Shown here in pieces: positions 1 through 62,760 of a stretch of 62,760 nt of DNA. The stretch comes from Coprothermobacterota bacterium. GTDB lineage: Bacteria; Caldisericota; JANLFM01. Under the pieces are notes generated by a model. The model saw only the letters and a program-made list of their open reading frames with translations. It searched no databases and was not told the origin of the DNA. Positions within the stretch are counted from its first letter, which is position 1, and the number at the start of each line of letters is the position of its first letter. The position numbers and the translations under genes are program-made. The stretch is taken from the NCBI GenBank assembly GCA_026389455.1, contig JAPLHV010000034.1, positions 1 to 62,760 on the forward strand, given 5' to 3'.

Positions 1-278
1 TGCTTGATCGCCCCGTCCTTGCCGGCCGCGTCCAAAGCCTGGAAAATGATCAGCAGCGCATAGTCGTTCTGCGCGTATAGTTTATCCTGCAGCTTGGCCA
101 GAGCTTTCACGCCCTCCGCCAGGATCTTCCCGGCATCTGCCTTCTTCAGGTAATCGGCCGTATAGGCCGGGTCGTAATCCTTCTCCAGGTCGATCTTCGA
201 TCCTGGTTCGACCATCAATGGCCGGATTGCGTCTTCGATCTTCATCCTCGATTCCTCCTCTGCTGCGGATGTGTTCAT
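1..278 (-). CDS. ppk2: Polyphosphate kinase 2 family protein, N-terminal part (runs off the window start); start at 278 or 245
   Basis: Manual translation of the minus strand gives MKIEDAIRPLMVEPGSKIDLEKDYDP...LQDKLYAQNDYALLIIFQALDAAGKDGAIK, with the PPK2 Walker A motif. ATG at 278 overlaps the ABC gene stop (ATGA); ATG at 245 has a GAGGAGG SD. Confidence 0.85.
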   Translation of the reverse strand, partial: MNTSAAEEESRMKIEDAIRPLMVEPGSKIDLEKDYDPAYTADYLKKADAGKILAEGVKALAKLQDKLYAQNDYALLIIFQALDAAGKDGAIK

Positions 279-2122
279 TTTCCCTTCGCCAGGGCGCCCT
301 TGAATTGGCTCATGTAGAGGTCGTAATAGAAGCCTTGACGAGCCATCAGCTCCTCGTGAGAGCCGCGCTCAATGATCTCTCCTTCTTTGATGACCAGGAT
401 CACGGCGGCCTTGCGGACAGTGCTCAGGCGATGGGCGATTACGAAGCTGGTGCGGCCTTCCATCAAACGATGCAGCCCTTCTTGGATCAGTTTCTCGGTG
501 CGGGTGTCAACATTGGAAGTAGCTTCGTCCAGGATCAGCATGCGCGGGTTGGCGACCATCGCCCGGGCGATGGTGATCATCTGGCGCTGTCCCTGGCTGA
601 GGTTGGCGCCGCGTTCGGTCAAGAGGGTGTTATAGCCTTGCGGCAATTGCATGATGAAATCGTCGGCGTTGGCTTCTTTGGCCGCGGTTATGCACTCCTG
701 GTCGGTGGCGTTCTCCCGGGCGTAGCGCAGGTTCTCCATCACCGTGGCGGAGAAAAGGAAAGCCTCTTGCAAAACCACTCCAACCTGCCGGCGAAGACTC
801 TCCTGGAAGAGGCTGCTGATCTCTTGGCCGTCGATGGAGATACTTCCGCGATCCAGGTCATAGTATCGCGTGAGGATATTCATGATCGTGCTCTTCCCGG
901 CTCCGGTAGGTCCCACCAAGCCGATCATCTGCCCGGGGAACGCTTCAAAGCTGTTGTCCCGCAGGACGCGGCGGCCCGGCAGATAGCTGAAATCTACGTG
1001 TTCGAAGTGGACCAGCCCCTCTATCGGCTGAAGTTGCACAGCATCCGGCCGGTCTTTCACCGAGGGTTCTTCGTCGAGGATGGAAAAAACCCGGTCGGCG
1101 CCGGCCATCGCCGCCAGGAAGGAATTATAGATCTGGCCGAGCTCCTGGATCGGGTCTTGCAACTGCATGGCATAAGTGAGGAAGATCACTACTGTCCCGA
1201 AGCCGAAAGCTCCCTCGATGGCCATAATCGATCCGACCAGGGCTACCAGAGCCGTCTGGATGTTGTTCACCACACCCATTACGGGAGTGGCCAGGAGCGC
1301 GGTGAACTGCGCCCGAGCGCCGGTGTCGCGCACCGTATTGCTGTGCTTCTCCAGGAAGTCGCCGACTTGTTGCTGCTGGCGGTAGGCAATGATTGTCTTG
1401 CCGCCGGAGATGGTCTCCTCCATGTAGCCGTTGGTGGCGCCGAGCTGTTCCTGCAAGCGCGCGAAGGCCGGCCCGGCCACCCGCCCCAGCGCCCCCACCA
1501 GCAGCAGCATGAGCGGGATGACGACCAGGACAGTCACTGTCAGGGAGATGTTGAGGATAAACATTACCACCACCGTCATCAAGATGATCAAAGTGGCCCG
1601 CAAGATCCGGCTGACCCCGTTGGTATAAAAGGCATTGACCACGCCGATATCATTGGTCACGTTGCTCATCAGTTCTCCGATCGGTTGGCGGTCGAAGAAG
1701 CTGAGGGAAAGCGACTGGATGTGGTTGAAGAGCTCGGTGCGCAGATGATAAGAAGCCTTCTCGGCGAGGATAGCCACTACCCTGTCGCGGAAATAGCTGA
1801 AAAGGACAATCCCCAACCCCACCGCGACGATGACGAGAACTACCACTTGCAGATCTTGGAGGGTCCCGCGGGAACTTCCGGTGGCCGGACCCCCGGCTGC
1901 TCCGGAGATAATGTCGATGGCACGCCCGATAAGGACCGGCAAGGCCACCTTCAAACCTTGGGAGATGAACAGAAGGACAATCATGGACCAGAACAGCCCC
2001 CGCTCCAAGGTCATGTAGTGCAACATGCGGCCGAGTGTTTGCCGAGGTTTAGCCTTCGGCGAGGGTGGATCCGCCGTCACTCGATCGCGCAGGACGGTGG
2101 CCTCAGTGGTGGTAGTATTCAT
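275..2122 (-). CDS. ABC exporter fused permease/ATPase (consensus-site half of a heterodimer, TM288-like)
   Basis: Six-TM domain, GPTGAGKS, LSQGQRQ, ILDEATS. Confidence 0.93.
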   Translation of the reverse strand: MNTTTTEATVLRDRVTADPPSPKAKPRQTLGRMLHYMTLERGLFWSMIVLLFISQGLKVALPVLIGRAIDIISGAAGGPATGSSRGTLQDLQVVVLVIVAVGLGIVLFSYFRDRVVAILAEKASYHLRTELFNHIQSLSLSFFDRQPIGELMSNVTNDIGVVNAFYTNGVSRILRATLIILMTVVVMFILNISLTVTVLVVIPLMLLLVGALGRVAGPAFARLQEQLGATNGYMEETISGGKTIIAYRQQQQVGDFLEKHSNTVRDTGARAQFTALLATPVMGVVNNIQTALVALVGSIMAIEGAFGFGTVVIFLTYAMQLQDPIQELGQIYNSFLAAMAGADRVFSILDEEPSVKDRPDAVQLQPIEGLVHFEHVDFSYLPGRRVLRDNSFEAFPGQMIGLVGPTGAGKSTIMNILTRYYDLDRGSISIDGQEISSLFQESLRRQVGVVLQEAFLFSATVMENLRYARENATDQECITAAKEANADDFIMQLPQGYNTLLTERGANLSQGQRQMITIARAMVANPRMLILDEATSNVDTRTEKLIQEGLHRLMEGRTSFVIAHRLSTVRKAAVILVIKEGEIIERGSHEELMARQGFYYDLYMSQFKGALAKGK

Positions 2123-3936
2123 GCCGGGCCTCCTTCCGCTTTCAGCTCTTGGCGAGAACCGCCGACACTGGAAGGCAGATCCTCCAGCTTCCCCAGTTGC
2201 GATTCGAAGATCTCCCGGTAGAGGGGACTGGTGGCAATCAGTTGGGTGTGGTTGCCCACCGCCACTTGGCGGCCGTTCTCCAAGAGGACGATCTGGTCGG
2301 CTGTCAAGACCGTGCTGATGCGCTGGGCCACGAAGAAGGTAGTGGTCTTCCCCAGCAAGCCGCGCAAGGCCTTCTGGATTCGCGCCTCGGCGCCGACGTC
2401 GACCGCCGAGGTGCTGTCGTCGAGGATCAGGATGCGCGGCTTGGGGACCAGTGCGCGCGCGATGGAGAGGCGCTGGCGCTGCCCGCCGGAGAAGTTGTTG
2501 CCGCGGCGGGTGACGCGGGCATCGTAGCGCTCGGGGATGGCAGTGATGAATCCATGCGCATCAGCCGCAGCAGAAGCCTCCATCATCTCCTCTTCGCTGG
2601 CCTCGGGCCGCCCCACCAACAGATTGGCCCGCACTGTGCCGGAGAAGAGGACCGCTTCCTGCAAGGCCAGGCTGACCATCTGCCGCAACTGCGACTGAGG
2701 GAAGTCACGCACGTTGATGCCGTCGATCAGGACCCTCCCTTCGACTACGTCATAAAAGCGGGGGACCAGGTGTACCAGCGTCGATTTGCCGGAGCCGGTG
2801 GCGCCGAGGAAACCGATCGTCTGGCCGGGCTCCACCTCGAGGTTAATGTCCTTGAGGACCATGGCGCTTTCCATTTGGCCATCCTCGCTGCGGTAGCCGA
2901 AGGAGGCGTGCTCGAAGACTACGCCGCCCTTCAATCTCTCCCAGTCGATGGGTTCCACCCCAGGCTTGTCCTGCACCTCCGGTTCAGCGTCCAACACCTG
3001 GAAGATCCGTCCTGCGGAGGTCTCCCCCGACTCAAGGTAGGGCAACAGGTAGGCCAGCATCACCATCGGCACGATGATGTAGAGCAGGTATTGGGCAAAG
3101 ACCACTACCTGACCCAAGGAGAGGGTCTGCGAGACCATCACCCCCGAGCCGCCGAAGTAGAGGACGGCAGCCGTGGCCAGATAGACGATGATATTTGTGG
3201 CCGGGTTGACCATGGCGATGCGAATGGCTGGCGCCAGCGAGGTCTTCCTCAATTCCTCCGCGGCAGCGGCGAAACGCCTCGACTCGTGCTTCTCGCGCAC
3301 GAAAGCCTTGACCACGCGCACGCCGGCCAAGTTCTCCTGGAGCACGCTGTTGACTTGATCCAAGCGTTGTTGGCGGTCGCTGAACATCTTCTGCACCCCG
3401 TTCAGCAGGAATCCCATGACGATCACCACAACCACCATTACCACCCCCATGATCCAGATCAGAGAAGGGGCCATCACCCAGGTCAGAATGAAGGTGATGA
3501 GAATGGCCAGGGGAGCTTGCAGGATGATGATCATTCCGTACAGCACAGCAGTGCGGATATTGGTGATGTCGTCGGTCAGTCGCACCAGCAAGTCACTGGT
3601 GCGGAAGCGGTCGATGTTGCCGAAAGAGAGGCTCTGCGCTTTGCGGTAGGTCTTGACCCGCAAGTAGTTGCCTGTCTCCTCGGAGAAAATGACGGCATAG
3701 ACAGCGTTGCCAATGCTGAAGAAGGCCCCGATGATGGCCAGCCCGATCATCCACAACGAGGTATTGATGACCACATCGACGTTGCCTGCTTGGACCCCTT
3801 GATTGACCAGTTGGCCGTTCAAGGTCTGAATCAGCAGGGTAGCAGTGATCGCCAAGGCGACCAGCAGTTGCGAGAGGGCGAAGTGCCATCCCGCCCCCTT
3901 GTAGATTGATAACATGCGACGGAAATGTTTAAACAC
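2119..3936 (-). CDS. ABC exporter fused permease/ATPase (degenerate Walker B half, TM287-like)
   Basis: [23 protein letters not shown] (D in place of the catalytic E); 4-nt overlap with its partner. Confidence 0.93.
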   Translation of the reverse strand: MFKHFRRMLSIYKGAGWHFALSQLLVALAITATLLIQTLNGQLVNQGVQAGNVDVVINTSLWMIGLAIIGAFFSIGNAVYAVIFSEETGNYLRVKTYRKAQSLSFGNIDRFRTSDLLVRLTDDITNIRTAVLYGMIIILQAPLAILITFILTWVMAPSLIWIMGVVMVVVVIVMGFLLNGVQKMFSDRQQRLDQVNSVLQENLAGVRVVKAFVREKHESRRFAAAAEELRKTSLAPAIRIAMVNPATNIIVYLATAAVLYFGGSGVMVSQTLSLGQVVVFAQYLLYIIVPMVMLAYLLPYLESGETSAGRIFQVLDAEPEVQDKPGVEPIDWERLKGGVVFEHASFGYRSEDGQMESAMVLKDINLEVEPGQTIGFLGATGSGKSTLVHLVPRFYDVVEGRVLIDGINVRDFPQSQLRQMVSLALQEAVLFSGTVRANLLVGRPEASEEEMMEASAAADAHGFITAIPERYDARVTRRGNNFSGGQRQRLSIARALVPKPRILILDDSTSAVDVGAEARIQKALRGLLGKTTTFFVAQRISTVLTADQIVLLENGRQVAVGNHTQLIATSPLYREIFESQLGKLEDLPSSVGGSRQELKAEGGPA

Positions 3937-4000
3937 CTCTTCTCCTCATCCGGTGCGTTTCTCTCCTTTCGGCCAGGGGGGCAGATTTCTTATTGTAATT

Positions 4001-4030
4001 AAGTAGTCAAGTAGTTTAGTGATCTAGTCA
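4001..4030. repeat. Octamer tandem repeat, half array (NAGTRRYY)
   Basis: aagtagtc aagtagtt tagtgatc tagtca. Confidence 0.7.
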
Positions 4031-4032
4031 GG

Positions 4033-4070
4033 ACACCCTACCGGGGGCTGTCTAGCCGCAGGCTGTCTCA
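4033..4070. repeat. 18-bp motif family copies (anchor ACACCCT plus CTRCCGGGGGCTGTCTAG, then CCGCAGGCTGTCT)
   Basis: acaccctaccgggggctgtctagccgcaggctgtctca. Confidence 0.75.
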
Positions 4071-4076
4071 TTGAAT

Positions 4077-4144
4077 CAGTGGTTAAGTGATTAAGTGGTT
4101 TAGTAGTTTAATAACTACTTAGCCACTTAGCCACTCAATTACTG
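4077..4144. repeat. Inverted octamer array (4 units, 4-nt loop, 4 reverse-complement units)
   Basis: cagtggtt aagtgatt aagtggtt tagtagtt taat aactactt agccactt agccactc aattactg. Confidence 0.85.
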
Positions 4145-4148
4145 CCAA

Positions 4149-4242
4149 CCTGCGGCAACATTATAGCCTGCGGCAACATTATCGTTAATGGGGACAGATT
4201 TTAAATCTGTCCCCATTAACGGCGCTGCCGCAGGCTGTCTAG
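4149..4242. repeat. Composite: 18-bp tandem (x2), 39-bp perfect palindrome (4183-4221), inverted 18-bp motif
   Basis: cctgcggcaacattatag x2; cgttaatggggacagattt-t-aaatctgtccccattaacg; ctgccgcaggctgtctag. Confidence 0.9.
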
Positions 4243-4331
4243 CATTCTTTATTTCATCTTCACATTTCCTTACCCCGCCGTTCACACGAGTCCGCTTTAC
4301 TAAGGAAAATACAGAAAGGAAGCGTAAAAAG

Positions 4332-5516
4332 ATGAAAATACAAAGAACCGTGCTGTGGATCGTCCCGCTGCTGGCAGTCCTGGTACTTGCGGGCTGTGCT
4401 GGTCCCTTCTCGGAAACAATGGGGACAGATTTGAAATCTGTCCCCATTGTTTCGCGGCAACTGGCCACCAACACCAGCACCTCCCTGGCGGAGATCTTCT
4501 CCCCCTCTACAACCAGCGAACCGCAGGGGGTCAACGAGACCACTGAGGATGCCATCACCTTGGCGGTGGGGAAAGTGAACCCTGCTGTCGTCTTCATCGA
4601 CACCACTTACCAAACCGTCCAGCAGGACGATCGCTTCAACTTCCCCGGCTACTACGCCATTCCCCAGCAGCAACAGCCCCAAGAGGGGCAGGGCTCGGGG
4701 GTGATCGTGGACGGCGGGAATGGCTACCTCCTGACCAATAACCATGTGGTAAAGAATGCTGTCGCGATCAAAGTGACCCTCCCCGACGGCCGCACCTTCA
4801 CCGGCAGCGTGGTCGGCGCCGACTCACTTGCCGACATCGCTGTGGTCAAGATCGACGGCGCCAACCTGCCCGAAGCGAAACTGGCCGACAATGCCAATTT
4901 GAAAGTAGGCTCGTGGGCGATCGCCATCGGCAACCCATACGGCTTCGAGAATTCGGTCACGGTGGGGGTCGTCTCCGCCCTAAACCGGACCATCAGCGAC
5001 CCGGACAGCGGCAATCCCCTGATGGACCTAATCCAAACCGACGCTGCCATCAACCCCGGCAACTCCGGGGGCGCCTTGGTCAACATCAACGGTGAGGTGA
5101 TCGGAATTAATACAGCCATCATCGAATCGGCCCAAGGGATCGGTTTCGCCGTGAACATCGACGCCGCCAGCCGCTCTTTCCAAGACATCGTCGCGCACGG
5201 GAAAGTAACCCGAGCATGGATGGGGATCACCTTCGCTGGAGTGACCGAGGAGATCGCCAAGCAATTGAACCTGACCCAGGCTTCCGGCGCTTTGGTCGGC
5301 AGCGTCTCGGTTGGCGGTCCTGCGGCGAAGGCTGGCCTCTTGGCCGATGACGTCATCCAGGCAGCGGACGGAACCCCCATCATCAAGGCCGAGGAGTTGA
5401 GTCAGTTGATCCTCTCCAAGCAAGCCGGCGACGCGCTCACCCTCACCGTCTGGCGCAATGGCCAGACCCTCAGCCTGACGGTGACCCTGGGAGAGATGCC
5501 CAGCCAGATTCAGTAG
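4332..5516 (+). CDS. htrA: HtrA/DegP-family serine protease with one PDZ domain, predicted lipoprotein
   Basis: Lipobox VLAGC, TNNHVV, DIAVVKI, GNSGGAL and a C-terminal PDZ. The start was moved from 4188 to the ATG that begins the signal peptide. Confidence 0.9.
   Translation: MKIQRTVLWIVPLLAVLVLAGCAGPFSETMGTDLKSVPIVSRQLATNTSTSLAEIFSPSTTSEPQGVNETTEDAITLAVGKVNPAVVFIDTTYQTVQQDDRFNFPGYYAIPQQQQPQEGQGSGVIVDGGNGYLLTNNHVVKNAVAIKVTLPDGRTFTGSVVGADSLADIAVVKIDGANLPEAKLADNANLKVGSWAIAIGNPYGFENSVTVGVVSALNRTISDPDSGNPLMDLIQTDAAINPGNSGGALVNINGEVIGINTAIIESAQGIGFAVNIDAASRSFQDIVAHGKVTRAWMGITFAGVTEEIAKQLNLTQASGALVGSVSVGGPAAKAGLLADDVIQAADGTPIIKAEELSQLILSKQAGDALTLTVWRNGQTLSLTVTLGEMPSQIQ
4413..4453. repeat. 41-bp perfect palindrome inside htrA (encodes ETMGTDLKSVPIVS)
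   Basis: gaaacaatggggacagattt-g-aaatctgtccccattgtttc. Confidence 0.9.
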
Positions 5517-5567
5517 GAAAAGACGCCCTGCCGGGGGCTATCATCCTCTCCTTCTACCCTCCTATTT

Positions 5568-5608
5568 CAACCATGGGCTGCCTACGGCAGCCCATGGTTG
5601 TTTCGTTT
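5568..5608 (+). terminator. Rho-independent terminator after htrA
   Basis: 15-bp perfect stem caaccatgggctgcc/ggcagcccatggttg followed by tttcgttt. Confidence 0.75.
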
Positions 5609-5659
5609 GAATCCTTTCGTTTCGTTTTCCAGAGGAGCCAGCCTATTTTGTCAGTTTCC

Positions 5660-5684
5660 GTAGGGGCAGGTTTCAAACCTGCCC
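5660..5684 (+). repeat. GTAG-type REP
   Basis: gtaggggcaggtttcaaacctgccc; identical copy at 31658. Confidence 0.85.
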
Positions 5685-5757
5685 ATATCATCGTTTCGTT
5701 TTCCAGGGGACAACGTGTATATTGAGAGAGCAAAGCGTGAAGAAGGAGGATGCAGCC

Positions 5758-6720
5758 ATGTTGAAGCCAAGACGCTTGCGTCTAGGAGATACGGTCGGGT
5801 TGGTGTCCCCCTCCAGCGGCCCCTGGAAGCGCAGCGAGCTTTGGAGGGGGATCGCCGCGTTGGAGTCGTGGGGGTTTCAGGTGAAGGTGGGGGCGCATGC
5901 TTATGACCGCCACTACGACTATGCGGGCCTCGACGCGGACCGCGCCGCGGACCTGCTCTGGGCTTTCGATCACCCCGGGATCGACGCCGTCTTCTGCAGC
6001 CAGGGGGGGATTGGGGCGGCCCGCCTGCCCCGCCTGCTGGACTTTGACGTGATCCGGGGAAATCCGAAAATCTTCCTTGGCTACAGCGACATCACCGCGC
6101 TGCACCTGGCCATCGGCCGGGAAGCTGATTTGGTGACCTTTCATGGCCCCAGTTTGGCGGGCTTTGATCCGGAATCGATGACGGCCTACAAGAAGGACCT
6201 CCTCCTGCGCGCGCTCACCGGCGATGAGCCGTTGGGGGAGATTAAAATGGCCGATCCCGACAAGTACCTGCTGAAGATCAATGCCGGACGGGTCCAGGGG
6301 TCCCTCGTGGGGGGGAACTTGACGCTGGTTTGCGCCTCCCTGGGAACACCTTGGGAAATCCGCACGGAAGGCTGTATCCTTTTCCTGGAAGAATTAGAGA
6401 CCGAGCCCTGGCAAATGGACCATCTACTCACTCACTTGTTGAACGCGGGAAAGCTAGAGGCCGCCCGGGGCATCCTCATCGGCGAATGCCTGGACTGCGA
6501 GCCTCGCAAGCTGGATCCCGGATCTTTCAACCAACGAAGCCTGGAGGACATCCTCTTCGAGTTGCTGGAGCCGCTGGGGCGCCCGGTCCTCTATGGGCTC
6601 CCTCTGGGCCACACCAAAGACCGCGCGACCTTGCCTTTAGGGGTCGCCGCTACCTTAGACACGGCGGAAGGGTTCTTCCGCATCGATGAAGTCGCGACGA
6701 TAAACGGAAAGGAGAAATGA
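5758..6720 (+). CDS. S66 peptidase (LD-carboxypeptidase/MccF family)
   Basis: GDTVGLVSPSS, QGGIG, GYSDIT nucleophile elbow, GGNLT, FLEE, GHT; GGAGG SD before ATG 5758. Confidence 0.9.
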   Translation: MLKPRRLRLGDTVGLVSPSSGPWKRSELWRGIAALESWGFQVKVGAHAYDRHYDYAGLDADRAADLLWAFDHPGIDAVFCSQGGIGAARLPRLLDFDVIRGNPKIFLGYSDITALHLAIGREADLVTFHGPSLAGFDPESMTAYKKDLLLRALTGDEPLGEIKMADPDKYLLKINAGRVQGSLVGGNLTLVCASLGTPWEIRTEGCILFLEELETEPWQMDHLLTHLLNAGKLEAARGILIGECLDCEPRKLDPGSFNQRSLEDILFELLEPLGRPVLYGLPLGHTKDRATLPLGVAATLDTAEGFFRIDEVATINGKEK

Positions 6721-8918
6721 TGACGCGCGCACTGTGGAAACAAGCAATGGTCTGGTTGTTGGCGCTGGCCCTGATCGGCGGAGGGCTGGGATTGGTTCCC
6801 GGGCAGGCTGTGGCGGAACCGCGATACCTGACCATCGGCACGACCGAGGATCTGGACAGCCTGAACCCCTTCGTAGCTTACGAACGCGCTTCCTTTGAGG
6901 CCTTCCTGCTGATCTACGATTCGCTAGTCTCTTTTGACCGCAATCTGGAACCGCAGGCGTCTTTGGCCCAGAGCTGGGAAAGAAGCGCTGACGACCTGAC
7001 CTGGACCTTCCATTTGCGGTCGGGAGTGAAATGGCACGATGGACAACCTTTCACCTCTCGAGATGTCAAGTTCACATATAACCTGATCCTAGAAACCGGC
7101 CTGGGCTTGAATGCCGAGTTTCTCCGGGGGATCGAGTCGGTGGAGGCTAAAGATGAATTGACCGTGGTCATCAAGACCAGCGAGCCGAAGGCGAACATGC
7201 TCCTGAACCCCACCCCCATCCTACCCGAGCATCTCTGGAAAGACGTGCCCTCCACTGAGTTGGAGATGTACGCCAACGATAACCCAGTGGGCACGGGTCC
7301 ATTCAAGTTCGGTGAATGGAAAAAATCCGAGCGCCTGCGCCTGGATGCCAACCAAGAGTACTTCCGCGGTCCTCCCCGCATGGACGGCGTCTTCTTCTTG
7401 ATCTATGCCAATCGCGACACGATGGCCCAGTCTCTTCTGGTGGGGGAGATCGATGTCGCCCTGAATCTTTTTCCCAGCCAGTTGAAGGGGTTGCAGGGAG
7501 ATCCTGGGATCTGGCTGCACGGCTTCGAGGAAAACGGCTTCACTGAATTGGCTTTCAACTGCTGGACCGACCCCAGCTCCAAGGGGAACCCAGTTTTGCT
7601 GGACAAACGCGTGCGCCAAGCCCTGGAGTGGGCCATCGACAAGCAGGAGATCATTGCCCTCGCCCTGGAAGGAGAAGGCAACCCTGGGACGACCTTGATC
7701 CCGCCGACCGATCCCTTCTGGCATTACCAGCCCACGCCGGGGGAACTGCGTTCGTATGACCCCGCCAAGGCCAATGCCTTGCTGGATGCCGCCGGCTGCA
7801 AAGACATCAATGGCGACAAGATGCGCGAGGATCCATCCGGCAATCCCTTGAAGCTGCGCTTTCTTCTCCGCTCGGAGAACACCCAGGAAGTGAAGGCCGG
7901 GCAAATGATCAAGAGTTACCTGCAGAAGGTCGGCTTGGACACAGAGCTGGAAACGGTGGACGATGGGGCTCTCAATGACCGCATCTTCCAGGGCGCCGAC
8001 TTCGACATGTTCATCTGGGGTTGGGGCGGCGACGTGGATCCCAGCACCCTCTTGAACATATTGACCAGCGGCCAGATCGGTACCAACAACGACTGCTACT
8101 ACGGCAACCCTATCTTCGACGCGCTGGTGGTCAAGCAAGCCACCCTGATCGACCCCAGCTCTCGGCAAGACGCGGTGTGGGAAGCCCAAAGAATCCTCTA
8201 CGAGGACCTTCCCTACTGCATTCTTTGCTACGACACCTCCATCCAGGCGGTGCGCAAGGACAAGGTGGAGGGGATCGTCCCGGTGATCGGCGATGGAGCG
8301 CTTTTCTACGCCAACACGGCCGAGAACTACCTTAGCGCCGCCCCAGCCGGGAGTACTCCTTCGCCGACGCCCACCCCCAGCTCCACCCCTACTGCCTTGG
8401 TTTTCCCTGACCTGGCCGGCCATTGGGCTGCCCCAGCGGTAACCAAGCTGGTCAGCTTGGGCCTGGTCAAAGGATTCCCGGATGGCAGCTTCCGGCCCGA
8501 TGCGCCGATCACCCGGGCCGAGCTGGTGACCATGCTGGTGCGCGCCAAAACCTTGCCGGCCTCTCCAATAGCGGCTGCCTTCAGCGACGCGAATGGCCAT
8601 TGGGCTGCAGCCTCGATCGCTGCCGCAGTCCAAGCCGGGGTCGTCACCGGCTATCCGGATGGAACCTTCCAACCGGACCGCCCAGTTACGCGCGCGGAGG
8701 AAGCGGCCATGATCGTGCGACTGGAGGGCGCCGCAGGCGGGACGCCGGAAGTGCCTTCCTTCGCCGATGTCCCCCTTGAATACTGGGGATTTGGATCCAT
8801 CGAGACCGCCAAGACGATGGGTCTCATCACCGGGTATCCGGATGGGACCTTCCACCCGGATCAAACCAGCACGCGGGGCGAAGCCTGTTCCATGGTCAGC
8901 CGTCTGCCCGGCCTCTAG
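6717..8918 (+). CDS. Family-5 (Opp/Dpp) peptide-binding protein fused to three C-terminal SLH domains
   Basis: Signal peptide, LRSGVKWHDG and GTGPF; PT linker followed by three F.D..GHWA...G..G.PDG.F.PD...TR repeats. Confidence 0.9.
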   Translation: MMTRALWKQAMVWLLALALIGGGLGLVPGQAVAEPRYLTIGTTEDLDSLNPFVAYERASFEAFLLIYDSLVSFDRNLEPQASLAQSWERSADDLTWTFHLRSGVKWHDGQPFTSRDVKFTYNLILETGLGLNAEFLRGIESVEAKDELTVVIKTSEPKANMLLNPTPILPEHLWKDVPSTELEMYANDNPVGTGPFKFGEWKKSERLRLDANQEYFRGPPRMDGVFFLIYANRDTMAQSLLVGEIDVALNLFPSQLKGLQGDPGIWLHGFEENGFTELAFNCWTDPSSKGNPVLLDKRVRQALEWAIDKQEIIALALEGEGNPGTTLIPPTDPFWHYQPTPGELRSYDPAKANALLDAAGCKDINGDKMREDPSGNPLKLRFLLRSENTQEVKAGQMIKSYLQKVGLDTELETVDDGALNDRIFQGADFDMFIWGWGGDVDPSTLLNILTSGQIGTNNDCYYGNPIFDALVVKQATLIDPSSRQDAVWEAQRILYEDLPYCILCYDTSIQAVRKDKVEGIVPVIGDGALFYANTAENYLSAAPAGSTPSPTPTPSSTPTALVFPDLAGHWAAPAVTKLVSLGLVKGFPDGSFRPDAPITRAELVTMLVRAKTLPASPIAAAFSDANGHWAAASIAAAVQAGVVTGYPDGTFQPDRPVTRAEEAAMIVRLEGAAGGTPEVPSFADVPLEYWGFGSIETAKTMGLITGYPDGTFHPDQTSTRGEACSMVSRLPGL

Positions 8919-8965
8919 CCGAACGCCTGCCTAAAGGGAGGCAAGATCATCATGCTTCGCTCAGG

Positions 8966-9934
8966 ATGACCCGCCGCTACTTCTTCAGCAAGCTGTTCCA
9001 AGCCCTGCTGACGATCCTGATCATCCTCGTGATGAACTATTTCCTCTTCCGGGTGATGCCGGGGGATCCGGTCTCGATGTTGGTGCGCAACCCCCGCATG
9101 TCCCCGGAGGCGACGCAGAAGGTGGCCGAGATGTTCGGATTGGACAAGCCCTGGTACCAGCAGTTCGGGATCTATCTGATCAACCTGACCTCGGGCAACC
9201 TCGGAACCTCCTTCATCTACAAGAAACCGGTCGGGGGCATTATCATGGAACGCTTTCTGGCCACTATGCTATTGACCGTAGCGGCTGAAGCGCTGGCCAT
9301 CCTGGGCGGGGCGCTGCTGGGAATTATCGCCGCCTGGAAGAGAGGGAAACGGGTGGATGTGGCCGCCTTGGGCTTTGCCCTGGTGACATACGCCATGCCC
9401 ACCTTCTGGCTGGGAATCCTGATGGTGGCTCTCTTCGCCGTGACACTGCGCTGGTTTCCAACTTCCGGCATGCTCACCCCGACTCTTTCCATGGCCGGAT
9501 TCTGGCAAAGGCTGCCCGATACGCTCTGGCATCTCGTCTTGCCGGGAGTGACCTTGGCCCTGGTGCTACTGGGCGAGTACGCGCTGATCATGCGCAACGC
9601 GCTAATCGACGTGCTGACCGAAGACTACATCACTACCGCTCGAGCCAAGGGAGCGTCAGAAGGACGGGTCCTCCGCCGGCACGCCCTGCCCAATGCAATG
9701 ATCCCGATGGTCACGCTGATCGCCCTGAACCTGGGATTCACCATCACCGGCGCCCTCCAGGTGGAGACAGTCTTTTCCTGGCCCGGCCTGGGCCGGCTGA
9801 TGTATGACGCCCTGGCGGGACGCGACTACCCCTTGCTGCAGGGGATCTTCCTGATAACGGCCATCGCCGTGGTGGGCGCCAACTTCCTCTCCGACCTGAC
9901 CTACCGTTTTCTCGACCCGCGGGTGAAAGAGTAA
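8966..9934 (+). CDS. Opp/Dpp ABC permease (OppB-like)
   Basis: MPGDP, EDYITTARAKG EAA loop, RDYPLLQG. Confidence 0.92.
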   Translation: MTRRYFFSKLFQALLTILIILVMNYFLFRVMPGDPVSMLVRNPRMSPEATQKVAEMFGLDKPWYQQFGIYLINLTSGNLGTSFIYKKPVGGIIMERFLATMLLTVAAEALAILGGALLGIIAAWKRGKRVDVAALGFALVTYAMPTFWLGILMVALFAVTLRWFPTSGMLTPTLSMAGFWQRLPDTLWHLVLPGVTLALVLLGEYALIMRNALIDVLTEDYITTARAKGASEGRVLRRHALPNAMIPMVTLIALNLGFTITGALQVETVFSWPGLGRLMYDALAGRDYPLLQGIFLITAIAVVGANFLSDLTYRFLDPRVKE

Positions 9935-9937
9935 GGA

Positions 9938-10888
9938 ATGGTACACCTTCACTTCCCTTCCATTCGATCAAAGCAGCGCGGGGACAGATTGAAATCTGTC
10001 CCCGGAATCTGTCTCCCGGGTGCGAGGGCAAGGCAACGGAAAGGGTGGCGAGAAAACTGGTCCCTCTTCCGAGCCAACCGGATGGGGATGGCCGGGTTGA
10101 TTCTCTTCCTCTTCTTCGTCTTGGTGGCGATCTTCGGACCCATCCTCTGGCCCTACGATCCATTGGAGTTCGGCTCCCCGGCCGATGTCCTGCAACCGCC
10201 CAGCGCAGCGCACTGGCTGGGGACCGACGACATGGGCCGGGACGTCCTGCTGGGATTGATCGCCGGGAGCCGCGTCTCGTTGATGGTGGGGATCCTGGCC
10301 ACCGTCGTCTCAATGTCGGTGGGCGCCTTTGTCGGTTTGACGGCAGGCTACCTGGGAAAGGGAACGGATGCCGTCCTGATGCGCTTCACCGATGTCTTCC
10401 TGGTGCTTCCCTGGCTTCCCTTGATGCTGATCCTGGCCGCTCTGCTGGGGGCCAGTCTGTGGAACATCATCCTGGTGATCGGCCTGACCGGATGGGCCGG
10501 CACGGCCCGCCTGGTTCGCGCCCAGGCCTTGGCGGTGAAGGAGCGGCCTTTCGTGGAGCGGGCTCGCGCCCTGGGCTCCTCCCGCTGGGGAATCATGGGT
10601 CGCCACGTGCTGCCCAACGTTTTCCCGCTGATCTTCGCCAACACCATCCTTATTGTAGCTGTCTCGATCCTCTCCGAGACCACCCTCAGTTTCCTGGGAA
10701 TGGGCGACAGCACCCGCCCCAGTTGGGGGATGATGCTGCACTTTGCCTTCGCCTCGGGCGCCATCTCCAACGGCGCTTATTGGTTCCTGGTCCCTCCCGG
10801 GCTGTGCGTCCTGCTGGTGGTGTTGGCTTTCACTTTCATGGGGTACGCGCTGGATGAGATTCTCAACCCCAAGCTGAGGAAGCGCTGA
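9938..10888 (+). CDS. Opp/Dpp ABC permease (OppC-like)
   Basis: HWLGTDDMGRD, FVERARALG, PSWG. Confidence 0.9.
   Translation: MVHLHFPSIRSKQRGDRLKSVPGICLPGARARQRKGWRENWSLFRANRMGMAGLILFLFFVLVAIFGPILWPYDPLEFGSPADVLQPPSAAHWLGTDDMGRDVLLGLIAGSRVSLMVGILATVVSMSVGAFVGLTAGYLGKGTDAVLMRFTDVFLVLPWLPLMLILAALLGASLWNIILVIGLTGWAGTARLVRAQALAVKERPFVERARALGSSRWGIMGRHVLPNVFPLIFANTILIVAVSILSETTLSFLGMGDSTRPSWGMMLHFAFASGAISNGAYWFLVPPGLCVLLVVLAFTFMGYALDEILNPKLRKR
9979..10017. repeat. GGGGACAGATT palindrome plus an extra half-site in the oppC 5' region
   Basis: cggggacagatt-ga-aatctgtccccg followed by gaatctgtctccc. Confidence 0.8.
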
Positions 10889-10889
10889 G

Positions 10890-11837
10890 ATGCCACTCCT
10901 GGATGTGCAGGATCTGCACGTCTCTTTCTCCATGCGCCAAGGAATGGTGAGGGCTGTGGATGGGGTCAGCTTCACTCTGGAGGAAGGGGAATCGTTGGGC
11001 TTGGTCGGCGAATCCGGTTGCGGCAAGACCACCGCCGCGCTTTCGCTTCTGCGCCTTCTGCCGCCCAATGGACGAATCGACTCCGGCAAAATCCTCTATC
11101 AGGGACGAGACGTGCTGACTTTCACCGCGGAAGAGTTGCGTCGTTTCCGCTGGAAGGAAATCTCGATCATCTTTCAAGGGGCGATGAACGCCCTCAATCC
11201 GGTGCAGCGGGTAGGGGACCAGATCGCTGAAGCCATTCGCCTGCACCAGCCGGTAAGCGAGAAAGATGCCGGCAAACAGGCCCAAGCGCTGTTGGAAAGG
11301 GTGGAACTGGAAGGGCGGAGGGTAAACGACTATCCCCATGAGTTCAGCGGCGGGCAGCGCCAACGGGTGATGATCGCCATGGCCCTGGCCTGCCGCCCCC
11401 GCATCGTTATCGGGGACGAGCCTACCACTGCCCTCGACGTGATGGTCCAGGCGCAGATCTTCGAGCTGGTGGAGAGCTTGCGCAAAGAGTTGGGAATGGC
11501 CATGATCCTAATCACCCATGACCTCTCCGTGCTGGGCGACACCTGTGATCGGGCAGCGGTGATGTACGCTGGCCAGATTGTGGAGATCGGGCCCATCGAG
11601 ACCCTCTTCCAAACCCCCTGCCACCCCTACGCGCGTTGTCTGCTGCGATCTTTCCCGCGCCTGCAAGGATCTCGTTCGATGGCCGACTCGATTCCGGGCA
11701 CGCCGCCCAACTTGATTGAGGTTCCTCCCGGCTGCCGTTTTCACCCCCGCTGCCCAGAGGTCATGGCCATCTGCTCCCGGGAACAACCGCTTCTCCTGGA
11801 GCGCGGACCGCGCCACAGTGTAGCTTGCCATGGATAG
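10890..11837 (+). CDS. Opp/Dpp ABC ATPase (OppD-like)
   Basis: [22 protein letters not shown]-terminal GCRFHPRC. Confidence 0.93.
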
Positions 11838-11880
11838 AACACCCTGCCGGGGGCTAGATAGAACACCCTGCCGGGGGCTA
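11833..11880. repeat. 24-bp perfect tandem duplication of the 18-bp motif family
   Basis: gatagaacaccctgccgggggcta x2; contains the oppD stop codon. Confidence 0.9.
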
Positions 11881-11898
11881 TCTACCGGAGGGGAATCA

Positions 11899-12891
11899 TT
11901 GGCGCCTGAGATCTTGCGGGTGGAAGAACTGAAAGTACACTTTCCTCTGCGCAGCAGTTTCCTGCAAGGGAAGAGCGGAGCGGTCAAAAAGGTCGTTCGA
12001 GCAGTGGATGGCATCTCCTTTTCCATCGGCGAGGGAGAAGTATTCGCTTTGGTTGGGGAATCCGGCTGTGGCAAGACCACGACTGGGAAGGCGGTTCTGG
12101 ATCTGCTTGAGCCGGACTGCGTCTCGGGGAAGATCGAATTCTTCGGCCAGGACCTACTGCGGATGAAGGCCACAGAAATGAAGCAGTTCCGCCGACGCGC
12201 ACAGATGATTTTTCAGGATCCCTACCAATCCTTGAACCCCCGCGAGACCGTCTACGACATCGTTTCCGAGCCGTTGGCGATCCATCGCCTGGCCAAGAGC
12301 GAGGCTGACCGCCGGGAGAGGGTCGCTGCCTCTTTAGAAAATGCCGGCTTAAAGCCCACTGAGGATTATCTTGACCGCTACCCGCACGAGCTCTCCGGCG
12401 GACAGCGGCAGCGGGTCGCCATTGCCGCTGCGCTGATCCTGGAGCCACTTTTCCTCGTGGCTGATGAGCCGGTTTCCATGCTGGACGTCTCGGTGCGGGC
12501 GGATATCCTGAAGCTGATGGTCTCGCTGCGCGACCGCTACCGCATCTCCTACCTCTTCATCACCCACGACCTGGCTTTAGCCTGGGTGTTGGCCGATCAT
12601 GCGGCCATCATGTACCTGGGCAAAATCGTGGAAGTGGGGCCAGCCGAAGCAGTGATCCAAAAACCTCGTCACCCCTACAGCCAAGCTCTAGTGGAGGTCA
12701 TGCCCCGGTCCGAGCCGAGGGCGGCCCGCCCTCGCGTAATCCTTCGAGGGGAAGCCCCCAACCCAGTGCAAATCCCATCCGGCTGCCGTTTTCACCCTCG
12801 CTGCCCAATCCCCCTGCCCCGGTGCAAGGAGGACGAACCGGCTTTAGAAGAGCTGGAAAGCGGCCACCGGGCAGCATGCTGGAGGCTCTAG
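11899..12891 (+). CDS. Opp/Dpp ABC ATPase (OppF-like)
   Basis: [21 protein letters not shown]; likely TTG start at 11899 after a GGAGGGG SD. Confidence 0.9.
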   Translation: MAPEILRVEELKVHFPLRSSFLQGKSGAVKKVVRAVDGISFSIGEGEVFALVGESGCGKTTTGKAVLDLLEPDCVSGKIEFFGQDLLRMKATEMKQFRRRAQMIFQDPYQSLNPRETVYDIVSEPLAIHRLAKSEADRRERVAASLENAGLKPTEDYLDRYPHELSGGQRQRVAIAAALILEPLFLVADEPVSMLDVSVRADILKLMVSLRDRYRISYLFITHDLALAWVLADHAAIMYLGKIVEVGPAEAVIQKPRHPYSQALVEVMPRSEPRAARPRVILRGEAPNPVQIPSGCRFHPRCPIPLPRCKEDEPALEELESGHRAACWRL

Positions 12892-12895
12892 CATC

Positions 12896-14089
12896 ATGGA
12901 AGAACATCTTAAGCAAAGAATTGAACAACTCACCACGGAACTGGCGCCACAACTTCTGGCGATCAACCGGTCCCTCTTTGAGAAGCCCGAGTTGGGTCTC
13001 CAGGAGCGCTTCGCCTGCGAGCTTCTGGGTGACTTTCTTCGCTCCCGGGGGTTCGCCTTGCGAACCGGCCTGGGCGGCCTCACCACCTCCTTCCAGGCCG
13101 ATTGCCCGGCATCTTGGGAAGGCCCGGCCTTCGCTCTCCTGGCTGAATACGATGCCCTTCCCGAGATCGGCCATGGTTGCGGCCATAACCTCATCGCAGC
13201 CAGCGCAGTGGGAGCCGGCGCTGTTCTGCTGCGCCTGAGGGAAGAGGGCAGCCTCAACCAGGGGCGCCTCCTGGTGATCGGCACGCCAGCCGAGGAAACC
13301 CTCGGCGGGAAGATCCCGATGCTGGCCGAGGGAGTTTTCGAGGGGATCGACGCCACCGTGATGGTGCATCCGGAGACGCTGAACATCGCCCGGGGAAAGG
13401 CCCTGGCTGTGGATCATCTTCGCTTCCGCTTCCTTGGGAAAAGCGCCCACGCCGCCTCCAACCCGCAGGCCGGGATCAACGCCCTGGAGGCTGTGCTGCT
13501 CACCTTCCAGGCGGTGAACGCCTTGCGCCAGCACCTCCCTCCCACCGCCAGGGTGCATGGGATCGTCACGCGGGGCGGAACGGCGGCGAATGTCATCCCC
13601 GATCTAGGCGAGGTCGAGTTCATGGTGCGCATGCCTCATCGGGAGGAACTGAACCTTCTGCGCGAGCGGGTCGTCGATTGTGCCCGCGGAGCGGCTCTGG
13701 CAACCGGCTGCCGCCTGGAGATCGAGGCGGCGGGGCTTCCCTGCGATGAGATCCGAGACAACCCGGCCCTCTCCGCATTACTGGAAGAGAGCATGCGCGA
13801 CCAGGGACTGAGCGATATCCTGCCTGAAGACCCCTACCCCGGCTCCTCCGATTTCGGCAACGTGAGCCAAGCGATCCCTGCTGCCTACGCCTTCGTGGCT
13901 TTCGCCCCTCCCGGCGTGGAGATCCATTCCCGCGAGTTCGCCGCGGCCACTGTAACGCCAGTGGGAGAGAAGGCCCTCCTGACCATGGTGCGAGTTCTGG
14001 CTGAAGTGGGGGCAAGATTCTGGAGCGAACCCATCCTGCGAGAGCAAGTCTATCTGGATTTCCACCAGCGCCGGGAGGACGCTGAGTGA
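12896..14089 (+). CDS. M20 amidohydrolase (Acy1L2/AbgB-like)
   Basis: GHGCGHN, PAEE, SAHAA, SSDFGNVS. Confidence 0.88.
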   Translation: MEEHLKQRIEQLTTELAPQLLAINRSLFEKPELGLQERFACELLGDFLRSRGFALRTGLGGLTTSFQADCPASWEGPAFALLAEYDALPEIGHGCGHNLIAASAVGAGAVLLRLREEGSLNQGRLLVIGTPAEETLGGKIPMLAEGVFEGIDATVMVHPETLNIARGKALAVDHLRFRFLGKSAHAASNPQAGINALEAVLLTFQAVNALRQHLPPTARVHGIVTRGGTAANVIPDLGEVEFMVRMPHREELNLLRERVVDCARGAALATGCRLEIEAAGLPCDEIRDNPALSALLEESMRDQGLSDILPEDPYPGSSDFGNVSQAIPAAYAFVAFAPPGVEIHSREFAAATVTPVGEKALLTMVRVLAEVGARFWSEPILREQVYLDFHQRREDAE

Positions 14090-15300
14090 CCGTCGAACCA
14101 TGGGAGCGGGTGGTCCAGAGCATTACGGCCGCAGAAATCCTGGCCTTGGCCAAGGAATTGATCGCCATCCCCTCTCACTCACAAACAAGAGGTCAAGAAC
14201 GAAATGTCGCAGAGGCAATCCGCTGCTTCTTTCAGAAAGAAGGCATTTCGTCCTGGCTGGAGTCGCCTCGTGGAGGACGCCCGAACGTCTTCGCCCGCCT
14301 GGGCATGGGGCACGAGCCGGCCCTCCTCTGGTGCGGCCATACCGATACAGTTCCGCCGGGGGAATACGAGGGAGATCCCTATCGCGGCGAGGTAAAAGAG
14401 GGCTTCCTCTTTGGCCGCGGAGCAGTGGATATGAAGAGCAGCCTGGCTTGCGCCATGGTCGCCCTGGCCGGATTGAAGCGAGCCGGCATCTCCCTTTGCG
14501 GGCAGGTCCTCTTCGCCGCGTTAGCCGACGAAGAAGGGGCAAGCGCGGGGGCGCGGGCCTTGCTGCGCAGCGGCTTGCGAGCAGATGGAGCGGTAGTTGG
14601 AGAACCGACCGGCTTGACGCCCTGCCTGGGGCACCGAGGCTTGGAATGGTTCCAGATCGAGTTCCGAGGCGTTCCGCTACATGGCGGCCGCCAGCAGGAG
14701 GGGGTGAACGCCATCACTCTGGCCGGACGCTTCCTGCATCGCCTGGAGGATGACTTGCTGAATGCGTTGGCAGAACGGCGTCACCCCTGGCTGGGCCCAT
14801 CGACCTTGAACTATGGACGAATCGAGGGAGGGACCCAGCCAAGCACGGTGGCGGGGCGCTGCCTCCTGCAACTGGATCGCCGCTGGATCCCGGGAGAATC
14901 TCGCGAAAGTGTGCTGACGGAACTGCAAGACCTCTTGGACCGCCTGCAGATGGAAGATCCATCGTTTCAGGCCACCGTGCGGATCATGGAAAGTAGCCGG
15001 ATGGAGGAGGGGATCGTGCATGAGGCATATTGGTTGGATCCCGGCCAACCCCTGGCCCGTTGCGTCCAGGAAAGCATCATGCGAGTCCTCGGGAAAGAAA
15101 TGGCTTTTGGCGCATTCCCAGCCTGGAGCGATGGCGGCCTTCTGGCTGCCTATGGCGGGATCCCCACTGTCATCCTGGGTCCGGGCCAGCTCTCCAGCGC
15201 GCACTCCCCCCACGAGTCGATCGATATTTCCCAGCTCTTCCCGGCATCCCTGATCTTTGCAGATTTGTTTATGCACTTCTGCGGAGAGGAGCGCGGTTAG
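14086..15300 (+). CDS. M20 peptidase, ArgE/DapE family
   Basis: GHTDTV, GRGAVDMK, DEE, GEPT, AHSPHE. Confidence 0.88.
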   Translation: MTVEPWERVVQSITAAEILALAKELIAIPSHSQTRGQERNVAEAIRCFFQKEGISSWLESPRGGRPNVFARLGMGHEPALLWCGHTDTVPPGEYEGDPYRGEVKEGFLFGRGAVDMKSSLACAMVALAGLKRAGISLCGQVLFAALADEEGASAGARALLRSGLRADGAVVGEPTGLTPCLGHRGLEWFQIEFRGVPLHGGRQQEGVNAITLAGRFLHRLEDDLLNALAERRHPWLGPSTLNYGRIEGGTQPSTVAGRCLLQLDRRWIPGESRESVLTELQDLLDRLQMEDPSFQATVRIMESSRMEEGIVHEAYWLDPGQPLARCVQESIMRVLGKEMAFGAFPAWSDGGLLAAYGGIPTVILGPGQLSSAHSPHESIDISQLFPASLIFADLFMHFCGEERG

Positions 15301-15384
15301 GGGAATCGCCTCTCGTGTCGCTCCCACTCCTCCCGGCTGCTACAATAGCGGTCAATGTGAGCACAAGAAGATGAGGGGGTTCTT

Positions 15385-16074
15385 TTGATTCACGATATTA
15401 TTGCCGCTGTAGCCGGTTGGATCATCAACATGATCTCAGCTACCGGGTATTGGGGCATTTTCCTGCTAATGGCCTTGGAGTCGGCCTTGATCCCGATCCC
15501 TTCCGAGATTACGATGCCCTTCGCCGGCTATTTGGCCGGCACCGGGCTGTTCAACCTGTGGTGGGTGATCCTGGTGGGCGCTTTCGCCAATCTGGTGGGA
15601 TCCCTGCTGGTCTTTTGGTTGGGCTGGTGGGGACAGGAAGCCTGGGTGCGCCGCGTCCTTCGTCGTTACGGCCGCTTCCTCTTCCTCTCCGAGGAGAAGC
15701 TAGACCATGCCGAAGTCTGGCTGCGCCGCCACGGCGAGAAGATCGCCTTCTTCTCTCGCCTCCTCCCCGTAGTGCGGACCTTCATCTCCTTGCCGATGGG
15801 AATGGCGCGGATGAACCCCCTGCGGTTCTCCCTCTTCACCTTCTTTGGTTCGTTGATCTGGTCGGCCGTCTTGACCTATGCCGGTTATGCCATGGGGCAG
15901 AATTGGCAGGCGCTGGAGCCGTATTATCGCGAGTATGAGATCGTCCTGGTAGCCCTTGCCGTGACGGTCCTTGCTTTCTGGATCTGGCGTCGGGTGCGCA
16001 AGCGCCTGCAGCCTCCGCCCGCCAAAGTCGCCGAAAACGACCCCGGGGTGAAAGATCCCCCAAAAGAAGGCTAA
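15385..16074 (+). CDS. DedA family membrane protein
   Basis: LESALIPIPSEI, FFSRLLPVVRTFISLPMG. Confidence 0.92.
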   Translation: MIHDIIAAVAGWIINMISATGYWGIFLLMALESALIPIPSEITMPFAGYLAGTGLFNLWWVILVGAFANLVGSLLVFWLGWWGQEAWVRRVLRRYGRFLFLSEEKLDHAEVWLRRHGEKIAFFSRLLPVVRTFISLPMGMARMNPLRFSLFTFFGSLIWSAVLTYAGYAMGQNWQALEPYYREYEIVLVALAVTVLAFWIWRRVRKRLQPPPAKVAENDPGVKDPPKEG

Positions 16075-16217
16075 CCCTCCGAGCGACCTGCGGTCCAAAG
16101 TAAGACCAATCTGCGCTGGAATTTTCCAGAGCCTAGACGGTCCTTTCGCTCTCCTTCGCTCCATTAAAGAGCAGGCGCTATCGTCGCACTGCATAAAAAC
16201 TAAATGGTTCCTTCTCT

Positions 16218-16334
16218 TTTCAAGTGGGCGTCCTACCAGCCTGCGGCAAGTTGACTTGTTGTCGTCTGCCCTGATGATCCAAGAGAACTTGTTGACCTTT
16301 AGACTGCCTTACCCACTCGGGATGAGAAAGAACC
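16218..16334 (-). repeat. 117-bp dispersed element, copy 1
   Basis: Aligns without gaps to the reverse complement of 35448-35564, with 13 mismatches by manual alignment. Confidence 0.9.
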
Positions 16335-16383
16335 TGTAAAACTCTGTCTAAAACGCCGTGATGCCCCGCATCATACCAAAACG

Positions 16384-17052
16384 CTAAATATAAAGACCTG
16401 ACCCCATCTTCTCCGTGATCGCGTCTGCTGTCGTCACGCAGGCGAAACCGAATGCGAGGTTCAGGAGACTGGCGGTATGCATCTCCTCGTTGACCGAACC
16501 CGTTCCATCCGCTGGAATGAAAACGCGGTAGTCCCGGTAGTAGGCATCGCGCGCCGTCGATTCGCAACAAAGATTGGTCATGACACCGGAAACAACGATG
16601 TCTTCCACTTTCAGACAACGCAACACGGTCTCCAAGTCCGTGTTGTAGAAGGCCGAGTATCGATGCTTGAAGACCACTTTCTCGCTGGACATCGGCGCCA
16701 AGTCCGGATGGATCTCGCTTTCCTGGCTGTCTTCAAGGCACTTGCCCTCCCACCACCATCCCATGATCCCGCTATCGAGATCGTTCGGATGATGCACGTG
16801 CCGGGTGAAGATGACGGGGCGGCCGAACCGGCGAAAGGCATCTAAGAGCCGCTTCACCGTCGGAAGAATCGCCACGCCTCCACATGTGAAGGTCTGGGAC
16901 GCCGGATCGAGGAAGAACCGCTGCATGTCGACCACGAGCAAAACGCTCGCCGCCACGTTCAGCCTCATCTGATGCCGGTTGTACGGAAGGATCCGATCCA
17001 GCCAGTCCAGAGCCTTGGATCCGATGTTCTCGGCTGTCGCGTATGGTTCCAT
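16384..17052 (-). CDS. Isochorismatase-family cysteine hydrolase
   Basis: LLVVDMQ, KHRYSAF, GVMTNLCCESTARDA (Asp-Lys-Cys triad). Confidence 0.92.
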   Translation of the reverse strand: MEPYATAENIGSKALDWLDRILPYNRHQMRLNVAASVLLVVDMQRFFLDPASQTFTCGGVAILPTVKRLLDAFRRFGRPVIFTRHVHHPNDLDSGIMGWWWEGKCLEDSQESEIHPDLAPMSSEKVVFKHRYSAFYNTDLETVLRCLKVEDIVVSGVMTNLCCESTARDAYYRDYRVFIPADGTGSVNEEMHTASLLNLAFGFACVTTADAITEKMGSGLYI

Positions 17053-17490
17053 GATTCCTCCTTGAGTTGTGCCCTGGTTCGCTTAACGATCGCTATCAGT
17101 TGCGTGCAGAGCGAAGATTGTCAACCGCAAACCGGGGTTGGGCAGTGTTTCGCCATTGCCTTTCTTGGCTGCGATCCCTTTCCGCACCATGGAATTCTTC
17201 TCCCATCATCGCTGCTGATCAGTGTAACAAAAACTGACTGTGCGAGACTACCCGTCGATCCCTGCACGTGACCTAAGTCTGGTTTAGGCAACAATGGCTA
17301 GAATCGGTTCTATCTCAATTTCCGCCTAGGTTTTGCTACCTTTCGCGAGTATCTTGGTGAAGCCTGGCGTCTCAATAGGTGGTACGCTATCGAAAGAGAT
17401 TCCGTGAAAAGCGAATGGTCCGGGTGCTTGAGCGCCTCCGGCGCCCTGCGTCTTTCACGGGATCGGAAGACTTCAATTGGAGGTGATCTG

Positions 17491-19723
17491 ATGAACTGGA
17501 ATAGAAGAAGTGTTATCTCTCTGCTGTTGTTGACCGTCCTCCTTCTCACGCTGTGCGGGTTGCCCTCGCCTGTTTCGGCGGACGGCGCTCTCCGCCTCTC
17601 CCTGGAGACCCAAGACTTCATTCGCTCCCTCGAGGAGAGGATCCTGCAGGCGGGCGAGATGGTCCCGGACCCGATTACCCTCTCCCACGCCAGGGGCCAG
17701 GCCGTCTTCCCTGCAGCCATCTACCCGGCCAGTTACGATCTGCGCACGCAGGGAAAGCTGACCCTGGTGAAAAACCAGAATCCCTACGGAACTTGCTGGG
17801 CCTTCGCCTCATTGGCTTCTTTGGAATCAGGCTTGATGCCCGGTCAAGCGTGGGATTTCTCGGAGAACCATTTGGCCCGCTGGAGCGGTTTCGACAACGC
17901 GCCGCAGGGAGCCTACAACCACGGTGGCAACGCCACCATGAGCACCGCCTACCTGGCTCGCTGGCAGGGACCGGTCAACGAGGCGGACAGCCCCTACCCC
18001 GACCCCTCCACCCCCTCGGCGCTGCCGGTGCAGAAACACGTCCAGGAGGTTCTTTTCCTCCCGCCCCGGGCCACCAAGCTGAACAATGACAACATCAAGG
18101 GCGCCCTGACGACTTACGGCGCCGTGACCGCCTCGCTATACTGGAACGATCTCTACTTCAGCGCCGCCGCCAACTCCTACTACTACGCCGGGTCAACTGC
18201 CACCAATCACGGGGTGGCCATCGTCGGGTGGGATGACAACTACGACAAGAGCCTCTTCACCGGCGCCAGTGGATCCCCTTCCAGCAACGGCGCCTTCATC
18301 GTGCGCAACAACTGGGGAAGCGGCTGGGGAGAAGGCGGCTACTTCTACCTCTCCTACTACGACAGCAAGCTGGATCTCTTCCGCGTCTTCAACAACGCTG
18401 AGGCGACTACAAACTATGGCCGCGCCTACCAGTACGATCCTCTCGGCTGGATCGGCGAGGTCGGTTGCGGCACCAACACGGCTTGGTTTGCCAACGTTTT
18501 CACCGCACAGGCCGGCGAGAGCCTCGCCGCAGTGAGCTTCTACACCACCGATGTCAATGCCGCCTATGAGGTCTACCTGAAGACCAACTTCAACGGCGCC
18601 TCCTTCGTCGGTCCGCTCCCCAGGCTACCATACCGTCAGCTTCGCCTCCCCGATCCCGGTGACCGCGGGCAGCAAGTTCTGCGTAGCGGTGAAGATGACC
18701 ACGCCCAACGATACCAACCCAATCGCTATCGAGTGCGCGGTGGCCGGCTACTCCAGCGGCGCTTCCTCCGGACCGGGCCAAAGCTACACTAGCTCGTCTG
18801 GCGCCGTTTGGACCGATATCACCACCGATCCTGATCCTCTCTTTCAGACCGCCAATGTTTGCCTGAAAGCCTTCACAACTTCCGTCGCGCCCGTCCCCAC
18901 GATTGGCTGGAGCCCCTCTTCCTTCACCTTCCAGGCAACCCAGGGAGGCCTCAATCCCTTGTCGAAGACCCTCTCCATCTGGAACGCAGGGACCGGGATC
19001 TTGAACTGGAATGCCGCTCTTAGCGCCACTTGGCTCTCCCTGAGTCCCACTACAGGCGCCTCGACCGGAGAGACCGACATCATCAGCGCTTTCGTCGATA
19101 TTGCCGGCCTAACAACAGGAACCTACTCCGCCACCATCACCCTCAGCGCCGCCGGTGCATCCAACTCGCCTCAGCAGGCGCCGGTGACACTGGTAGTCAG
19201 CCCCTCCGGCCCAGGGGTAAATCTAAACTACGATCTGGTGGCCGGCTGGAATATGATCAGCATCCCGCTGGCCCTCGCCAATCCCAACCCGGACGCTCTG
19301 CTCCCGCTCGGGTGGCCGCTCTATGCCTGGGATGCGGTCCAGGGGATCTATCTAGGCCGAGATCAAATCCTCCTTTCCCTAGGCGACGGATATTGGTTGA
19401 AAGTGCCGACTGCGCAACCTCTGGTTCTCTACGGCCCAGCCAATGAGCAAACCTCTACGGCCATACACCTGGAAATTGGGTGGAACATGATCGGCACTCC
19501 CTACCACCAGCCAGTAAGTTGGGGTTCAGTCACAGTGACCAAGGGGGCGGAGAGCAAGAACCTGGATCTGGCCATCACCGCCGGCTGGATCCAAAGCGCC
19601 TTCTACCGCTGGACTGGAACCACTTATCAATTGGTCGGCAGCGGGGGGACCTTTCAACCGACCTCCGGCTGTTGGGTGAAAACACTCCAAGCAGGCTGTT
19701 CTTTCACCTTCCCCAAGCCTTGA
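17491..19723 (+). pseudogene. Secreted papain-like (C1A) cysteine protease with lectin-like and BACON-like/C-terminal beta domains, frameshifted near 18600-18620
   Basis: Signal peptide after a GGAGG SD; QNPYGTCWAF, NHGVAIVGW, RNNWG. The homologous sequence continues as PGYHTV...KMTTP in the +1 frame (ORF 18659-19723). Confidence 0.8.
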
Positions 19724-19788
19724 GACCGCCTCTTATTGGGCGCCTTATGCGGATCGATGTGTGTGATCAATAGGAAAAGGAGAAGTCG

Positions 19789-20442
19789 ATGAACAATGCG
19801 GCCTGGCAGGATTTTGAAGTGGCCCTGCTGGCGATGGATCGGATTCGCGCACGCGCTCTTTTGCGGACGGAGCGCCTAGAGGAAGCAGTAGTATCTTCCC
19901 TGGAGTCACTGGTAATTCCTTCCCTGGAGCAGATTGGAATTCGTTGGGAGGCCGGGGAAATTTCCCTGGCCCAAGTCTATATGGCCGGACGGATCGCGGA
20001 GGAGTTGGTTGATGAGTTCCTCCCCCCGATGAGCCCACAGCGCACCGACCAACCCAAGATAGCCATCGCTGTGTTGGAGGATTGCCATGCTCTGGGAAAA
20101 CGCATCGTGATCTCCGCTCTGCGAGCAAGTGGATACGAATTGACCGATTTCGGGCATGGTTTGACGGCCGTCGATCTGGCGCGCCGTGTCAAGCGGGAGG
20201 GAGTGCAGATTCTCTTGATTTCGGTACTGATGCTGCATTCAGCCTTGCGCGTGGCCGAACTTCGTAAACTGCTGGGCGACTCCGGCGACTGTGCTGGCTG
20301 GCTCCCGCCCCGATTGATTGTCGGCGGGGCGCCCTTTCTTTTTGACAGCCGGCTCTGGCGCGATGTGGGGGCTGACGCCATGGGACGAAATGCGGCAGAA
20401 GCGGTTTCTCTGGTCAAAGAGGCTGTGGAGGAGCAGAAATGA
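19789..20442 (+). CDS. Corrinoid (B12-binding) protein with cap domain
   Basis: Helical cap, DxHxxG (DCHALG), SVLM, VGGAPF. Confidence 0.9.
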   Translation: MNNAAWQDFEVALLAMDRIRARALLRTERLEEAVVSSLESLVIPSLEQIGIRWEAGEISLAQVYMAGRIAEELVDEFLPPMSPQRTDQPKIAIAVLEDCHALGKRIVISALRASGYELTDFGHGLTAVDLARRVKREGVQILLISVLMLHSALRVAELRKLLGDSGDCAGWLPPRLIVGGAPFLFDSRLWRDVGADAMGRNAAEAVSLVKEAVEEQK

Positions 20443-21494
20443 GCAGCGCAATGACACCTTTACAGCGTGTCTTGACCGCTCTCGGCCACCAGGAAGCGGA
20501 CCGTGTGCCCTTTTTCCTGTTCCTCAGTCTGCATGGCGCAAGAGAACTGGGGATGCCCTTGCGTCAGTATTTCTCACGGGGAGAGAACGTGGCAGAAGCG
20601 CAGTTGCGCATGCAAAACCGTTACGGACACGATTGTCTGGACGGATTTTTCTATGCTCCGGCCGAGATCGAGGCCTGGGGAGGGGAAGTGGTTTGGTTCG
20701 AGGACGGGCCACCCAACTCGGCGACCCCCTTCCTCTCTGACGTAAGAGCTATCGCCGGCTTGAAACCTCCGCGCGTGGAAGAGACGCCCGTCCTGGTCGA
20801 AGCGCTGAAAGCCATCTCCTTGATGAAAGAACAGTCGTCTCTTATCCCAATCCTTGGGGTAGCGATTTCGCCCTTCTCCCTGCCGGTCATGCAAATGGGC
20901 TTCGAGGCTTACCTGCAGTTGATCCTTGAGCAGCCCGAGGCATTCTGGCAGTTGATGCGCGTCAACGAGGAGTGGTGCGTGTCTTGGGCAAACGCCCAGC
21001 TCTCCGCCGGCGCCACGGCCATCGCCTATTTCGACCCGGTCTCATCGCCGACTGTGATCCCGCCGGATCTGTACCGAAAAACCGGCTTCCTGGTCGCCTG
21101 CCGCACCCTGCCGCGGATCCTCGGACCCACCGTTACTCATCTGGCCTCGGGACGGGCCCTTCCCATCCTGGATGACCTGGCCGCAACAGGGACGGCTGGA
21201 GTGGGGGTAAGCGCGCTGGAGGATCTGGCCGAATTGAAACGGGTTGCTTCCGGAAAACTGGCTCTCCTGGGGAACTTGAACGGGATCCAGATGCGCCACT
21301 GGACGGCGGCTGACGCTGAGCGCGAGGTGAAGCAAGCCATCGCCAAGGCGGGGAAGGGGGGCGGCTTCATCCTGGCGGACAACCACGGGGAGATCCCTTG
21401 GCAGGTTAGCGAGGGAACGCTCTCCGCCATCGCCGATACCGTTCGACGATGGGGTCATTACCCCCTGGATTGGATCGATGAGTCCCTCACCTAA
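20439..21494 (+). CDS. Uroporphyrinogen decarboxylase/MtaA-CmuA fold protein
   Basis: ERV...DRVP-type N-terminus, AEIEAWG, YFDPVSS, LLGNLNG, GGGFIL. Confidence 0.85.
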   Translation: MSSAMTPLQRVLTALGHQEADRVPFFLFLSLHGARELGMPLRQYFSRGENVAEAQLRMQNRYGHDCLDGFFYAPAEIEAWGGEVVWFEDGPPNSATPFLSDVRAIAGLKPPRVEETPVLVEALKAISLMKEQSSLIPILGVAISPFSLPVMQMGFEAYLQLILEQPEAFWQLMRVNEEWCVSWANAQLSAGATAIAYFDPVSSPTVIPPDLYRKTGFLVACRTLPRILGPTVTHLASGRALPILDDLAATGTAGVGVSALEDLAELKRVASGKLALLGNLNGIQMRHWTAADAEREVKQAIAKAGKGGGFILADNHGEIPWQVSEGTLSAIADTVRRWGHYPLDWIDESLT

Positions 21495-23451
21495 GCTCTG
21501 CCTGGTCTTCTGCCGTAATCTAGCTCCGGAGGTGAAGGCTGTCCTGGCCGATGGCGCCTTCCCCGACGTAGAGATGGCCACCTTCCCGGCCCGCTGCACT
21601 GGACGCATGAGGAAAGAAGCGCTGGAGCTGTTCTTCAAAGAGCTATCCACACGCTATGACCGGTTGGAGATATTCGGTGGACCTTGTCTGACCATACAAG
21701 AACAGACTTGTCGCCAGATCGGGAATTGCGCCTTGCACATCTTTCAGCCATGCTGCCATCCGCTCTTGGAGCAAAACCACTTGGAAGAGTTTCTTCGAGA
21801 AGGGGCTTACCTGCTGACTCCCGGATGGATTCTGCACTGGCGCGAATACCTGGAGGAGTGGGGCTTCGACCAGGCTACAGCACGATCCTTCTTCGGCGAA
21901 TTCTGCCGTACGCTCCTGCTTCTGGATACCAACGTCTGGCCGCAAGCAGCAGAACAGCTCCAACAACTGGGCGAATATCTGGACTTGCCTACCAAACGAG
22001 TGTCCTTGGGTTTGGATTTCTTTCGTCTTTTCATCTCCCGGATCGTGCTAGAATGGCGCATGGAAAAAGAAAATCGCAGCTCAAAGGATTCGCTGAGCCA
22101 AGACCCCTCCGGCGACCCCGGGCGGCAATCGGCGGAGTACGGGATGGCCTTGGATCTGTTGGGCCGGCTAACCAAGACCGTAGACGAGGAAAGCGTTATC
22201 GAGGGGATCTTGGAGCTCTTCACCCTGCTCTTCGCTCCGGCTCGATTGACCTATCTCCCCATCCAGGAGGGAAAAGCGGGAACGGCGATCAGTCGCCCAC
22301 CTGTCGAGGAGTCGGAGTTCCCCACTTTGATGGCCTTCCATCGTTCCGGAGAAGAATACGCCTGGAACGAGGAGAGGGACGGCTTCCACTTGAGGATGGG
22401 GGAGGCGGGGACAATCGGCGTTCTGGAAGCAGCCCGTTTTGCTTTCCCCCAAATGGGTGATCGCTATCTGAACCTTGCGCTGCTAGTAGCCCGCGTCTCC
22501 AGCCTGGCCATCGCCAACGCCCGCGCCTTCCGCCGGCTGGAGGAAGCCAAGGAGAGCCTCAGTCGCACCACCGCCCAATTGGAGGGAATCTTCCAGGCGA
22601 TGCCGGATCTCTTCTTCCTGCTGGAAGCGGATGGAACCATTCGCGATTGGAAGGCAGGATCCCAGACGGAGCTGGGGAAGCCGGAGGCGTTCCTCCCCGC
22701 GGAAAGCCTTCTGGGGAACAAGCTGCAGCATCTCCTCCCGCTCCAATTTCGAGCAGCCTGCTTGAACTCTCTCCAGCAGGCCTCCACCAGGGAAGAAGTG
22801 ACAGCCTTCGAGTTTTCCCTCTTGCAGGCTCAGGACGAGCGTTCTTTTGAGGCTCGCATGGCGCCAATGGCAGGAGGCTTGGTGATCTGCTGCATCGTCC
22901 GCGATATCACGGAACGGAAGCGGATGGAAGAGAAGATCTTGACCCTCTCCATCACCGACGAGTTGACGGGGCTGCTCAACCGTCGCGGTTTCCTGACCAT
23001 GGCTACCCAGCAACTGAAGATCGCCAAACGGACGAAAAACCGTCTCTGGTTGATCTTCGCCGACTTGGACGAGTTGAAGTGGATCAATGACCACTTGGGG
23101 CATGAAGCGGGTGACCGGGCGATCCAGCAGATCAGCATCCTCCTGAAAGAGACTTACCGGGAAGCGGATATCTTCGCCCGCATCGGAGGGGATGAGTTCG
23201 TCGTGCTGGCCACCGAGATCTCGCCGGCAAGTGCGGCTAACCTGGTCAGCCGTTTTGCAGGGAGCGTGCGCCAATGGAACAAGCAAAGTGAGGAACCCTT
23301 CACCCTCGACCTCAGCTTGGGGGTTTCCCTCTTCAACCCCGCTTTTCCGGTGAGCCTGGATGAGCTGATGCGCCAAGCCGACGATGGCATGTACCAGCAA
23401 AAACGCCTCAAGAAAGCGGTAAAAGAACGCTTGGAAAAAACAGAAGGGTAG
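21478..23451 (+). CDS. Diguanylate cyclase: DUF1638-like N-terminus, GAF-like, PAS and GGDEF domains
   Basis: YLLTPGW...WGFD...LLLLDT segment; DELTGLLNRRG, DLDELKWIND, GHEAGD, RxxD I-site (READ), GGDEF. Confidence 0.88.
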   Translation: MSPSPKLCLVFCRNLAPEVKAVLADGAFPDVEMATFPARCTGRMRKEALELFFKELSTRYDRLEIFGGPCLTIQEQTCRQIGNCALHIFQPCCHPLLEQNHLEEFLREGAYLLTPGWILHWREYLEEWGFDQATARSFFGEFCRTLLLLDTNVWPQAAEQLQQLGEYLDLPTKRVSLGLDFFRLFISRIVLEWRMEKENRSSKDSLSQDPSGDPGRQSAEYGMALDLLGRLTKTVDEESVIEGILELFTLLFAPARLTYLPIQEGKAGTAISRPPVEESEFPTLMAFHRSGEEYAWNEERDGFHLRMGEAGTIGVLEAARFAFPQMGDRYLNLALLVARVSSLAIANARAFRRLEEAKESLSRTTAQLEGIFQAMPDLFFLLEADGTIRDWKAGSQTELGKPEAFLPAESLLGNKLQHLLPLQFRAACLNSLQQASTREEVTAFEFSLLQAQDERSFEARMAPMAGGLVICCIVRDITERKRMEEKILTLSITDELTGLLNRRGFLTMATQQLKIAKRTKNRLWLIFADLDELKWINDHLGHEAGDRAIQQISILLKETYREADIFARIGGDEFVVLATEISPASAANLVSRFAGSVRQWNKQSEEPFTLDLSLGVSLFNPAFPVSLDELMRQADDGMYQQKRLKKAVKERLEKTEG

Positions 23452-23492
23452 GGGTTTGGGGACAGATTTTAAATCTGTCCCCAAACCCCTAC
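23448..23492. repeat. 45-bp perfect palindrome (GTAG termini enclosing the GGGGACAGATTT core)
   Basis: gtaggggtttggggacagattt-t-aaatctgtccccaaacccctac; contains the DGC stop codon. Confidence 0.92.
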
Positions 23493-23617
23493 GGCAGGCG
23501 CGGGGGTGACGGTGGGTGTGACAAGGGGCAGGTGGGAGTTTCGTTCCGCAGAGCAGTCAGCCGAGTGAAACGCTTTGTGTTGTGGGATCCCCGGTGAATC
23601 GCTGTTTGTGCGATTCA

Positions 23618-23651
23618 TTGACCTCCGGTCTATCCGGGGGTAAACTAGAAT
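23618..23651 (+). promoter_or_regulatory. Sigma70-type promoter of dnaE
   Basis: TTGACC-N17-TAAACT; alternative -10 TAGAAT 7 nt before the GTG. Confidence 0.6.
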
Positions 23652-23658
23652 AACCGCC

Positions 23659-26600
23659 GTGGGCTTCGTTCACCTGCACGTTCACTCCGAGTTCAGTCTT
23701 CTAGACGGGCTCTCGCGCATCGACGACTTGGTCGAGCGAGCCAAGGCCTTGGGCATGCCTGCTGTCGCTCTCACCGACCACGGCTCGATGCATGGAGTGA
23801 TTCCCTTCTACAGGAAGGCCAAAGAGTCCGGGATCAAACCGATTATCGGCTGTGAGGTCTATGTAGCGCCCCGGACCCGCTTCGACAAGGAAGGGAAACA
23901 GGATCAGCCCTACCACCTGCTGCTCCTGGCCAAGGATCTCACCGGCTATCGCAATCTCCTGAAGTTGGTCAGCCTGGCTCATCTAGAGGGCTTCTACTAC
24001 AAGCCGCGCGTCGATCACGACGCGCTTAAAGCTCACGCGGAGGGTCTGATCGCCCTTTCCGCCTGCCTGAAAGGGGAGATCCCCAGGAACTTGCTGCAGG
24101 GAAACGCCGAACGCGCCGAGGAGATCGCCCGCTTCTATCTGGAGATCTTCGGTCGTGGAAATTTCTACTTCGAAGTGATGAACCATAAGCTGCCCGACGA
24201 GAAGGTCTACTTCGACCAGATGGCCGACCTGGCTCGCCGCTTGGGGATCCCTCTGGTGGCCACCAACGACTCGCATTACATGGCCGAGACCGACTACCGC
24301 ACCCACGAGATCCTTCTCTGCGTGGGTACCGGCAAAGCGCTAGAGGACGCCAACCGCCTCTCTTTCGTGAACAATGAGTTCTACTTCAAGACCGAAGAGG
24401 AGATGCGGCAGGCCGTCCCACTGCCGGAGGCTTTGGCCATCACCGAGGAGATCGCCGATCGGTGCAACCTAGAGCTGCAGTTCGGGCGCTTTCACTTGCC
24501 CAACTTCCCTACTCCTCCCGGTGAGACGCTCGACTCCTTCCTCACCGGTCAAGTAGAGGAGGGGCTTCGCCGCCGTTTTCCAGAGGTCTCTCCGGCCCAG
24601 CGAGAGCGCGTCGATTTTGAGTTGAACACCATCCGGCAGATGGGCTTCGCTGGTTACTTCCTGATCGTCTGGGATCTGATCCGCCACGCCAAGAAGTCGG
24701 GGATCTCGGTCGGCCCGGGTCGCGGGTCAGTGTGCGGCTCACTGGTAGCTTATGCCTTGGACATTACCGAGATCGACCCCCTCCGATACGACCTTTACTT
24801 CGAGCGCTTCCTCAATCCGGAGCGGATCTCGATGCCGGATGTGGACACCGATTTTGCCTCGGAGCGACGGGAAGAGGTGATCGAATACATCAAGGGGAAA
24901 TACGGCGCGGACTGCGTCGCTCAGATCGTCACCTTTGGGACGATGGCCGCCCGGGCAGCCATTCGCGACACCGGCCGGGTATTGAAGGCGCCTCTTTGGC
25001 AGGTCGACAAGATCGCCAAAATGATCCCCTTCGGTTCTTCCCTAGCCGAGGCCCTCACCACCGTCCCCGAGCTGCGAGAGGCGGTCGACGCCGACCCCAA
25101 GGTATCCGACCTGCTGCAGTCGGCCCGCGGCTTGGAGGGGATCTCTCGCCACGCCTCGACCCATGCCGCTGGGGTAGTGATCTCAGCCGAGCCGTTGAAC
25201 AACTACGTGCCCCTCATGCTGGGCGCCGATGGGATCGTCACTACCCAATTCGCCATGACCGAGATCGAGAAGATCGGTCTTCTGAAACTCGATATCCTCG
25301 GCCTCTCCACCCTCAGTATGATGGATGGCGCTTTAGCTTTGATCGAAAGGCGCTGGGGGAGGCGCATCGACTGGGCCGAGACGCCTCTCGACGATGCCGT
25401 CACCTTCGCGATGCTGCAAGGGGCGGAAACCTCCGGGGTGTTCCAGTTGGAGTCTCGTGGGATGCGTTCGATCCTGAAGAACCTGAAGCCGACTTGCGTG
25501 GAGGATATCATCGCCATCGTCGCCCTCTATCGCCCCGGCCCGATGGCCATGATCGACGACTTCATCCGTCGCAAGCAGGCACAGGTGCCGATCGACTATC
25601 TGCACCCGTCTTTGGAGCCGGTCCTCAAGCAAACCTACGGCACCATCGTCTATCAGGAGCAGGTCATGCAAATCTGCGCCGTCATGGCCGGATACACCCT
25701 GGCTGAAGCCGACTTGGTGCGAAAAGCGATGGGCAAGAAGGACCAGGCCATGATGGATCAGCAGCGACCGGCCTTCATCGCCCGGTCCATCGAGCGGGGG
25801 GTGGACAAGGATCTAGCAGGGAAGGTTTTCGACTTCATGGCCGAATTTGCCAAATATGGGTTTAACAAAGCCCACGCCACCGCCTATGGGGTTTTGGCTT
25901 ACCGCACCGCCTACCTGAAAGCACACTACCCGCAGGAATTCATGGCCGCTTTGCTCACCTCAGTTCGGGCCGACGACGAGAAAGTGCGCCAGTATGTGGA
26001 GGAATGCCGCCACTTCGGCCTCAAAGTGCTGCCTCCCAACCTCAACCAGGGTGAGCTGGGATTCACGCCCGCGACAGCGAGTCAGCCCGCGACAGCGAGT
26101 CAGCCCCCGGCAGGGTGTTCCGCCCAGCAGGAGGAGATCTACTTCGGCCTGGCGGCGATCAAGAACGTGGGTGGGGGAGCAGTAAACCTGATCGTCGAGG
26201 AACGCCGAAAGAACGGGCTGTTCCGCTCCTTCTCAGATTTTCAGGAACGCGTTGTCTCCCATCTGGTGACCAAGAAGACAGTAGAGAGCTTGATTAAAGC
26301 AGGCGCTTTCGACTTCGGCGGTCGTGGCCGATCCGAGCTGCTGGGCAACCTGGAGCGCAGTGCCGGCTCTTCCCGGCGTTCCAGCCGGAAGGAACAAACC
26401 GGCCTTTTCGGGGAGTCTTCACCCGGTGAACGCACACCGGGGGGGGAAGACAGCTACGCCCAGGGTAGTCCTGCAATCAGTCGAAGCGAAGGGAAGACTT
26501 CCGAGGGGGAAATCCTAGCCATGGAGAAGGAAGTGTTGGGCTTCTACATCTCCAACCACCCGCTGGCCCGCTACCAGGAACAACTGGCTAAGCTGAACCT

Positions 26601-27156
26601 GACCCCGCTGGCTGGCCTGGGCGAATGCGCCGAGGGAGAACAGGTGATGGTGGGGGGGCTGATCGCCGCCAGCAAGCTGCATACTGCCAAGAACGGTGCG
26701 CAGATGATCTTCCTTACCCTGGAAGACCTGGGCGCCACAGTGGAAGTCACCGTGCTGCCCAAACTCTACAAGGACTTCGCCGGGGTGGTAGGAAAAGAGG
26801 GGGTTCTGGTGCTGCGGGCCAAGGTCAATTTGGGCGAAGACCGGGTGAAGTTGCTGGCTGAGCATTTCCAAGAGTTCCTGGAACGCGAGGCTCTGGAGAT
26901 GCGCAAACAGTCCGATGCCAAGAAGGAAGTCTTCCTCTACCTGGTCATCCCGCACGACGCCACGCCGGATGCCTTGCTGGCGGTGAAGAAGGAATTGGAG
27001 AGCTTCCCCGGGCAGTGCCCGGTGACCCTGCACCTGCGCCTCAACGGGCGAAAGGTGGTAATGGCCCCCTCGCGCAAGTTCTGGGTGCGCAACGACCCGC
27101 GTTTGCTGGTTCGCTTGCGCAAGATCCTGGGGGATGAAAACGTCCAGATCTCCTGA
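23659..27156 (+). CDS. dnaE: DNA polymerase III alpha subunit
   Basis: HLHVHSEFSLLDG PHP domain, GRGS, MPDVDTD, KLDILGL, YGFNKAH, OB fold. Confidence 0.98.
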   Translation: MGFVHLHVHSEFSLLDGLSRIDDLVERAKALGMPAVALTDHGSMHGVIPFYRKAKESGIKPIIGCEVYVAPRTRFDKEGKQDQPYHLLLLAKDLTGYRNLLKLVSLAHLEGFYYKPRVDHDALKAHAEGLIALSACLKGEIPRNLLQGNAERAEEIARFYLEIFGRGNFYFEVMNHKLPDEKVYFDQMADLARRLGIPLVATNDSHYMAETDYRTHEILLCVGTGKALEDANRLSFVNNEFYFKTEEEMRQAVPLPEALAITEEIADRCNLELQFGRFHLPNFPTPPGETLDSFLTGQVEEGLRRRFPEVSPAQRERVDFELNTIRQMGFAGYFLIVWDLIRHAKKSGISVGPGRGSVCGSLVAYALDITEIDPLRYDLYFERFLNPERISMPDVDTDFASERREEVIEYIKGKYGADCVAQIVTFGTMAARAAIRDTGRVLKAPLWQVDKIAKMIPFGSSLAEALTTVPELREAVDADPKVSDLLQSARGLEGISRHASTHAAGVVISAEPLNNYVPLMLGADGIVTTQFAMTEIEKIGLLKLDILGLSTLSMMDGALALIERRWGRRIDWAETPLDDAVTFAMLQGAETSGVFQLESRGMRSILKNLKPTCVEDIIAIVALYRPGPMAMIDDFIRRKQAQVPIDYLHPSLEPVLKQTYGTIVYQEQVMQICAVMAGYTLAEADLVRKAMGKKDQAMMDQQRPAFIARSIERGVDKDLAGKVFDFMAEFAKYGFNKAHATAYGVLAYRTAYLKAHYPQEFMAALLTSVRADDEKVRQYVEECRHFGLKVLPPNLNQGELGFTPATASQPATASQPPAGCSAQQEEIYFGLAAIKNVGGGAVNLIVEERRKNGLFRSFSDFQERVVSHLVTKKTVESLIKAGAFDFGGRGRSELLGNLERSAGSSRRSSRKEQTGLFGESSPGERTPGGEDSYAQGSPAISRSEGKTSEGEILAMEKEVLGFYISNHPLARYQEQLAKLNLTPLAGLGECAEGEQVMVGGLIAASKLHTAKNGAQMIFLTLEDLGATVEVTVLPKLYKDFAGVVGKEGVLVLRAKVNLGEDRVKLLAEHFQEFLEREALEMRKQSDAKKEVFLYLVIPHDATPDALLAVKKELESFPGQCPVTLHLRLNGRKVVMAPSRKFWVRNDPRLLVRLRKILGDENVQIS
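26068..26120. repeat. In-frame 18-bp tandem plus motif anchor inside dnaE
   Basis: cccgcgacagcgagtcag x2, then cccccggcagggtgttc (PATASQPATASQPPAGCS). Confidence 0.85.
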
Positions 27157-27174
27157 GGGAGAAACCAGCTTCTG

Positions 27175-27260
27175 GGGACAGATTTCCGGACCGTTAATGG
27201 CGCTGTTATTGGGGACAGATTTTAAATCTGTCCCCAATAACAATGCTGCCGCAGACTATC
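27175..27260. repeat. Composite: half-site, 39-bp perfect palindrome (27204-27242), 18-bp motif
   Basis: ggggacagatttc...; tgttattggggacagattt-t-aaatctgtccccaataaca; gctgccgcagactatc. Confidence 0.88.
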
Positions 27261-27267
27261 AATTAAG

Positions 27268-29682
27268 ATGCCGCAGATCTCCGCGCTGATTCAACATCTA
27301 CGTGACACACTGGGCAAGCAAGGTCAACTGACCTACCTTGAGGCGACGGCAAGTCATTCGGCTCAATATGGTGAGCTGGAGAAACCGGTAGCTCCCCTTC
27401 TCCAAGAGCTTCTCTCTCGAAAGGGACTGCGCCTTTACAGTCACCAGGCAGAGGCGATCAATCCGGCTCGTCGCGGGGAGGATGTTATCCTTACCAGCCC
27501 CACCGCCTCAGGGAAGAGCTTGGCCTTCAACATCCCGGTATGGGATCGGTTGCTGACTCAACCCTTCTCTACCGCTCTCTACATCTACCCACTGAAGGCG
27601 CTGGCCAACGACCAGTTGAAGACGCTCCTGGCGTGGGATCAAGAGTTGGGAGCGAACCTCCACCCGGCCATCTATGACGGCGACACTCCAGCCGGCGCCA
27701 AGCGGCAGATCCTGGAGCGCTCGCGGCTGATCCTGACCAACCCCTACGCTCTGCATGAGTATGCCCCCTGGCACCATCTCTGGCGGCGTTTCTTCCTTAA
27801 CCTGCGTTATGTGGTCATCGACGAAGCCCACACCTACCGCGGCATCTTTGGCTCACACATCGCCTGCCTATTGCGCCGCCTGCAGCGGATCTTCGCTTAT
27901 TACCACGCTCGACCCACTTTTATCCTCTCCTCGGCCACCCTTCGCAACGCCGCTCAATTCGCCGGAACATTGATAGGTCGCCCCGTCTGCGCAGTCACCG
28001 AAGACGGCTCACCGCATGGCCCACGCCTCTTCCTGCTCTGGAACCCAGGATTCACCCCCGAGTCCGACCGGAGGTCCATGGATCGCACAAACAGCGATTC
28101 ACAGAGGATCCCGCAAACCACAAAGGAAGGAAAACGTCGCTCCCCTCACCTGGAAGTGCGAGATCTTGTGGTGGAGCTGGTACGATTCGGCTTGCAGACG
28201 ATTTGCTTCTCCTCTTCGCGAGCCATCGCCGAGCTATTGGCGCGCTGGACCCGTGAGCAACTGGCAAAGGAGGATCCCGATCTGGCCGGCCGCGTGGCAG
28301 CCTACCGCGCCGGCTACCTGGCGGAAGACCGGCGCCGCTTGGAGACGCAGTTGCGGAAGGGGGAACTGCGCGCTGTCTTTTCCACCAACGCCTTGGAGTT
28401 GGGGATCGATATCGGCTCACTGGACGCGGTGGTGATAGCTGGCTACCCGGGCGCCATGATCTCTGTGCGGCAACAAGCCGGACGCGCAGGACGCGGCTTG
28501 GAGGAATCCCTGACGGTGATGGTGGCTTTCCCGAACCCGCTCGATCAGTATTTCATCCAGCACCCAGACGCCTTCTTCAGCCGCCCTTTGGAAGAGGCGC
28601 TGCTGAACCCCGCCAACCCGCACATCCTGCGCGGACACTTGCAAGCGGCCGGCGCTGAACTTCCCTGGCGTGACGCAGAGGAAGCGAAGGCAGTCTTCGG
28701 AACTCCCGCTTCGGCTGTCTACAAGGAGCTGGAGAATGAAGGGTTTCTAGCCGGCGGCCGTTACCGCGGCCCAGCCGAGAGAGCCTCGGCAATCGTCTCT
28801 CTAGAGAATATCGGCGAGCAATCAATACAGTTGCTGCGGATCTCTTCCGCCCTTGGAGTAGGAACCTCCGAGCGCCTACCCTCGCGCGAAGGGAAAGGAA
28901 GGGAAACGGTCGTAGGGGCGACGGATGCGTCGCCCCTACTGGAGACAATGGATCTGCCCAGGGCGATGCGCGAAGCCTACCCGGGAGCCATCTTCCTCCA
29001 CCAGGGAGAGACCTTCCGGGTGGAATCGCTGGACCTGAAAGCGGGGATCGCCCGCGCCCGGCCGGTGGATGTGGACATGTACACCTCAACGCGCAAGGAC
29101 AGCGATATTCGCCTCCTGGAGGAATATGCCCGCCGCCGAACAGCGGAGGGCATCGAGGTCGCCCTCGGCGAGGTAGAAGTCACCGAACGCATCCTTGGTT
29201 TCTTCATCAAGCGCTTTGACCAGGTCTTGGATTACCGCGACCTGGACTTGCCCCCTCTCTCCACCGTCGCTCAGTCGGCCTGGTTCCGCGTCCCGACTTC
29301 GCTACGAACTCGCTTGCTGGAAGCCGGGGAGGATTTCGACGGCGCCCTCCACGCCTTGGAGCACGCCACTATCGCACTGGTTCCCCTCTTCGCCCTCTGC
29401 GATCGCTGGGATCTGGGGGGTGTCTCCTACCCGGAGCGCTCCGCCATGGGCGGCCCGGTGATCTTCCTTCACGAGGGAGCGCCTGGAGGGGTGGGGATCG
29501 CCGAGAAGATTTACCAAGTATTGCCGGAGTTGCTGCAGGCTGCGCTGGAGATGATTCGCTCCTGCTCCTGCCGGGATGGGTGCCCTTCCTGCGTCCTCTC
29601 CCCGAAATGCGGCAACAACAACCAGCCGATGAGCAAGGCGGGGGCGATCCTCCTCTTGGAGGGGCTCTTGGGCGGGAAATGA
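27268..29682 (+). CDS. DEAH-box helicase with DUF1998 Zn domain (MrfA/SftH/Hrq1-like)
   Basis: PTASGKS, DEAH, TNALELGIDIG, QQAGRAGR, CSCRDGCPSC. Confidence 0.93.
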   Translation: MPQISALIQHLRDTLGKQGQLTYLEATASHSAQYGELEKPVAPLLQELLSRKGLRLYSHQAEAINPARRGEDVILTSPTASGKSLAFNIPVWDRLLTQPFSTALYIYPLKALANDQLKTLLAWDQELGANLHPAIYDGDTPAGAKRQILERSRLILTNPYALHEYAPWHHLWRRFFLNLRYVVIDEAHTYRGIFGSHIACLLRRLQRIFAYYHARPTFILSSATLRNAAQFAGTLIGRPVCAVTEDGSPHGPRLFLLWNPGFTPESDRRSMDRTNSDSQRIPQTTKEGKRRSPHLEVRDLVVELVRFGLQTICFSSSRAIAELLARWTREQLAKEDPDLAGRVAAYRAGYLAEDRRRLETQLRKGELRAVFSTNALELGIDIGSLDAVVIAGYPGAMISVRQQAGRAGRGLEESLTVMVAFPNPLDQYFIQHPDAFFSRPLEEALLNPANPHILRGHLQAAGAELPWRDAEEAKAVFGTPASAVYKELENEGFLAGGRYRGPAERASAIVSLENIGEQSIQLLRISSALGVGTSERLPSREGKGRETVVGATDASPLLETMDLPRAMREAYPGAIFLHQGETFRVESLDLKAGIARARPVDVDMYTSTRKDSDIRLLEEYARRRTAEGIEVALGEVEVTERILGFFIKRFDQVLDYRDLDLPPLSTVAQSAWFRVPTSLRTRLLEAGEDFDGALHALEHATIALVPLFALCDRWDLGGVSYPERSAMGGPVIFLHEGAPGGVGIAEKIYQVLPELLQAALEMIRSCSCRDGCPSCVLSPKCGNNNQPMSKAGAILLLEGLLGGK
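28912..28939. repeat. GTAG REP palindrome in-frame inside the helicase gene
   Basis: gtaggggcgacg-gatg-cgtcgcccctac (VGATDASPL). Confidence 0.88.
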
Positions 29683-29767
29683 GCGGGGAGCCATTGGTTC
29701 TCCGCTTGCCCCTCCCTTCCTGTGGTATCTTTAAGGGTAAGGGCAAACGAGACCAAGAGAGGACCGC

Positions 29768-30574
29768 GTGTTAGAGAAAATTGATCTGAGCCTGAAGTTG
29801 AGCAAGGCGGAGTTCCAAGCGCGGATGCGCCGCCTGCACCCGCGGTTGAACCTCTCGCAACGTATGACGGCGCGCGCCGGGATCCCGGTGATGATCGTCT
29901 ACGAGGGCTGGGAGGCCTCCGGCAAGGGCACCAGCCTCAACCAGGTAACCGAGTGGCTGGACCCTCGTCACTTCCGCGTGTACCCCATCTTCTCCCCTAC
30001 CCCCGAAGAATCGCTGCACCCCTTCCTTTGGCGCTTCTGGCTGAAGATCCCCAGCTACGGCGAGTGGGCCTTCTTTGACCGTAGCTGGTATCACCGCGTG
30101 CTGGCCGAGCGGGTAGAGGGGAAAGCTCCTCGTCAGGCCTGGCAAGGGGCTTTCCAGGAGATCAATGCCTTCGAGCGCCAGTTGAGCGATGACGGCTATG
30201 CATTGATCAAGCTGTGGCTGCACATCAGCAAGAAGGAGCAGAAGAAGCGCTTCGCCAAGCTGGAGGGGCAGCGCTACGCCTCCTGGGTGATCACGGCAGA
30301 GGACCGTCGCGAGCACACCCTGTACGCCCAATACCTGGCTGCTCTGGAGGAGATGTTTGTCCAGACCAGCACCTATCCTGCCCCCTGGACTATCGTCGAG
30401 GCGATGGACCGCCGCTACAGCCAGGCAAAGATCGTAGGGACGGTCGTGGCCGCTCTGGAGAGCGCCCTTAAGGATCGTGCCCCCCAGATCTTCGCCGAGT
30501 ACCTGGAGACCGCTGCCCTGATCGACCGGGAGAAAGAGCCGCCGATGGATGCCTCGCTGGAGGTGACGGCATGA
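29768..30574 (+). CDS. ppk2: PPK2 family domain (resembles the N-terminal domain of polyP:AMP phosphotransferase)
   Basis: EGWEASGKG, FDRSWY, KLWLHISKKEQKKRF. Confidence 0.88.
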   Translation: MLEKIDLSLKLSKAEFQARMRRLHPRLNLSQRMTARAGIPVMIVYEGWEASGKGTSLNQVTEWLDPRHFRVYPIFSPTPEESLHPFLWRFWLKIPSYGEWAFFDRSWYHRVLAERVEGKAPRQAWQGAFQEINAFERQLSDDGYALIKLWLHISKKEQKKRFAKLEGQRYASWVITAEDRREHTLYAQYLAALEEMFVQTSTYPAPWTIVEAMDRRYSQAKIVGTVVAALESALKDRAPQIFAEYLETAALIDREKEPPMDASLEVTA

Positions 30575-31281
30575 TCCTCGATAGGGTCGATCTAAACGCA
30601 GCGCTTCCCAAGAAAGAGTACGCTGCGCGCCTGCCTGCTTTGCAGGAGCGGCTGCGGGAACTGGAATTTCGCATCTATCAGGCGAGGTTGCCGGTGGTGG
30701 CGGTCTTCGAGGGGTGGGACGCCGCCGGAAAGGGCGGCGCCATCAAACGGTTGACCGAACACCTTGACCCGCGCGGCTACGCAGTCCACTCCTACGCCGC
30801 ACCTGTAGGAGAAGAGAAGACCCATCACTACCTCTGGCGTTTCTGGCGCAACCTTCCCAAGGGCGGGCACATCGCCGTCTTCGACCGCAGTTGGTATGGC
30901 CGTGTGCTGGTGGAACGCGTGGAGAGCCTTTGCCCGGAGGAAGCCTGGAAGCGCGCCTACCAGGAGATCAACGAATTTGAGGGAAACCTGGCCTCCTTCG
31001 GCGCGGTGATCGCCAAGTTTTGGCTGCACATCAGCGCCCAGGAGCAGGAACGCCGCTTCCGCCAGCGGGAGGGCGACCCCTTCAAGAATTACAAGCTAAC
31101 CGAGGAGGATTGGCGCAACCGCCAGAAGTGGCCGGCTTATGAGGATGCTGCCGAGGAGATGATCCTGCGTACCAGCACGCCGTATGCTCCTTGGTCGGTG
31201 GTCCCAGCCAACGACAAATACCATGCCCGGGTCGTCTGTCTGGAAACGGTTGCGAACGCCATCGAGAGCTTGTTGAAGTGA
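30571..31281 (+). CDS. ppk2: PPK2 family protein (resembles the C-terminal catalytic domain of polyP:AMP phosphotransferase)
   Basis: EGWDAAGKGG, FDRSWYGRVLVERV, KLTEEDWRNR. Confidence 0.93.
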   Translation: MILDRVDLNAALPKKEYAARLPALQERLRELEFRIYQARLPVVAVFEGWDAAGKGGAIKRLTEHLDPRGYAVHSYAAPVGEEKTHHYLWRFWRNLPKGGHIAVFDRSWYGRVLVERVESLCPEEAWKRAYQEINEFEGNLASFGAVIAKFWLHISAQEQERRFRQREGDPFKNYKLTEEDWRNRQKWPAYEDAAEEMILRTSTPYAPWSVVPANDKYHARVVCLETVANAIESLLK

Positions 31282-31661
31282 CGGCGAGCAAGCCCGAACC
31301 TGCCCGCAGACACCGCCCCTTCACTTCAGATCTGGGGTTGTTGATCGCCATTCCCCTGGTCTGCATTCTTACCTGCATTTTCTACAATCGTTGGACCGAC
31401 TTGGCGGGAATGGGCGGAGGAGTCTTGCTCGGGATCATCCTCGCCCTAGTCCTCTGGAAGGGAGAGCTTCGCACCATGAACGCTGTCGAGGCCGCCCTGG
31501 AGACTCTCGCTGTCGGCGGGTTCATCTTCCTCTTTCTTTCCTTTTGGGGGTTGTTGGGGCGCGTGCAGATCCTTCTTTCCCTCTTGGCCATGGTCTTAAT
31601 GACCGTCTTCTGGGGGTTCCTGCTGGTTCGCGCTTTGGGCAAGCGCGGCTCCGCCGCGTAG
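31278..31661 (+). CDS. Small hypothetical membrane protein (about 4 TM)
   Basis: GTG overlaps the ppk2 stop; four hydrophobic segments. Confidence 0.65.
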   Translation: MTASKPEPARRHRPFTSDLGLLIAIPLVCILTCIFYNRWTDLAGMGGGVLLGIILALVLWKGELRTMNAVEAALETLAVGGFIFLFLSFWGLLGRVQILLSLLAMVLMTVFWGFLLVRALGKRGSAA

Positions 31662-31682
31662 GGGCAGGTTTCAAACCTGCCC
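31658..31682 (+). repeat. GTAG-type REP
   Basis: gtaggggcaggtttcaaacctgccc; its TAG is the stop of the upstream ORF. Confidence 0.85.
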
Positions 31683-31739
31683 TGACCAGCTTGGCGCAGC
31701 GTGGCTTCCCCCAAGTCTCCGTTTGCGCTATATCTAGTT

Positions 31740-31867
31740 GAGTGATTCAGTAATTAAGTGACTAAGTGGCTGAGTAATTAAGTGGTTGAGTAAGATCTAG
31801 ACAGTCCTCGACTCAGAGAAGTGACTTAACCACTTAACCACTTGACCACTAAACCACTTGACCACTG
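31740..31867. repeat. Inverted octamer array (6-7 units, spacer, 5 reverse-complement units)
   Basis: gagtgatt cagtaatt aagtgact aagtggct gagtaatt aagtggtt ... aaccactt aaccactt gaccacta aaccactt gaccactg. Confidence 0.88.
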
Positions 31868-31890
31868 TATTCAAGAAACCGGAGGATCCA

Positions 31891-33558
<1,668 letters not shown>

Positions 33559-33570
33559 GGAGGAGAAGCC

Positions 33571-33975
33571 ATGGACAAACAGAAAATCCGCATCCTCATC
33601 GCCAAGGTCGGCCTGGACGGGCATGACCGCGGCGCCAAGTACATCTCCCAAGCCCTGCGCGATCGGGGCTACGAGGTGATTTACACCGGAATCCGCCAAA
33701 CCACAGATGACGTGGCCAAGGCAGCGGTTCAGGAAGATGTCAAATTCGTCGGCCTGAGCCTGCTCTCGGGCGCCCACAATCAGCTCTTCCCCAAGGTAGT
33801 GGAGAAGCTGCGGGAGCTGGGGGCGGCAGATATCGTTGTCTTCGGCGGCGGGGTAATCCCGGCCGACGACATTCCTTTCCTCTTGGAACACGGCATCCGC
33901 GCCGTCTTCACCCCCGGAACCACTACCGACCAGATGGAAGAGTTCATCCGTACGGTCATGGAGGAAAGTGCCTAG
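33571..33975 (+). CDS. Methylmalonyl-CoA mutase, B12-binding small subunit
   Basis: GLDGHDRG (DxHxxG), SLLSG, FGGG. Confidence 0.95.
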   Translation: MDKQKIRILIAKVGLDGHDRGAKYISQALRDRGYEVIYTGIRQTTDDVAKAAVQEDVKFVGLSLLSGAHNQLFPKVVEKLRELGAADIVVFGGGVIPADDIPFLLEHGIRAVFTPGTTTDQMEEFIRTVMEESA

Positions 33976-35017
33976 CCTGCTGGATAGCCTGCGCGATCGC
34001 AAGGTGCGAGCTTTGGCGCAGGCCATCTCTCTCTCCGAAAACGATCCGATTGGGGCGGCCGAGCTGTTCAGCCAGCTTGGCCCGGTGGCGCCGCGCTATA
34101 AAATCGGCCTCACCGGCCCTCCCGGCTCGGGAAAGAGCACCCTCATCCGCGCTCTTCTCGACCAGGCGGTGGCGAAAGGTTTGCGTACAGGGGTGATCGC
34201 CGTCGACCCCTCCAGCCCCTTCTCCGGGGGAGCTCTCCTGGGGGATCGTCTGCGCATGCAACTTCCCAATTTCGACCCTCAGCAGGTCTTTATCCGCAGC
34301 CTCTCTTCGCGCGGACACCTGGGCGGCCTCTCCCCCGGGATTCTCACCAGCCTCAGTCTGCTGGAGCACTACGGCTTCGACCTGATCCTGCTGGAGACGG
34401 TCGGGGTGGGACAGGCCGAAATCGAAGTGATGTATCTGGTCGATCTCGTGCTGGTAGTTCTGGTTCCGGGGATGGGGGACGAGATTCAGGCCATGAAATC
34501 CGGTTTGATGGAGATCGCTGACCTCTTCCTGATCAACAAGTGCCGACGCCCCGGCGCCGAGGCCCTGATGAGCGAGCTGTTGACTATGCTTGCCTCTGCC
34601 CCTCGTTTCCAGGAAGAAGGCGTCTGGCGGCCGGAGATCTTCCGTACAGAAGCAATAGATGGGGAGGGCGTCAGCGCACTTTTCGAGCGGTTGTTCTCCT
34701 ACCGGGAGGATCCCGTCCTCCAGACCTACCTTCAAAATAAACAGCGCCGCCGGCTCTACTACCAGGTCTTCCAGTCTGTGCTGAACACCTTCCGCGTCTG
34801 GACGGCCGACGCCCTGAAACCCATCACCCTAAACCCGGACCAGGCTTTTAACGCGCATGAGCTGGCACAACGAGTGATCGGGGAGGTCTGCCGCCAGGAA
34901 AGAGCGCGCCATGACGCCCAGCCCTTGGAAGGAAACATAGCGGACACTCTAGCCTGCGGCAGCGCGTCCCACCCAGATATTACAAAAAGAGACTCGCTGC
35001 CGCGGGCTGAGACGTAG
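33968..35017 (+). CDS. meaB: MeaB/ArgK GTPase chaperone of the mutase
   Basis: GPPGSGKST, AVDPSSPFSGGALLGDRLRM, ETVGVGQ, NKCR. Confidence 0.92.
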   Translation: MPSLLDSLRDRKVRALAQAISLSENDPIGAAELFSQLGPVAPRYKIGLTGPPGSGKSTLIRALLDQAVAKGLRTGVIAVDPSSPFSGGALLGDRLRMQLPNFDPQQVFIRSLSSRGHLGGLSPGILTSLSLLEHYGFDLILLETVGVGQAEIEVMYLVDLVLVVLVPGMGDEIQAMKSGLMEIADLFLINKCRRPGAEALMSELLTMLASAPRFQEEGVWRPEIFRTEAIDGEGVSALFERLFSYREDPVLQTYLQNKQRRRLYYQVFQSVLNTFRVWTADALKPITLNPDQAFNAHELAQRVIGEVCRQERARHDAQPLEGNIADTLACGSASHPDITKRDSLPRAET

Positions 35018-35030
35018 AGAATCGGAGGAA

Positions 35031-35465
35031 ATGATGTTGAAAAAGATCGATCACATTGGGATTGCCGTACTATCCATCGAGGAGACCGGCGCCATGCTGG
35101 AGAAGCTGGGTTTGATCAAGGAAGGGGAGGAGGAGATCGCCTCGCAGAAGCTGCGCGTGGCCTTCTTCAATGTTGGCGGTGTGCGCATCGAGCTATTGGA
35201 GCCGACCTCTCCAGAGTCCACGGTATCCAGGTTCTTGGAAGCCAAAGGGCAAAGCGTTCACCATATCGCCTACGAGACAGAGGATGTGGACGCGGAACAG
35301 CAGCGTTTGCTGGGGGAGGGGTTCGTCTTCATCAACGAGACTCCTCAGCCCGGCGCGCACGGCGCCCGCACCGCCTTCCTGCACCCCAAGGCGACCGGGA
35401 AGATCCTGACTGAATTGGTAGAACACCCTGCCGGGGGCTGTCTAGATGGTTCTTTCTCAAACTGA
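35031..35465 (+). CDS. mce: Methylmalonyl-CoA epimerase
   Basis: IDHIGIAV, IELLEP, HHIAY, FLHPK, ELVE. Confidence 0.93.
   Translation: MMLKKIDHIGIAVLSIEETGAMLEKLGLIKEGEEEIASQKLRVAFFNVGGVRIELLEPTSPESTVSRFLEAKGQSVHHIAYETEDVDAEQQRLLGEGFVFINETPQPGAHGARTAFLHPKATGKILTELVEHPAGGCLDGSFSN
35418..35445. repeat. 18-bp motif family copy in the epimerase 3' end
   Basis: gtagaacaccctgccgggggctgtctag. Confidence 0.85.
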
Positions 35466-35564
35466 GTGAGTAAGGCAGTCTGAGGGTAAACAAGGTCTCT
35501 GGGATCATCAAGGCTGACGACAACAAGTCAACTTGCGGCAGGCTGGTAGGATGCCCACTTGAAA
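35448..35564 (+). repeat. 117-bp dispersed element, copy 2
   Basis: Reverse complement aligns to 16218-16334; contains the epimerase stop. Confidence 0.9.
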
Positions 35565-35746
35565 TGATAAGGAACCAACACGATCAACCTAAGACCTTGG
35601 GTCCCGACCCCGGCAGAGCAATTTGATGGAAAGGCGTTACCTGTTTTTTCGTTAATCTTAAAGTCAAACCTATTGACATACCACCCCTTTAGCGGTGTAT
35701 CCTTTTCCCGTAGCACATCCTACGGAACAAGGAGCGTAAAGGGAAA

Positions 35747-37078
35747 ATGAAGGTGATTGTTATTGTCGCAGTGGCTTTGGCTTTGCTGGTCAGCCTGGGG
35801 GCGATGCCTTTCAGCGCGAATCCGGCGGTCAACGCCGAGGAAACGGAGTCCATGCCGGCTATTGATTGGACGGTGCGGCACAGCTTTGAGTTCTATCAGG
35901 ATCTGGCCAATAACCTGGCCGCCAAACACCCTTTCCTGGTGAACACCTATCCCATCGGCCGGAGCTGGCGCGAGCTGCCGATCACTTGCATCGAGCTGAG
36001 CAAGAAGACTATCATCCCTACCACCAAGCCGGGGATCGCCGTCATCGCTAACATTCACGGCGGAGAGCGGGAAGGCGCCGAAAGCGCCGCCTACTTTGCC
36101 TGGTGGTTGGCCAATAGTTACTACACCGATAAGACGGCTAAAGCCATCCTGGACAAGTTTACGGTCTATGTGATCCCGGTGATGAACCCGGACGGGTACG
36201 TCAACTCCTTCCTCGCGAACACTCGTTACAACTCCCGCCCCACCGACAACAACGGGGATAAGATCCCTAATAATGATCCTTACACCGATACCAACGGCGA
36301 TGGCTTCATCGCTACTGTCTACACCGGCTCGCCCACCTCAACCATCGGTGAACGAGTCAGGATCGGAATGGAGAGCCCGGACTGGGACAAGAACGGGAAA
36401 CCCGGCGACGACCCGAAGTTCAGCACCATCGACCTGAACCGCACTTTCGACTACATGTGGAACCGTTTTGACCCAGACACGGGCACCGGCGCCAACTCCT
36501 GGTTGCGGGCTGGCCCGGACGCCGCTTCCGAACCCGAGGTGCAGGCTGTGCAGAACTTCCTCAAGGCCCATCCCGTCTATGCCGTGGCCACCCTCCACAC
36601 TGGCGAGCAGTCCGTCCTCTGGCCATGGTGCTGGACCGGCCAAGTTCCCCCGGACGGCCCCTTCATGGCCGCTGTCGGCACGGCGATGGCCCAGGCGATC
36701 ACCGCCGGGACAGGCCGGCCTTTCTATGCCATGACTTCTTACGAAGACTACCCCACCAGCGCCGAGATGATCGACTGGACCTACGGCCGGCTGGGGATCC
36801 ACTCCTACACCATCGAGGTCTACGAGGGCGGCCTTCCCACCCCCGACTGGCCCTGGACCTGGGGTAACCCACCCCTCCCCGACCAGTGGATCTACCTGGG
36901 CGATTGGATGGGCTTCCACAATATCTGGTTCCGCAACACCGGCAGCGCTCAGATGGTTAACCGAGCCCCGCCGGATCAGGACATGATGGTCAAGGGGGTC
37001 AAGGACGGCCTGGTAGTGATGATCCAGAGCGAGCCCTATGGCCCCGGCCCAAGCGTCCCGCTTTGGATGAACTGGTAA
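35747..37078 (+). CDS. Secreted M14 zinc carboxypeptidase family protein
   Basis: Signal peptide, IHGGERE (HxxE), NPDG, DLNRTF, TLHT, YTIE. Confidence 0.85.
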   Translation: MKVIVIVAVALALLVSLGAMPFSANPAVNAEETESMPAIDWTVRHSFEFYQDLANNLAAKHPFLVNTYPIGRSWRELPITCIELSKKTIIPTTKPGIAVIANIHGGEREGAESAAYFAWWLANSYYTDKTAKAILDKFTVYVIPVMNPDGYVNSFLANTRYNSRPTDNNGDKIPNNDPYTDTNGDGFIATVYTGSPTSTIGERVRIGMESPDWDKNGKPGDDPKFSTIDLNRTFDYMWNRFDPDTGTGANSWLRAGPDAASEPEVQAVQNFLKAHPVYAVATLHTGEQSVLWPWCWTGQVPPDGPFMAAVGTAMAQAITAGTGRPFYAMTSYEDYPTSAEMIDWTYGRLGIHSYTIEVYEGGLPTPDWPWTWGNPPLPDQWIYLGDWMGFHNIWFRNTGSAQMVNRAPPDQDMMVKGVKDGLVVMIQSEPYGPGPSVPLWMNW

Positions 37079-37105
37079 ACAACGTCCTTCGCTAGTCGCC
37101 CTTCT

Positions 37106-37144
37106 GAAAACCTGGGGGTGCATTTTGCCGGCCCCCAGGTTTTC
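37106..37144 (+). terminator. Rho-independent terminator after the M14 gene
   Basis: gaaaacctggggg / cccccaggttttc 13-bp stem. Confidence 0.65.
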
Positions 37145-37397
37145 TCTTCAGCTTTCCCTTTTTCTCTAGCATTTTTCTCAGGGATAGGGTTAAATAGTAA
37201 GCGGTCGCACCTAAAACCCAATAGGACGAGCCGCGAGATCATGTCCTTTTTCTGGAAAAGAACCAAAGCAACGCGGAGTTCGCTATAATGAGGAAAAAGG
37301 GGGTGATGACAAGAGGGAATTGGGTGCAGGAAAAAAGCAGTCTTCGGGACAGGAAACCCGGAGAATAGGACAAGAATCAGTAAAGGAGAGTGGAAAA

Positions 37398-38606
37398 GTG
37401 AGAAACAGCCGTAAAGCATTTGTGGTCGTGGTGTTGGTTATCGGGCTTCTGGCGATGGTGGTGGGGTGCGCGGCGCCCAGCACACCGACCCCGACCCCGA
37501 CCGCCACCGCGTCCTCCCCGACCCCGACACCAACTACACCGCCCCCTGGAGGGGACATCATCATTGGTTGCGTAGCCCCGCTCACGGGTGACTCCGCCAC
37601 CTTCGGAAAGTCTACCCAGAATGGCGTTCAGCAAGCCCTCGACGAGACCAACGCCAAAGGCGGCCTATTGGGCGGGCGCCAGTTGATCCTGAAAACCGCC
37701 GACGACAAGAGCGACCCCACCGAGGGCGCTGCCGGCATTACTCGGTTGATCGAACAGGACAAGATCGTCGCTGAGATCGGAACGGTCCAGTCCAAAGTCT
37801 CCCTGGCCATCGCTCCCATCCTTCAGGCCAAGAAGATCCCGATGGTCTCCCCAACTTCTACCAACGAAAAAGTGACCCTGGTGGGCGACTTCATCTTCCG
37901 CGCCTGCTTCATCGACAACTTCCAGGGAACCGTAGGAGCTGCCTTCGCTTATACCAACCTGAAGGTGACCAAAGCGGCGGCTCTCTTTGACGTCGGCAAC
38001 GACTACACCAAAGGGCTCGCCGAAAGTTTCCGCGACGCTTTTACCTTGCTCGGCGGCACGATAGTGGGCTTCGAGGCTCACCCCACCGGGGCGACCGACT
38101 TCAACGCGCAGTTGACCAAACTGATCGCCGCCGGCCCTGAACTGCTTTACCTTTCCGACTACTACAACGATGTCGGCCTGATCTGCAAGCAAGCCCGCGC
38201 CCTCGGCTACAAAGGCTACTTCCTCGGCGGCGATGGCTGGGATTCCCCGGATTTGGTCAAGATCGGCGGAGCAGATGTGGAGGGTGGCTTCTTCACCAAC
38301 CACTTCTCCAAGGATGACACCCGCCCAGAGGTGCAGACCTTCGTGAAAGCTTACACGGCAAAATACGGCGAAGCCCCGGACGCCCTGGCCGCTCTCGCCT
38401 ACGATGCAGCCAACCTGATGCTTGACGCCATTACTCGTGCCGGCTCCACCGATGGAACGGCAATCCGCGATGCATTGAAAACCTCGAATTTTAAAGCCGT
38501 CTCCGGCACAATCAAGTTTGATGCCAACCGCAATCCAATCAAAGCAGCCGTCATCATCGAGATAAAAGGCGGCCAGCAGGCTTACAAGGCTACGGTTGCG
38601 CCTTAA
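37398..38606 (+). CDS. livK: Branched-chain amino acid ABC substrate-binding lipoprotein
   Basis: Lipobox VVGC, PT linker, APLTG, DDKSDP, GGDGWDS; GTG start after GGAG. Confidence 0.9.
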   Translation: MRNSRKAFVVVVLVIGLLAMVVGCAAPSTPTPTPTATASSPTPTPTTPPPGGDIIIGCVAPLTGDSATFGKSTQNGVQQALDETNAKGGLLGGRQLILKTADDKSDPTEGAAGITRLIEQDKIVAEIGTVQSKVSLAIAPILQAKKIPMVSPTSTNEKVTLVGDFIFRACFIDNFQGTVGAAFAYTNLKVTKAAALFDVGNDYTKGLAESFRDAFTLLGGTIVGFEAHPTGATDFNAQLTKLIAAGPELLYLSDYYNDVGLICKQARALGYKGYFLGGDGWDSPDLVKIGGADVEGGFFTNHFSKDDTRPEVQTFVKAYTAKYGEAPDALAALAYDAANLMLDAITRAGSTDGTAIRDALKTSNFKAVSGTIKFDANRNPIKAAVIIEIKGGQQAYKATVAP

Positions 38607-38651
38607 TCCGACCCTTGCTATCTGTCGAACCCGACCTATAGGATGAAATTC

Positions 38652-38683
38652 GCAGCCGGGAGCACAGACCCGCTCCCGGCTGC
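38652..38683 (+). other. Intercistronic 12-bp hairpin between livK and livH (mRNA stabiliser or partial terminator)
   Basis: gcagccgggagc / gctcccggctgc. Confidence 0.6.
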
Positions 38684-38701
38684 TTCTGTAAGGAGGTCTC
38701 T

Positions 38702-39616
38702 TTGGAATTAACGACATTCTTCCAGCAGCTAATCAACGGCCTCCAGCTGGGGGCGATCTACGCCCTGATCGCATTGGGCTACACCATGGTCTACGGTATC
38801 ATCCGCTTGATCAACTTCGCGCACGCCGATTTCCTCATGGTCGGCGCCTTCGCGGTCTACTTCTTCGCTTCCTTTATTCTCACGCTGACAAATGCCATTC
38901 CTCCGATCATCCTCTTCATCCTAGGCTTGATCGTCGCATTAGTAGCGGGAGCTTTGATCGCCGAACTCTCCAACCGCCTGGCCTACAAACCGCTGCGCTA
39001 CAAACCGCGCCTTTCCGCTTTGATCACCGCTGTCGGCGTCTCGATGTTCCTGGAGTACTTCTTCGCCTCCCTTCCCTTCATCGGGCCCTCCTTCCGCGCC
39101 TTCCCCGACCTCCTCAAGCCGGTCAGCTTCGTGGTGGGCGGCGTCTACCTGAACAACATCCAACTGCTGGATATCGGCCTGGCCATCGTGCTGATGATAC
39201 TCCTGACTTTCATCGTCAATCGCACGATGATGGGGAAGGCGATGCGCGCCGTCTCCCAGGATAAGGACGCGGCCAAGCTGATGGGCATCAACGTCGAACG
39301 GACCATCACCTTCGTATTCCTCATTGGTGGCGCCTTAGCCGGCGCAGCCGGCATCCTGATGGCCATGACCTACCCCCGAATCTACCCGAACATGGGCATC
39401 TTGCCGGGCCTAAAAGCCTTCGTGGCGGCCGTGCTGGGCGGGATCGGCAACATTCCCGGCGCTATGCTGGGAGGCTTCTTGCTGGGCATTGCCGAGATCT
39501 ACGCTACCAGCTACAACTCGCTCCTCGGTGAGGGCATCGCCTTCGCCATCCTGATCATCGTGCTGCTGGTCCGTCCCCAAGGCCTCCTCGGGGAAAAGCA
39601 ATCAGAGAAGGTATAG
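38702..39616 (+). CDS. livH: Branched-chain amino acid ABC permease
   Basis: YALIALGYTMVYG, INFAH, GKAMRAV, AAVLGGIG. Confidence 0.94.
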   Translation: MELTTFFQQLINGLQLGAIYALIALGYTMVYGIIRLINFAHADFLMVGAFAVYFFASFILTLTNAIPPIILFILGLIVALVAGALIAELSNRLAYKPLRYKPRLSALITAVGVSMFLEYFFASLPFIGPSFRAFPDLLKPVSFVVGGVYLNNIQLLDIGLAIVLMILLTFIVNRTMMGKAMRAVSQDKDAAKLMGINVERTITFVFLIGGALAGAAGILMAMTYPRIYPNMGILPGLKAFVAAVLGGIGNIPGAMLGGFLLGIAEIYATSYNSLLGEGIAFAILIIVLLVRPQGLLGEKQSEKV

Positions 39617-39624
39617 GCGGCGAG

Positions 39625-40611
39625 ATGAAAAAGGTATGGAGGAACCTACCCACTCTTCGCTTACTGATCTATGCCGTCGCTCTCTACATACTCCTCATGC
39701 TCTTGAGCTCAGGCGGCATCCTCAATGACTACCTCATGATCATCATCAACATTTGCCTGATCTACGTCATCCTGGCCACCAGCCTGAACCTGATCAACGG
39801 CATCACCGGGCTATTCTCGGTCGGCCATATGGGCTTTGCCGCGGTCGGCGCGTATGTCGCCGGAACATTTACGACCCTTGTCTGGAAGCTGCCCAATGAT
39901 GGAAGCGTATCGACCACCCTTCTTTTCATCGTGGCGCTGGTGCTCGGGGGTATCGGCGCTGCCATCGTCGGGGCGTTGATCGGGATGCCGGCCTTGCGTC
40001 TGAAAGGAGACTACCTGGCCATCGTCACTCTGGGCTTTGGCGAGATCATCCGCACCATCATCAACAACATTGACGCCGTCGGAGGGCCGCGAGGCTTGCT
40101 GGGCATTCCTGCACTCTCCAGCTTTACGATCATATTTGTTGCGACAGTGGTGACCGTTCTCATCTTGCGCTACTTAGTCTATTCCAGCCACGGGCGAGCT
40201 ATGATCTCGGTGCGCGAGGACGCTACCGCTGCCGATCTGGTGGGAATCAACACCACCAAATACAAGGTGTGGGCTTTCGTCATCGGCGCCTTCTTCGCCG
40301 GCATCGGCGGGGGGCTGCTGGCCCATTTGATCCAGCTTGCTCACCCGACCCAATATGGCTTTTACGCTTCATTCCTGGTGCTGATCGTAGTCTACATCGG
40401 CGGGGTCGGCAGTATGACCGGTTCCATCCTGGCAGCCTTCGTGCTGACAATCCTGGAAAAGTATCTATTGCCGATGCTCCTTCAATGGGCAGGTCTCGGG
40501 GTGGAATGGCGCATGGTGATCTATTCCCTCTTGCTGATCATCGTGATGATCTATCGCCCAGAAGGACTGATGCCTCGTGAAGCCAAGTTTATGATCCCGG
40601 AGGACCACTAA
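39625..40611 (+). CDS. livM: Branched-chain amino acid ABC permease
   Basis: SVGHMGF, RLKGDYLAIVTLGFGEI, VREDATAA. Confidence 0.93.
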   Translation: MKKVWRNLPTLRLLIYAVALYILLMLLSSGGILNDYLMIIINICLIYVILATSLNLINGITGLFSVGHMGFAAVGAYVAGTFTTLVWKLPNDGSVSTTLLFIVALVLGGIGAAIVGALIGMPALRLKGDYLAIVTLGFGEIIRTIINNIDAVGGPRGLLGIPALSSFTIIFVATVVTVLILRYLVYSSHGRAMISVREDATAADLVGINTTKYKVWAFVIGAFFAGIGGGLLAHLIQLAHPTQYGFYASFLVLIVVYIGGVGSMTGSILAAFVLTILEKYLLPMLLQWAGLGVEWRMVIYSLLLIIVMIYRPEGLMPREAKFMIPEDH

Positions 40612-40612
40612 G

Positions 40613-41395
40613 GTGCCCGAGGAGAAGAAGGTCGTCCTGAAAATTGACCAGATGTCGCATTCTTTCGGAGGGTTGAAGGCTGTCTCCAATTTTAACCTTG
40701 ACCTCCCTGAAGGGGTGATCTGGGGCATCATCGGACCCAACGGAGCAGGAAAGACCACTGTCTTCAACCTGGTCACTGGCGTCTACCGTCCAAGCCAGGG
40801 GCACATCCACCTGCTCGGCGAAGAGATCACCGGCAAGAAACCCTTTACCATCGTGGCCAAAGGGGCAGCCCGTACCTTTCAGAACATCCGCCTCTTCGGC
40901 AATATCCCGGTGTTAGACAACGTGCGCATCGGGATGCACAAGAACTACCGTCCCAGCATGTTCGATTGCGTGATTCGCGACGGAAAGTTCCGCCGCGCGG
41001 AAAAGAAGATGCGGGAAGAGTCGATGGAGCTGCTCGCTCGTTTTAACCTACATGGGCGGGCGGACGAGATCGCTAAAAACCTGCCTTATGGAGAGCAGCG
41101 CCGCTTGGAGATCGCCCGCGCCTTAGCCACCAACCCCAAACTGCTGCTCTTGGACGAGCCGGCCGCGGGCATGAACCCCAACGAGGTTGACAAGCTGATG
41201 GAAATGGTCTACCTCATCCGTGATGAGTTCAAGCTGACCATCCTCCTGATCGAACACCAGATGCGTTTCGTCATGCGCATCTGCGAGTGGATCAAGGTGA
41301 TGGATTTCGGTGAAACCATTGCCGAAGGGGTGGCCTCCCAGATCCAGAATAACCCTCGGGTAATCGAAGCCTACCTTGGCAAGGGAGTGAACTGA
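40613..41395 (+). CDS. livG: Branched-chain amino acid ABC ATPase
   Basis: GPNGAGKT, LPYGEQRRLEI, DEPAAG, EAYLG. Confidence 0.94.
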   Translation: MPEEKKVVLKIDQMSHSFGGLKAVSNFNLDLPEGVIWGIIGPNGAGKTTVFNLVTGVYRPSQGHIHLLGEEITGKKPFTIVAKGAARTFQNIRLFGNIPVLDNVRIGMHKNYRPSMFDCVIRDGKFRRAEKKMREESMELLARFNLHGRADEIAKNLPYGEQRRLEIARALATNPKLLLLDEPAAGMNPNEVDKLMEMVYLIRDEFKLTILLIEHQMRFVMRICEWIKVMDFGETIAEGVASQIQNNPRVIEAYLGKGVN

Positions 41396-42108
41396 TGGCC
41401 CTCGCCCTGGAAGTGAAAGACCTCCATGTGGCCTACGGCGGGATCAAAGCCTTGCGTGGGATCTCCGTCAAAGTGGAAGCATGTTCCATCGTGACCATGA
41501 TCGGGGCCAATGGAGCCGGTAAATCCACCACCCTTCGAGCCATCTCCGGAATCGTTGCCAAGCAGAGCGGACATGTGACCTTCTTCGACAAGGACATCAC
41601 CAGCACGCCTGCTCATATCATTGTGGCCATGGGGATCTCCCACGTGCCGGAAGGCCGGCGCATGTTCGCGACGCTGAGCGTCATGGAAAACCTGGAGATC
41701 GCCACCTACACGCGCCATGATAAAAAAGAGTTCGCCGAGTCCCTGGAAACCGTTTTCAGCCTTTTCCCCCGCCTGAAAGAACGCAGGAAACAACTGGCGG
41801 GAACGCTCTCCGGCGGCGAGCAGCAGATGTTGGCTGTAGGCCGGGCCATGATGACTCACGGGAAAGTGATGCTCCTCGACGAGCCGTCGATGGGCCTTGC
41901 CCCCGTACTGGTGGAAGAGATCTTCCGCACCATCAAGAAGATCAACGAATTGGGCACCACCATCCTTCTCGTGGAGCAGAACGCTCGTATGGCCTTGGAA
42001 TATTCTAATTACGCCTATGTATTGGAAGTAGGCGTGGTCTCCGCGGAAGGCCCCTCCAGCCAGTTACTGGACGACCCCCGGGTGAAGGAAGCCTACCTGG
42101 GCGGCTAG
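41395..42108 (+). CDS. livF: Branched-chain amino acid ABC ATPase
   Basis: GANGAGKS, LSGGEQQML, DEPSMGL. Confidence 0.94.
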   Translation: MALALEVKDLHVAYGGIKALRGISVKVEACSIVTMIGANGAGKSTTLRAISGIVAKQSGHVTFFDKDITSTPAHIIVAMGISHVPEGRRMFATLSVMENLEIATYTRHDKKEFAESLETVFSLFPRLKERRKQLAGTLSGGEQQMLAVGRAMMTHGKVMLLDEPSMGLAPVLVEEIFRTIKKINELGTTILLVEQNARMALEYSNYAYVLEVGVVSAEGPSSQLLDDPRVKEAYLGG

Positions 42109-42154
42109 ACAACCTGCAGCAGTATGTTCTATGAAATCTTTACCTCCCATGACA

Positions 42155-42185
42155 CCGGGGGGCTTCGGCCCCCCGGCCTTTTTTT
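42155..42185 (+). terminator. Rho-independent terminator of the liv operon
   Basis: ccgggggg-cttcgg-ccccccgg with a cUUCGg loop, then 7 T. Confidence 0.85.
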
Positions 42186-42239
42186 CTAGTTCTTTTCTCA
42201 ACCTGACGTTGTTTCCCGGGAATGCTATCATCAACCCTC

Positions 42240-43187
42240 ATGAAGCCCCACCGTAGCCAACTACAAGCACATCTTCTGATGGGGCTCAGCGTTTTGCTCT
42301 GGGCCAACGCCTTCATCGCTATCAAGTTGGGCTTGCGCGAGCTTTCCTTCCTCTCGTTGACCACCTTGCGCTTCTTCTTCGCTTCCCTCTTCTTCGTGGC
42401 CGCCTTGTTGCTGACCCAGGGTCGCATTCCCCTTCCCCGCAGGAAAGAGCTCCCCCTCCTGGTTCTCCTGGCGATCATCGGCGCAGCCCTTTACCATGTC
42501 GCCCTTAACTACGGCGAGCTATTTATCCCGGCCGGTACAGCCAGTCTGATCATCGGCAGCAGTCCCATCTTCACAGCCATCCTGGCCTCTCTCTTCCTCA
42601 AGGATCGCCTCGGCTGGATCGGCGTCCTGGGCATCATCATGGCCTTCGCCGGACTTTTCCTGATCTCCTGGAAGGGGTCCGGCGGTGGGCTCGATTTCAG
42701 CAACCTGAAGGGGGTGGCAGCCGTGCTGGTGGCCACCCTGGGTTGGTCGACCTACCCAATCCTGGCTCGCAGGATCGTATTGGAAAGAGGGCCAATCTTC
42801 GTTTCAGCCTATATGTTCTTCATCGGACTGTTAATCATGCTGCCGATCAGCGACGGCGCTTTCACCGCCATGAGCTCTCTCTCCCTCACCACTTGGGGAG
42901 CGGTGCTCTTCCTGGCCATCTTCTGCACAGTGCTCGGCTATATCTTTTATAACCGTTCGCTGCAAATACTGGGCGCCACCACCACGATGGCTTATGTCTA
43001 CCTGATCCCGGTGGTCGCCGTCTTCTTCGGCTGGCTGATCCTGGGCGAGTCGATCCATTTGGAGCTGGTTCTGGGCGCCGCCATGGTCATCCTGGGGGTG
43101 CTGGCGATCAACCTGCGTTCTCGTCGAAAGCCTGCTCTTGGTCGCTCGCCTTCGGGCGCAGCAAAGGGGCGGGGAAAGCCTGCCTGA
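42240..43187 (+). CDS. EamA/DMT family transporter (start 42240 or 42222)
   Basis: About 10 TM segments in two EamA repeats. Confidence 0.88.
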   Translation: MKPHRSQLQAHLLMGLSVLLWANAFIAIKLGLRELSFLSLTTLRFFFASLFFVAALLLTQGRIPLPRRKELPLLVLLAIIGAALYHVALNYGELFIPAGTASLIIGSSPIFTAILASLFLKDRLGWIGVLGIIMAFAGLFLISWKGSGGGLDFSNLKGVAAVLVATLGWSTYPILARRIVLERGPIFVSAYMFFIGLLIMLPISDGAFTAMSSLSLTTWGAVLFLAIFCTVLGYIFYNRSLQILGATTTMAYVYLIPVVAVFFGWLILGESIHLELVLGAAMVILGVLAINLRSRRKPALGRSPSGAAKGRGKPA

Positions 43188-43885
43188 TGATGACTTCCTG
43201 GCCGGTGATCCGCCTTGAAGAGGCGGACAGCACCATGGAAGCAGCGAGGCTGGAAACGAATCGAAGGCCCCCTCCCTTCGTAATCTTGGCCGAACGGCAG
43301 ACCCACGGCCGGGGCTGGAAAGGGAACGAATGGATCAGCCCGGCGGGAGGGCTGTGGTGGACGGCTGTCTTTCCGGTACAGCAAGCAGCCGCCCTCTCCC
43401 TTTTCCTTTCCCTCCCTATGCTGCGCGTCCTTTCGCGCTATTCCCCCCACCTGGCGGCCAAGTGGCCCAATGACCTCTATACGAAGGAGAGGAAAAAAGT
43501 GGGGGGGATTCTGGTGGAAGTTCGTTCCGGTATCGCATACGCCGGCGTGGGGATCAACGTCAACAACTGCCTCCCGCCGGAGTTGGCCGGGCAAGCGATC
43601 TCTCTGTCTAAGCTGGTCGGCCATCCCCTGGACCTCGATGTTCTTCTCGGCGAGCTCTTGGACGCGCTGGCGGAAGATCTGCCGCGCTTCAACCGGGAGG
43701 GGTTCACCCCCTTCCGGGCTCTTTACGAGGAGCGCCTCCTCGGACGAGATAAGCGGGTGACCCTGCAAACAGATGCTGAAACCCTAGAAGGGAGGATCTC
43801 CGGCATCCGAGAGGATGGCTGTCTCCTGCTGGAGACTGAGACATGCTTGCGCGTCATCGCCTTGGGGTCGTTGACGCGCTTCTAG
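43187..43885 (+). CDS. birA: Biotin-protein ligase (no HTH domain)
   Basis: QTHGRG, KWPND, KVGGILVE, GVGIN. Confidence 0.92.
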   Translation: MMTSWPVIRLEEADSTMEAARLETNRRPPPFVILAERQTHGRGWKGNEWISPAGGLWWTAVFPVQQAAALSLFLSLPMLRVLSRYSPHLAAKWPNDLYTKERKKVGGILVEVRSGIAYAGVGINVNNCLPPELAGQAISLSKLVGHPLDLDVLLGELLDALAEDLPRFNREGFTPFRALYEERLLGRDKRVTLQTDAETLEGRISGIREDGCLLLETETCLRVIALGSLTRF

Positions 43886-43956
43886 GGATTGGCTTTCCAT
43901 CCACATCTTCACGTGGAACAATACGCTCCAACAGGCGTAAAGAGGAATGACCGAGA

Positions 43957-45204
43957 ATGCATGAATCGATGAATATCCCTTTATGGGCTTCTGTCCCCTT
44001 CCTCCTGATGCTCCTGGCCATCGCCCTGGGGCCCTTGGTCAAACCGCACTGGTGGGAGAGAAACTACCCCTGGGTGGCGCTTGCACTTGGCGCTGTAGTG
44101 ATCCTGCTCTACCTCTTCTATTTCCGCACCCTGGAACCGTTGGGGGAGGTAGCCTTGGACTACTTCGCCTTCATCTGCCTGATCGGCTCTCTCTTTGTCG
44201 TTACAGGGGGGATCCTGATCCGCATCGAGGGAGTAGCCACCCCCTTCCTCAATACGGCCATCCTATTGGTAGGCGCGGTCATCTCCAACGTCATCGGCAC
44301 CACCGGCGCCTCGATGCTGCTGATCCGCCCCTTCCTGCGTTTGAACAAGGGCCGCTTCTCCGCCTACCTGGTGGTCTTCTTCATCTTCCTGGTTTCCAAT
44401 ATCGGCGGCGCCTTGACCCCCATCGGCGACCCGCCCCTCTTCCTTGGCTTCCTCAAGGGGGTGCCCTTCTTCTGGCTGATCCCCCATGTGTGGTTGATCT
44501 GGCTCTTCACCATCGCCCTCCTCTTGATCGTCTTCTACTTCTTCGACGTGCGCAACCGTCGCGGCCTGGACGCCGAGCCCGCCTTCGCCGGACCCTTCCG
44601 GGTGCGGGTTTTCGGCCTCTGCAACCTGGCCTTCCTGGGCGGGATCATCCTGGCCGTGCTCTTCCTGCCCACCCCCTGGCGCGAGCTGGCCATGATCGTC
44701 TGCGCCTTGGCCTCTTTCCTCGTCACTCGGCGGTCCACCATCCACCAGGATAACGCCTTCACCTTCGGCCCGATCCGCGAGGTGGCCATCCTCTTCGCCG
44801 GCATCTTCATCACCATGCTGCCGGCCCTGGCCTGGCTGCGCGGCAACGCCCAGACCCTTGGCCTGAGCGCTCCCGGCCATTTCTATTGGACCTCCGGCGC
44901 GCTCTCCTCTTTCCTGGACAATGCCCCCACCTACCTCTCCTTCCTTAACACAGCCATCGGTTACACCGGCCTGAATGTGCCGGCCATGCTCCAACAGGCG
45001 CCGCAATTCATCGTGGCTATCTCCCTCGGCTCAGTCTTCTTCGGGGCTAACACCTACATCGGCAACGGGCCCAACTTCATGGTCAAGTCGATCTCCGAGA
45101 CGGCCGGGGTGAAATGCCCCTCCTTCCTTGGCTACATGGCCCGCTTCTCCATCCCCATCCTGATCCCTATCTTCGCCTTGGTCTGGTTGCTCTTTTTGAG
45201 GTAG
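43957..45204 (+). CDS. Putative Na+/H+ antiporter-like transporter (IT superfamily)
   Basis: SNVIGTTGASM, LTPIGDPPL, SFLDNAPTY, YIGNGPNFM. Confidence 0.8.
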   Translation: MHESMNIPLWASVPFLLMLLAIALGPLVKPHWWERNYPWVALALGAVVILLYLFYFRTLEPLGEVALDYFAFICLIGSLFVVTGGILIRIEGVATPFLNTAILLVGAVISNVIGTTGASMLLIRPFLRLNKGRFSAYLVVFFIFLVSNIGGALTPIGDPPLFLGFLKGVPFFWLIPHVWLIWLFTIALLLIVFYFFDVRNRRGLDAEPAFAGPFRVRVFGLCNLAFLGGIILAVLFLPTPWRELAMIVCALASFLVTRRSTIHQDNAFTFGPIREVAILFAGIFITMLPALAWLRGNAQTLGLSAPGHFYWTSGALSSFLDNAPTYLSFLNTAIGYTGLNVPAMLQQAPQFIVAISLGSVFFGANTYIGNGPNFMVKSISETAGVKCPSFLGYMARFSIPILIPIFALVWLLFLR

Positions 45205-45205
45205 G

Positions 45206-45233
45206 GGGATCGGGGATAGTGGATAGGGGATAG
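45206..45233. repeat. Heptamer tandem repeat (STRR-like)
   Basis: ggggatc ggggata gtggata ggggata. Confidence 0.65.
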
Positions 45234-45368
45234 GCTGCTCATCCATGCACTTCGCTCGAGGTCAGGTTTTTGAGGACAAGTGCAGGTAGCCGATAGATGC
45301 CGTGTATACTACAATACTTGTGGATTTTAGATTGCTGATTGGATCGCTTGAAAAGCAAAATGGCTTGC

Positions 45369-45464
45369 GTAGGGGCGGGTTTCAAACCCGCCCCCTGCAT
45401 AGCTTGCGGCAGCACAGCTAGACAGCCTGCGGCAGCACGAGCTAGACAGCCTGCGGCAGCACGA
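45369..45464. repeat. Composite: GTAG REP (45369-45394) plus 24-bp tandem of the 18-bp motif family (45417-45464)
   Basis: gtaggggcgggtttcaaacccgcccc; gctagacagcctgcggcagcacga x2. Confidence 0.88.
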
Positions 45465-45497
45465 AGTTAAGATCACACCATAGAGAGGGTATCCGGA

Positions 45498-47054
45498 ATG
45501 ACAGAACGCACCATGCAAGAGTTGGTTCGAGAGCTCGAGGACTGGAAGTCAGCCATCATCGATGCCCCTGGAGCTCGGGCCAAGAAACAGCACGAGAAAG
45601 GCAAGCTCACCGCCCGAGAGCGCATCGATATGCTCCTGGATCCGGACAGCTTCGTCGAGTTCGATGCTTTCATGGCCCACCGCTGCAGCAATTTCGGCAT
45701 GGAGAAGACAGAAATCCCCTCCGATGCCGTGGTCACCGGATACGGCGCAGTGGATGCGCGGCCGGTCTTCGTCTTCTCCCAGGACTTCACCCTTTCAGGC
45801 GGGTCTCTGGGTGAAGCGCACGCTCAAAAGATCGTCAAAATGCAGGAAATGGCCGTGAAGATAGGGGCGCCCATGATCGGCATTAACGACTCAGGCGGGG
45901 CGCGAATCCAGGAGGGTGTAGACTCCCTTCATGGTTACGGCATGATTTTCTTCCGCAACACGCGCGCTTCCGGGGTGATTCCCCAGATCTCGGTGATCCT
46001 CGGCCCCTGCGCCGGGGGAGCGGTTTACTCTCCGGCCATCACCGACTTCGTCTTCATGGTGGACAAGGTATCCAGCATGTACATTACCGGGCCGCAGGTG
46101 ATCAAGTCGGTCACCGGCGAGGATGTCGGCGTGGAGGAGTTGGGTGGCGCGATGGTACACAACTCCGTATCGGGTAACGGCCATTTCATCTACGACAGCG
46201 AGCAGGAGTGCTTCGCCGGCGTTCGCCGCTTGCTTTCCTTTCTCCCGGCCAACAACCTGGAGGATCCACCCGTGACCGAGACCGGCGACGACCCGGGACG
46301 CATCGACTTCGAGTTGCGCGACCTCGTCTCTACTAACACCAAGGTTCCCTACAATATCAAGGACGTCATCCTGCACCTGGTGGACAACCAGGATTTCCTG
46401 GAAGTGCATCAGTATTTTGCCCCCAACATCGTTGTCGGCTTTGGCCGCATCGGGGGTCAAACGATCGGAGTTATCGGCAACCAGCCGCTCGTCCTGGCCG
46501 GCTGTCTGGACATTAATGCCTCGGACAAAGCGTCCCGCTTCATCCGTTTTTGCGATGCCTTCAATGTGCCCTTGTTGACGCTGGTGGACTGTCCTGGTTA
46601 CCTCCCCGGCAAGACACAGGAACATGGCGGGATCATCCGTCACGGCGCCAAGCTGCTCTTCGCCTACGCCGAAGCCACCGTCCCCAAGCTGACCGTGACC
46701 TTGCGAAAATCCTACGGTGGCGCTTCAGTGGCCATGTGCAACAAGGATCTGGGCTGCGACCTGGCCATCGCTTGGCCGCAAGCGGAGATCGCTGTGATGG
46801 GCTCTGCCGGGGCTATCAATATCATCTTCCGCAAGGAGCTGGACGGCGCTGCCGACCCAGTCAAGCGGCACGAAGAGTTGACGGCCAACTACGAAAAGAT
46901 GTTCTCCAACCCCTACGAAGCAGCCAAACGCGGCTACATCGACGCAGTCGTGGTTCCCGAGGAGACACGCGGCCGCATTGCCTCCGCCCTGGCGCTGCTG
47001 CGCACCAAGCGGGAGGTTGTCCCCTCCAAGAAGCACGGCAACATCCCCCTCTAG
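45498..47054 (+). CDS. Acyl-CoA carboxyltransferase (MmdA/PccB/transcarboxylase 12S-like)
   Basis: GKLTARERI, DSGGARIQEG, GPCAGGAVY, KKHGNIPL. Confidence 0.94.
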   Translation: MTERTMQELVRELEDWKSAIIDAPGARAKKQHEKGKLTARERIDMLLDPDSFVEFDAFMAHRCSNFGMEKTEIPSDAVVTGYGAVDARPVFVFSQDFTLSGGSLGEAHAQKIVKMQEMAVKIGAPMIGINDSGGARIQEGVDSLHGYGMIFFRNTRASGVIPQISVILGPCAGGAVYSPAITDFVFMVDKVSSMYITGPQVIKSVTGEDVGVEELGGAMVHNSVSGNGHFIYDSEQECFAGVRRLLSFLPANNLEDPPVTETGDDPGRIDFELRDLVSTNTKVPYNIKDVILHLVDNQDFLEVHQYFAPNIVVGFGRIGGQTIGVIGNQPLVLAGCLDINASDKASRFIRFCDAFNVPLLTLVDCPGYLPGKTQEHGGIIRHGAKLLFAYAEATVPKLTVTLRKSYGGASVAMCNKDLGCDLAIAWPQAEIAVMGSAGAINIIFRKELDGAADPVKRHEELTANYEKMFSNPYEAAKRGYIDAVVVPEETRGRIASALALLRTKREVVPSKKHGNIPL

Positions 47055-47063
47055 GGGCGCGCC

Positions 47064-47255
47064 ATGGAGAGCAACGAGAGAATTCCCCAGGAAATTCAGG
47101 TGGTCATTGCTGCCGCCCTAGCCCGCTACCTGAAGGATGACAAGCTGGCCTTCAAAGTAGTTTCCATCAAGCTGGTGCAAACCTCCCAGATCAACCTTTG
47201 GGGATTGACGGGGCGCCAGGAGAACATGCTCGGGACACGCGGCCGCAGGTTATGA
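47064..47255 (+). CDS. Small soluble subunit resembling the C-terminal part of MmdD/OadG
   Basis: VIAAALARY...F.VVSIK...WGLTGRQENM; no TM helix. Confidence 0.7.
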   Translation: MESNERIPQEIQVVIAAALARYLKDDKLAFKVVSIKLVQTSQINLWGLTGRQENMLGTRGRRL

Positions 47256-47419
47256 TGTTGCCGCAGGTTAGCCAAAATAGCCCCCGGCAGCTTGATAGCC
47301 CCCGGCAGCTTGATAGCCCCCGGCAGCTTGATAGCCCCCGGCAGCTTGATAGCCCCCGGCAGCTTGATAGCCCCCGGCAGCTTGATAGCCCCCGGCAGGG
47401 TGTTCTGTCTAGCCGCAGG
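47242..47419. repeat. 18-bp tandem array (6 perfect units plus a partial) with anchor and flanking motif copies
   Basis: cttgatagcccccggcag at 47291-47398 preceded by a 14-nt partial unit; ends ggtgttctgtctagccgcagg; gccgcaggttatgatgtt duplication upstream. Confidence 0.95.
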
Positions 47420-47446
47420 TAGAAGGAAGCGAGGATAGGAAAAGCG

Positions 47447-47887
47447 ATGACCCGTAAGTACGTGATCAAGGTGAACAACAAGCCCTATGAAGTGGAGGTG
47501 ACGGAGGTGGGCCGCACGCCCAACGCCCCCCTCCCCCCTGCCCCGCTGCCCCCAGTCGTCGTCGCCTCCGCACTGCCTGCGCAAAGGGTGAGCATGCCGA
47601 TGCCGGGAGGCCCTCCGCCGCCCCCCACCAGCAAAACCCCAAGCGGATTGACAGCCCCCGGCAGGGCGTTCAGTGAAAAGGTCGTACAGGCGCCGATGAC
47701 CGGCACGATCATCAAAATCCTCTGCCGGGTCGGTCAGGAGGTCAACGAGGGGGACGTGATCCTCAAACTGGAAGCGATGAAGATGGAGACCGAAATGGCC
47801 GCCCCCTTCCCCGGCCGGGTGAAGGAGATACGCGTGGCCGAGCGCCAGAACGTCACCGCCGGCGACGCCCTGGTGGTCATGGAGTGA
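47447..47887 (+). CDS. Biotin carboxyl carrier protein
   Basis: YEVEV N-terminus, Pro-rich linker, EAMKM. Confidence 0.94.
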   Translation: MTRKYVIKVNNKPYEVEVTEVGRTPNAPLPPAPLPPVVVASALPAQRVSMPMPGGPPPPPTSKTPSGLTAPGRAFSEKVVQAPMTGTIIKILCRVGQEVNEGDVILKLEAMKMETEMAAPFPGRVKEIRVAERQNVTAGDALVVME

Positions 47888-47897
47888 GGAGGCCCCG

Positions 47898-49379
47898 ATG
47901 AACCGCACCAACAAACCGTTTGTACACATCACCGATACCGTCTACCGCGACGCCCACCAGTCGCTGATCGCCACCCGCATGCGCACCGAAGATATGGCGC
48001 CGATGATCGAGTACATGGATCAGATGGGTTACTGGTCCTTCGAGATGTGGGGAGGCGCCACCTTCGATTCCATGCTGCGTTTCCTCAACGAGAACCCCTG
48101 GGAACGCATCCGCATCTTCAAAAAGCATTGCCGGAACACTCGCCTGCAGATGCTTCTTCGCGGCCAAAACCTGGTTGGCTACAAGCATTACGCCGACGAC
48201 ATTCTGGAGCGCTTCATCCGCCACGCCGCCGACTTGGGGATCAATGTCTTCCGCGTCTTCGACGCCCTTAACGACATCCGCAACATGGAGAAGGCCATCC
48301 GCGTAGCCAAGTCCACCGGCGCCACCGTGCAGGGCTGCATGAGCTACACCCTCAGCCCGGTGCACTCCATCGACGGCTTTGTGGGATTGGCTAAGGAACT
48401 GAAACAGCTCGGTTGCGACATCATCACCATCAAGGACATGGCCGGCCTGATCTCCCCGGCGTCAGCCCTCGAGCTGGTTTCCAAGCTGAAAAAGCAGGTC
48501 GGGTTGCCCGTCTGTCTTCACTCCCACTGCACCACTGGGATGGCGCCTACCTCCTACTTCAAGGCTGCCGAGGCTGGAGTGGACATCCTCGACTGCGCCC
48601 TCTCGCCCTTCGGCTCCGGAACCTCACAGCCCCCGACCGAGACGATGGTGGAAATGCTGGAGAGCGCCGGCTTCTCGACCGGGGTGGATGCCGGCAAGTT
48701 TCTGGAAGCGGCAGAGTACTTCCAGGAGATCAAGGACTCCATCTACGCTTCCCTCATCACTCCGGTAGCCGAGCGAGTCGATGTCCGCGCCTTGATCTAC
48801 CAGGTGCCCGGTGGGATGCTGACCAACATGGTCTCTCAATTGGAGAAGCAAAACGCTTCGGACAAATTCAAGGCGGTGCTACAGGAGATCCCCAAGGTGC
48901 GAGCCGATTTGGGGTACGTTCCCCTGGTGACCCCCACTTCGCAGATCGTTGGCACCCAGGCCACTATGAACATCCTCTCCGGCGAGCGCTACAAGATTAT
49001 CATCCAGGAGGTCAAAGATCTCTGCAAGGGCCTCTATGGACGGACCCCCGCCCCCATCGACCCCGGATTGATCAAGAAAGCGATCGGCGATGCCGAGCGC
49101 ATCACCGACAGGCCGGCCAACCACATCCCGCCCGACTGGGAGAACTGCAAAGTAGGAATGGCCCCCTACTCCCAGGAGGAAGAGGATATCCTCACCTACG
49201 CCCTCTACCCCAGCGTGGCCAAGGAGTACTTCGAGGCCAAGGCCGACCCGATCAAGTGGAAAGCGCGAGAGGAATCCCTGCGGTTCGGCAAACCCCTCCC
49301 CGACGGCCACCCCCAGCGCCAGTTCATCCTGCGCATCAACGGGGAGGACTATGAGGTGGGGATCACCGAACAGGAATAG
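47898..49379 (+). CDS. Pyruvate/oxaloacetate carboxyltransferase (OadA/transcarboxylase 5S-like, no biotin domain)
   Basis: RDAHQSL, WGGATFD, IKDMAG, HSHCT, VPGGM, LVTPTSQ. Confidence 0.93.
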   Translation: MNRTNKPFVHITDTVYRDAHQSLIATRMRTEDMAPMIEYMDQMGYWSFEMWGGATFDSMLRFLNENPWERIRIFKKHCRNTRLQMLLRGQNLVGYKHYADDILERFIRHAADLGINVFRVFDALNDIRNMEKAIRVAKSTGATVQGCMSYTLSPVHSIDGFVGLAKELKQLGCDIITIKDMAGLISPASALELVSKLKKQVGLPVCLHSHCTTGMAPTSYFKAAEAGVDILDCALSPFGSGTSQPPTETMVEMLESAGFSTGVDAGKFLEAAEYFQEIKDSIYASLITPVAERVDVRALIYQVPGGMLTNMVSQLEKQNASDKFKAVLQEIPKVRADLGYVPLVTPTSQIVGTQATMNILSGERYKIIIQEVKDLCKGLYGRTPAPIDPGLIKKAIGDAERITDRPANHIPPDWENCKVGMAPYSQEEEDILTYALYPSVAKEYFEAKADPIKWKAREESLRFGKPLPDGHPQRQFILRINGEDYEVGITEQE

Positions 49380-49405
49380 GCAGCTCTTCTCTGGATCTGT
49401 AGGCT

Positions 49406-49456
49406 CTTTGGGGGCAGATTTAAATCTGTCCCCAAAGTTTTTGGAAATCTGTCCCC
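49406..49456. repeat. GGGGACAGATTT palindrome (one mismatch) plus an extra half-site
   Basis: ctttgggggcagattt-aaatctgtccccaaag ... ggaaatctgtcccc. Confidence 0.85.
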
Positions 49457-49460
49457 TTGA

Positions 49461-50630
49461 TCAGGGGAAAAGCGCATTCGCCAGGAAACGCTCCAGCACG
49501 CCAGCATCCCGTTCCCATAACCTCAGGTCAATCCATTCCTCTGGTTGATGAGCCTGGGCGATATCCCCCGGCCCGAAGAGGGCGAAAGCTGGAGATCCCG
49601 TTGGGAAGAGTGTCGGAAGGTCGGTACAGTACGTGGCCGCCTCCCATAGCGGACGCTCCCCCCGCACCAGCGTATAGGCGCCGGCCAGCATCTGCAGGAA
49701 GGGATTCTCTAACAGCGTCACCATTGGCCGCTTGTAGCTGATCGTCTCCCAGGAGAAACGGCCCGGCGCCGCTGCCTTGGACCCCTCTTCTTCTAGCGCA
49801 GCGATGATTGACGCTTTGGCCTCCTCGCTGCCCAGGCGGATGTCCAGCTCGGCCTTGGCGCGATCCGGGACAATGTTGACCTGACGACCCCCCTCTATCC
49901 GGCCGACATTGAGCGTGGCCTTTCCCAGGAGAGAAGTGGAGGGCAGCTCCTCGACCTTCGACTGGATCTCCAAGAGGAACCGCGCGCAGGCCATCACTGC
50001 GTTGATCCCTTCGGCGGGGGTGGATCCGTGGGCTTCTTTGCCGAAGAAGGAGGCGCGCAGCCAGAACTCACCGCGCTCCCCTACCAGCACCTGGCCGGCA
50101 GTGGGCTCGGCGATTAAGGTGAAGAGCGCGTCCTCCACCAATCCAGCCTTGGTCATGGCCTCTGCGCCACGATAGCCGTCCTCTTCATCGGCAGACAACA
50201 ACAGGCGCAAGGAGCAGCGAGGCGGACCCTCGCGCCTGGCGCGTTCAGCAACGGCGGCGAAGGCTTCCAGCAACATGGCGACTCCCCCCTTCATATCCGT
50301 CGCTCCCAGCCCGAAAAGTCGATCTCCCACGAGGCGCGGTAGATAGGGATCGGCCTGCCAGCCCTTGGGAGAGGCAGCCCCGCTGTCGCCGCCTGGGCTT
50401 ACCGTATCCAGGTGGCCGCAGAGGAGCAACGCTCCTCCTTCTCGTCCCGGGATCGTGGCAGTCAAGGAGGAACGTCCCGGCGCGTAATCCAACAGAGCGC
50501 TGGGGATGCCTCGTCGATCCAACCAAGCCGCAATCCAAGCAGCGAGAGGGCGCTCGTCTCCCGGTGGGTTGGGGCTGGGGATCGCCACCAAGGAGGAGAT
50601 CAGCTCCCCTCCCCTCCTACGAACTGCCAT
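49461..50630 (-). CDS. M20 peptidase, ArgE/DapE family
   Basis: GHLDTV, GATDMKGG, DEE, AEPT, AHQPEE. Confidence 0.88.
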   Translation of the reverse strand: MAVRRRGGELISSLVAIPSPNPPGDERPLAAWIAAWLDRRGIPSALLDYAPGRSSLTATIPGREGGALLLCGHLDTVSPGGDSGAASPKGWQADPYLPRLVGDRLFGLGATDMKGGVAMLLEAFAAVAERARREGPPRCSLRLLLSADEEDGYRGAEAMTKAGLVEDALFTLIAEPTAGQVLVGERGEFWLRASFFGKEAHGSTPAEGINAVMACARFLLEIQSKVEELPSTSLLGKATLNVGRIEGGRQVNIVPDRAKAELDIRLGSEEAKASIIAALEEEGSKAAAPGRFSWETISYKRPMVTLLENPFLQMLAGAYTLVRGERPLWEAATYCTDLPTLFPTGSPAFALFGPGDIAQAHQPEEWIDLRLWERDAGVLERFLANALFP

Positions 50631-51807
50631 TGCCGAAACCTTCCGGTGGGTTCAGATAGAGTCGGGGGACTTGCTTGCCGATGGCGCAGAGGATCTCATA
50701 GCTGATCGTTCCGATCTTTGCCGCCAACTCGTCAACCGGCAATCCTGGGCCGAAGACAAGCACTTCTTCGCCGGCTTGCACATCACCCAAGGCGGTGACG
50801 TCGGCCATCGTCAAGTCCATGCAAATGGTCCCGATCTGAGGGACCCGCTGACCTCGCAGGATCACCTCAGCCTTGTTGGAGAGAAAGCGGCTGTACCCGT
50901 CGGCGTACCCCACCGGCAAGGTAGCGACGAGCGTTTCCCGGGTGGCAGTGAAGGTACACCCGTAGCTGATGCTGCTCCCGGCTGGGACGCGATTGACCGC
51001 CATCACCCGGGTGGTCAGTTCCATCGCCGGGAGAAGAGGGATGCTGCGCTGGATCTCGGCGGTGGGGTAAACCCCGTACAAGAGAAGACCGGGTCGAACC
51101 ATGTCATAATAGGAATCAGGCAAGTCAAGGGTGGCAGCGCTGTTGGCAAAATGCCTGAGGGGAACTTCGATGCCTTCGCTTCGCAGGGCGGCCAGTACTT
51201 CCTCGAACTTCTCCATCTGCTCGAGGGAGTAGCGCTTGTCCGGCGCGTCGGCTGCGGCGAAGTGGCTGAACAACCCTTCCAGTTCCAGGTGCGGCAGGCG
51301 GGAGATAGCTCGTGCCAGGGGAAGGGCATCCTCCGGTCGAGCGCCGATACGGCCCATCCCGGTGTCCACTTTCAGATGCACCACCGCCTTGCGCCCCTGG
51401 CGGGAAGCAGCTCTATCCAACGCTTCAGCCAGCTCCAGCGTAGCCACGGTTTGGGTGAGTCCCAAGGCGACAACCTGTTCAGCCTCGCTGGGCTCGATCA
51501 GGCCGAAGATCAGGATCGGGCAACGAAACCCTGAGGCTCGCAACGAACGGCCCTCTTCCGGCCGGGTTACGGCCAAGTAGTCAGCCCCTCCAGCCAACAC
51601 CGCCTGGGTGACAGGGACTGCGCCGTGGCCGTAGCCGTCGGCCTTGACCACGGCCATCAGCTTGCAGCGGGATCCGATCTTCTCCTTGATGCGCGCCGTG
51701 TTAGCCCGGATCGCCCCCAGGTCGACGACGGCCCGGGTGGCACGCACCAAGCCGGGCTGCTTCTTGGTGGGTTTGAGTGTGATGGACTCTTCAGAGGTAA
51801 GGGTCAT
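50617..51807 (-). CDS. alr: Alanine racemase
   Basis: AVVKADGYGHG, KVDTGMGRIG, SHFAAAD, VRPG, GYADG, GTICMD, GTISYE. Confidence 0.97.
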   Translation of the reverse strand: MTLTSEESITLKPTKKQPGLVRATRAVVDLGAIRANTARIKEKIGSRCKLMAVVKADGYGHGAVPVTQAVLAGGADYLAVTRPEEGRSLRASGFRCPILIFGLIEPSEAEQVVALGLTQTVATLELAEALDRAASRQGRKAVVHLKVDTGMGRIGARPEDALPLARAISRLPHLELEGLFSHFAAADAPDKRYSLEQMEKFEEVLAALRSEGIEVPLRHFANSAATLDLPDSYYDMVRPGLLLYGVYPTAEIQRSIPLLPAMELTTRVMAVNRVPAGSSISYGCTFTATRETLVATLPVGYADGYSRFLSNKAEVILRGQRVPQIGTICMDLTMADVTALGDVQAGEEVLVFGPGLPVDELAAKIGTISYEILCAIGKQVPRLYLNPPEGFGNGSS

Positions 51808-51808
51808 C

Positions 51809-52369
51809 TCAGTCGTAGCGCTCCTCTTTCCAGGGGTCGGCGGAATTGGAGTAACCGCGCGTTTCCCAATACCCCAGCATCTCCTCTGCCAGGAAGCGGA
51901 TCACGCGCAGCCATTTGATCGCCTTGTAGGCATATTTCCCGGGCACGAAAAACCGCAGTGGGCCTCCATTGGAGGGTGGAATGGGCGACCCGTTCAGCTT
52001 CCAACTGATGATAGCCGGTTCCTTGCGCAGGTAATCCAAGGGGAGGTTGGTGGAGTAGAGGCCTTCCGCTTGGAATAATACATGAAGGGCTTCCGGCTTG
52101 GGCTGAACCAATTCCAGCAAGCGGGCGAAAGTCAAACCGCCCATCCGCAGATCGAAGGCGCTCCATCCGGTTACGCAGTGGAAATCACCCACCAGCAGCT
52201 CATCGAAGGCACTCTTCAATTGGGGCAATGTCCAAAGGACGGGTGTCTCGATCAAGCCCTCCACCTTCAGCGTCCAAGCCCCAAGGGGGAGTGAGGGGAT
52301 GGGGCTCTCGATATGCAGTGGGATCAGCGCCTTGGAAAAGCGCTGGTTGGGGGGCATCCGTTCTTTCAT
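51809..52369 (-). CDS. Sulfite-oxidase-family molybdopterin-binding protein (TM0442/MsrP-like short form)
   Basis: DFHCVTGWS, YSTNLPL, GGPLRFFVPGKYAYKAIKW, GYWETRGY; ATG 52369 overlaps the HAD stop. Confidence 0.88.
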   Translation of the reverse strand: MKERMPPNQRFSKALIPLHIESPIPSLPLGAWTLKVEGLIETPVLWTLPQLKSAFDELLVGDFHCVTGWSAFDLRMGGLTFARLLELVQPKPEALHVLFQAEGLYSTNLPLDYLRKEPAIISWKLNGSPIPPSNGGPLRFFVPGKYAYKAIKWLRVIRFLAEEMLGYWETRGYSNSADPWKEERYD

Positions 52370-53082
52370 TCCAGTATCTCCCTTCTCAATAATTCGACGA
52401 GATCGCGCAGGACATGCGGCGCCTCGGGGTAACGACCTCTCCGGTCCACCAAGTAGGGTTGCATCCCCACCCCTTGCGCTCCCTCCACATCCTCCTCGGG
52501 CATATCGCCGACATAGACGCACTGCTCGGCAGTCAAGCCGGTCATCTCCAGCGCCAAGCGAAAGGGAAGGGGGGAGGGCTTGATGGCCGGGGCGTCTTCG
52601 CGTGCGATTACAGCCGTGAAGAACGAAGTGAGCTGGAAGGAAGCCAGCTTCTGCCGGACCCCCTCGCCGGGGCGGGAGGAGATGAGAGCCAAGGTGCAAC
52701 CATCCGAGAATAGCCGCTGCAGCACGGGTCGAGTCTCGGGGTAGAGACGATCCCCTTCCCGGCGGTCCATCTCCGCGCGCAGGCGCCCGGCCAGATCGGT
52801 CAGATCCAACCCGAGGGAACCTCTCTCGTCCAGTCCCAGGCACTGGAAGATCCGTCCGGCGAAAGCACGCCAGATCTCTTCCCCCGAATTGAGACGAAAG
52901 CTTGATTGACGGTACCATTCCCGGGCGGCATAGTAGGCACTGTAGACCTCTTCCAGGGAATAGTAGAAGCCCAACCGGCCCATCGTCTGATAGAAATCCT
53001 CTTCCGGGGCGCGGAGCAAGGTTCCATCCATGTCGAAAAAATAGCCGCGGTGTTTCCAGAAGCTCGTCGTAATGTGGTTCAT
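52366..53082 (-). CDS. HAD-family hydrolase
   Basis: FDMDGTL, ISS, KP, VGDMPEEDV. Confidence 0.9.
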   Translation of the reverse strand: MNHITTSFWKHRGYFFDMDGTLLRAPEEDFYQTMGRLGFYYSLEEVYSAYYAAREWYRQSSFRLNSGEEIWRAFAGRIFQCLGLDERGSLGLDLTDLAGRLRAEMDRREGDRLYPETRPVLQRLFSDGCTLALISSRPGEGVRQKLASFQLTSFFTAVIAREDAPAIKPSPLPFRLALEMTGLTAEQCVYVGDMPEEDVEGAQGVGMQPYLVDRRGRYPEAPHVLRDLVELLRREILE

Positions 53083-53148
53083 TTCAATGACTCCCTAGTA
53101 TACCCAACTTGCGGGAATTCTTCTCGTTGGCGCAACATCACAGCTCGC

Positions 53149-53250
53149 GAAGGGGCGTCGCATGCGTCGCCCCTACCAGCTCCCGGCAGCTCGATAGCCC
53201 CCGGCAGCTCGATAGCTCCCGGCAGCTCGATAGCTCCCGGCAGGGGAGTT
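53149..53250. repeat. Composite: GTAG REP on the minus strand (53149-53176) plus variant 18-bp array (53178-53243)
   Basis: gaaggggcgtcgcatgcgtcgcccctac; ctcgatagcycccggcag x3 plus a partial, ending gggagttc. Confidence 0.88.
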
Positions 53251-53400
53251 CTGTGTCGCGATCGGTAAAGTCGGAGAAGGGTTCATGACCGGTTAGACGG
53301 GGGGAGGCAGTGTGAATGCCTGAGCCTCTGAAACTCCTCCCCTCCCGCCTGAGCCACAGCAGCGACTGTTGCGACGTTCTGATAGAATACCTTCGGAAAA

Positions 53401-54387
53401 ATGCTGGCCCTTGTGATCGTGATCATTGGCGTTGCCTTGGTCTTCGATTTCCTCAACGGTTTTCACGACGCTGCGAACTCTATCGCCACGATCGTCTCCA
53501 CCCGGGTGCTGACTCCACGCTTAGCGGTGATCTGGGCGGCTTTCTTCAATTTCGTGGCGGCCTTCACCTTCGGCACCGGGGTGGCGCACACCATCGGCGC
53601 AGGGCTGGTCGATATCGCCAGCACCGATGTCTACGTGATCCTGGCCGGCCTCTTGGGGGCCATTTTCTGGAATCTGCTGACCTGGTGGCTGGGCTTGCCG
53701 ATCTCCTCCTCGCACGCCTTGATCGGCGGGTATGCTGGCGCGGCGGTGATCAAATCCGGCTTCTCGGTATTGATCCTGAGCGGGTGGTTGAAAGTGCTGG
53801 CTTTCATCATCATCTCCCCCCTCATCGGCCTGATCTTGGGCTACAGCTTCATGCTCTTCATCTTTTGGCTTTATCGCAAACGAAGCGCCTACCGCGTCGA
53901 CCACACCTTTCGTCGCCTGCAACTGGTATCAGCCGCGGCCTATTCCTTGGGCCACGGTACCAACGATGCCCAAAAAACGATGGGGATCATCGCTATGGTT
54001 CTGTATACATCTGGCTACCTACAGACCTACGACATCCCCATCTACGTGATCTTGATGTGCCACGCTGCCATCGCTTTGGGGACTCTCTCGGGAGGTTGGC
54101 GCATCGTCAAGACGCTGGGCAGTAAGATCACCAAGCTGCAGCCGGTGGGCGGGTTTGCCGCTGAGACAGCAGGGGCCATTACCATCATCGGCTCCTCCCT
54201 GCTGGGCATCCCCGTCTCCACCACCCAAACCATCACCGGAGCAATTTTAGGCGTAGGCTCAGCTCGCCGAGTCAAGTCGGTCCACTGGGGGGTGGCTCGC
54301 TCCATCGTCTGGGCCTGGGTCTTCACCATCCCGGTGGCAGCCGGCGTTGGCGCCTTGGCTTACCTGGTGATTCGACTGTTCATCTAG
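53401..54387 (+). CDS. pit: Inorganic phosphate transporter (PiT family)
   Basis: NGFHDAANSIAT, GHGTNDAQK, PVSTT. Confidence 0.95.
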   Translation: MLALVIVIIGVALVFDFLNGFHDAANSIATIVSTRVLTPRLAVIWAAFFNFVAAFTFGTGVAHTIGAGLVDIASTDVYVILAGLLGAIFWNLLTWWLGLPISSSHALIGGYAGAAVIKSGFSVLILSGWLKVLAFIIISPLIGLILGYSFMLFIFWLYRKRSAYRVDHTFRRLQLVSAAAYSLGHGTNDAQKTMGIIAMVLYTSGYLQTYDIPIYVILMCHAAIALGTLSGGWRIVKTLGSKITKLQPVGGFAAETAGAITIIGSSLLGIPVSTTQTITGAILGVGSARRVKSVHWGVARSIVWAWVFTIPVAAGVGALAYLVIRLFI

Positions 54388-54476
54388 TGATCAAGTAATT
54401 TAGTAATTAAGTGATCAAGTAATCAAGTAGTTACTTAACTACTAAACCACTGAACTACTTACCTACTGCCCCACTG
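54385..54476. repeat. Inverted octamer array between convergent pit and DUF47 (probably also a bidirectional terminator)
   Basis: tagtgatc aagtaatt tagtaatt aagtgatc aagtaatc aagtagtt actt aactacta aaccactg aactactt acctactg ccccactg. Confidence 0.88.
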
Positions 54477-54483
54477 ACCTACA

Positions 54484-55104
54484 CTACGCATTCTTAATAA
54501 CGATGTTCTGGATCACGTCGGCCACGTCCTCACACTTATCCAACGCCTCCTCCAGCATGTCATAGATCTCCTTCAACTTCAGGATCTCCAACGGGTTTCC
54601 CTTGCTGTCGGCGAAGAGCAGGGCGATGGCTTTGCGATAAGTGTCATCTCCCTCATTCTCCAGACTATGCACCTCGATCCAATAGGGGGCCAATTTCTGG
54701 TAGTGAGGCAGCAGGTCGACAGCCTGCTTCAGTACCTTGACTGTCCTCAACAGCGTCTCGGTCATGGCGATCATGGCAGCATTGGGCTGATGCAGCGAGT
54801 ACAGCACAACGCTGTCGGCGACTGCCTCGGTGAAATCCACCACGTCGTCCATCGAGGCGGCCAAAGCGTAGATGTCCTCCCGATCGATGGGGGTGACGAA
54901 ACTCTGGTTGACCAGGCGGTTCACCTCGTGACTGAGGGTGTCGCACTCATGCTCGATCTCCTTAATGCGGCGGGACTTCTCGACTACCGAAGTGAAGTCC
55001 ACCATCAGGTCCAGCAAGAGTTCGACGGCGCGAACGGCTTTGGTCATGGTGGCTGAAAAAAGGTCAAAGAACTTCGTGTCACGGGGAAAAAGGTTCAGCT
55101 TCAT
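54484..55104 (-). CDS. DUF47 / PhoU-like phosphate transport regulator
   Basis: EHECD, SFVTPIDREDI, ENEGD, LKEIYDMLE, DKCEDVA. Confidence 0.92.
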   Translation of the reverse strand: MKLNLFPRDTKFFDLFSATMTKAVRAVELLLDLMVDFTSVVEKSRRIKEIEHECDTLSHEVNRLVNQSFVTPIDREDIYALAASMDDVVDFTEAVADSVVLYSLHQPNAAMIAMTETLLRTVKVLKQAVDLLPHYQKLAPYWIEVHSLENEGDDTYRKAIALLFADSKGNPLEILKLKEIYDMLEEALDKCEDVADVIQNIVIKNA

Positions 55105-55172
55105 GGGGAAAATCTAGCTTAAAGCGCGGCCGGCGGCAAGGGGGAGCATGACCGAAGGGCCGCCTCCCATGG

Positions 55173-55508
55173 TCACTTCCGAGGCGGAGGCGTTTGGGTG
55201 GGAGAGGGCGCCTTGCCGGGGGCTAACTTGTTGATTTTGAAGAGGGTACGGAAAAAAGCCATCGTTCCAGCTTGGAATGCCGAAACTTCGGCCAAAGGCT
55301 CCACCACCGTCTGGGCTGTCCGGCGTGTGGTCTCCTCCACTTTCCGAGCCTGTTCCGACAGGTTCCCCAAGGCTTGGCCGGCCGCCCTCTGCGCTTTCCG
55401 GGTGAAAACGAAGAGGGCATAGAGCGCCACCGCCAAGCCGAGCAGGAAGAAAAGGGCCAACACTGCCAAAATGATCAGGGCGATGTCGCGCCAGAGGTGC
55501 AGATCCAC
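55173..55508 (-). CDS. Hypothetical membrane-anchored coiled-coil protein (DUF948/YtxG-like)
   Basis: RDIALII N-terminal TM followed by a helical region; coupled to neighbours. Confidence 0.6.
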   Translation of the reverse strand: MDLHLWRDIALIILAVLALFFLLGLAVALYALFVFTRKAQRAAGQALGNLSEQARKVEETTRRTAQTVVEPLAEVSAFQAGTMAFFRTLFKINKLAPGKAPSPTQTPPPRK

Positions 55509-55509
55509 C

Positions 55510-55698
55510 TTATCCCTCCAGCTTGCCTAAGATCTCTTCGCGGGTGGCCTGCGCGGCTTTCTGCGCCTCTTCCCACGCTTCCCGCACGCGCTCCTCGGCC
55601 AAGATGCGGAAATCCTCCCCTTTCATCGGGGCGTAAAGGAGGCCGATCACGCCCCCCAGCAACCCGCCCAGGAGAAATCCCAACCAGAATTTTTTCAT
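55510..55698 (-). CDS. YtxH domain protein
   Basis: FWLGFLLGGLLGGVIGLLYAP.KGE; SD GAGGAGG before ATG 55698. Confidence 0.8.
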   Translation of the reverse strand: MKKFWLGFLLGGLLGGVIGLLYAPMKGEDFRILAEERVREAWEEAQKAAQATREEILGKLEG

Positions 55699-55700
55699 GC

Positions 55701-56012
55701 CTACCTCCTCAAAAAACCGCGAATGATCCCCCACACCAAGCTGACTTGGCCCCAGGTGCGGCCGATACGGGTTAGTGGGAGCAAGGTGGAGAGGAACTGC
55801 TGCATCGGTTCGGCCATACTCTGGAAAGCCGCTGCCATCCCGCGCACGCTCTGCATCGTCGCTTTCCCGTTCGCCAAGATGGGCTGCAGATCCGCGCGCA
55901 GGTGACGTAAAAGGGAGAGGACAGCCAAAAAAAGAGCTACCATCAACCCGAGCGAGATCAGGCTGACCGCCGCCAGAATGATAATTGCAACATCTCGAAA
56001 ATCTCCCAGCAT
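55701..56012 (-). CDS. Hypothetical membrane-anchored protein (DUF948/YtxG-like)
   Basis: RDVAIII TM start similar to 55173-55508; GGTGAGG SD. Confidence 0.6.
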   Translation of the reverse strand: MLGDFRDVAIIILAAVSLISLGLMVALFLAVLSLLRHLRADLQPILANGKATMQSVRGMAAAFQSMAEPMQQFLSTLLPLTRIGRTWGQVSLVWGIIRGFLRR

Positions 56013-56109
56013 CGCCTCACCTGCCTTCGCTTGGATAACTCTTCTATAGCACAGCTTTGACCGTTCCGCTAGACTTGTTCGAGTAAATCAAGTTTTACAA
56101 GGAAAATCG

Positions 56110-57105
56110 ATGAACATTCTGATTACGGGAACCACATCTGGGATTGGGTTGACGACCGCCCTGCATCTGATCGCCCGAGGCCACCGCGTGGTCGGCGCCG
56201 GACGTCACCCCGAGACCATCCCGCGGGAAGAACTGAAACGGCGCGTCCTGGCTGATCATACCCGCTACCGCCTGGCCGATGGCGGCAGAAAAGCAACGCC
56301 TATCGGCTCCTGCCTTCCGCCACCCTTGCAAGATCTGGATGGCCTGCTCGCCAAACTGCACATCGTTGTCATGGACATGAGCGAGGTCCAGGCCGTGAAA
56401 AAAGGGGTAGAGGACGCTTTGGCCCTCTTGGATGGCCGGATCGATGTGCTTCACTCCAATGCCGGAATGGGGATCTTCGGGGCTGTTGAGGAAGTCGACG
56501 AAGATTTGCTCCGCCGCCAGTTCGAAGCCAACGTCTTCGGGCCACAGCGCCTTCTCCACCAGATCCTCCCACTGATGCGGGCACAGCGGTCCGGAAAGAT
56601 ACTCTTCACCAGCTCGATCGGCGGCCTTTTCGGAATCCCCTTCCAAAGCCACTACTCCGCCAGTAAAAGCGCTCTCGAGCGAATCGCTGAAGGGCTCGCT
56701 ATCGAGGTGAGACCCTTCGGCATCCAAGTGGCGGTAATCGAGCCGGGCGACATCAACACGGCCTTTAACCGGACCACTGCCGAAGCGGTGACCGATCTGC
56801 GGAAGGCTGCAGGCAGCGCCGACTTGACGCAACTGCTGGAGGCCTTCCCGCTCCCCACTGCTTCTCCCTACTGGAAGCAAGCCGGCAATACCTGGAATTA
56901 CATCATTCGCACCCTCCCGCTGAAGCCCTCCCCTTCCACTGTAGCCCGCCTGGTGGTGCGCCTGGTGGAAGCAAAGCATTTGCACGGCTTCCGTTACACA
57001 GCCGGGGAGTGGAGCCAGCGCATCCTTCCCTTCGCGCGTCGTCTCCTCCCCGATAAGGTTGCTGAAAGCGTGATCAGCGCCATCTACGAGCTGAATAAAC
57101 GGTGA
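56110..57105 (+). CDS. Short-chain dehydrogenase/reductase
   Basis: TGTTSGIG, SNAG, SS, YSASK, PGDI. Confidence 0.9.
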   Translation: MNILITGTTSGIGLTTALHLIARGHRVVGAGRHPETIPREELKRRVLADHTRYRLADGGRKATPIGSCLPPPLQDLDGLLAKLHIVVMDMSEVQAVKKGVEDALALLDGRIDVLHSNAGMGIFGAVEEVDEDLLRRQFEANVFGPQRLLHQILPLMRAQRSGKILFTSSIGGLFGIPFQSHYSASKSALERIAEGLAIEVRPFGIQVAVIEPGDINTAFNRTTAEAVTDLRKAAGSADLTQLLEAFPLPTASPYWKQAGNTWNYIIRTLPLKPSPSTVARLVVRLVEAKHLHGFRYTAGEWSQRILPFARRLLPDKVAESVISAIYELNKR

Positions 57106-58043
57106 CCCGCGTCGCTCTCCTCTTGAAGGGGGATTTCTACGAGACGCCTGCCGACTTGAAGCGGGAAGGGCAGCAGGTGCGCACTGCCCAGGCTGTCTCC
57201 CGCGCCTTGGAGAACTTGGGGATGGAACCCTTCTACCTTCCCCTTTCCCCGCCGCGCTTCGCTCCCCTGCAGAACATACAAGCGGACCTGATCTTCAACC
57301 TCTATGCCTCCACCGGCCTGGAGCAAGCCTTGGTCAGCTCTCTCTTGGAGCTGACCCGCCTTCCCTACACCGGCTCCTCCCCGTTGGGTCACTTCCTGGC
57401 CCTGCACAAGCCCTGGGCGAAGAACATCTGGCGAGATTGGAATCTGCCGACACCGGCCTCCTTCGAGCACGGCGACCCCAAAACAGACGACTTCCCCTTG
57501 ATCGTCAAACCGGACCGGGGCGGTTCGGGGGAAGGGGTCTATTCCTCTTGTCTGGTCTACAACAAGAGCCAATTGCAGGAGCAGTTGACTTGGATGGCGT
57601 CCTTCTCGCCGCTCTTGGTGGAGCGTTTCATCGCCGGCCGCGAGCTGACAGTGGGCATCTTGGGAGACCCGCCACGAGCCCTCCCCCCCCTGGAGATCAC
57701 CTTCGACCGTCTCCCTCCGGAGCTTCCCCCCATCCTCTCCTACGAGGCCAAGACGCGCTTCGATGAACTGGTGGGGGTAAAGCGCGCCTCCCTCTCTTCC
57801 GAGTTGGAGGGCGAGGTGAGGCGAATCAGCGAGAGCGCTTTTCAGGCCCTCAACCTGCGCCACTACGCCCGCATTGATCTTCGTCTGGACGAGGAGGGGC
57901 ATCCCTGGCTGTTGGAGGCTAACAGCCTGCCTGGATTGGACCCGGATTACTCTGACTTCCCTCGCGCCGCCAAGTTGGCCGGTCTCTCCTACCATCAACT
58001 GATCGGGGAGCTGGTCCGGTTGGCCTTGGAGAAACCCCGATGA
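57102..58043 (+). CDS. D-Ala-D-Ala ligase-like ATP-grasp enzyme
   Basis: PYTGS, VKP..GGSG.G, VERFIAGRELTV, YARID, EANSLPG. Confidence 0.8.
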   Translation: MTRVALLLKGDFYETPADLKREGQQVRTAQAVSRALENLGMEPFYLPLSPPRFAPLQNIQADLIFNLYASTGLEQALVSSLLELTRLPYTGSSPLGHFLALHKPWAKNIWRDWNLPTPASFEHGDPKTDDFPLIVKPDRGGSGEGVYSSCLVYNKSQLQEQLTWMASFSPLLVERFIAGRELTVGILGDPPRALPPLEITFDRLPPELPPILSYEAKTRFDELVGVKRASLSSELEGEVRRISESAFQALNLRHYARIDLRLDEEGHPWLLEANSLPGLDPDYSDFPRAAKLAGLSYHQLIGELVRLALEKPR

Positions 58044-58738
58044 AGCAACTGGCCGCCTTGGAGACGCGCACCGATGGACGTACGATGGTTCATGCCCTCA
58101 CCCTGCCCGGCTGTTTTGTTCGCGGGGCTGACCGCGAGACGGCGCTGGTCGCCTTTCCCAAAGAGATCGAAGCTTTCCTGGGCTGGTTGGAGCAGAAGGG
58201 GATCCATCCCGAGAACACTGCCCGGGAGTGGGAACTGGTGGAGGAACAGCAGGGGGTAGCCCCTTTCGAATCGGGGGACGATGCGGCCCTCTTCCAACTG
58301 GACCTCCTCCCCCCGGAGGATGCTGAGCTGGAATCCTATCTGCGCGTCTCTCAAGCAGCCCGGGATGACTTGCTGGCCTTGACCGTCCCCCTCTCTCTTG
58401 AAGAGCGGAAGGCCCCTCGCTCTGAGATTCGGACCATCGAGGGTATCCTTTGGCACATCGCCCATGCGGAGGAGTGGTACATCTCTCGTTTGGGTGTAAT
58501 CCCCGAGCTGCACGCCTTCGACGCTTTCCCCGGAACCTTGTTCGAATACCTGGCTGCTGTACGTCGGCTGGCGCAGTCGCGCTTCCGCTCCCTGACCTCG
58601 TTGGAGCGAGCTACCATCTACCGCTTCCCCGAGTACACTAGCCACCCCGACGAACCATGGAACTTGCGCAAAGCTCTACGGCGGATGATCGAGCACGAGC
58701 GAGAGCACACCGCCAACATCCGGCGTATCCTGGAATAA
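58040..58738 (+). CDS. HicB-like N-terminal domain fused to a DinB/YfiT domain
   Basis: LPGCFVRG...ALV N-terminus; WHIAHAE and EHEREH metal-binding His motifs. Confidence 0.75.
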   Translation: MKQLAALETRTDGRTMVHALTLPGCFVRGADRETALVAFPKEIEAFLGWLEQKGIHPENTAREWELVEEQQGVAPFESGDDAALFQLDLLPPEDAELESYLRVSQAARDDLLALTVPLSLEERKAPRSEIRTIEGILWHIAHAEEWYISRLGVIPELHAFDAFPGTLFEYLAAVRRLAQSRFRSLTSLERATIYRFPEYTSHPDEPWNLRKALRRMIEHEREHTANIRRILE

Positions 58739-58960
58739 AAAGGACAGATTTATTTTTCTACTTTTCTCGGTCTTCCCAGCCCTCGAGATTCCACCCGTCT
58801 TTTCGATTTCTTCTCCATGGATTGGGGACAAGGGGGGGACGGCTGCGCCTTGCACTGTCGCAGGCGAGCCAAGCAACTGAAGCGTTCCTGTAGATCGGGG
58901 GGAGTTCGTCTTCTCGCTTGTGGGAACCGTAGAGGGCATCCTCTTCTTGGTCGTTATATA

Positions 58961-58985
58961 GGACGGGTTTGAAACCCGCCCCTAC
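58961..58985 (-). repeat. GTAG-type REP
   Basis: Reverse complement gtaggggcgggtttcaaacccgtcc. Confidence 0.85.
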
Positions 58986-59059
58986 GGCAAAGAGAGAGTC
59001 TAAAGATGCTGGCTGGGGGACTGGGCTGAGGAGATATTCAGGGAGTTGTGCGAAAGGCT

Positions 59060-59096
59060 GACATAATGCATTTGTTGTACAACACTGCGTTATGTC
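59060..59096. other. 37-bp near-perfect palindrome downstream of the response regulator
   Basis: gacataatgca-tt-tgttgtacaaca-c-tgcgttatgtc. Confidence 0.65.
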
Positions 59097-59120
59097 CCAA
59101 ATTTTTCCGAATTATTCAAG

Positions 59121-59777
59121 CTATTCTGTGTGGGGAGTCACCAGACCGTTCTGGATGGCGTAACGCACCAGGCTCACCACCTCATGAAAGCCCAACCGCT
59201 TCATCAGCAGCATGCGATGGGTATCAGCCGTACTGACGGCGATGTTCAGGATTTCGGCGATCTCCCGCGTGCTGTAGCCTTCGGCGATCAACTGCAGCAC
59301 TTGGCGCTGGGCGGGTGTCAGGGGTGGGGCGCCATGGTCGGCTCGCATCCGTGCCAAGTTCTCTTCCACTGCCGCTCGCGAGATGGACGGGGCTAGGTAC
59401 ATTCTACCCGCGCTGACCTCACGCAGCGCTTGCTCCAGCTCTCCGCCGGCGGCATCCTTCAACAAGTAGCCATCCGCCCCGGCTTGCAGGGCGCGGCAGA
59501 CGTACTCCTCGTTGGCATGCATGGAGAGGATCAGCACGCGCACCTTGCGCCATTTTCGCTTGATCCGCTGCGTCGCTTCCAGGCCGTTCAGTCGAGGCAT
59601 GGAGAGATCCATCAGGACCACGCGGGGGTGAAAGCGCCTGACGCATTCGACGGCCTCCTCCCCATTGGCTGCTTCGGCCAGCACCACCACGTCTGGGACT
59701 TTCTCCAGGAGGGAGCGCAGGCCGGCCCGGAAGAGGGTGTGGTCATCGGCCAAGATGACCCCGATTGGTCCCTTCAT
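59121..59777 (-). CDS. NarL/LuxR-family response regulator
   Basis: LADDH, MDLSMP, LSMH, GYLLK, LTPAQRQVL..IAEG HTH; ATG 59777 overlaps the kinase stop. Confidence 0.93.
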   Translation of the reverse strand: MKGPIGVILADDHTLFRAGLRSLLEKVPDVVVLAEAANGEEAVECVRRFHPRVVLMDLSMPRLNGLEATQRIKRKWRKVRVLILSMHANEEYVCRALQAGADGYLLKDAAGGELEQALREVSAGRMYLAPSISRAAVEENLARMRADHGAPPLTPAQRQVLQLIAEGYSTREIAEILNIAVSTADTHRMLLMKRLGFHEVVSLVRYAIQNGLVTPHTE

Positions 59778-61909
59778 TCCCTCCTCTTCCTGTGGTTCCC
59801 TTTGCCCAGGGGGAAGACCGCCCGCACCTCGGCGCCCTGACCCGGGCTGGTATGGATGGTCAGCTTTCCTTGCACCAGCAACACCCGCTCCTGCATCCCC
59901 ACCAAGCCAAGGCTCTCCCCCTTCATACCGGCTTCCATGGCATGCTCCAGGTCGAAGCCGCATCCGTCGTCACGCACGCACAAGAGGAGGGAATCGCCTC
60001 GCTGACTTACCGTGACCACTACTTCCTGGGCGCCGGCATGGCGAATGACGTTGGTCAATGCTTCCTGAACGACACGGAAACAAACAGTCTCCAATTCACT
60101 GGAGAGGTGCAGCTCGGCCGGCTCGGCGGAGAGGCCAGTCCGCAGTCCGGTACGGCGAGCCAAGCGATCCAAACTGCCGCGCAGGCACTCAACCAAGCCC
60201 AGGTCGTCGAGGGCAGTGGGACGCAACTCCAGAGAGAGGCTGCGCACCTTCTCAATGGCTTGGTCGATGGTGTCGACGCTCTCTTTCAAGAGGACACGCT
60301 CTTCCTCCTGCAGTTCTTGCACTGGGAGGTTCTGCAGGGTCAGCTTCACCGCCGAGAGAGCCTGCCCGATCTGGTCATGCAGCTCGCGGGCGATGACCCG
60401 CCGCTCCCCTTCCTGGGCTTCCAGCAGACGTCGGGGAATTGATCGCATCTGTTCTTCGGCCCTTTTGCGGTCGCTGATGTCGCGCGCAATGCCTAGAAAA
60501 GCGCGTGAGGCGCCGAGAGCGTTGCGAATCAAGGAGAGTTTCAGCTCACCGGGCAGGGTGGAGCAGTTCACCCGAGCCAGTGTGACTTCAAATGTAACAG
60601 ACCGGCCACTAGCCAACACACGCAGGGATTCTTGGTGGATGCGGACATTCTCTTCTGGAATGACCAACTCCCCAACCGGCAACCCCATCATAGCGTGGGT
60701 TGTCGCATACCCGTGCAGCGCGGCGGCCTGCTGATTAGCCAGCAGGATCTCACCGTTCAACCCCACCAGAACGATTGCATCCGGCGACGACTCCAGAATG
60801 GTGCGGGCTTGTTCTTCGCTCTCGCGCAAGGCTTGCTCGGATCGGGTCCGGGAAGTGACGTCTTCGATCATAGTGATCGCCTGGGAGACCTGGCCCCCCT
60901 CTATAATGGGAATCTTCTTCACCCGAAAGATCCCCTCCCGCTCTCCTCGCCGCAAATGAGTCAGGCTCTCCAGCGCTTGGCCGCTTCTGAACACCCACTC
61001 GTATTCCTGGCGCTGCACCTCCCCACCGAATGGGAAGACATCCGGCGCCTCCTGCCCCAGGATCTCCACATCCGTGAAGGCAGGTTCCTGTTCCCCACGC
61101 CACTCCCGCTGCATGCGCCGGAAGGCGCTGTTGGCAAGCAGGATGCGCAGATCGGGGCCGACCACGTGGAGGGGATCGTCGATCCCCTCGATGGTGGCAT
61201 GATACTGAACTTCCGACCGTACCAACGATTCGTGGCTGCGCCGGCGCATGATGGCGCCGGCCACCATTCCGCCGATGATGCGCAGCAAGGTGGCCGTCTC
61301 GGGGCTCCACTCCTTCTCCCGGCTGTATTGGTTGAGCCCGATCCAACCGAAGAGAGAACCCCCGAAGAGGATCGGGACAGCCAATGCCGAGTGAATCCCC
61401 AAGTAGTCCAGGAGGCGCTGTTCTACCTCCGCTTCCGGTGGCAGTTCGGCAACATTGGGAATCTCGATCGCCTCGCGCCGTCGCAGCTTCGCCGCCACCC
61501 AAGGGATCTCATCCACCTCGATGCAGGGAAGCAGCTCGTTGCTGCGACCGGGGAGACCGGAGAAGTATTGGGAGGACTGGAGGAAGTAGCGCGAGTCTGC
61601 GGACAACAACCGAATGAATGCGCTCTCCGCCTGGCAGAACTCACGCAATTGGGTCAGAGCGTCCTGCACCCCTTGACCCACCTCCTCTGGAGGCAAGTTC
61701 AGGAAATGGCTGGAGATCTGGGCGATCAGGCGATCTCCGCTGGCGCGGTGGCGAAGCTGCGATTCACTCACCTCGCACAACTTGATAGCCCCCGGCAGCT
61801 TGATAGCCCCCGGCAGCTTGATAGCCCCCGGCAGCTTGATAGCCCCCGGCAGCTTGATAGCCCCCGGCAGGGTGTTACGATCAATGCGGCCCTCCCTCCC
61901 CTCGGGCAT
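59774..61909 (-). CDS. GAF-PAS-PAS sensor histidine kinase (HisKA_3); exact start uncertain
   Basis: ERRVIARELHDQIGQ, QEALTNVIRHA, DDGCGF, LGLVGMQER. Confidence 0.92.
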   Translation of the reverse strand: MPEGREGRIDRNTLPGAIKLPGAIKLPGAIKLPGAIKLPGAIKLCEVSESQLRHRASGDRLIAQISSHFLNLPPEEVGQGVQDALTQLREFCQAESAFIRLLSADSRYFLQSSQYFSGLPGRSNELLPCIEVDEIPWVAAKLRRREAIEIPNVAELPPEAEVEQRLLDYLGIHSALAVPILFGGSLFGWIGLNQYSREKEWSPETATLLRIIGGMVAGAIMRRRSHESLVRSEVQYHATIEGIDDPLHVVGPDLRILLANSAFRRMQREWRGEQEPAFTDVEILGQEAPDVFPFGGEVQRQEYEWVFRSGQALESLTHLRRGEREGIFRVKKIPIIEGGQVSQAITMIEDVTSRTRSEQALRESEEQARTILESSPDAIVLVGLNGEILLANQQAAALHGYATTHAMMGLPVGELVIPEENVRIHQESLRVLASGRSVTFEVTLARVNCSTLPGELKLSLIRNALGASRAFLGIARDISDRKRAEEQMRSIPRRLLEAQEGERRVIARELHDQIGQALSAVKLTLQNLPVQELQEEERVLLKESVDTIDQAIEKVRSLSLELRPTALDDLGLVECLRGSLDRLARRTGLRTGLSAEPAELHLSSELETVCFRVVQEALTNVIRHAGAQEVVVTVSQRGDSLLLCVRDDGCGFDLEHAMEAGMKGESLGLVGMQERVLLVQGKLTIHTSPGQGAEVRAVFPLGKGNHRKRRE
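61781..61870. repeat. 18-bp perfect tandem array x5 with anchor
   Basis: cttgatagcccccggcag x5 followed by ggtgtt. Confidence 0.95.
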
Positions 61910-61965
61910 CCATCCAACGGGTAGGCGGCGTAGAGAGCAAGGAAGGAAGGCGAACGCCCTTCAGC

Positions 61966-62712
61966 TCACTTGCCCTTGGCCTGATCGGCCACTGCCTGAG
62001 CCGCTCTGGCGATCTCTTCCGGGTTTCCCAAATAACGGTGGCCGATGGGGTGCAAGTCTTCGCTCAAGTCGTAGACCAGGGGGATCCCGGTGGGAATATT
62101 CAGTTCCACAATCTCCTCGTCCGGGATCTGATCCAGATACTTCACCAGAGCGCGCAGGCTGTTGCCGTGGGCTACAATCAGCAAGCGCCGGCCGGCTCGG
62201 ATGGCGGGCACGATGGCCTGGCGCCAATACGGTAAAAAGCGAGCGACGGTGTCCTTCAGACACTCAGCGAGGGGGACTTGTTCCGGAGCCAGATCGCGGT
62301 AACGTGGATCATGCCCGGGCCAACGAGGGTCGGCCGGCTCCAGGGAAGGAGGTTGGATATCGTAGCTGCGCCGCCATAATTTCACCTGCGCTTCCCCGTA
62401 GCGGGCTGCCGTCTCTGCCTTGTTCAGCCCCTGCAGGGCGCCGTAGTGGCGCTCGTTCAGTTCCCATGCGCGCACCACAGGGATCCACATCAGGTCCATC
62501 TCGTCCAGCACCAGCCAAAGGGTGCGGATAGCCCGCTTCAATACCGAGGTGTAGGCCAAGTCGAAGGTGAAACCGGCCTCGCGCAAGACTCGCCCGCTGC
62601 GCGTGGCTTCCTCAATGCCCAGTGGGGAGAGATCCACATCGGTCCATCCGGTGAAGCGGTTCTCCTTATTCCACACGCTCTCCCCGTGCCGTAACAGTAC
62701 GATCTGGTACAT
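61966..62712 (-). CDS. gpmA: 2,3-bisphosphoglycerate-dependent phosphoglycerate mutase
   Basis: [27 protein letters not shown]. Confidence 0.97.
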
Positions 62713-62734
62713 GTCATTCCTCCAATCGAGAGAA

Positions 62735-62760
62735 GATAGCCCGCGGCAGCTTGATAGCCC
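62735..62760. repeat. 18-bp array, truncated by the window end
   Basis: gatagcccgcggcagcttgatagccc. Confidence 0.8.

Follow-up and report, generated by a model that had tools for sequence, protein, structure and literature searches.

M18, a family of short dispersed and tandem repeats in a Coprothermobacterota genome

Described short repeats and the M18 family

Mycobacterial interspersed repetitive units (MIRUs) are intercistronic tandem units of 40-100 bp that are found in operons at approximately 40 loci per genome, vary in copy number between strains and are not hairpins. To our knowledge, they have not been encountered as 21-nt solo insertions in genes. The small dispersed repeats SDR1-8 of Nostocaceae were reportedly described by Elhai et al. 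in 2008 (Genome Res 18:1484). In the accounts drawn on here, SDRs are dispersed, presumably mobile units of ~20 nt with variable tandem copy number, no enzyme that mobilises them is named, and the host genomes contain short tandem heptamers (PMC2884548, PMC5861425); one of these accounts reports them from Nostocaceae only (PMC5861425). REP/BIME elements, associated with RAYT, are short GC-rich hairpin repeats present in hundreds of copies, mostly extragenic, arranged in mosaic clusters or arrays and occasionally located inside replication or repair genes (PMC3116915, PMC3733652). Rickettsia palindromic elements (RPEs), as outlined in the latter source, are CGTC-tagged palindromic repeats of ~100-150 bp that form no tandem arrays and lie in-frame within genes that are probably still functional (PMC3733652).

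The window analysed is a stretch of 62,760 nt from a metagenome-assembled genome (MAG) designated G000, and its relatives are designated G001, G002 and G003. The name M18 was given to a motif family found within it. Searching the window for CTGCCG(G/C)(G/A)GGCT(R)TC(N)AG with up to two mismatches gave 28 matches against 0.10 expected, a number reached by none of 100 shuffles. Relaxing the pattern to a 12-nt core gave ~45 credible copies at ~19 sites, in line with the approximately 40 copies at about 20 sites of the original prediction. Most of the arrays listed in that prediction were recovered by Tandem Repeats Finder, with the 18-nt pair at 47240/47258 identified by the core scan only. A match at 24421 was rejected as a chance likeness within conserved dnaE coding sequence. 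Copy numbers are lower bounds, as the contig of the window ends within an array at 62760. The genome-wide scan that had been suggested identified 1,408 cores at 769 loci of the 2.63 Mb MAG (expectation ~1 per 12-mer). Across the phylum, M18 was present in four of 93 genomes, all belonging to one of 24 genera; MAGs assembled independently by other studies also contained it. Tandem core pairs numbered 250 in G000 against 8-36 in the sister species.

Going by the available descriptions, M18 resembles SDRs in its dispersed, apparently mobile units of ~20 nt with varying tandem copies, and in the presence of short tandem oligomers in the host genome, octamers rather than heptamers. It differs in its unrelated sequence, its non-cyanobacterial uncultured host lineage, its defined 21-nt solo, 18-nt array steps and in-frame copies in essential genes. 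Like REP/BIME elements, it is short, GC-rich, hairpin-forming, mostly extragenic, mosaic and present in hundreds of copies, sometimes within replication or repair genes, in a genome that has RAYT-like genes. Unlike them, it has no GTAG/CGTC tag, a stem of only 3-5 bp and no adjoining RAYT gene, and it forms mainly head-to-tail 18-nt arrays rather than inverted doublets (REPINs), with a third of loci touching genes. With MIRUs it shares tandem, intercistronic placement within operons and variable copy number, while differing in its hairpin unit of ~21 nt, its 769 loci and its solo insertions inside genes. As with RPEs in the account cited, it is palindromic and in-frame in genes probably still functional; it is however ~21 nt in size, lacks the CGTC tag and forms tandem arrays. 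A match to a described REP/MITE family would have counted against the original prediction; M18 does not match described REP tags.

Unit structure and copies in the window

The basic M18 unit of ~21 nt, AGRAC(A/T/G)-YS-C-TGCC-G-SR-GGCT-R, is an imperfect hairpin with a TGCC loop and a covarying inner stem of 3 bp; the 5' arm of the hairpin (AGRACACC) corresponds to the "anchor" of the original prediction. Stem pair -1/+6 was Watson-Crick in all but 13 units (375 C-G, 207 G-C), and pair -2/+7 comprised 437 C-G and 139 T-A pairs, with 19 of other kinds. Two stem positions are Watson-Crick across three subfamilies (CC/GG, CG/CG and TG/CA). Only two independent compensatory changes underlie this covariation, and intra-hairpin template switching could be its source instead of selection. 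Folding of the solo hairpin was weak (-2 to -3.4 kcal/mol), with shuffles doing equally well. Arrays gave -21 to -22 kcal/mol on the G-rich strand (z -2.7 to -3.2), compared to z 0.0 to -1.9 on the complementary strand.

Read in the orientation of the motif, all arrays were found to open with AGRAC(A/T/G)C(C/G) and to have inner junctions of RTCNAG. This is the polarity originally described on the opposite strand as CCCCCGGCAG-GGTGTT and CCCCCGGCAG-CTTGATAG. Copies in the window are given in Table 1. The dnaE product that carries one of them comprises PHP, DNA_pol3_alpha, finger, HHH_6 and OB domains (Pfam), and at this site 54 nt in G000 stand in place of 33 nt of unrelated coding sequence in G001 and G003, a net gain of 21 nt.

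Table 1. M18 copies in the window and the state of their sites in relatives (TRF, Tandem Repeats Finder)
Position	Strand	Copy	Context and identification	Relatives
4030..4068	+	Two-unit copy AGGACACC-CTACCGGGGGCT-GTCTA-GCCGCAGGCT-GTCT	Between divergent gene pair	G001 only a TG..CA-type solo; G003 two GGGGG units
4147..4188	-	Two 18-nt CAGG-subtype units (TTGCCGCAGGCT + ATAATG)	TRF 4147-4182, period 18, 2.0 copies	
4217..4242	+	CAGG-type solo	Immediately 3' of GGGGACAGATTTTAAATCTGTCCCC hairpin	Kept in G001, G002, G003
5520..5545	+	Solo AAGACGCC-CTGCCGGGGGCT-ATC, 21-nt insertion	Just past HtrA-like protease stop codon	Also in G003; exactly 21 nt missing from G001 and G002
11831..11885	+	24-nt unit including anchor (GATAGAACACCCTGCCGGGGGCTA), x2	Between two oligopeptide ABC-transporter ATPase genes (Pfam); TRF 11833-11880, period 24, 100% match	48 nt absent from G001
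26067..26121	-	Anchor and ~2.6 18-nt units	In-frame within dnaE HHH_6 domain; TRF 26067-26106, period 18	
27238..27263	+	Old CAGG-type solo	Closely upstream of gene start	Common to G001; degenerate in G003
34945..34972	-	CAGG-type solo	By 3' end of MeaB GTPase gene (Pfam)	Common to G003
34987..35012	+	CG..CG-type solo (GAGACTCG-CTGCCGCGGGCT), 21-nt insertion		Missing from G003
35418..35445	+	Solo; anchor GTAGAACAC = ancestral ...LVEH codons	Glyoxalase-fold (methylmalonyl-CoA epimerase-like) gene (Pfam)	
42100..42132	-	Old degenerate copy (ATAGAACATA-CTGCTGCAGGTT-GTCTAG)		Common to G003
45401..45470	-	24-nt-period array, 2.7 copies, unit including anchor part CTCGTG	Followed by GTAG-type REP hairpin; TRF 45401-45464, period 24	
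47232..47275	+	Two CAGG-subtype 18-nt units	Core scan; tail to tail with 47273..47408 array	
47273..47408	-	Anchor ACAGAACACC and 7 cores, 18-nt period	Between carboxyltransferase and biotin-carrier genes (Pfam); TRF 47277-47398, 6.8 copies, 100% match	
47647..47674	-	In-frame solo	Pro/Ala-rich linker of biotin-carrier protein, residues ~67-75, just before Biotin_lipoyl domain 79-145 (Pfam)	
53178..53256	-	Anchor and 4 cores (GGGAG/GGGGG mix)	Divergent intergenic, adjoining GTAG-tagged hairpin; TRF 53178-53243, period 18	G003 empty; G001 with different solo
55205..55230	+	Probable degenerate solo (GGGCGCC-TTGCCGGGGGCT-AAC)	Core scan	
61781..61880	-	Anchor GTAACACC and 5 18-nt units	GAF-PAS histidine kinase gene (Pfam), either in-frame at 5' end or upstream; TRF 61781-61870, 5.0 copies, 100% match	2 units in G003; none in G001
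62732..62760	-	Array broken off by contig end	20 nt upstream of histidine-phosphatase gene start	Occupied in G003; empty in G001

Insertion, placement and array growth

Comparison with the sister species showed that new inserts are usually blunt 21-nt units without target duplication. At least eight clean empty sites with blunt 21-nt inserts were identified, along with one insert of 39 nt (21+18), and at least three insertions in the window (5520, 26067 and 62732) could be polarised as gains using two relatives. These sites provided empty alleles of the kind that had been suggested for comparison in relatives, and support the original view that the family acts as mobile DNA. When G000 was compared with G003, M18 accounted for 47 of 148 clean indels of 6 nt or more, yet it makes up ~1% of the DNA; the insert was on the G000 side in 35 of these 47 (p=0.001). 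In this lineage, new sites have received copies of the unit, with no target-site duplication. Insert ends differed by a few bases, and exact junction microhomology of the clean 21-nt events was only 0-2 nt, which does not clearly exceed chance. Boundaries that recur at 21 nt are more reminiscent of a defined excised unit than of random template switching.

The element at 35418 replaces the last codons of its gene and brings a new stop codon. Its junction falls in pre-existing GTAGAACAC, coding for ancestral LVEH, with 35418-35426 encoding the ancestral C-terminus LTELVEH, as judged from the C-termini of the orthologues in G003, G008, G004 and G007. The empty site at 5520 in G001 reads AAGACACCCT, anchor-like sequence that was already there, and further junctions within such pre-existing sequence were found at other sites when relatives were compared. 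Free anchor 8-mers occurred at normal frequency, and anchors alone are therefore no attractant for insertion. Seeding by an anchor, as originally proposed, describes a minority of events, of which 35418-35426 is the clearest; normally the anchor arrives with the core in the 21-nt insert.

Array periods divisible by three, as originally described, were found throughout the window. This does not extend to the whole genome, where 50 of 639 core-to-core spacings (8%) were not multiples of three (19, 22, 23, 25, 26, 29 nt and similar). Such spacings were concentrated outside genes (47 of 381 in intergenic sequence, 3 of 233 in genes; Fisher p=1.6e-7), which upholds the proposal that a length divisible by three lets copies persist in genes. 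Frame-breaking copies have been purged from genes by selection. The 117 deep genic loci occupied all six frame classes. Tandem, divergent and convergent spacers held 62/22/16% of loci compared to 63/22/15% of base pairs, showing that intergenic landing is proportional to available space.

Array lengths differed between species by 18 nt in ten cases and by 36 nt in eight. Arrays change length in 18-nt steps and their turnover is therefore fast. That every array is homogenised with a variant of its own, as originally stated, is only partly true: just 50 of the 131 arrays with at least four units were perfectly homogeneous, and those at 47277 and 61781 share a unit. Directional growth was not supported, as non-modal units were found at the 5' end of 34 of the 131 arrays and at the 3' end of 43, with no gradient. 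Variants were grouped as blocks or higher-order periods, with the first unit of some arrays unlike all inner ones; the block and higher-order pattern is in keeping with slippage or unequal exchange. The conserved RTCNAG spacer is not accounted for by slippage from a 21-nt solo. At 11831 a whole 24-nt solo was duplicated.

Origin of the repeats and alternative explanations

With moderate confidence, M18 is considered a family of ultra-small, non-autonomous repeats, restricted to one genus, that are copied in through annealing or hairpin formation and later expand by slippage. Copy-in would depend on such pairing instead of precise transposase cuts, given that insert ends vary and that part of the junctions fall within anchor-like sequence already present; template switching or copying of a single-stranded intermediate could be involved. 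Following insertion, the core with its 6-nt spacer (CTGCCGGGGGCT-RTCNAG) would multiply through slipped-strand mispairing or unequal exchange, slippage probably being promoted by inter-unit hairpins of the G-rich strand (CCGG.GGCT-loop-AGCT.CCGG). With the genome only 89% complete, the gene for an element-specific enzyme could have escaped detection.

It is unlikely that an HUH tyrosine transposase (RAYT or TIRYT type) moves M18 as a REP-like element in trans via a single-stranded hairpin, with arrays formed by alternative processing or later slippage. The Y1_Tnp domain (PF01797) had ten matches in each of G000 and G001, compared to 0-3 in G002, G003 and the majority of the remaining relatives searched, and the NCBIfam "REP-associated tyrosine transposase" was the top match of four Y1 proteins, one of which exceeds the curated cut-off. 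Further points in its favour are the hairpin with a conserved loop, insertion without target duplication, a weak bias to lie opposite to local transcription (59-61%, p ~1e-4) and mosaics with GTAG-tagged REP hairpins like those of BIMEs. However, the suggested search for a co-distributed transposase, reverse transcriptase or HUH gene flanked by the motif found no Y1 gene flanked by M18. RAYT-like genes instead flank other repeat families: one class of Y1 genes is surrounded by GGGGACAGATTT hairpins, one lies among GTAG-GGGGCGGGTTT REPs, and GGGGTCA... terminal inverted repeats of their own bound three more. The GTAG or CGTC tag by which REP superfamilies are defined (PMC3733652) is also missing from M18, and its stem is 3-5 bp instead of a 20-40-bp palindrome. 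Insert ends varying by a few bases, and the 35% of loci that touch called genes, likewise speak against such an enzyme, as do uncoupled Y1 and M18 counts, G001 having ten Y1 matches and just 53 exact M18 matches. Improbable, too, is a dedicated DNA-writing activity that extends anchor-like 3' ends off an RNA or DNA template, adding 18-nt units serially in a target-primed, telomerase-like manner. An anchor does start every array, some junctions fall within pre-existing anchor-like sequence, and exact 18-nt net gains were seen at anchor-like sites. Against this, RVT_1 matches numbered zero across the four genomes of the genus, so that no reverse transcriptase gene was found there, array-specific variants and block patterns are not expected where templated addition, as originally entertained, draws on a single template, most new inserts carry the anchor in with them, and free anchors show no preferential occupancy.

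That the arrays are host-selected functional sites, whether as RNA elements or as arrays bound by a nucleoid or regulatory protein, is considered improbable. Strong conservation of the core over four species, the conserved loop and stem pattern, and the intergenic location of 65% of loci compared to 18% of random positions would be in keeping with function, but promoter-, terminator-type and intercistronic spacers are occupied exactly by length share, both orientations relative to genes occur, and orthologous sites in sister species are frequently empty or differ in copy number. Copies also lie within dnaE and other genes in all frames, and Rfam gave no matches. An artefact of short-read assembly or MAG binning is scarcely credible. 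It is true that the window's contig ends within an array, that 16 arrays are located 60 nt or less from a contig end, and that one G003 contig matches part of the window at 99% identity, possibly through bin cross-talk. Nevertheless, independently assembled MAGs and JGI contigs of different studies carry M18 at orthologous positions, collapse cannot yield solo 21-nt copies or arrays shorter than a read, and long reading frames stay open across in-frame copies.

M18 is best read as a selfish micro-repeat resembling the small dispersed repeats of cyanobacteria and REP/BIME elements. At 21 nt, its unit is among the smallest apparently mobile DNA elements seen.

Abundance and unit anatomy of M18

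The repeats of the window were found to belong to M18, a genus-specific family that has expanded recently and consists of 21-nt units and of arrays with a period of 18 nt. With up to two mismatches, 28 matches to the 18-mer pattern were identified in the window, compared to a mean of 0.10 among 100 dinucleotide-preserving shuffles, none of which reached 28, and a relaxed core scan combined with direct reading gave approximately 45 copies at about 19 sites. The match at 24421 was rejected as a chance similarity within conserved dnaE coding sequence. Most of the arrays of 18- and 24-nt period described in the original prediction were recovered with Tandem Repeats Finder (see table), and the contig itself terminates within an M18 array at 62760. 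Comparison of the window to Rfam at gathering thresholds gave no match, and no tRNA or tmRNA genes were identified in it with ARAGORN. Across the source MAG (2.63 Mb in 263 contigs, 57.6% GC, 89% completeness), the 12-nt core CTGCCGGGGGCT occurs 837 times against approximately one expected, while with a slightly relaxed form the count rises to 1,408, spread over 769 loci, a density of about one locus per 3.4 kb of genome.

All four species of a single genus carry M18, which was absent from the remaining 89 genomes (23 genera) of the phylum that were searched. The source genome possesses 250 tandem core pairs versus 8-36 in the sister species. Named relatives bearing the repeat are the lake sediment or water MAGs ELA551, Lac Pavin 'Coprothermobacterota' and a binchicken co-assembly, with two JGI metagenome contigs also carrying it. 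The viral contigs, phages and plasmids searched gave no match, and a literature search with the core 12-mer returned no relevant report of the motif.

The M18 consensus is (AC)AGRACACC-CTGCCGGGGGCT-RTCNAG. What had been described as an anchor and an inner junction proved to be the other-strand view of the AGRAC(A/T/G)C(C/G) sequence at which arrays start and of the RTCNAG spacer between cores. Among first units, the position pair -1/+6 was C-G in 375, G-C in 207 and other in 13, with the pair -2/+7 being C-G in 437, T-A in 139 and other in 19; three subfamilies can be distinguished by these stem pairs (CC/GG, CG/CG and TG/CA). As the pairs are nearly always Watson-Crick, a small hairpin, YS-C-[TGCC]-G-SR, is suggested, with the anchor as its 5' arm, a 3-bp inner stem and one or two outer pairs. 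This hairpin is considered probable, short of proven, as no more than two independent compensatory changes underlie the covariation, and intra-hairpin template switching could be an alternative source of complementary stem changes. A longer outer stem (-9 to -3 with 11 to 17) was rejected, its pairing being no better than marginal frequencies and showing no covariation. Folded as single-stranded DNA, the solo unit forms a weak hairpin (-2 to -3.4 kcal/mol), with shuffles folding equally well, and the 5' arm is missing from inner 18-nt units. Four-unit arrays of the G-rich strand were computed to fold at -21 to -22 kcal/mol (z -2.7 to -3.2) through hairpins between neighbouring units (CCGG.GGCT-loop-AGCT.CCGG), in which the variable R and N occupy the loop, while the stem takes in the conserved AG; arrays of the complementary strand fold less well.

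M18 arrays, M18 insertion sites and MITE-like elements in the window (TRF, Tandem Repeats Finder; G001-G003, sister species of the same genus)
Window position	Feature	Method or strand	State in source genome	State in sister species
4147	M18 array, period 18	TRF		
5520	M18 site		21-nt solo	G003 same; absent from G001 and G002
11831	M18 site		two 24-nt copies (48 nt)	absent from G001
11833	M18 array, period 24	TRF		
16205-16334	MITE-like element	(-)		
26067	M18 array, period 18	TRF	54-nt array, in frame, dnaE HHH_6 domain (Pfam)	G001 and G003: 33 nt of other coding sequence
27238, 34945, 42100	M18 sites		older copies	common to relatives
34987	M18 site		21-nt solo	absent from G003
35447-35577	MITE-like element	(+)		absent from G003
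45401	M18 array, period 24	TRF		
47277	M18 array, period 18, 6.8 perfect copies	TRF		
53178	M18 array, period 18	TRF	4-unit array	G003 empty; G001 different solo
61781	M18 array, period 18, 5.0 perfect copies	TRF	5 units	G003: 2; G001: 0
62732	M18 site		filled	G003 filled; G001 empty

Insertion and array turnover between sister species

M18 inserts without target duplication, turns over rapidly and is subject to selection on reading frame. In 744 kb of sister species G003 aligned to the source genome (sequence from 120 of the approximately 180 G003 contigs; median identity 90.6%), 148 clean gaps measured 6 nt or more. M18 was involved in 47 of them, with the insert lying on the source-genome side in 35 of the 47 (p=0.001). 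Fourteen events had a fully empty allele, with inserts of 21 nt (five), 22, 18 and 15 nt (two each), and 24, 36 and 156 nt. The recurrent new insert was found to be AGRACNCC-CTGCCGGGGGCT-R, blunt, with no target duplication at clean empty sites and no evident target consensus, its ends shifting by a few bases from event to event. Within the window, the comparison of relatives for empty alleles suggested in the original prediction showed that sites 5520, 11831, 34987, 53178, 61781 and 62732 lack M18 in at least one sister species.

In several cases the junction lay in target sequence already similar to the anchor or to the unit's 3' portion. At 35418, the M18 element runs on directly from GTAGAACAC. 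Orthologues in G003 and in genomes G004, G007 and G008 of sister genera show this to be coding sequence for ...LTELVEH, the ancestral C-terminal residues of a glyoxalase-fold enzyme, and the anchor was thus present in the target already; the chance of a match as long as this junction is approximately 1e-3 over the events examined. All 131 arrays of at least four units begin at an anchor. The earlier suggestion of seeding by an anchor applies to a minority of events, such as the one at 35418. Free anchor 8-mers show a normal frequency with no depletion, and the anchor as sole target was rejected as a general rule.

Each array had been described as internally homogenised, which applies in its strict form to 50 of the 131 arrays, the others containing blocks or higher-order periods. 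In some arrays the first unit was unlike all inner units. Copy-number changes between the source genome and G003 were chiefly of 18 nt (n=10) or 36 nt (n=8), and array length differences between relatives were 18, 36, 54, 90 and 108 nt. Between orthologous arrays all units can be different (as in CAGG/ATCAAG versus GGGGG/GTCAAG), indicating rapid turnover with homogenisation. No polar gradient of variant units was found along the 131 arrays. Of the directional slippage or templated addition originally proposed, slippage is retained, as array variation is compatible with slippage or unequal exchange, while polar addition from a single template does not fit.

The stretch of the window from 3000 to 10516 is 99% identical to contig C6 of G003, with the rest of the window being 86-94% identical to that species, and differences from C6 cluster in a repeat region at approximately 3940-4110. 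This points either to a recent exchange of DNA between the two species or to cross-contaminated bins. Octamer tandem repeats (AGTGATTA, AGTGGTTT / ACTTAGCC and similar) form long inverted arrays at 4000-4135, 31755-31866 and 54382-54482; their number varies between relatives, G001 having an additional 48 nt (six octamers) at approximately 4110 and G003 one octamer fewer. This family is distinct from M18 but often adjoins it.

Placement relative to genes and companion elements

With genes called by a crude custom codon-usage caller (81% coding), 65% of M18 loci were intergenic compared to 18% of random positions. No promoter or terminator preference was found, as tandem, divergent and convergent spacers were used proportionally to their length, and orientation was weakly biased, with 59-61% of loci opposite to local transcription (p ~1e-4). 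Approximately 117 loci lie deep within 92 called genes, in all six frame and orientation classes, adding blocks of 6-7 residues to proteins that include the replicative polymerase. Genome-wide, core-to-core spacings were mainly 18 nt (n=495), 21 nt (n=49) and 36 nt (n=27), with 50 not divisible by three (among them 19, 22, 23, 25, 26 and 29 nt). The original observation that every period is a multiple of three is true of the window but not of the genome. Spacings not divisible by three made up 47 of 381 between genes versus 3 of 233 within them (p=1.6e-7). The 18- and 21-nt lengths are thus intrinsic to M18, with others purged from genes by selection.

The gene start at 27268 (ATGCCGCAGATC...) resembles a second M18 unit, at a spacing of 23 nt after the copy at 27246 (window 27246-27290), and the start codon may thus derive from the repeat. 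On contig C58 of the source MAG (15012-16053), M18-like cores are found at 267-nt intervals within a coiled-coil repeat protein (...SLQPPAGSSEAEQT...), where a copy seems to have been amplified along with the protein repeat. A gene of 415 residues at 43914-45207 has a 91% identical paralogue on contig C259 (30756-32049), with an M18 array and mosaic located a few hundred bases downstream of the paralogue.

M18 was also found in mosaics, as head-to-head CAGG/GGGGG pairs, beside REP hairpins, or at the end of a MITE-like element of 95-130 nt, an organisation resembling that of BIMEs. The terminal inverted repeats of this MITE-like element (GGTTCTTTCTCA...) are imperfect, and it has approximately 60-90 genome copies, the commonest of which (~95 nt) have the M18-like core CTGCCGCAAGTT as their 3' boundary. 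Copies of the hairpin family GGGGACAGATTT(N)AAATCTGTCCCC number approximately 190 in the genome (window 4190-4222, 4372-4410 and 27208-27245), one lying within the 5' part of an HtrA-like protease gene. GTAG-tagged GC-rich hairpins, GTAGGGGCGGGTTT(C/G)AAACCCGCCCC (~230 copies) and GTAGGGGCGACGCATGCGTCGCCCC, were located at 45371-45400, 5655-5690 and 53150-53177 and are often directly 3' of M18 units.

Ten matches to Y1_Tnp (PF01797) were identified in the source genome and ten in G001, with a REP-associated tyrosine transposase (NCBIfam) being the best match of four Y1 proteins, one above the cut-off. Three classes of flank were observed. The first is formed by inverted GGGGACAGATTT hairpins, as for a RAYT-like gene on C153 (2615-3375) between inverted GGGGACAGATTT(N)AAATCTGTCCCC copies, which together look like a classical REP/RAYT unit. 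In the second, the gene lies amid GTAG-tagged GGGGCGGGTTTSAAACCCGCCCC REPs, and a RAYT-like gene on C148 (41-1100) is embedded in GTAG-tagged hairpins. Three further Y1 genes possess GGGGTCA... terminal inverted repeats of their own: C25 1009-1845, C101 3306-4157 and C112 3456-4352 are transposase-like genes of ~280-300 residues with a C-terminal helix-turn-helix-like tail, bounded by GGGGTCAAGTCTTTAGATTTAGC / GGGGTCACATCTTC, and are in this respect like the TIR-associated tyrosine transposases ('TIRYT', PMC3733652).

Relation to described elements and possible mode of spread

The original prediction had suggested searching for a transposase, RT or HUH gene flanked by the motif, and none was identified in searches for the Y1_Tnp and RVT_1 domains. 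Inspection of the flanks of all ten Y1_Tnp matches in the source genome (89% complete) revealed none with M18, and a RAYT link is held to be unlikely. A search of the four genomes of the genus for the reverse transcriptase domain RVT_1 gave no match, and retro-type models were down-weighted for this reason. Among repeats of 300 bp or longer, sought by self-BLAST, no high-copy IS element was identified as an autonomous partner, the repeats obtained being paralogous sensor-kinase and repeat-protein genes.

Nor was M18 found to match a described REP or MITE family, the outcome that had been named as counting against a new element. In REP superfamilies one end of the palindrome bears a tetranucleotide tag, GTAG or CGTC (PMC3733652), whereas the M18 consensus ends without either tag, although other families in the source genome carry GTAG. 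A REP would also be expected to be an imperfect palindrome of 20-40 bp with a stable stem-loop, while M18 has a 3-bp inner stem and a weak fold, and copies of a REPtron should flank a RAYT gene, where M18 flanks none of ten. Given tag, stem length and gene flanks, M18 does not belong to the REP/RAYT group. REPINs are mostly inverted pairs separated by a fixed distance, but in M18 a head-to-head arrangement, with a gap of 11 or 16 nt, was seen in approximately 26 pairs among 769 loci, these being heterotypic parts of larger mosaics. In contrast to MITEs, which end in inverted repeats of 15-30 bp and duplicate their target site, M18 inserts 21 nt and duplicates no target, and unlike CRISPR arrays, with cas genes and unique spacers of similar length, its 6-nt RTCNAG spacers are conserved and non-unique across the 769 loci. 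M18 does behave as a minisatellite or VNTR evolving by slippage, being head-to-tail and changing by whole units (at 61781, five versus two in G003). According to PMC2884548, small dispersed repeats (SDRs) are dispersed units of ~20 nt with variable tandem number and presence/absence between related genomes, all of which, going by that description, also holds for M18. That report and PMC5861425, both secondary sources, describe SDRs only from Nostocaceae. The M18 host is non-cyanobacterial, as HIP1 is not enriched (108 observed versus 135 expected). By description, cyanobacterial SDRs are the closest described kind to M18. To our knowledge they are the only comparable elements, and their mechanism has been unexplained since 2008.

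New copies may be copied in by a hairpin- or annealing-dependent process, and arrays may then grow through hairpin-assisted slippage. On this reading, 21 nt would be near the lower size limit for DNA able to spread through a genome. A further proposal, which we hold to be improbable, is that M18 spreads by an undescribed bacterial process in which a short single strand able to form a hairpin, or a template for such a strand, is copied in from anchor-annealing 3' ends and then reiterated to give polar 18-nt arrays. If true, such copying would represent a new class of mobile DNA, with a unit of ~21 nt, no transposase ends and no target duplication.

M18 arrays break short-read assemblies and yield spurious start-codon choices, which matters for annotation of this lineage, and approximately one in three of the larger indels that separate sister species are due to the family. 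It represents a second system, unrelated to SDRs and very active, which has clearly burst in one species, its sister genomes being nearly empty. Such a one-species burst would open the question of the SDR-type mechanism to comparative genomics and simple plasmid assays.

Follow-up and report, generated by a model that had tools for sequence, protein, structure and literature searches.

Convergent octamer arrays dispersed in a Coprothermobacterota genus and a gene-bearing copy that encloses a four-helix-bundle gene

The DNA analysed was a stretch of 62,760 nucleotides from a Coprothermobacterota bacterium (hereafter, the window), belonging to a genome of 2.6 Mb in 263 contigs (G000). Three loci of the window were made up of tandem octamers, with the unit AGTRRYTN on the + strand followed by its reverse complement, NARYYACT, on the - strand, and all of them kept the 8-base phase (Table 1). 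An earlier note on this DNA had described the three loci with coordinates that proved right within one base, and its claims of a strict unit phase and of three differing gene contexts were likewise borne out. Locus 1 lay between the divergent genes of an ABC transporter (-) and HtrA (+), locus 2 between the co-directional genes of PPK2 and methylmalonyl-CoA mutase, and locus 3 between the convergent genes of PiT (+) and a DUF47 protein (-). The right arm of locus 2 ended 24 nt 5' of the mutase ATG (31891), just upstream of a GGAGG sequence, and the two innermost units of locus 3 overlapped by 6 nt. A motif similar to the locus 2 loop was found after left arms on contig C143 of the same genome. 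The half-array next to locus 1, which the earlier note did not mention, had no adjacent inverted partner.

Table 1. Features of the octamer loci in the window and of the gene-bearing copy on contig C22 of G000
Feature	Coordinates	Strand	Description
Solitary half-array	3994..4033	+	5 units: TGTAATTA AGTAGTCA AGTAGTTT AGTGATCT AGTCAGGA
18-mer repeat family copies	4034..4077		ACACCCTACCGGGGGCTGTCTAGCCGCAGGCTGTCT; directly abut locus 1 left arm
Locus 1 left arm	4078..4117	+	Four units (4078-4109) AGTGGTTA AGTGATTA AGTGGTTT AGTAGTTT, then degenerate AATAACTA
Locus 1 right arm	4112..4143	-	Four units, - strand: AGTAATTG AGTGGCTA AGTGGCTA AGTAGTTA
Locus 2 left arm	31741..31796	+	7 units; innermost is the recurrent AGTAAGAT
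Locus 2 loop	31797..31818		22 nt, CTAGACAGTCCTCGACTCAGAG
Locus 2 right arm	31819..31866	-	6 units
Locus 3 left arm	54386..54433	+	6 units; PiT stop TAG (54385-54387) overlaps unit 1
Locus 3 right arm	54428..54475	-	6 units; ends 8 nt before convergent DUF47 stop
C22 left arm	G000:C22 9002-9073	+	9 octamer units
C22 four-helix-bundle gene	G000:C22 9094-9450	-	118 aa; PF05635 '23S rRNA-intervening sequence protein', E 3e-36
C22 right arm	G000:C22 9488-9527	-	5 octamer units

When the window was searched for runs of three units, one mismatch being tolerated, 17 matches were obtained, compared with 0 in 100 shuffles. Genome-wide, an array was scored wherever AGT recurred at period 8 for at least four units, and by this threshold G000 contained 64 arrays with 414 units at 37 loci, a census that is a lower bound because the genus genomes are incomplete MAGs. 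Control periods of 6, 7, 9 and 10 gave 0, 1, 2 and 0 arrays genome-wide, and the reversed pattern gave none across 41 genomes. With 41 relatives scanned, arrays were confined to the four genomes of this genus, all of them 74-89% complete, so that absences of arrays or genes in them are uncertain. Polarity was strict throughout G000, with 22 adjacent +/- pairs and no -/+ pair. The AGT core was invariant and unit positions 4-7 varied by transitions only; the typical arm had 4-6 units, and the centres of the arrays were short AGT...ACT palindromes or captured filler. A CRISPR array was rejected as an identity, the units being contiguous 8-mers without spacers, as opposed to repeats of about 24-48 nt with unique spacers. 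The DnaA box has the consensus TTATCCACA, which the reverse-complement unit TTAACCACT matched by eye at 7/9 positions, a likeness judged too weak.

The arrays were almost exclusively intergenic and occurred in every orientation class (26 loci co-directional, 6 divergent and 4 convergent, against 73%, 14% and 13% genome-wide); their mix of gene contexts is that of the genomic background of intergenic types. Array starts coincided with or fell within a stop codon at locus 3 and at C22, and array ends lay 13-25 nt before a start codon at locus 2 and at C46:31253. At co-directional loci the better-folding strand coincided with the sense strand only about half the time and did not track gene direction. 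The three window loci had no T-tract or terminator-like call, and the window arrays showed no match to a promoter consensus. An intrinsic (Rho-independent) terminator was rejected on account of the AT-rich stems, the missing T-tract and the six loci between divergent genes; the absence of T-tracts and of terminator-like calls and the background mix of contexts support the earlier statement that the arrays are not only terminators. Comparison of the window with Rfam gave no match at the gathering threshold, no rRNA and no Gut-1-type match, and at E <= 1 it gave only chance miRNA-like hairpin matches, one of them over locus 1.

The loci had also been called long hairpins, and they did fold as hairpins, but imperfect ones: 582 of the 825 arm positions (70.5%) were Watson-Crick paired and a further 19% were G.T/A.C-type mismatches, which correspond to G.U pairs on one strand only. 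Transition-type mismatches made up 65% of all arm mismatches. With z-scores of -4.7 to -7.4, predicted RNA folding was strong on either strand at loci 1 and 2 and on the - strand at locus 3. The locus 1 hairpin reached -30.9 kcal/mol as RNA (z -7.4), and locus 3 was stable on the - strand only (-33.9 kcal/mol, z -5.6, versus -16.3 kcal/mol, z -1.8, on the + strand). As DNA, the + strands folded far more weakly, with energies between -10 and -17 kcal/mol and z-scores between -2.4 and -5. Cognate arms were no more complementary than arms taken from different loci (0.714 versus 0.757 Watson-Crick; p = 0.99 in a Mann-Whitney test for higher same-locus pairing), so the arms are generic, and there was no bias of G.U pairs to the gene sense strand (59 versus 70). 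Selection for an RNA stem is not demonstrated, because complementarity was not locus-specific, only about 70% of positions were Watson-Crick paired and the sense strand was not favoured.

Open reading frames were lacking at 36 of the 37 loci. The loops of the 33 ORF-less loci beyond the window measured 0-120 nt or were occupied by other repeats, without any PF05635 ORF, and no gene remnants were detected at any ORF-less locus; the wide inter-arm gaps of C7 and C143 were mosaics of other small repeats, also without an ORF. The one gene-bearing locus, at C22, is the kind of filled copy for which a search had been proposed in the earlier note; its presence runs against the refuting outcome named there, a lack of such copies. 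Its product belongs to PF05635. In the minimum-energy fold of this cassette, on the sense strand of the gene, the termini paired into a stem of about 40 nt, and the values for the arm duplex were -44 versus -35.5 kcal/mol. The closest solved structure to the protein was 2GSC, a five-chain assembly, and the gene showed relaxed constraint (dN/dS 0.43). An orthologous filled locus was present in the congener G001; in G002 and G003, both incomplete and both with arrays, the site was not recovered and the gene was not detected. In the four other genera of the family the equivalent gap measured 15-120 bp and contained neither a gene nor an array.

Of the 79 loci that could be scored among the closest four-helix-bundle relatives, from many phyla, more than half were flanked by inverted heptamer arrays according to our reading of the tabulated loci, in agreement with the earlier statement that such genes often have short-repeat flanks. 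The flanks of the closest relatives of the C22 protein were heptamers of the CAGGAGT type, not octamers. In the sister genus (n=1) the four-helix-bundle gene was flanked by inverted ATAGTGG heptamers, and this arm unit showed no dispersal, occurring only at its own locus. GxxExxY (PF13366), another cargo that had been proposed, was absent from every genome of the genus. Among the matches listed in a metagenome scan there was no new loaded copy; those in unrelated contigs included a few similar ORF-less AGTGRTT octamer pairs and many unrelated microsatellites. Y1 transposase genes were rejected as a loaded form: of about ten PF01797 matches in G000, the four genes examined were flanked by inverted repeats of the GGGGACAGATTT type and lay on contigs without octamer arrays. 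The earlier interpretation of the arrays as empty versions of a cargo element is thus partly supported, by the filled copy at C22; no sign was found of former cargo at the 36 ORF-less loci, or of the ORF-less arrays and the C22 cassette moving as one element.

A core of the 18-mer family lay within 60 bp of 19 of the 37 array loci, compared with 3.1 +/- 1.7 for random intergenic positions; half of the arrays are modules in larger composites with this family, a feature that the earlier model did not contain. Four loci (C167, C210:16684, C215 and C63) agreed almost completely over an inner segment of about 66 bp and had the common left border ...CCCTGCCGGGGGCTATCA, and C167 and C215 also had the right border TAATTATTCATGCTGCCGCAGGCTG in common. 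Outside the common borders their flanks were unrelated, and the four appear to be copies of one source.

Congeners differed in the presence and the size of arrays. The site of the C167 composite was clean and empty in G003 (...GGGCAG joined to ATTCTGC...), and target-site duplication was found neither at this empty/filled pair nor at the other polymorphic sites. Arrays were also missing from G001 at C174 and from G003 at C210:12324 and C46:31253; at the latter two, the arrays of G000 replace other sequence as opposed to being plainly inserted. At C259:58266-58363 an array takes the place of codons 70-114 (135 bp) of a 352-aa ORF, which G003 has in intact form. Unit number varied between congeners at all three window loci; at the site of the locus 1 right arm, G003 had one unit fewer and G001 had nine units, and between G000 and G003 the locus 1 arrays were 85% identical and the adjacent ABC gene 99.1%. 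The arrays also showed longer periodicities, of 16 and 24 bp, which together with the changing unit numbers fit replication slippage. In G003 an IS was present inside the locus 3 array; it was rejected as cargo, being an ordinary IS with its own ends and with other copies that had no octamer flanks. A MITE was rejected too, as neither a target duplication nor an IS with octamer ends could be detected.

The window loci thus belong, without an ORF, to a genus-specific set of dispersed convergent octamer arrays. We lean, with moderate confidence, towards the view that these are selfish or neutral modules and not conserved regulatory sites, and that they represent an arms-only form of a cassette. 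Their design, two inverted arms of short tandem repeats that can close a long imperfect stem, matches the brackets of PF05635 four-helix-bundle genes, including those of ORF-bearing 23S rRNA IVS. The ORF-less arrays could be the arms of an IVS-type cassette multiplied in this genus. Transcribed arrays would give imperfect double-stranded RNA stems of 30-60 bp, which by analogy with IVS would probably be cut by RNase III, uncoupling or trimming the flanking transcripts. The arrays might be copied by a single-strand DNA transposase that depends on hairpins and acts in trans, the genome having about ten Y1/HUH transposase-like genes, or by repair-associated copying from other arrays. Speaking against the arms-only reading are the single loaded copy beside 36 ORF-less loci without gene remnants, and a C22 protein that is no known enzyme and whose closest relatives have flanks of CAGGAGT-type heptamers; insertion of the C22 gene into local repeats, or their later acquisition by it, may be all that happened. 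The arrays may be insertion hot spots and not emptied carriers, because the C7 and C143 loops hold other repeats and locus 3 of G003 holds an IS. A stronger version, in which the cassette and the ORF-less hairpins form one system, the PF05635 protein recognising the unit as single-stranded DNA or RNA and promoting the copying of arm pairs of which the ORF-less loci would be non-autonomous derivatives, seems to us unlikely. If true, the genus would have been caught in a burst of the element class behind 23S rRNA IVS and the dispersed heptamer and octamer repeats found in many bacteria.

It is rather unlikely that the arrays are selected functional RNA elements, that is, terminating, insulating or stabilising stems or intercistronic RNase III processing sites, recruited at many loci. 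Their strong predicted RNA folds (z -4.7 to -7.4), their positions at stop codons (locus 3, C22) and 13-25 nt before starts (locus 2, C46:31253), the 65% of mismatches that are transition-type and would leave G.U pairs on one strand, and the fact that RNase III does cleave IVS stems (PMC4990558) all point that way. However, the three window loci lacked T-tracts and terminator-like calls, contexts followed the genomic background with six divergent loci, and the sense strand folded better at no more than about half of the co-directional loci; arms of one locus showed no covariation, and arrays were missing at orthologous sites of congeners and disrupted a gene in one case.

Distinctly less probable is a set of directional binding sites for an octamer-recognising protein, with the pentameric four-helix-bundle protein as prime candidate and the gene and arrays as one protein-repeat system. 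The invariant AGT core with transition-only variation at positions 4-7, the strict convergent polarity and the arms of 4-6 units, set beside the five chains of the closest solved relative (2GSC), would suit such a protein, as would the unit arrays that flank the PF05635 family across phyla and the AGTGRTT octamer pairs in unrelated metagenome contigs. Against this, close relatives of the C22 protein are flanked by CAGGAGT instead, an 8-bp period would turn neighbouring sites to different sides of the B-DNA helix, the gene was not detected in G002 and G003 (both incomplete), which carry arrays, and it evolves under relaxed constraint (dN/dS 0.43). Break-repair scars, in which both 3' ends of a break are extended with units, copied from other arrays or added by some polymerase, and joined at AGT/ACT microhomology, seem very improbable. 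Such repair would yield convergent arms, deletions and no target duplication, and would agree with the replaced sequence at C259 (135 bp lost), C46:31253 and C210:12324, with unequal, non-cognate arms, with centres of AGT...ACT palindromes or captured filler, and with target-site duplication being seen nowhere. Against it, the C167 empty site is nearly clean, the four loci with a near-identical inner segment and defined borders fit whole-element copying better, and no reverse transcriptase was found in the four genomes; a reverse transcriptase as array maker was rejected for lack of PF00078 in these.

The arms-only reading may be compared with several known systems. The STRR heptamers of cyanobacteria are dispersed short repeats akin to the octamer arrays, and the SDR of Nostocaceae are reportedly very small nesting repeats that form intergenic mosaics of single units of 21-27 nt. 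The octamer hairpins resembled SDR in that they often adjoined or enclosed copies of the 18-mer family, but unlike those single units they were phased arrays in inverted pairs. To our knowledge, the very large family of four-helix-bundle 'IVS proteins' has no known function, and we know of no explanation for the dispersed 7-8-nt repeats of bacteria. The genus described here unites dozens of ORF-less arm loci, a loaded cassette with the same unit, and filled, empty, resized and gene-disrupting alleles; this combination makes arm movement, RNase III cutting and binding of the protein to the unit directly testable.

In Coxiella, the IVS has a 28-bp stem with an S23p ORF in the loop, is excised by RNase III and varies in heptamer number (PMC4990558). 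ORF-bearing 23S rRNA IVS of Coxiella burnetii and Leptospira (Warrier et al. 2016, PMC4990558) share with our loci the inverted terminal segments and the long stem, and with the C22 cassette the PF05635 (S23p) four-helix-bundle ORF in the loop and the short tandem repeats in the arms, whose number varies between strains in IVS. However, IVS lie in helix 25 or 45 of 23S rRNA, whereas all octamer loci were between protein genes, and the unit was of 8 nt in place of 7, with some 36 dispersed ORF-less copies and window loci without an ORF. The dispersed heptanucleotide repeats of Xanthomonas and Nostoc (Rehm et al. 2015, PMC4692102) are likewise lineage-specific, with short (7-8 nt) head-to-tail units at many intergenic loci and a variable unit number, and the octamer arrays are STRR-like in these respects. 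They differed in their AT-rich convergent inverted pairs, with no G-quadruplex possible, and in enclosing a gene at one locus; neither inverted pairing nor a loaded copy figures in the description of dispersed repeats in PMC4692102. As in REP/REPIN-RAYT systems (Bertels and Rainey 2011, PMC3116915), dispersed intergenic hairpin doublets outnumbered the copy with a gene between its halves, but the enclosed gene was not a Y1 transposase and the arms were tandem arrays, REP being single palindromes. For annotation, the arrays carry stop codons in all frames and hence define or truncate gene ends, as in the PiT gene and a sigma-54 regulator.

Direct reading of the sequence confirmed the three AT-rich inverted octamer loci that the earlier note had listed in the window; in each, an array of phased + strand octamers (consensus AGTRRYTN) precedes an array of this unit on the - strand. 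A solitary half-array, absent from that list, was also present (see the table). A three-unit pattern allowing at most one mismatch had 17 matches in the window and 0 in 100 shuffles. The whole genome under study (G000; 2.63 Mb, 263 contigs, 57.6% G+C) was searched for AGT repeated at period 8 over at least four units, giving 64 arrays with 414 units at 37 loci; with periods of 6, 7, 9 and 10 in place of 8, the search gave 0, 1, 2 and 0 arrays, respectively. The shuffle test and the other-period controls together indicated that the octamer arrays of the window and the genome are not due to chance. A + array was directly followed by a - array at 22 loci, and the reverse order was found at none. 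The most frequent units were AGTGGTT (82), AGTAGTT (58), AGTAATT (41) and AGTGATT (39), and the substitutions at unit positions 4-7 were almost all purine-for-purine or pyrimidine-for-pyrimidine.

Coordinates, context, predicted folding and variation of octamer loci in the window and on other contigs (C) of G000; folding energies in kcal/mol with z-scores; G001 and G003 are congeners
Locus	+ arm	Between arms	- arm	Neighbouring genes	RNA + strand	RNA - strand	DNA + strand	Congeners
Window, half-array	3994-4033
Window, locus 1	4078-4109, 4 units + one degenerate unit	no loop	4112-4143, 4 units	ABC transporter (-), HtrA (+)	-30.9, z -7.4	-25.4, z -5.4	-13.3, z -5.0	G003 one unit fewer; G001 right arm nine units
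Window, locus 2	31741-31796, 7 units	22-nt loop	31819-31866, 6 units	PPK2 (+), methylmalonyl-CoA mutase (+)	-41.6, z -4.7	-46.9, z -5.5	-17.0, z -2.4
Window, locus 3	54386-54433, 6 units	no loop, inner units overlap 6 nt	54428-54475, 6 units	PiT (+), DUF47 (-)	-16.3, z -1.8	-33.9, z -5.6	-9.9, z -2.4	G001 ~3+3 units
C22	9002-9073, 9 units	PF05635 gene 9094-9450 (-)	9488-9527, 5 units	sigma-54-dependent regulator, convergent gene				G001 also has cassette, with longer arm
C167 (composite, ~255 bp)								missing in G003, clean empty site ...GGGCAG/ATTCTGC..., no target duplication
C174								G001 without array
C210:2190	7 units		13 units					G001 ~4+4 units
C210:12324								G003 short unrelated sequence in place of array
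C46:31253								G003 short unrelated sequence in place of array

The window hairpins are predicted to fold well as RNA, with imperfect pairing. Watson-Crick pairs accounted for 582 of the 825 arm positions, transition-type mismatches, which give a G.U pair on one strand and A.C on the other, for 158, and transversion-type mismatches for 85. Arms of the same locus were no more complementary to each other (0.714) than to arms of other loci (0.757), implying that the shared octamer unit is the source of the hairpin potential, rather than co-evolution within a locus or a fold-back duplication of recent date.

A role as transcriptional terminators was considered, and the gene context, the absence of T-tracts and the folding strand all speak against it. 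According to the gene calls made in this analysis, the 36 classifiable loci comprised 26 co-directional, six divergent and four convergent contexts, vs a genome-wide intergenic mix of 73% co-directional, 14% divergent and 13% convergent. No T-tract was found 3' of the arrays, and none of them received a terminator-like or promoter-like call. At co-directional loci the better-folding strand was the sense strand in only about half of the cases, and the G.U pairs had no bias toward it (59 sense vs 70 antisense). A search of Rfam gave no match, and the arrays are not obviously selected as RNA. The octamer unit provides stop codons in all three frames, and the PiT stop codon (54385-54387) sits within the first unit of locus 3.

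The earlier note had proposed that the hairpins may be empty versions of an element whose cargo, such as a four-helix-bundle (4HB) gene, lies between the two arms. A 4HB-filled copy was indeed found on contig C22, so that the proposal is supported in part; common descent or movement of the empty and filled forms would go beyond this evidence. The C22 gene encodes a 118-aa PF05635 protein (E 3e-36), whose closest solved structure is 2GSC (XCC0516, five chains deposited), and its arms are made of the same octamer as the dispersed arrays. With a length of about 525 bp, the cassette takes up the entire gap between its two neighbours, and the stop codon of the sigma-54-dependent regulator (9004-9006) falls within the first octamer unit, with the last codon of the regulator lost relative to other genera. 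In its minimum-energy fold on the sense strand of the gene, the two arms form a closing stem of about 40 nt; the arm duplex had -44 kcal/mol on this strand vs -35.5 on the other. In the family's four other genera the equivalent gap measures 15-120 bp and contains neither gene nor repeats; the site was not recovered in G002 and G003, the contig of the latter stopping inside the regulator gene. The exact protein occurred in 15 public contigs, and the 10 of these places that were listed all had the same neighbours; samples with contigs of the identical cassette include runs SRR20698650, ERR11260138 and ERR15302206. Between G000 and G001 the 4HB gene is intact but under relaxed constraint, with a dN/dS of 0.43 vs 0.10 for the adjacent regulator. 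The second of the two PF05635 genes of G000 (C229 1-175) is cut by the contig end and overlaps the end of an hsdS-like gene (type I restriction specificity), with no repeat arrays on the visible side.

Repeat arms are usual for this gene family, since heptamer arms were found at many 4HB relatives. The 80 closest loci (L047-L126), from many phyla and 55-66% identical, included 79 that could be scored, and in more than half of these the best upstream/downstream inverted match, judged by reading the tabulated flanks, was a CAGGAGT/CAGAAGT/CAGAATT heptamer array; their hosts include cyanobacteria at one end of the range and Acidobacteria and Planctomycetes at the other. Upstream of the gene, the arm strings together AGGAG cores that resemble Shine-Dalgarno sequences, and the complement of this arm lies downstream. 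In G005, from a sister genus, the sole 4HB gene is flanked by inverted ATAGTGG heptamers, a unit found nowhere else in that genome. What sets the genus of G000 apart is that the arm unit has multiplied to form dozens of loci without an ORF. The C22 arms consist of the local octamer, unlike the heptamer typical of the nearest protein relatives, and the 4HB gene could have inserted into a hairpin that was already there, or its arms could have been replaced. Among the matches listed in a metagenome scan, convergent pairs of AGTGRTT octamer arrays, with ORF-free loops of about 50-145 nt, were found in unrelated, G+C-rich contigs (L141/L188, L162, L182, L198 and L130), L141 and L188 having a loop of about 117 nt in common, and none of these matches was a further loaded copy.

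The closest published design is the ORF-bearing 23S rRNA intervening sequence (IVS); that of Coxiella has a 28-bp stem around the S23p ORF, is excised by RNase III and differs in heptamer repeat number between strains (PMC4990558). The C22 cassette shares with it the stem, the ORF family and the repeat arms but lies outside rRNA, whereas the window loci have the arms alone in common with it. The dispersed heptamers of Xanthomonas and Nostoc (PMC4692102) are likewise short units, intergenic and variable in copy number, but lack the inverted pairing and the gene link of the octamer arrays. REPIN/RAYT systems (PMC3116915) resemble the octamer system in that numerous empty hairpins accompany a single copy with a gene, but the gene is a different one. 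The octamer system allows tests of open questions on IVS-type cassettes and dispersed short-unit repeats.

Among 41 relatives searched, octamer arrays were present only in the four genomes of the genus, and 14 sites were compared with three congeners (see the table). At locus 1 the arrays of G000 and G003 were 85% identical vs 99.1% for the adjacent ABC gene. On C259 an octamer hairpin (58266-58363) stands in place of 135 bp, codons 70-114, of a cysteine-rich (CxxCxxCxxxC) 352-residue ORF that is intact in G003 (L008, contig C64) and in two fragments in G000; this split gene is the strongest indication that it is not host benefit that maintains the arrays. In the G003 orthologue of locus 3 (L023, contig C105) an insertion sequence, with the end GGCGCTGTGGGTT and a transposase beginning MRDIDLYLQILGIEA, lies within the array after four units; two copies of it were found in G000, at the ends of C79 and C212, without octamer flanks.

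As to the mode of spread, C167 resembles a precise insertion on the 3' side of CAG, and other sites resemble insertions accompanied by a deletion. Neither a reverse transcriptase nor a GxxExxY gene was found in the genus. About ten Y1-transposase-like genes were found in G000, and the four of them that were examined have a different repeat as flank. That repeat also forms a perfect 39-bp palindrome in the window (4183-4221, CGTTAATGGGGACAGATTTTAAATCTGTCCCCATTAACG), whose two halves correspond to the inverted repeats (GGGGACAGATTT ... ATCTGTCCCC) around a Y1-transposase-like gene on C153; palindrome and gene resemble a pair of the REPIN/RAYT type, different from the octamer arrays.

Eight loci with unrelated flanks (C167, C210:16684, C215, C63, C186, C174, C60 and C46:28726) form a composite subfamily, which C210:24316 resembles by eye. 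Their left border, ...CCCTGCCGGGGGCT(A/G)TCA, belongs to an 18-mer repeat family of the genome, the arms are G-rich (AGTGGTTT/AGTGATTA) and A-rich (AGTAATTA/AGTAGGTA), and the right border is often TAATWATYCATG, extending as CTGCCGCAGGCTG in C167 and C215. The inner 66 bp were almost the same in four members, so entire hairpins were copied. The 18-mer core lay within 60 bp of 19 of the 37 array loci vs 3.1 +/- 1.7 for random intergenic points, and the large inter-arm gaps of C7 and C143 are occupied by other small repeats, with no ORF. Loose core patterns of the 18-mer family had 1,369 matches in the genome. Perfect tandem arrays of this family and related 18-24-mers were seen in the window at 45401-45464, 47277-47398, 53178-53243 and 61781-61870, including units ATAGCCCCCGGCAGCTTG (x6.8) and CTTGATAGCCCCCGGCAG (x5). 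On C46, about nine tandem 20-mers (TTTGTCATCTCGACCGAAC/GT; 25449-25630) are flanked by a 17+8-unit octamer hairpin and a further four-unit - array.

Follow-up and report, generated by a model that had tools for sequence, protein, structure and literature searches.

Half-sites and palindromes in the window

The window, the whole 62,760-nt stretch of DNA analysed here (Coprothermobacterota bacterium, GCA_026389455.1, JAPLHV010000034.1:1-62760), contained 15 half-sites matching GGGGACAGATTT with at most one mismatch, whereas shuffled sequences gave an expectation of 0.34. Head-to-head pairs of this half-site form four perfect palindromes, found exactly where the initial annotation had placed them and differing in their outer arms (Table 1). 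Folded as single strands, they reach −18.6 to −24.3 kcal/mol, with z around −10. Both near-perfect copies reported at 9979 and 49406 were recovered, and the four separate half-sites were all present, at slightly refined positions. Among these, AAGGACAGATTT at 58740-58751 terminates what is left of a decayed transposase gene.

Table 1. Repeat features of the window (strand given where assigned)
Position (nt)	Strand	Feature	Remarks
3977-3988	+	Solitary half-site GGGGGCAGATTT	One mismatch
4183-4221		Perfect 39-bp palindrome	CGTTAAT + 25-nt TIR dimer + ATTAACG; intergenic
4413-4453		Perfect 41-bp palindrome	GAAACAAT + dimer + ATTGTTTC
9979-10004		Near-perfect dimer	24-nt core, 1 mismatch, 1 extra paired base; between two ORFs
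23448-23492		Perfect 45-bp palindrome	GTAGGGGTTT + dimer + AAACCCCTAC; overlaps stop of ORF 21478-23451
27174-27185	+	Solitary half-site GGGGACAGATTT	Upstream of the 27204 palindrome; same in G001
27191-27203	+	Displaced older left arm CCGTTAAT plus GGCGC	From comparison with G001 locus L080_4572
27204-27242		Perfect 39-bp palindrome	TGTTATT + dimer + AATAACA; arms rewritten
49406-49437		Near-perfect dimer GGGGGCAGATTTAAATCTGTCCCC	1 core mismatch; 4 extra paired bases, arms CTTT/AAAG; between convergent ORFs
49445-49456	-	Extra half-site	7 nt beyond the 49406 palindrome and 12 nt past its core
58740-58863	-	TIRtron 3'-end remnant	TIR AAGGACAGATTT(ATTT) + last 37 TIRYT codons (..MEKKSKRRVESRGLGRPRKVEK, stop)

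The palindrome at 4183 is also occupied in genomes G001 and G003, with a different central base there (an A/T flip in G001). The copy at 4413, common to G002 and G003, is read through in frame (..ETMGTDLKSVPIVS..) within a lipoprotein-like ORF, close to the N-terminus; this ORF ends at 5516. The near-perfect dimer at 9979 is also found in G003. The extra half-site at 49445 is oriented like the right half of the neighbouring dimer, and such an arrangement of dimer, spacer and half-site recurs across the genome.

The parent element and its distribution

The search for a repeat-flanked RAYT/TnpA(REP) gene, suggested by the initial annotation, was successful. The sole intact transposase gene lies between inverted cores on contig C153, in a unit spanning 2615-3374. 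Its 231-residue product (C153:2669-3361) matched NCBIfam NF047646, 'REP-associated tyrosine transposase', with 86.2 bits against a cut-off of 80, and Pfam Y1_Tnp with E=2.5e-12. The gene is flanked by inverted AAAGGGGACAGATTTATTT ends and its stop codon falls within the right TIR. The motifs MTNHVHLII, SLWEGRF and RYVELNPVRA contain NHVH, WE and YVELNP; the motif table of class-2 TnpA-Y1 lists NHVH as the HuH motif, with W[EQ] and Y..(E/H)LNP (Quentin et al. 2018, PMC6006769), and the TIR consensus of TIRtrons is GGGGWSAS (Di Nocera et al. 2013, PMC3733652). Motifs and the TIR GGGGACAG agree with subclass 2.1/TIRYT and with this consensus, and the protein length broadly does so too. The core domain ends around residue 141, leaving 90 C-terminal residues, and the TIRYT reference, of about 238 residues, has an HTH-like C-terminal extension. 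By its sequence, GGGGACAGATTT is thus assigned as the TIR of a TIRtron, a unit of about 760 bp encoding a predicted RAYT-like Y1 (HUH) transposase, TIRYT (TnpA-Y1 subclass 2.1).

Internally deleted derivatives comprise 62 shorter units of 43-1569 bp, many of them with RAYT gene fragments. The 25-bp palindrome corresponds to two putative TIRs head to head with the interior gone, the minimal member of this series, and such minimal palindromes are presumably moved in trans by TIRYT on single-stranded DNA.

Other identities were considered and rejected. IS200/IS605 elements are characterized by an IS200-type TnpA (Y...Q motif), subterminal hairpins and no TIR; here, NF033573 scored 22 bits against a cut-off of 55, the Y motif reads Y..ELNP and the ends are TIRs. 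A DDE-type cut-and-paste MITE is contradicted by the lack of a direct target-site duplication at L027/C238 and C114:5152, and a classical REP-RAYT (REPtron) by the lack of a 5' GT[AG]G at the hairpin foot, which is AT (positions −1/−2) in about 85% of arms. One intact copy with some 60 decayed or deleted derivatives does not fit a single-copy, vertically inherited RAYT; vertical inheritance of TIRYT is also at odds with its absence from the rest of the phylum and with its closest homologues lying in other phyla. The membership of the REP family proposed initially therefore gives way to TIRYT/TIRtron. The GTAG...CTAC termini of the 23448 copy, taken as the link to REPs, occur nowhere else in the genome and do not provide that link. 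A true GTAG-type REP family coexists with the dimers as a separate family whose palindromes do not extend: 102 of its 127 copies pair one extra base only.

The gene with identical 12-mer ends was also found in Aerophobetes, Nitrospirae and Gammaproteobacteria, at 53-64% protein identity. Both gene ends carry AAAGGGGACAGATTTATTT in G000, G001, Aerophobetes and Nitrospirae; the gammaproteobacterial ends are GGGGACAGATTTATTT, with the AAA prefix missing, and in a homologue at 34% identity the ends have covaried to GGGGTCAGACTT. Judged from such sequence matches, the TIRtron is present in many bacterial phyla. Within this phylum, exact dimers and close TIRYT copies are restricted to one genus, whose genomes hold 62, 41, 14 and 33 exact dimers.

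Copy-specific arms across the genome and at orthologous sites

Genome-wide, 515 half-site matches were counted, including 200 TIRtron-type ends; 182 form 91 head-to-head dimers (at most one mismatch per half-site), 22 belong to pairs with 4-90-nt loops and 40 are AT-prefixed and solitary or arrayed. The dimers have 0-1 unpaired base at their centre. They occur in both orientations and within coding regions, where in-frame copies encode, for example, ..MGTDLKSVPI.. or ..GDRFQICPH... A second small palindrome family was found inserted at the centre of these dimers. When extension was measured against chance over all copies, as had been proposed initially, perfect pairing past the 12-nt core ran for between 0 and 18 nt (median 7), and at least 5 extra nucleotides were paired in 65 of the 91 dimers (71%), against a chance expectation of about 0.1%. 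In TIRtron-type units with distant TIRs, extra pairing reached at most 5 bases (an A-run).

Could the arms be part of the element, as ordinary REP/MITE subfamilies with longer stems inherited from donor copies? The AT at −1/−2 and a weak base preference at −3/−4 speak for it, as do nine pairs of copies with at least 7 arm bases in common (1.9 expected), several of which lie within larger duplicated units. Arms are shared between C114:4433 and 5152 and between C239:1004 and 1943, with further sharing in C224, in C46 and between window 4421 and C203:2985. However, arm information content is about 0 past −4, although pairing is still 77-88% out to −6, and the majority of arms, those at 23448 among them, occur only once in the genome. 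The arms thus do not fall into the few fixed subfamilies that were named initially as the outcome contrary to site-specific copying. Moreover, arms change at fixed orthologous sites and, in the cases described below, their source is the local ancestral flank. We consider donor inheritance an unlikely origin of the arms.

Empty and occupied alleles were compared at four sites. The occupied allele is longer by 36 nt at L027 (compared with C238), 33 nt at C114:5152 and 27 nt in NuoN (C32:8812); in HemW (C239:1004), 49 nt stand in place of 28, a net gain of 21. Net gains at intragenic insertions are multiples of three. Dimers are therefore present or absent at otherwise conserved sites, and there is no target-site duplication. 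All empty alleles are non-palindromic (ACGCAG-GCAGG, GGTTGG-CCTGG and the HemW and NuoN sequences), which contradicts, for these four sites, insertion into the centre of pre-existing palindromes, exposed as single-stranded hairpin loops, with the arms as host target. The 23448 copy does sit within GTAGGGGTTT...AAACCCCTAC, the second palindrome family does insert at dimer centres, and REP dimers inside longer consensus palindromes have been described (Di Nocera et al.); yet no other GTAGGGGTTT..AAACCCCTAC target exists in the genome and the same site carries different arms between species, making such an origin very improbable.

The clean empty alleles also lack a half-site. This bears on the idea that a solitary half-site folds back to form dimer and arms at once (X-AT-core giving X-AT-core-N-core'-AT-X'). 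The 40 AT-prefixed half-sites, the 0-1 unpaired central base and the arrays of spacer plus ATGGGGACAGATT that run into a dimer whose arm is the last spacer (C203:2893-3010, C46, C32) would all suit it. However, comparison of orthologous sites turned up none that holds a half-site in one genome and a dimer in another, and dimers with no extension (n=0) are frequent in other phyla. Fold-back at half-sites is a distinctly improbable route.

At orthologous sites, arms differ by whole blocks. At L027, inverting the ancestral left flank gives the new right arm CTGC(G) (3-5 nt added). In the window at 27204, about 12 nt (GGCGC+TGTTATT) are an inverted copy of the right flank, inserted between the core and the old arm; in G001, CCGTTAAT adjoins the core and pairs with ATTAACGG, whereas in the window it has been pushed outward. 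Between C224:19644 and G003, a 7-nt block was exchanged without a change in length, whereby the arms grew from 3 to 10 nt, and at C165:2639 and its G001 orthologue the arms were taken from opposite flanks. The suggestion that one arm is host-derived holds for L027, window 27204 and C165 in G001. It does not hold for the AT and, weakly, positions −3/−4, nor for arm bases at C114 and C239; these come with the element or from a neighbouring copy: the left arm GCACTAT at C114:5152 is identical to that of a copy 700 bp away, and both 9-nt arms at HemW are non-ancestral and similar to those of a copy 940 bp away. Only a few events could be polarised, given the strong divergence of intergenic sites and the fragmentation of the genomes, which are MAGs.

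Across 184 orthologous arm positions, 7 compensated double changes were seen against 0 internal one-sided changes. All seven are transitions and hence are also predicted by RNA-level selection through G:U. Selection on a functional hairpin, an RNA terminator or stabiliser or a protein-bound DNA cruciform, would maintain pairing by ordinary compensatory substitutions, and it would agree with the slight excess of G:T/T:G at the first unpaired position (24/90, about 15 expected) and with the several window copies that directly follow stop codons. It does not account for blocks that change at once, for the arbitrary length of extension, for copies in both orientations and within genes, for the GTAG REP hairpins that remain unextended in the same genome, or for the dimers of other phyla, most of which are bare. 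At the GlgA site, three species have three perfect arms (CATCAT/ATGATG, CATTAT/ATAATG and CATTTT/AAAATG), which include an A:T to T:A transversion. Core stems, in turn, hold 43 one-sided mismatches against 5 compensated ones, beside perfect outer arms; retention of one-sided core mismatches is expected if synthesis proceeds outward from the stem base. Speaking against copying, on the other hand, mismatches predating the species split persist uncorrected in some copies (C224:21267, C16:7194). On balance, hairpin selection is quite unlikely, and of the two explanations offered initially, copying of one flank onto the other by template switching or fold-back suits the data far better.

The central base differed in 12 of 23 orthologous comparisons and was the same in 11; the differences were 7 complement flips, 4 other substitutions and 1 change of length or register. 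The alleles compared show that the outer arms specific to each copy were written in place and later rewritten, rather than being carried along as subfamilies or present beforehand as targets. The initial restriction of copying to the moment of insertion does not stand, as occupied orthologous sites show rewriting after insertion.

How often arms extend depends on the lineage: extension is frequent in this genus, but unbiased samples from two other phyla (Gammaproteobacteria G045 and Deltaproteobacteria G054) show it rarely, with at most 2 extra paired bases in 14 of 17 dimers. The element alone is not sufficient for extension, since dimers are mostly bare in G045 and G054 although G045 encodes a TIRYT.

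Proposed mechanism and comparison with known systems

We favour, with a probability of roughly 0.6, TIRtron-TIR dimers whose copy-specific arms arise by in-place hairpin-templated synthesis. Once the core has folded into a hairpin, a 3' end at its foot would be extended with the opposite arm and its flank as template, by intrastrand template switch or snap-back synthesis. Either an inverted copy of one flank would be added or the opposite flank overwritten, and the same synthesis could correct arm mismatches in one step and invert the unpaired centre. Template switching homogenises and expands inverted-repeat arms and inverts spacers (PMC8604942, PMC13100816, PMC8794818), and one-step arm homogenisation or expansion and inversion of the spacer, here the central base, were both seen. 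Synthesis may be triggered when replication stalls at the hairpin in the ordinary course, or by TIRYT through a nick or a covalent complex; covalent DNA-protein complexes stimulate template switching (PMC6357072), and arm synthesis is possibly nick-primed by the transposase.

It is more doubtful that TIRYT itself drives arm growth, acting as a 'palindrome writer' on its own hairpin, into which it would copy host sequence and whose tip it would flip. With the TIR dimer folded, the enzyme would nick the single-stranded DNA at the dimer's foot, the already-paired 3'-OH would be extended along the opposite flank and the enzyme would reseal the strand. Parvoviral rolling-hairpin replication, with terminal resolution by an HUH nickase, provides an analogue. 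If this were true, writing by TIRYT may account for the generation of REP-type repeats and 'double-foot' REPs, and lineages would differ through the activity of the enzyme or through host 3' exonucleases. On the favoured reading, the palindromes are a natural record of hairpin-templated DNA copying.

The element is of a known kind, and the lineage-dependent behaviour of the arms is the undescribed part. As in TIRtron/TIRYT systems (PMC3733652; subclass 2.1, PMC6006769), a Y1 HUH protein of about 230-240 residues with NHVH, W[EQ] and Y..ELNP is encoded between inverted repeats fitting GGGGWSAS, and TIRs are also scattered as single, dimeric and grouped repeats, patchily across phyla. Here, in contrast, a 25-bp minimal dimer reaches 14-62 exact copies per genome in the genus, dimers often lie in frame within genes, and about 70% of copies have copy-specific, perfectly paired extensions evolving in concert. 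No description of such extensions was found in PMC3733652 or PMC6006769, and no REP-like repeats have been reported for subclass 2.1 (Quentin et al. 2018, PMC6006769).

With REP/REPIN-RAYT systems, the element shares a Y1 transposase gene flanked by cognate short palindromic repeats that are dispersed genome-wide. Those systems were reportedly described by Nunvar in 2010, Bertels and Rainey in 2011 and Ton-Hoang in 2012. Here, however, GT[AG]G is missing from the foot, a TIR takes the place of the self-folding REP, the transposase unit has itself been multiplied and has decayed, an identical core across phyla points beyond vertical inheritance alone, and the stems are site-specific.

Quasipalindrome-associated or short-range template-switch mutation (Ripley; Lovett laboratory, PMC7202029, PMC6357072; Monttinen and Loytynoja, PMC8794818; PMC8604942; PMC13100816) likewise makes arms identical in one step, expands them into the flank, inverts the spacer and yields multi-nucleotide changes at constant length. 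Unlike there, the process recurs here at some 90 copies of a single mobile hairpin but leaves a second hairpin family of the same genome untouched, net additions occur too, and a candidate trigger is an HUH enzyme that may nick near the hairpin.

Rickettsia palindromic elements (RPE) and intragenic REPs are also short palindromes in frame in coding genes, adding 7-17 residues, but RPEs are 100-150 bp long and of fixed sequence. We know of no transposase associated with the CGTC-type RPEs. The small dispersed repeats of Nostocaceae, reported by Elhai et al. in 2008, are said to be mobile, 21-27 nt long, partly palindromic and nested in one another. To our knowledge no transposase has been assigned to them, whereas here the parent element and its enzyme were identified.

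Hairpin copies in the window and across the genome

The sequence GGGGACAGATTT was found 15 times in the window with at most one mismatch, against 0.34 expected from shuffles. It is a terminal inverted repeat (TIR; the 12-nt core or half-site), two of which, placed head to head, form a 25-bp palindromic dimer; paired bases outside the core are called the arm. The initial annotation had singled out four perfect palindromes with copy-specific arms, and these were recovered at 4183-4221, 4413-4453, 23448-23492 and 27204-27242 (39, 41, 45 and 39 bp), with folding energies as ssDNA of −18.6 to −24.3 kcal/mol (z about −10). The near-perfect copies at 9979 and 49406 and half-sites at 3977, 27174 and 49445 also agreed with it to within 2 nt. 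The half-site it placed at 58741, AAGGACAGATTT, proved to belong to a gene remnant, whose end it forms.

The window is contig C88 of a 2.63-Mb assembly of 263 contigs, in which we counted 91 head-to-head dimers. Perfectly paired arms have a median length of 7 nt (range 0-18), and 65 of the 91 dimers have arms of 5 nt or more. Arm positions −1/−2 are AT, and the information content over the 91 dimers drops to about zero from −5 outward; despite this, positions −5 and −6 are still paired in 77-88% of copies. Nine pairs of copies have at least 7 arm bases in common, against 1.9 expected, several of them within larger duplications. Because the arms are paired at an information content near zero and just nine pairs share them, they do not fall genome-wide into a few fixed subfamilies, the outcome that the initial annotation had named as marking ordinary REP repeats. 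A literature text search with the repeat sequence itself returned nothing but chance primer matches.

Several other features lie near the window dimers. Mechanical ORF calling started the ORF at 4188-5516 on the in-frame ATG of the dimer's ATGGGG; the true start is likely the ATG at 4333, and automated gene calls may begin wrongly at other copies too, since ATGGGG gives false starts. CTGCCGCAGGCT-type repeats of 18-21 nt (4040-4240 and 27243-27290) flank several dimers, and a composite of CGTTAAT, dimer and ATTAACGGCGCTGCCGCAG is common to dimer 4190 and the ancestral form of 27211. In the AT-rich stretch at 3990-4140, AAGTGG/CCACTTA-type heptamer-like units make up a long but imperfect inverted repeat (..aagtggtttagtagtttaataactacttagccactt..), and the C60 orthologues of congeners G001 and G003 carry similar ccacttagactact arrays.

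Parent element and distribution

While 182 half-sites sit in dimers, 200 others read AAA-GGGGACAGATTT-ATTT and occur as inverted pairs 43-1569 bp apart. The RAYT gene flanked by repeats that the initial annotation had proposed looking for was found as a Y1 gene on contig C153. Its protein carries the motifs NHVH, WE and YVELNP, matches Pfam Y1_Tnp and scores above the NCBIfam cut-off for "REP-associated tyrosine transposase"; the right repeat of the unit contains the stop codon of the gene. Shorter units retain the ends, and many also gene pieces (residues 22-101, 128-199, 206-231). They are internal-deletion derivatives, with the 25-bp palindrome as the end point of the series.

Di Nocera et al. 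described "TIRtrons", RAYT-like genes flanked by inverted repeats of consensus GGGGWSAS and encoding "TIRYTs", whose TIRs can form moderately abundant single, dimeric and grouped repeat families (PMC3733652). Quentin et al. assign most TIRYTs to TnpA-Y1 subclass 2.1, whose defining traits are NHVH, W[EQ], YIELNP and a length of about 238 aa (PMC6006769). The consensus fits GGGGACAG exactly, and agreement on every sequence criterion tested argues that the element belongs to TIRtron/TIRYT. The defining features of classical GTAG REP/RAYT, IS200/IS605 and DDE-type MITE elements do not hold for it. The discovery of a Y1 gene flanked by the repeats led us to drop readings as integron attC, dif/Xer, serine-invertase hix-like, protelomerase, tRNA-fragment or DNA-uptake sequences.

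Coordinates of the parent element, a derivative, and arrays and nested repeats at dimers (C-numbers, contigs of this genome)
Feature	Location	Remarks
Intact TIRYT-encoding unit	C153:2615-3374	Product of 231 aa, between inverted repeats
TIRtron derivative remnant	window 58740-58863	One member of the deletion series
Tandem arrays of [10-21-nt spacer + ATGGGGACAGATT] or mirror image, into dimer	C203:2893-3010; C46:28153-28250; C32:2794-2840; C216:17335-17420	This genome
Third small palindromic repeat, (T)CCGGATTGACCGGAGGTC and tandem variants	C26:236-278; C147:988-1030; C212:6292-6334	This genome; exact center of GGGGACAGATTT dimers

Among the matches listed for the exact 29-mer ATGGGGACAGATTTNAAATCTGTCCCCAT were MAGs labelled Nitrospirota, Syntrophales, Desulfobacterium, Gammaproteobacteria, Aerophobetes, Kiritimatiellae, Planctomycetota, Anaerolinea, Acetobacteraceae and others. 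TIRYTs 53-64% identical to the C153 protein lie between identical 12-mers in Aerophobetes, Nitrospirae and one gammaproteobacterium; in a homologue with 34% identity the ends have covaried (GGGGTCAGACTT/AAGTCTGACCCC). A core that stays constant beside a diverging protein is what one expects of a recognition sequence. Within the phylum, sampled by 41 genomes, exact dimers occur in the window's genus only (62, 41, 14 and 33) plus one copy in a neighbouring genus, and close TIRYT sequences are confined to the window's genus. Since the element is present in other phyla and within its own is confined to one genus, it was acquired horizontally.

Arms at orthologous sites

For polarisation, 14.5-kb concatenated flanks excised from 63 sites were compared with three congeners: G001 (Coprothermobacterota bacterium LacPavin_0920_SED2_MAG_58_15), G002 ("bacterium" ELA551) and G003 (binchicken_co18_491). 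Divergence or rearrangement was too great for polarisation at the majority of intergenic sites (k = 23, 29, 62, 22, 53); all genomes are fragmented MAGs, and about 10 events could be read with confidence.

At occupied sites the arms were rewritten. At window 27204, arms CCGTTAAT/ATTAACGG adjoin the core in G001; in this genome CCGTTAAT is retained, but a stretch of about 12 nt that reads as the right flank inverted now parts it from the core. Between C224:19644 and its G003 counterpart, 7 consecutive right-flank bases differ at equal length and the arm grows from 3 to 10 nt, and in C165:2639 and its G001 orthologue the arms come from opposite flanks. The copy in GlgA (C92:6593) has three perfect arms in three species, CATCAT/ATGATG, CATTAT/ATAATG and CATTTT/AAAATG. 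Over 23 orthologous comparisons (184 position pairs), the arms had undergone a compensated double change 7 times and never an internal change on one side alone, against about 0.3 and 26 expected by our own arithmetic at 4-9% divergence. The core, in turn, had 43 one-sided mismatches versus 5 compensated ones. In 12 of the 23 comparisons the unpaired central base is not the same, being the complement in 7. In a test for depletion of internal arm mismatches, pairing resumed over 4 nt or more behind a mismatch in 2/90 copies, versus roughly 10 expected as a rough estimate from the mismatch rate of the core. Structural selection on the hairpin accounts for the pairing as such but leaves the block events, transversion, decaying core and bare copies elsewhere unexplained, and we regard it as improbable.

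At the empty G003 locus L027, ACGCAG is directly followed by GCAGGTC; the occupied C238 site reads ACGCAG-CAT[25]ATG-CTGCG-GCAGGTC (+36 nt), the new CTGC(G) being the inverse of the ancestral left flank. C114:5152 gained 33 nt relative to G001 (CACTAT[25]AT), with no arm beyond AT and a left part identical to the arm of a copy 700 bp off. In a HemN/HemW-like gene (C239:1004), 28 nt in G001 and five family-level genomes correspond to a 49-nt palindrome in the other three genus members (net +21 nt); neither of its 9-nt arms is ancestral, and both resemble a copy at a distance of 940 bp. The NuoN-like gene at C32:8812 shows a net +27 nt. None of these four empty sites contains a palindrome, and the empty alleles thus contradict insertion into pre-existing palindromes; direct target duplication was likewise absent from the four occupied sites. 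The initial annotation had asked whether one arm is host-derived, which holds at L027/C238 but not at C114:5152, bare beyond AT, or C239:1004. Inheritance of arms from donor copies is true in part: it holds for AT, weakly for −3/−4, and for some neighbouring copies, but fails for the bulk of arm bases.

The net +48 at the GlgA site cannot be decomposed because it includes at least 11 extra inserted bases, and the EamA loop is too variable to polarise. The VIT-protein copy is present in 4/4 genus members. In the congener comparison, no site with a half-site in one genome had a dimer at the orthologous position of another. Fold-back from solitary half-sites is of low probability but may apply to the arrays, in which [spacer + ATGGGGACAGATT]n units lead into a dimer, for example on C203. 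Unit number varies among congeners, with two fewer at C203 in G001, and the C216 array begins immediately after a tRNA gene. A (T)CCGGATTGACCGGAGGTC insertion of about 47 nt distinguishes C128:3844-3937 from the plain G003 dimer L003:3141. Relative to C35:11402, the G002 locus L122 lacks the central 12 nt of the dimer (GAGGGA-CTGTCTCC), the usual instability of palindromes.

Proposed template switching, lineage dependence of arm writing and known systems

Intrastrand template switching homogenises or expands arms in one step, inverts spacers and produces multi-nucleotide changes of constant length (PMC8604942, PMC13100816, PMC8794818). All arm features described here match this known signature at an inverted repeat. 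The additions, together with perfect outer arms around an imperfect core, point to synthesis that begins at the base of the core hairpin and proceeds outward.

The GTAG REP family of the same genome, TCGTAG-GGGCGGGTTT-N-AAACCCGCCC-ACGCAC (n = 127), has only one extra paired base in 102 copies; in most of the 12 with at least 4, the GTAG/TAGG (or GCAGG) foot recurs on the opposite side. In TIRtron-type units with distant TIRs, at most 5 bases are paired, all in the A-run. A stable hairpin alone is thus insufficient, since neither extends. In an unbiased sample from one gammaproteobacterium and one deltaproteobacterium, 14 of 17 dimers had at most two extra paired bases; because most are bare, the element alone is insufficient as well. 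An earlier multi-phylum list that seemed to show arms everywhere was biased, its search pattern having required AT...AT. Arm writing is therefore lineage-dependent. DNA-protein crosslinks stimulate quasipalindrome switching in E. coli (PMC6357072); candidates for the lineage factor are TIRYT activity, whose covalent 5'-phosphotyrosine intermediate would resemble such crosslinks, or host exonucleases.

GTAG REPs start in the window at 5665, 31663, 45374 and 58962, with a C/G center and fixed, asymmetric flanks. About 9% are "double-foot" copies, mostly GTAGG/TAGG...CCTAC and some GCAGG...CCTGC. C101, C25 and C112 carry RAYT paralogues of lower similarity (32-34% identity) that may be their enzymes.

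The insertions add 7-17 residues to enzymes such as GlgA, the HemN/HemW-like radical-SAM enzyme and the NuoN-like subunit, and are therefore a source of protein indels, gene-calling errors and MAG fragmentation. A perfect compensatory stem change need not imply structural selection, which bears on covariation-based RNA discovery.

The spread and change of REP-type repeats are still poorly understood (PMC8266576). This family offers a minimal 25-bp substrate with a core conserved base for base across phyla, a putative enzyme, and a built-in control in another REP family of the same genome without arm writing. Hairpin-templated synthesis in bacteria is cleanly recorded in its dozens of natural "before and after" sites, about 10 of them confidently read, where the hairpin writes host sequence into its stem and keeps the stem perfect. 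The combination of a minimal TIR dimer identical across phyla, frequent in-frame residence in genes and flank-written, concerted copy-specific stems was not found in the literature searched. The REP dimers of Di Nocera et al. also lie inside longer palindromes, but those are consensus sequences, whereas the arms here are site-specific.
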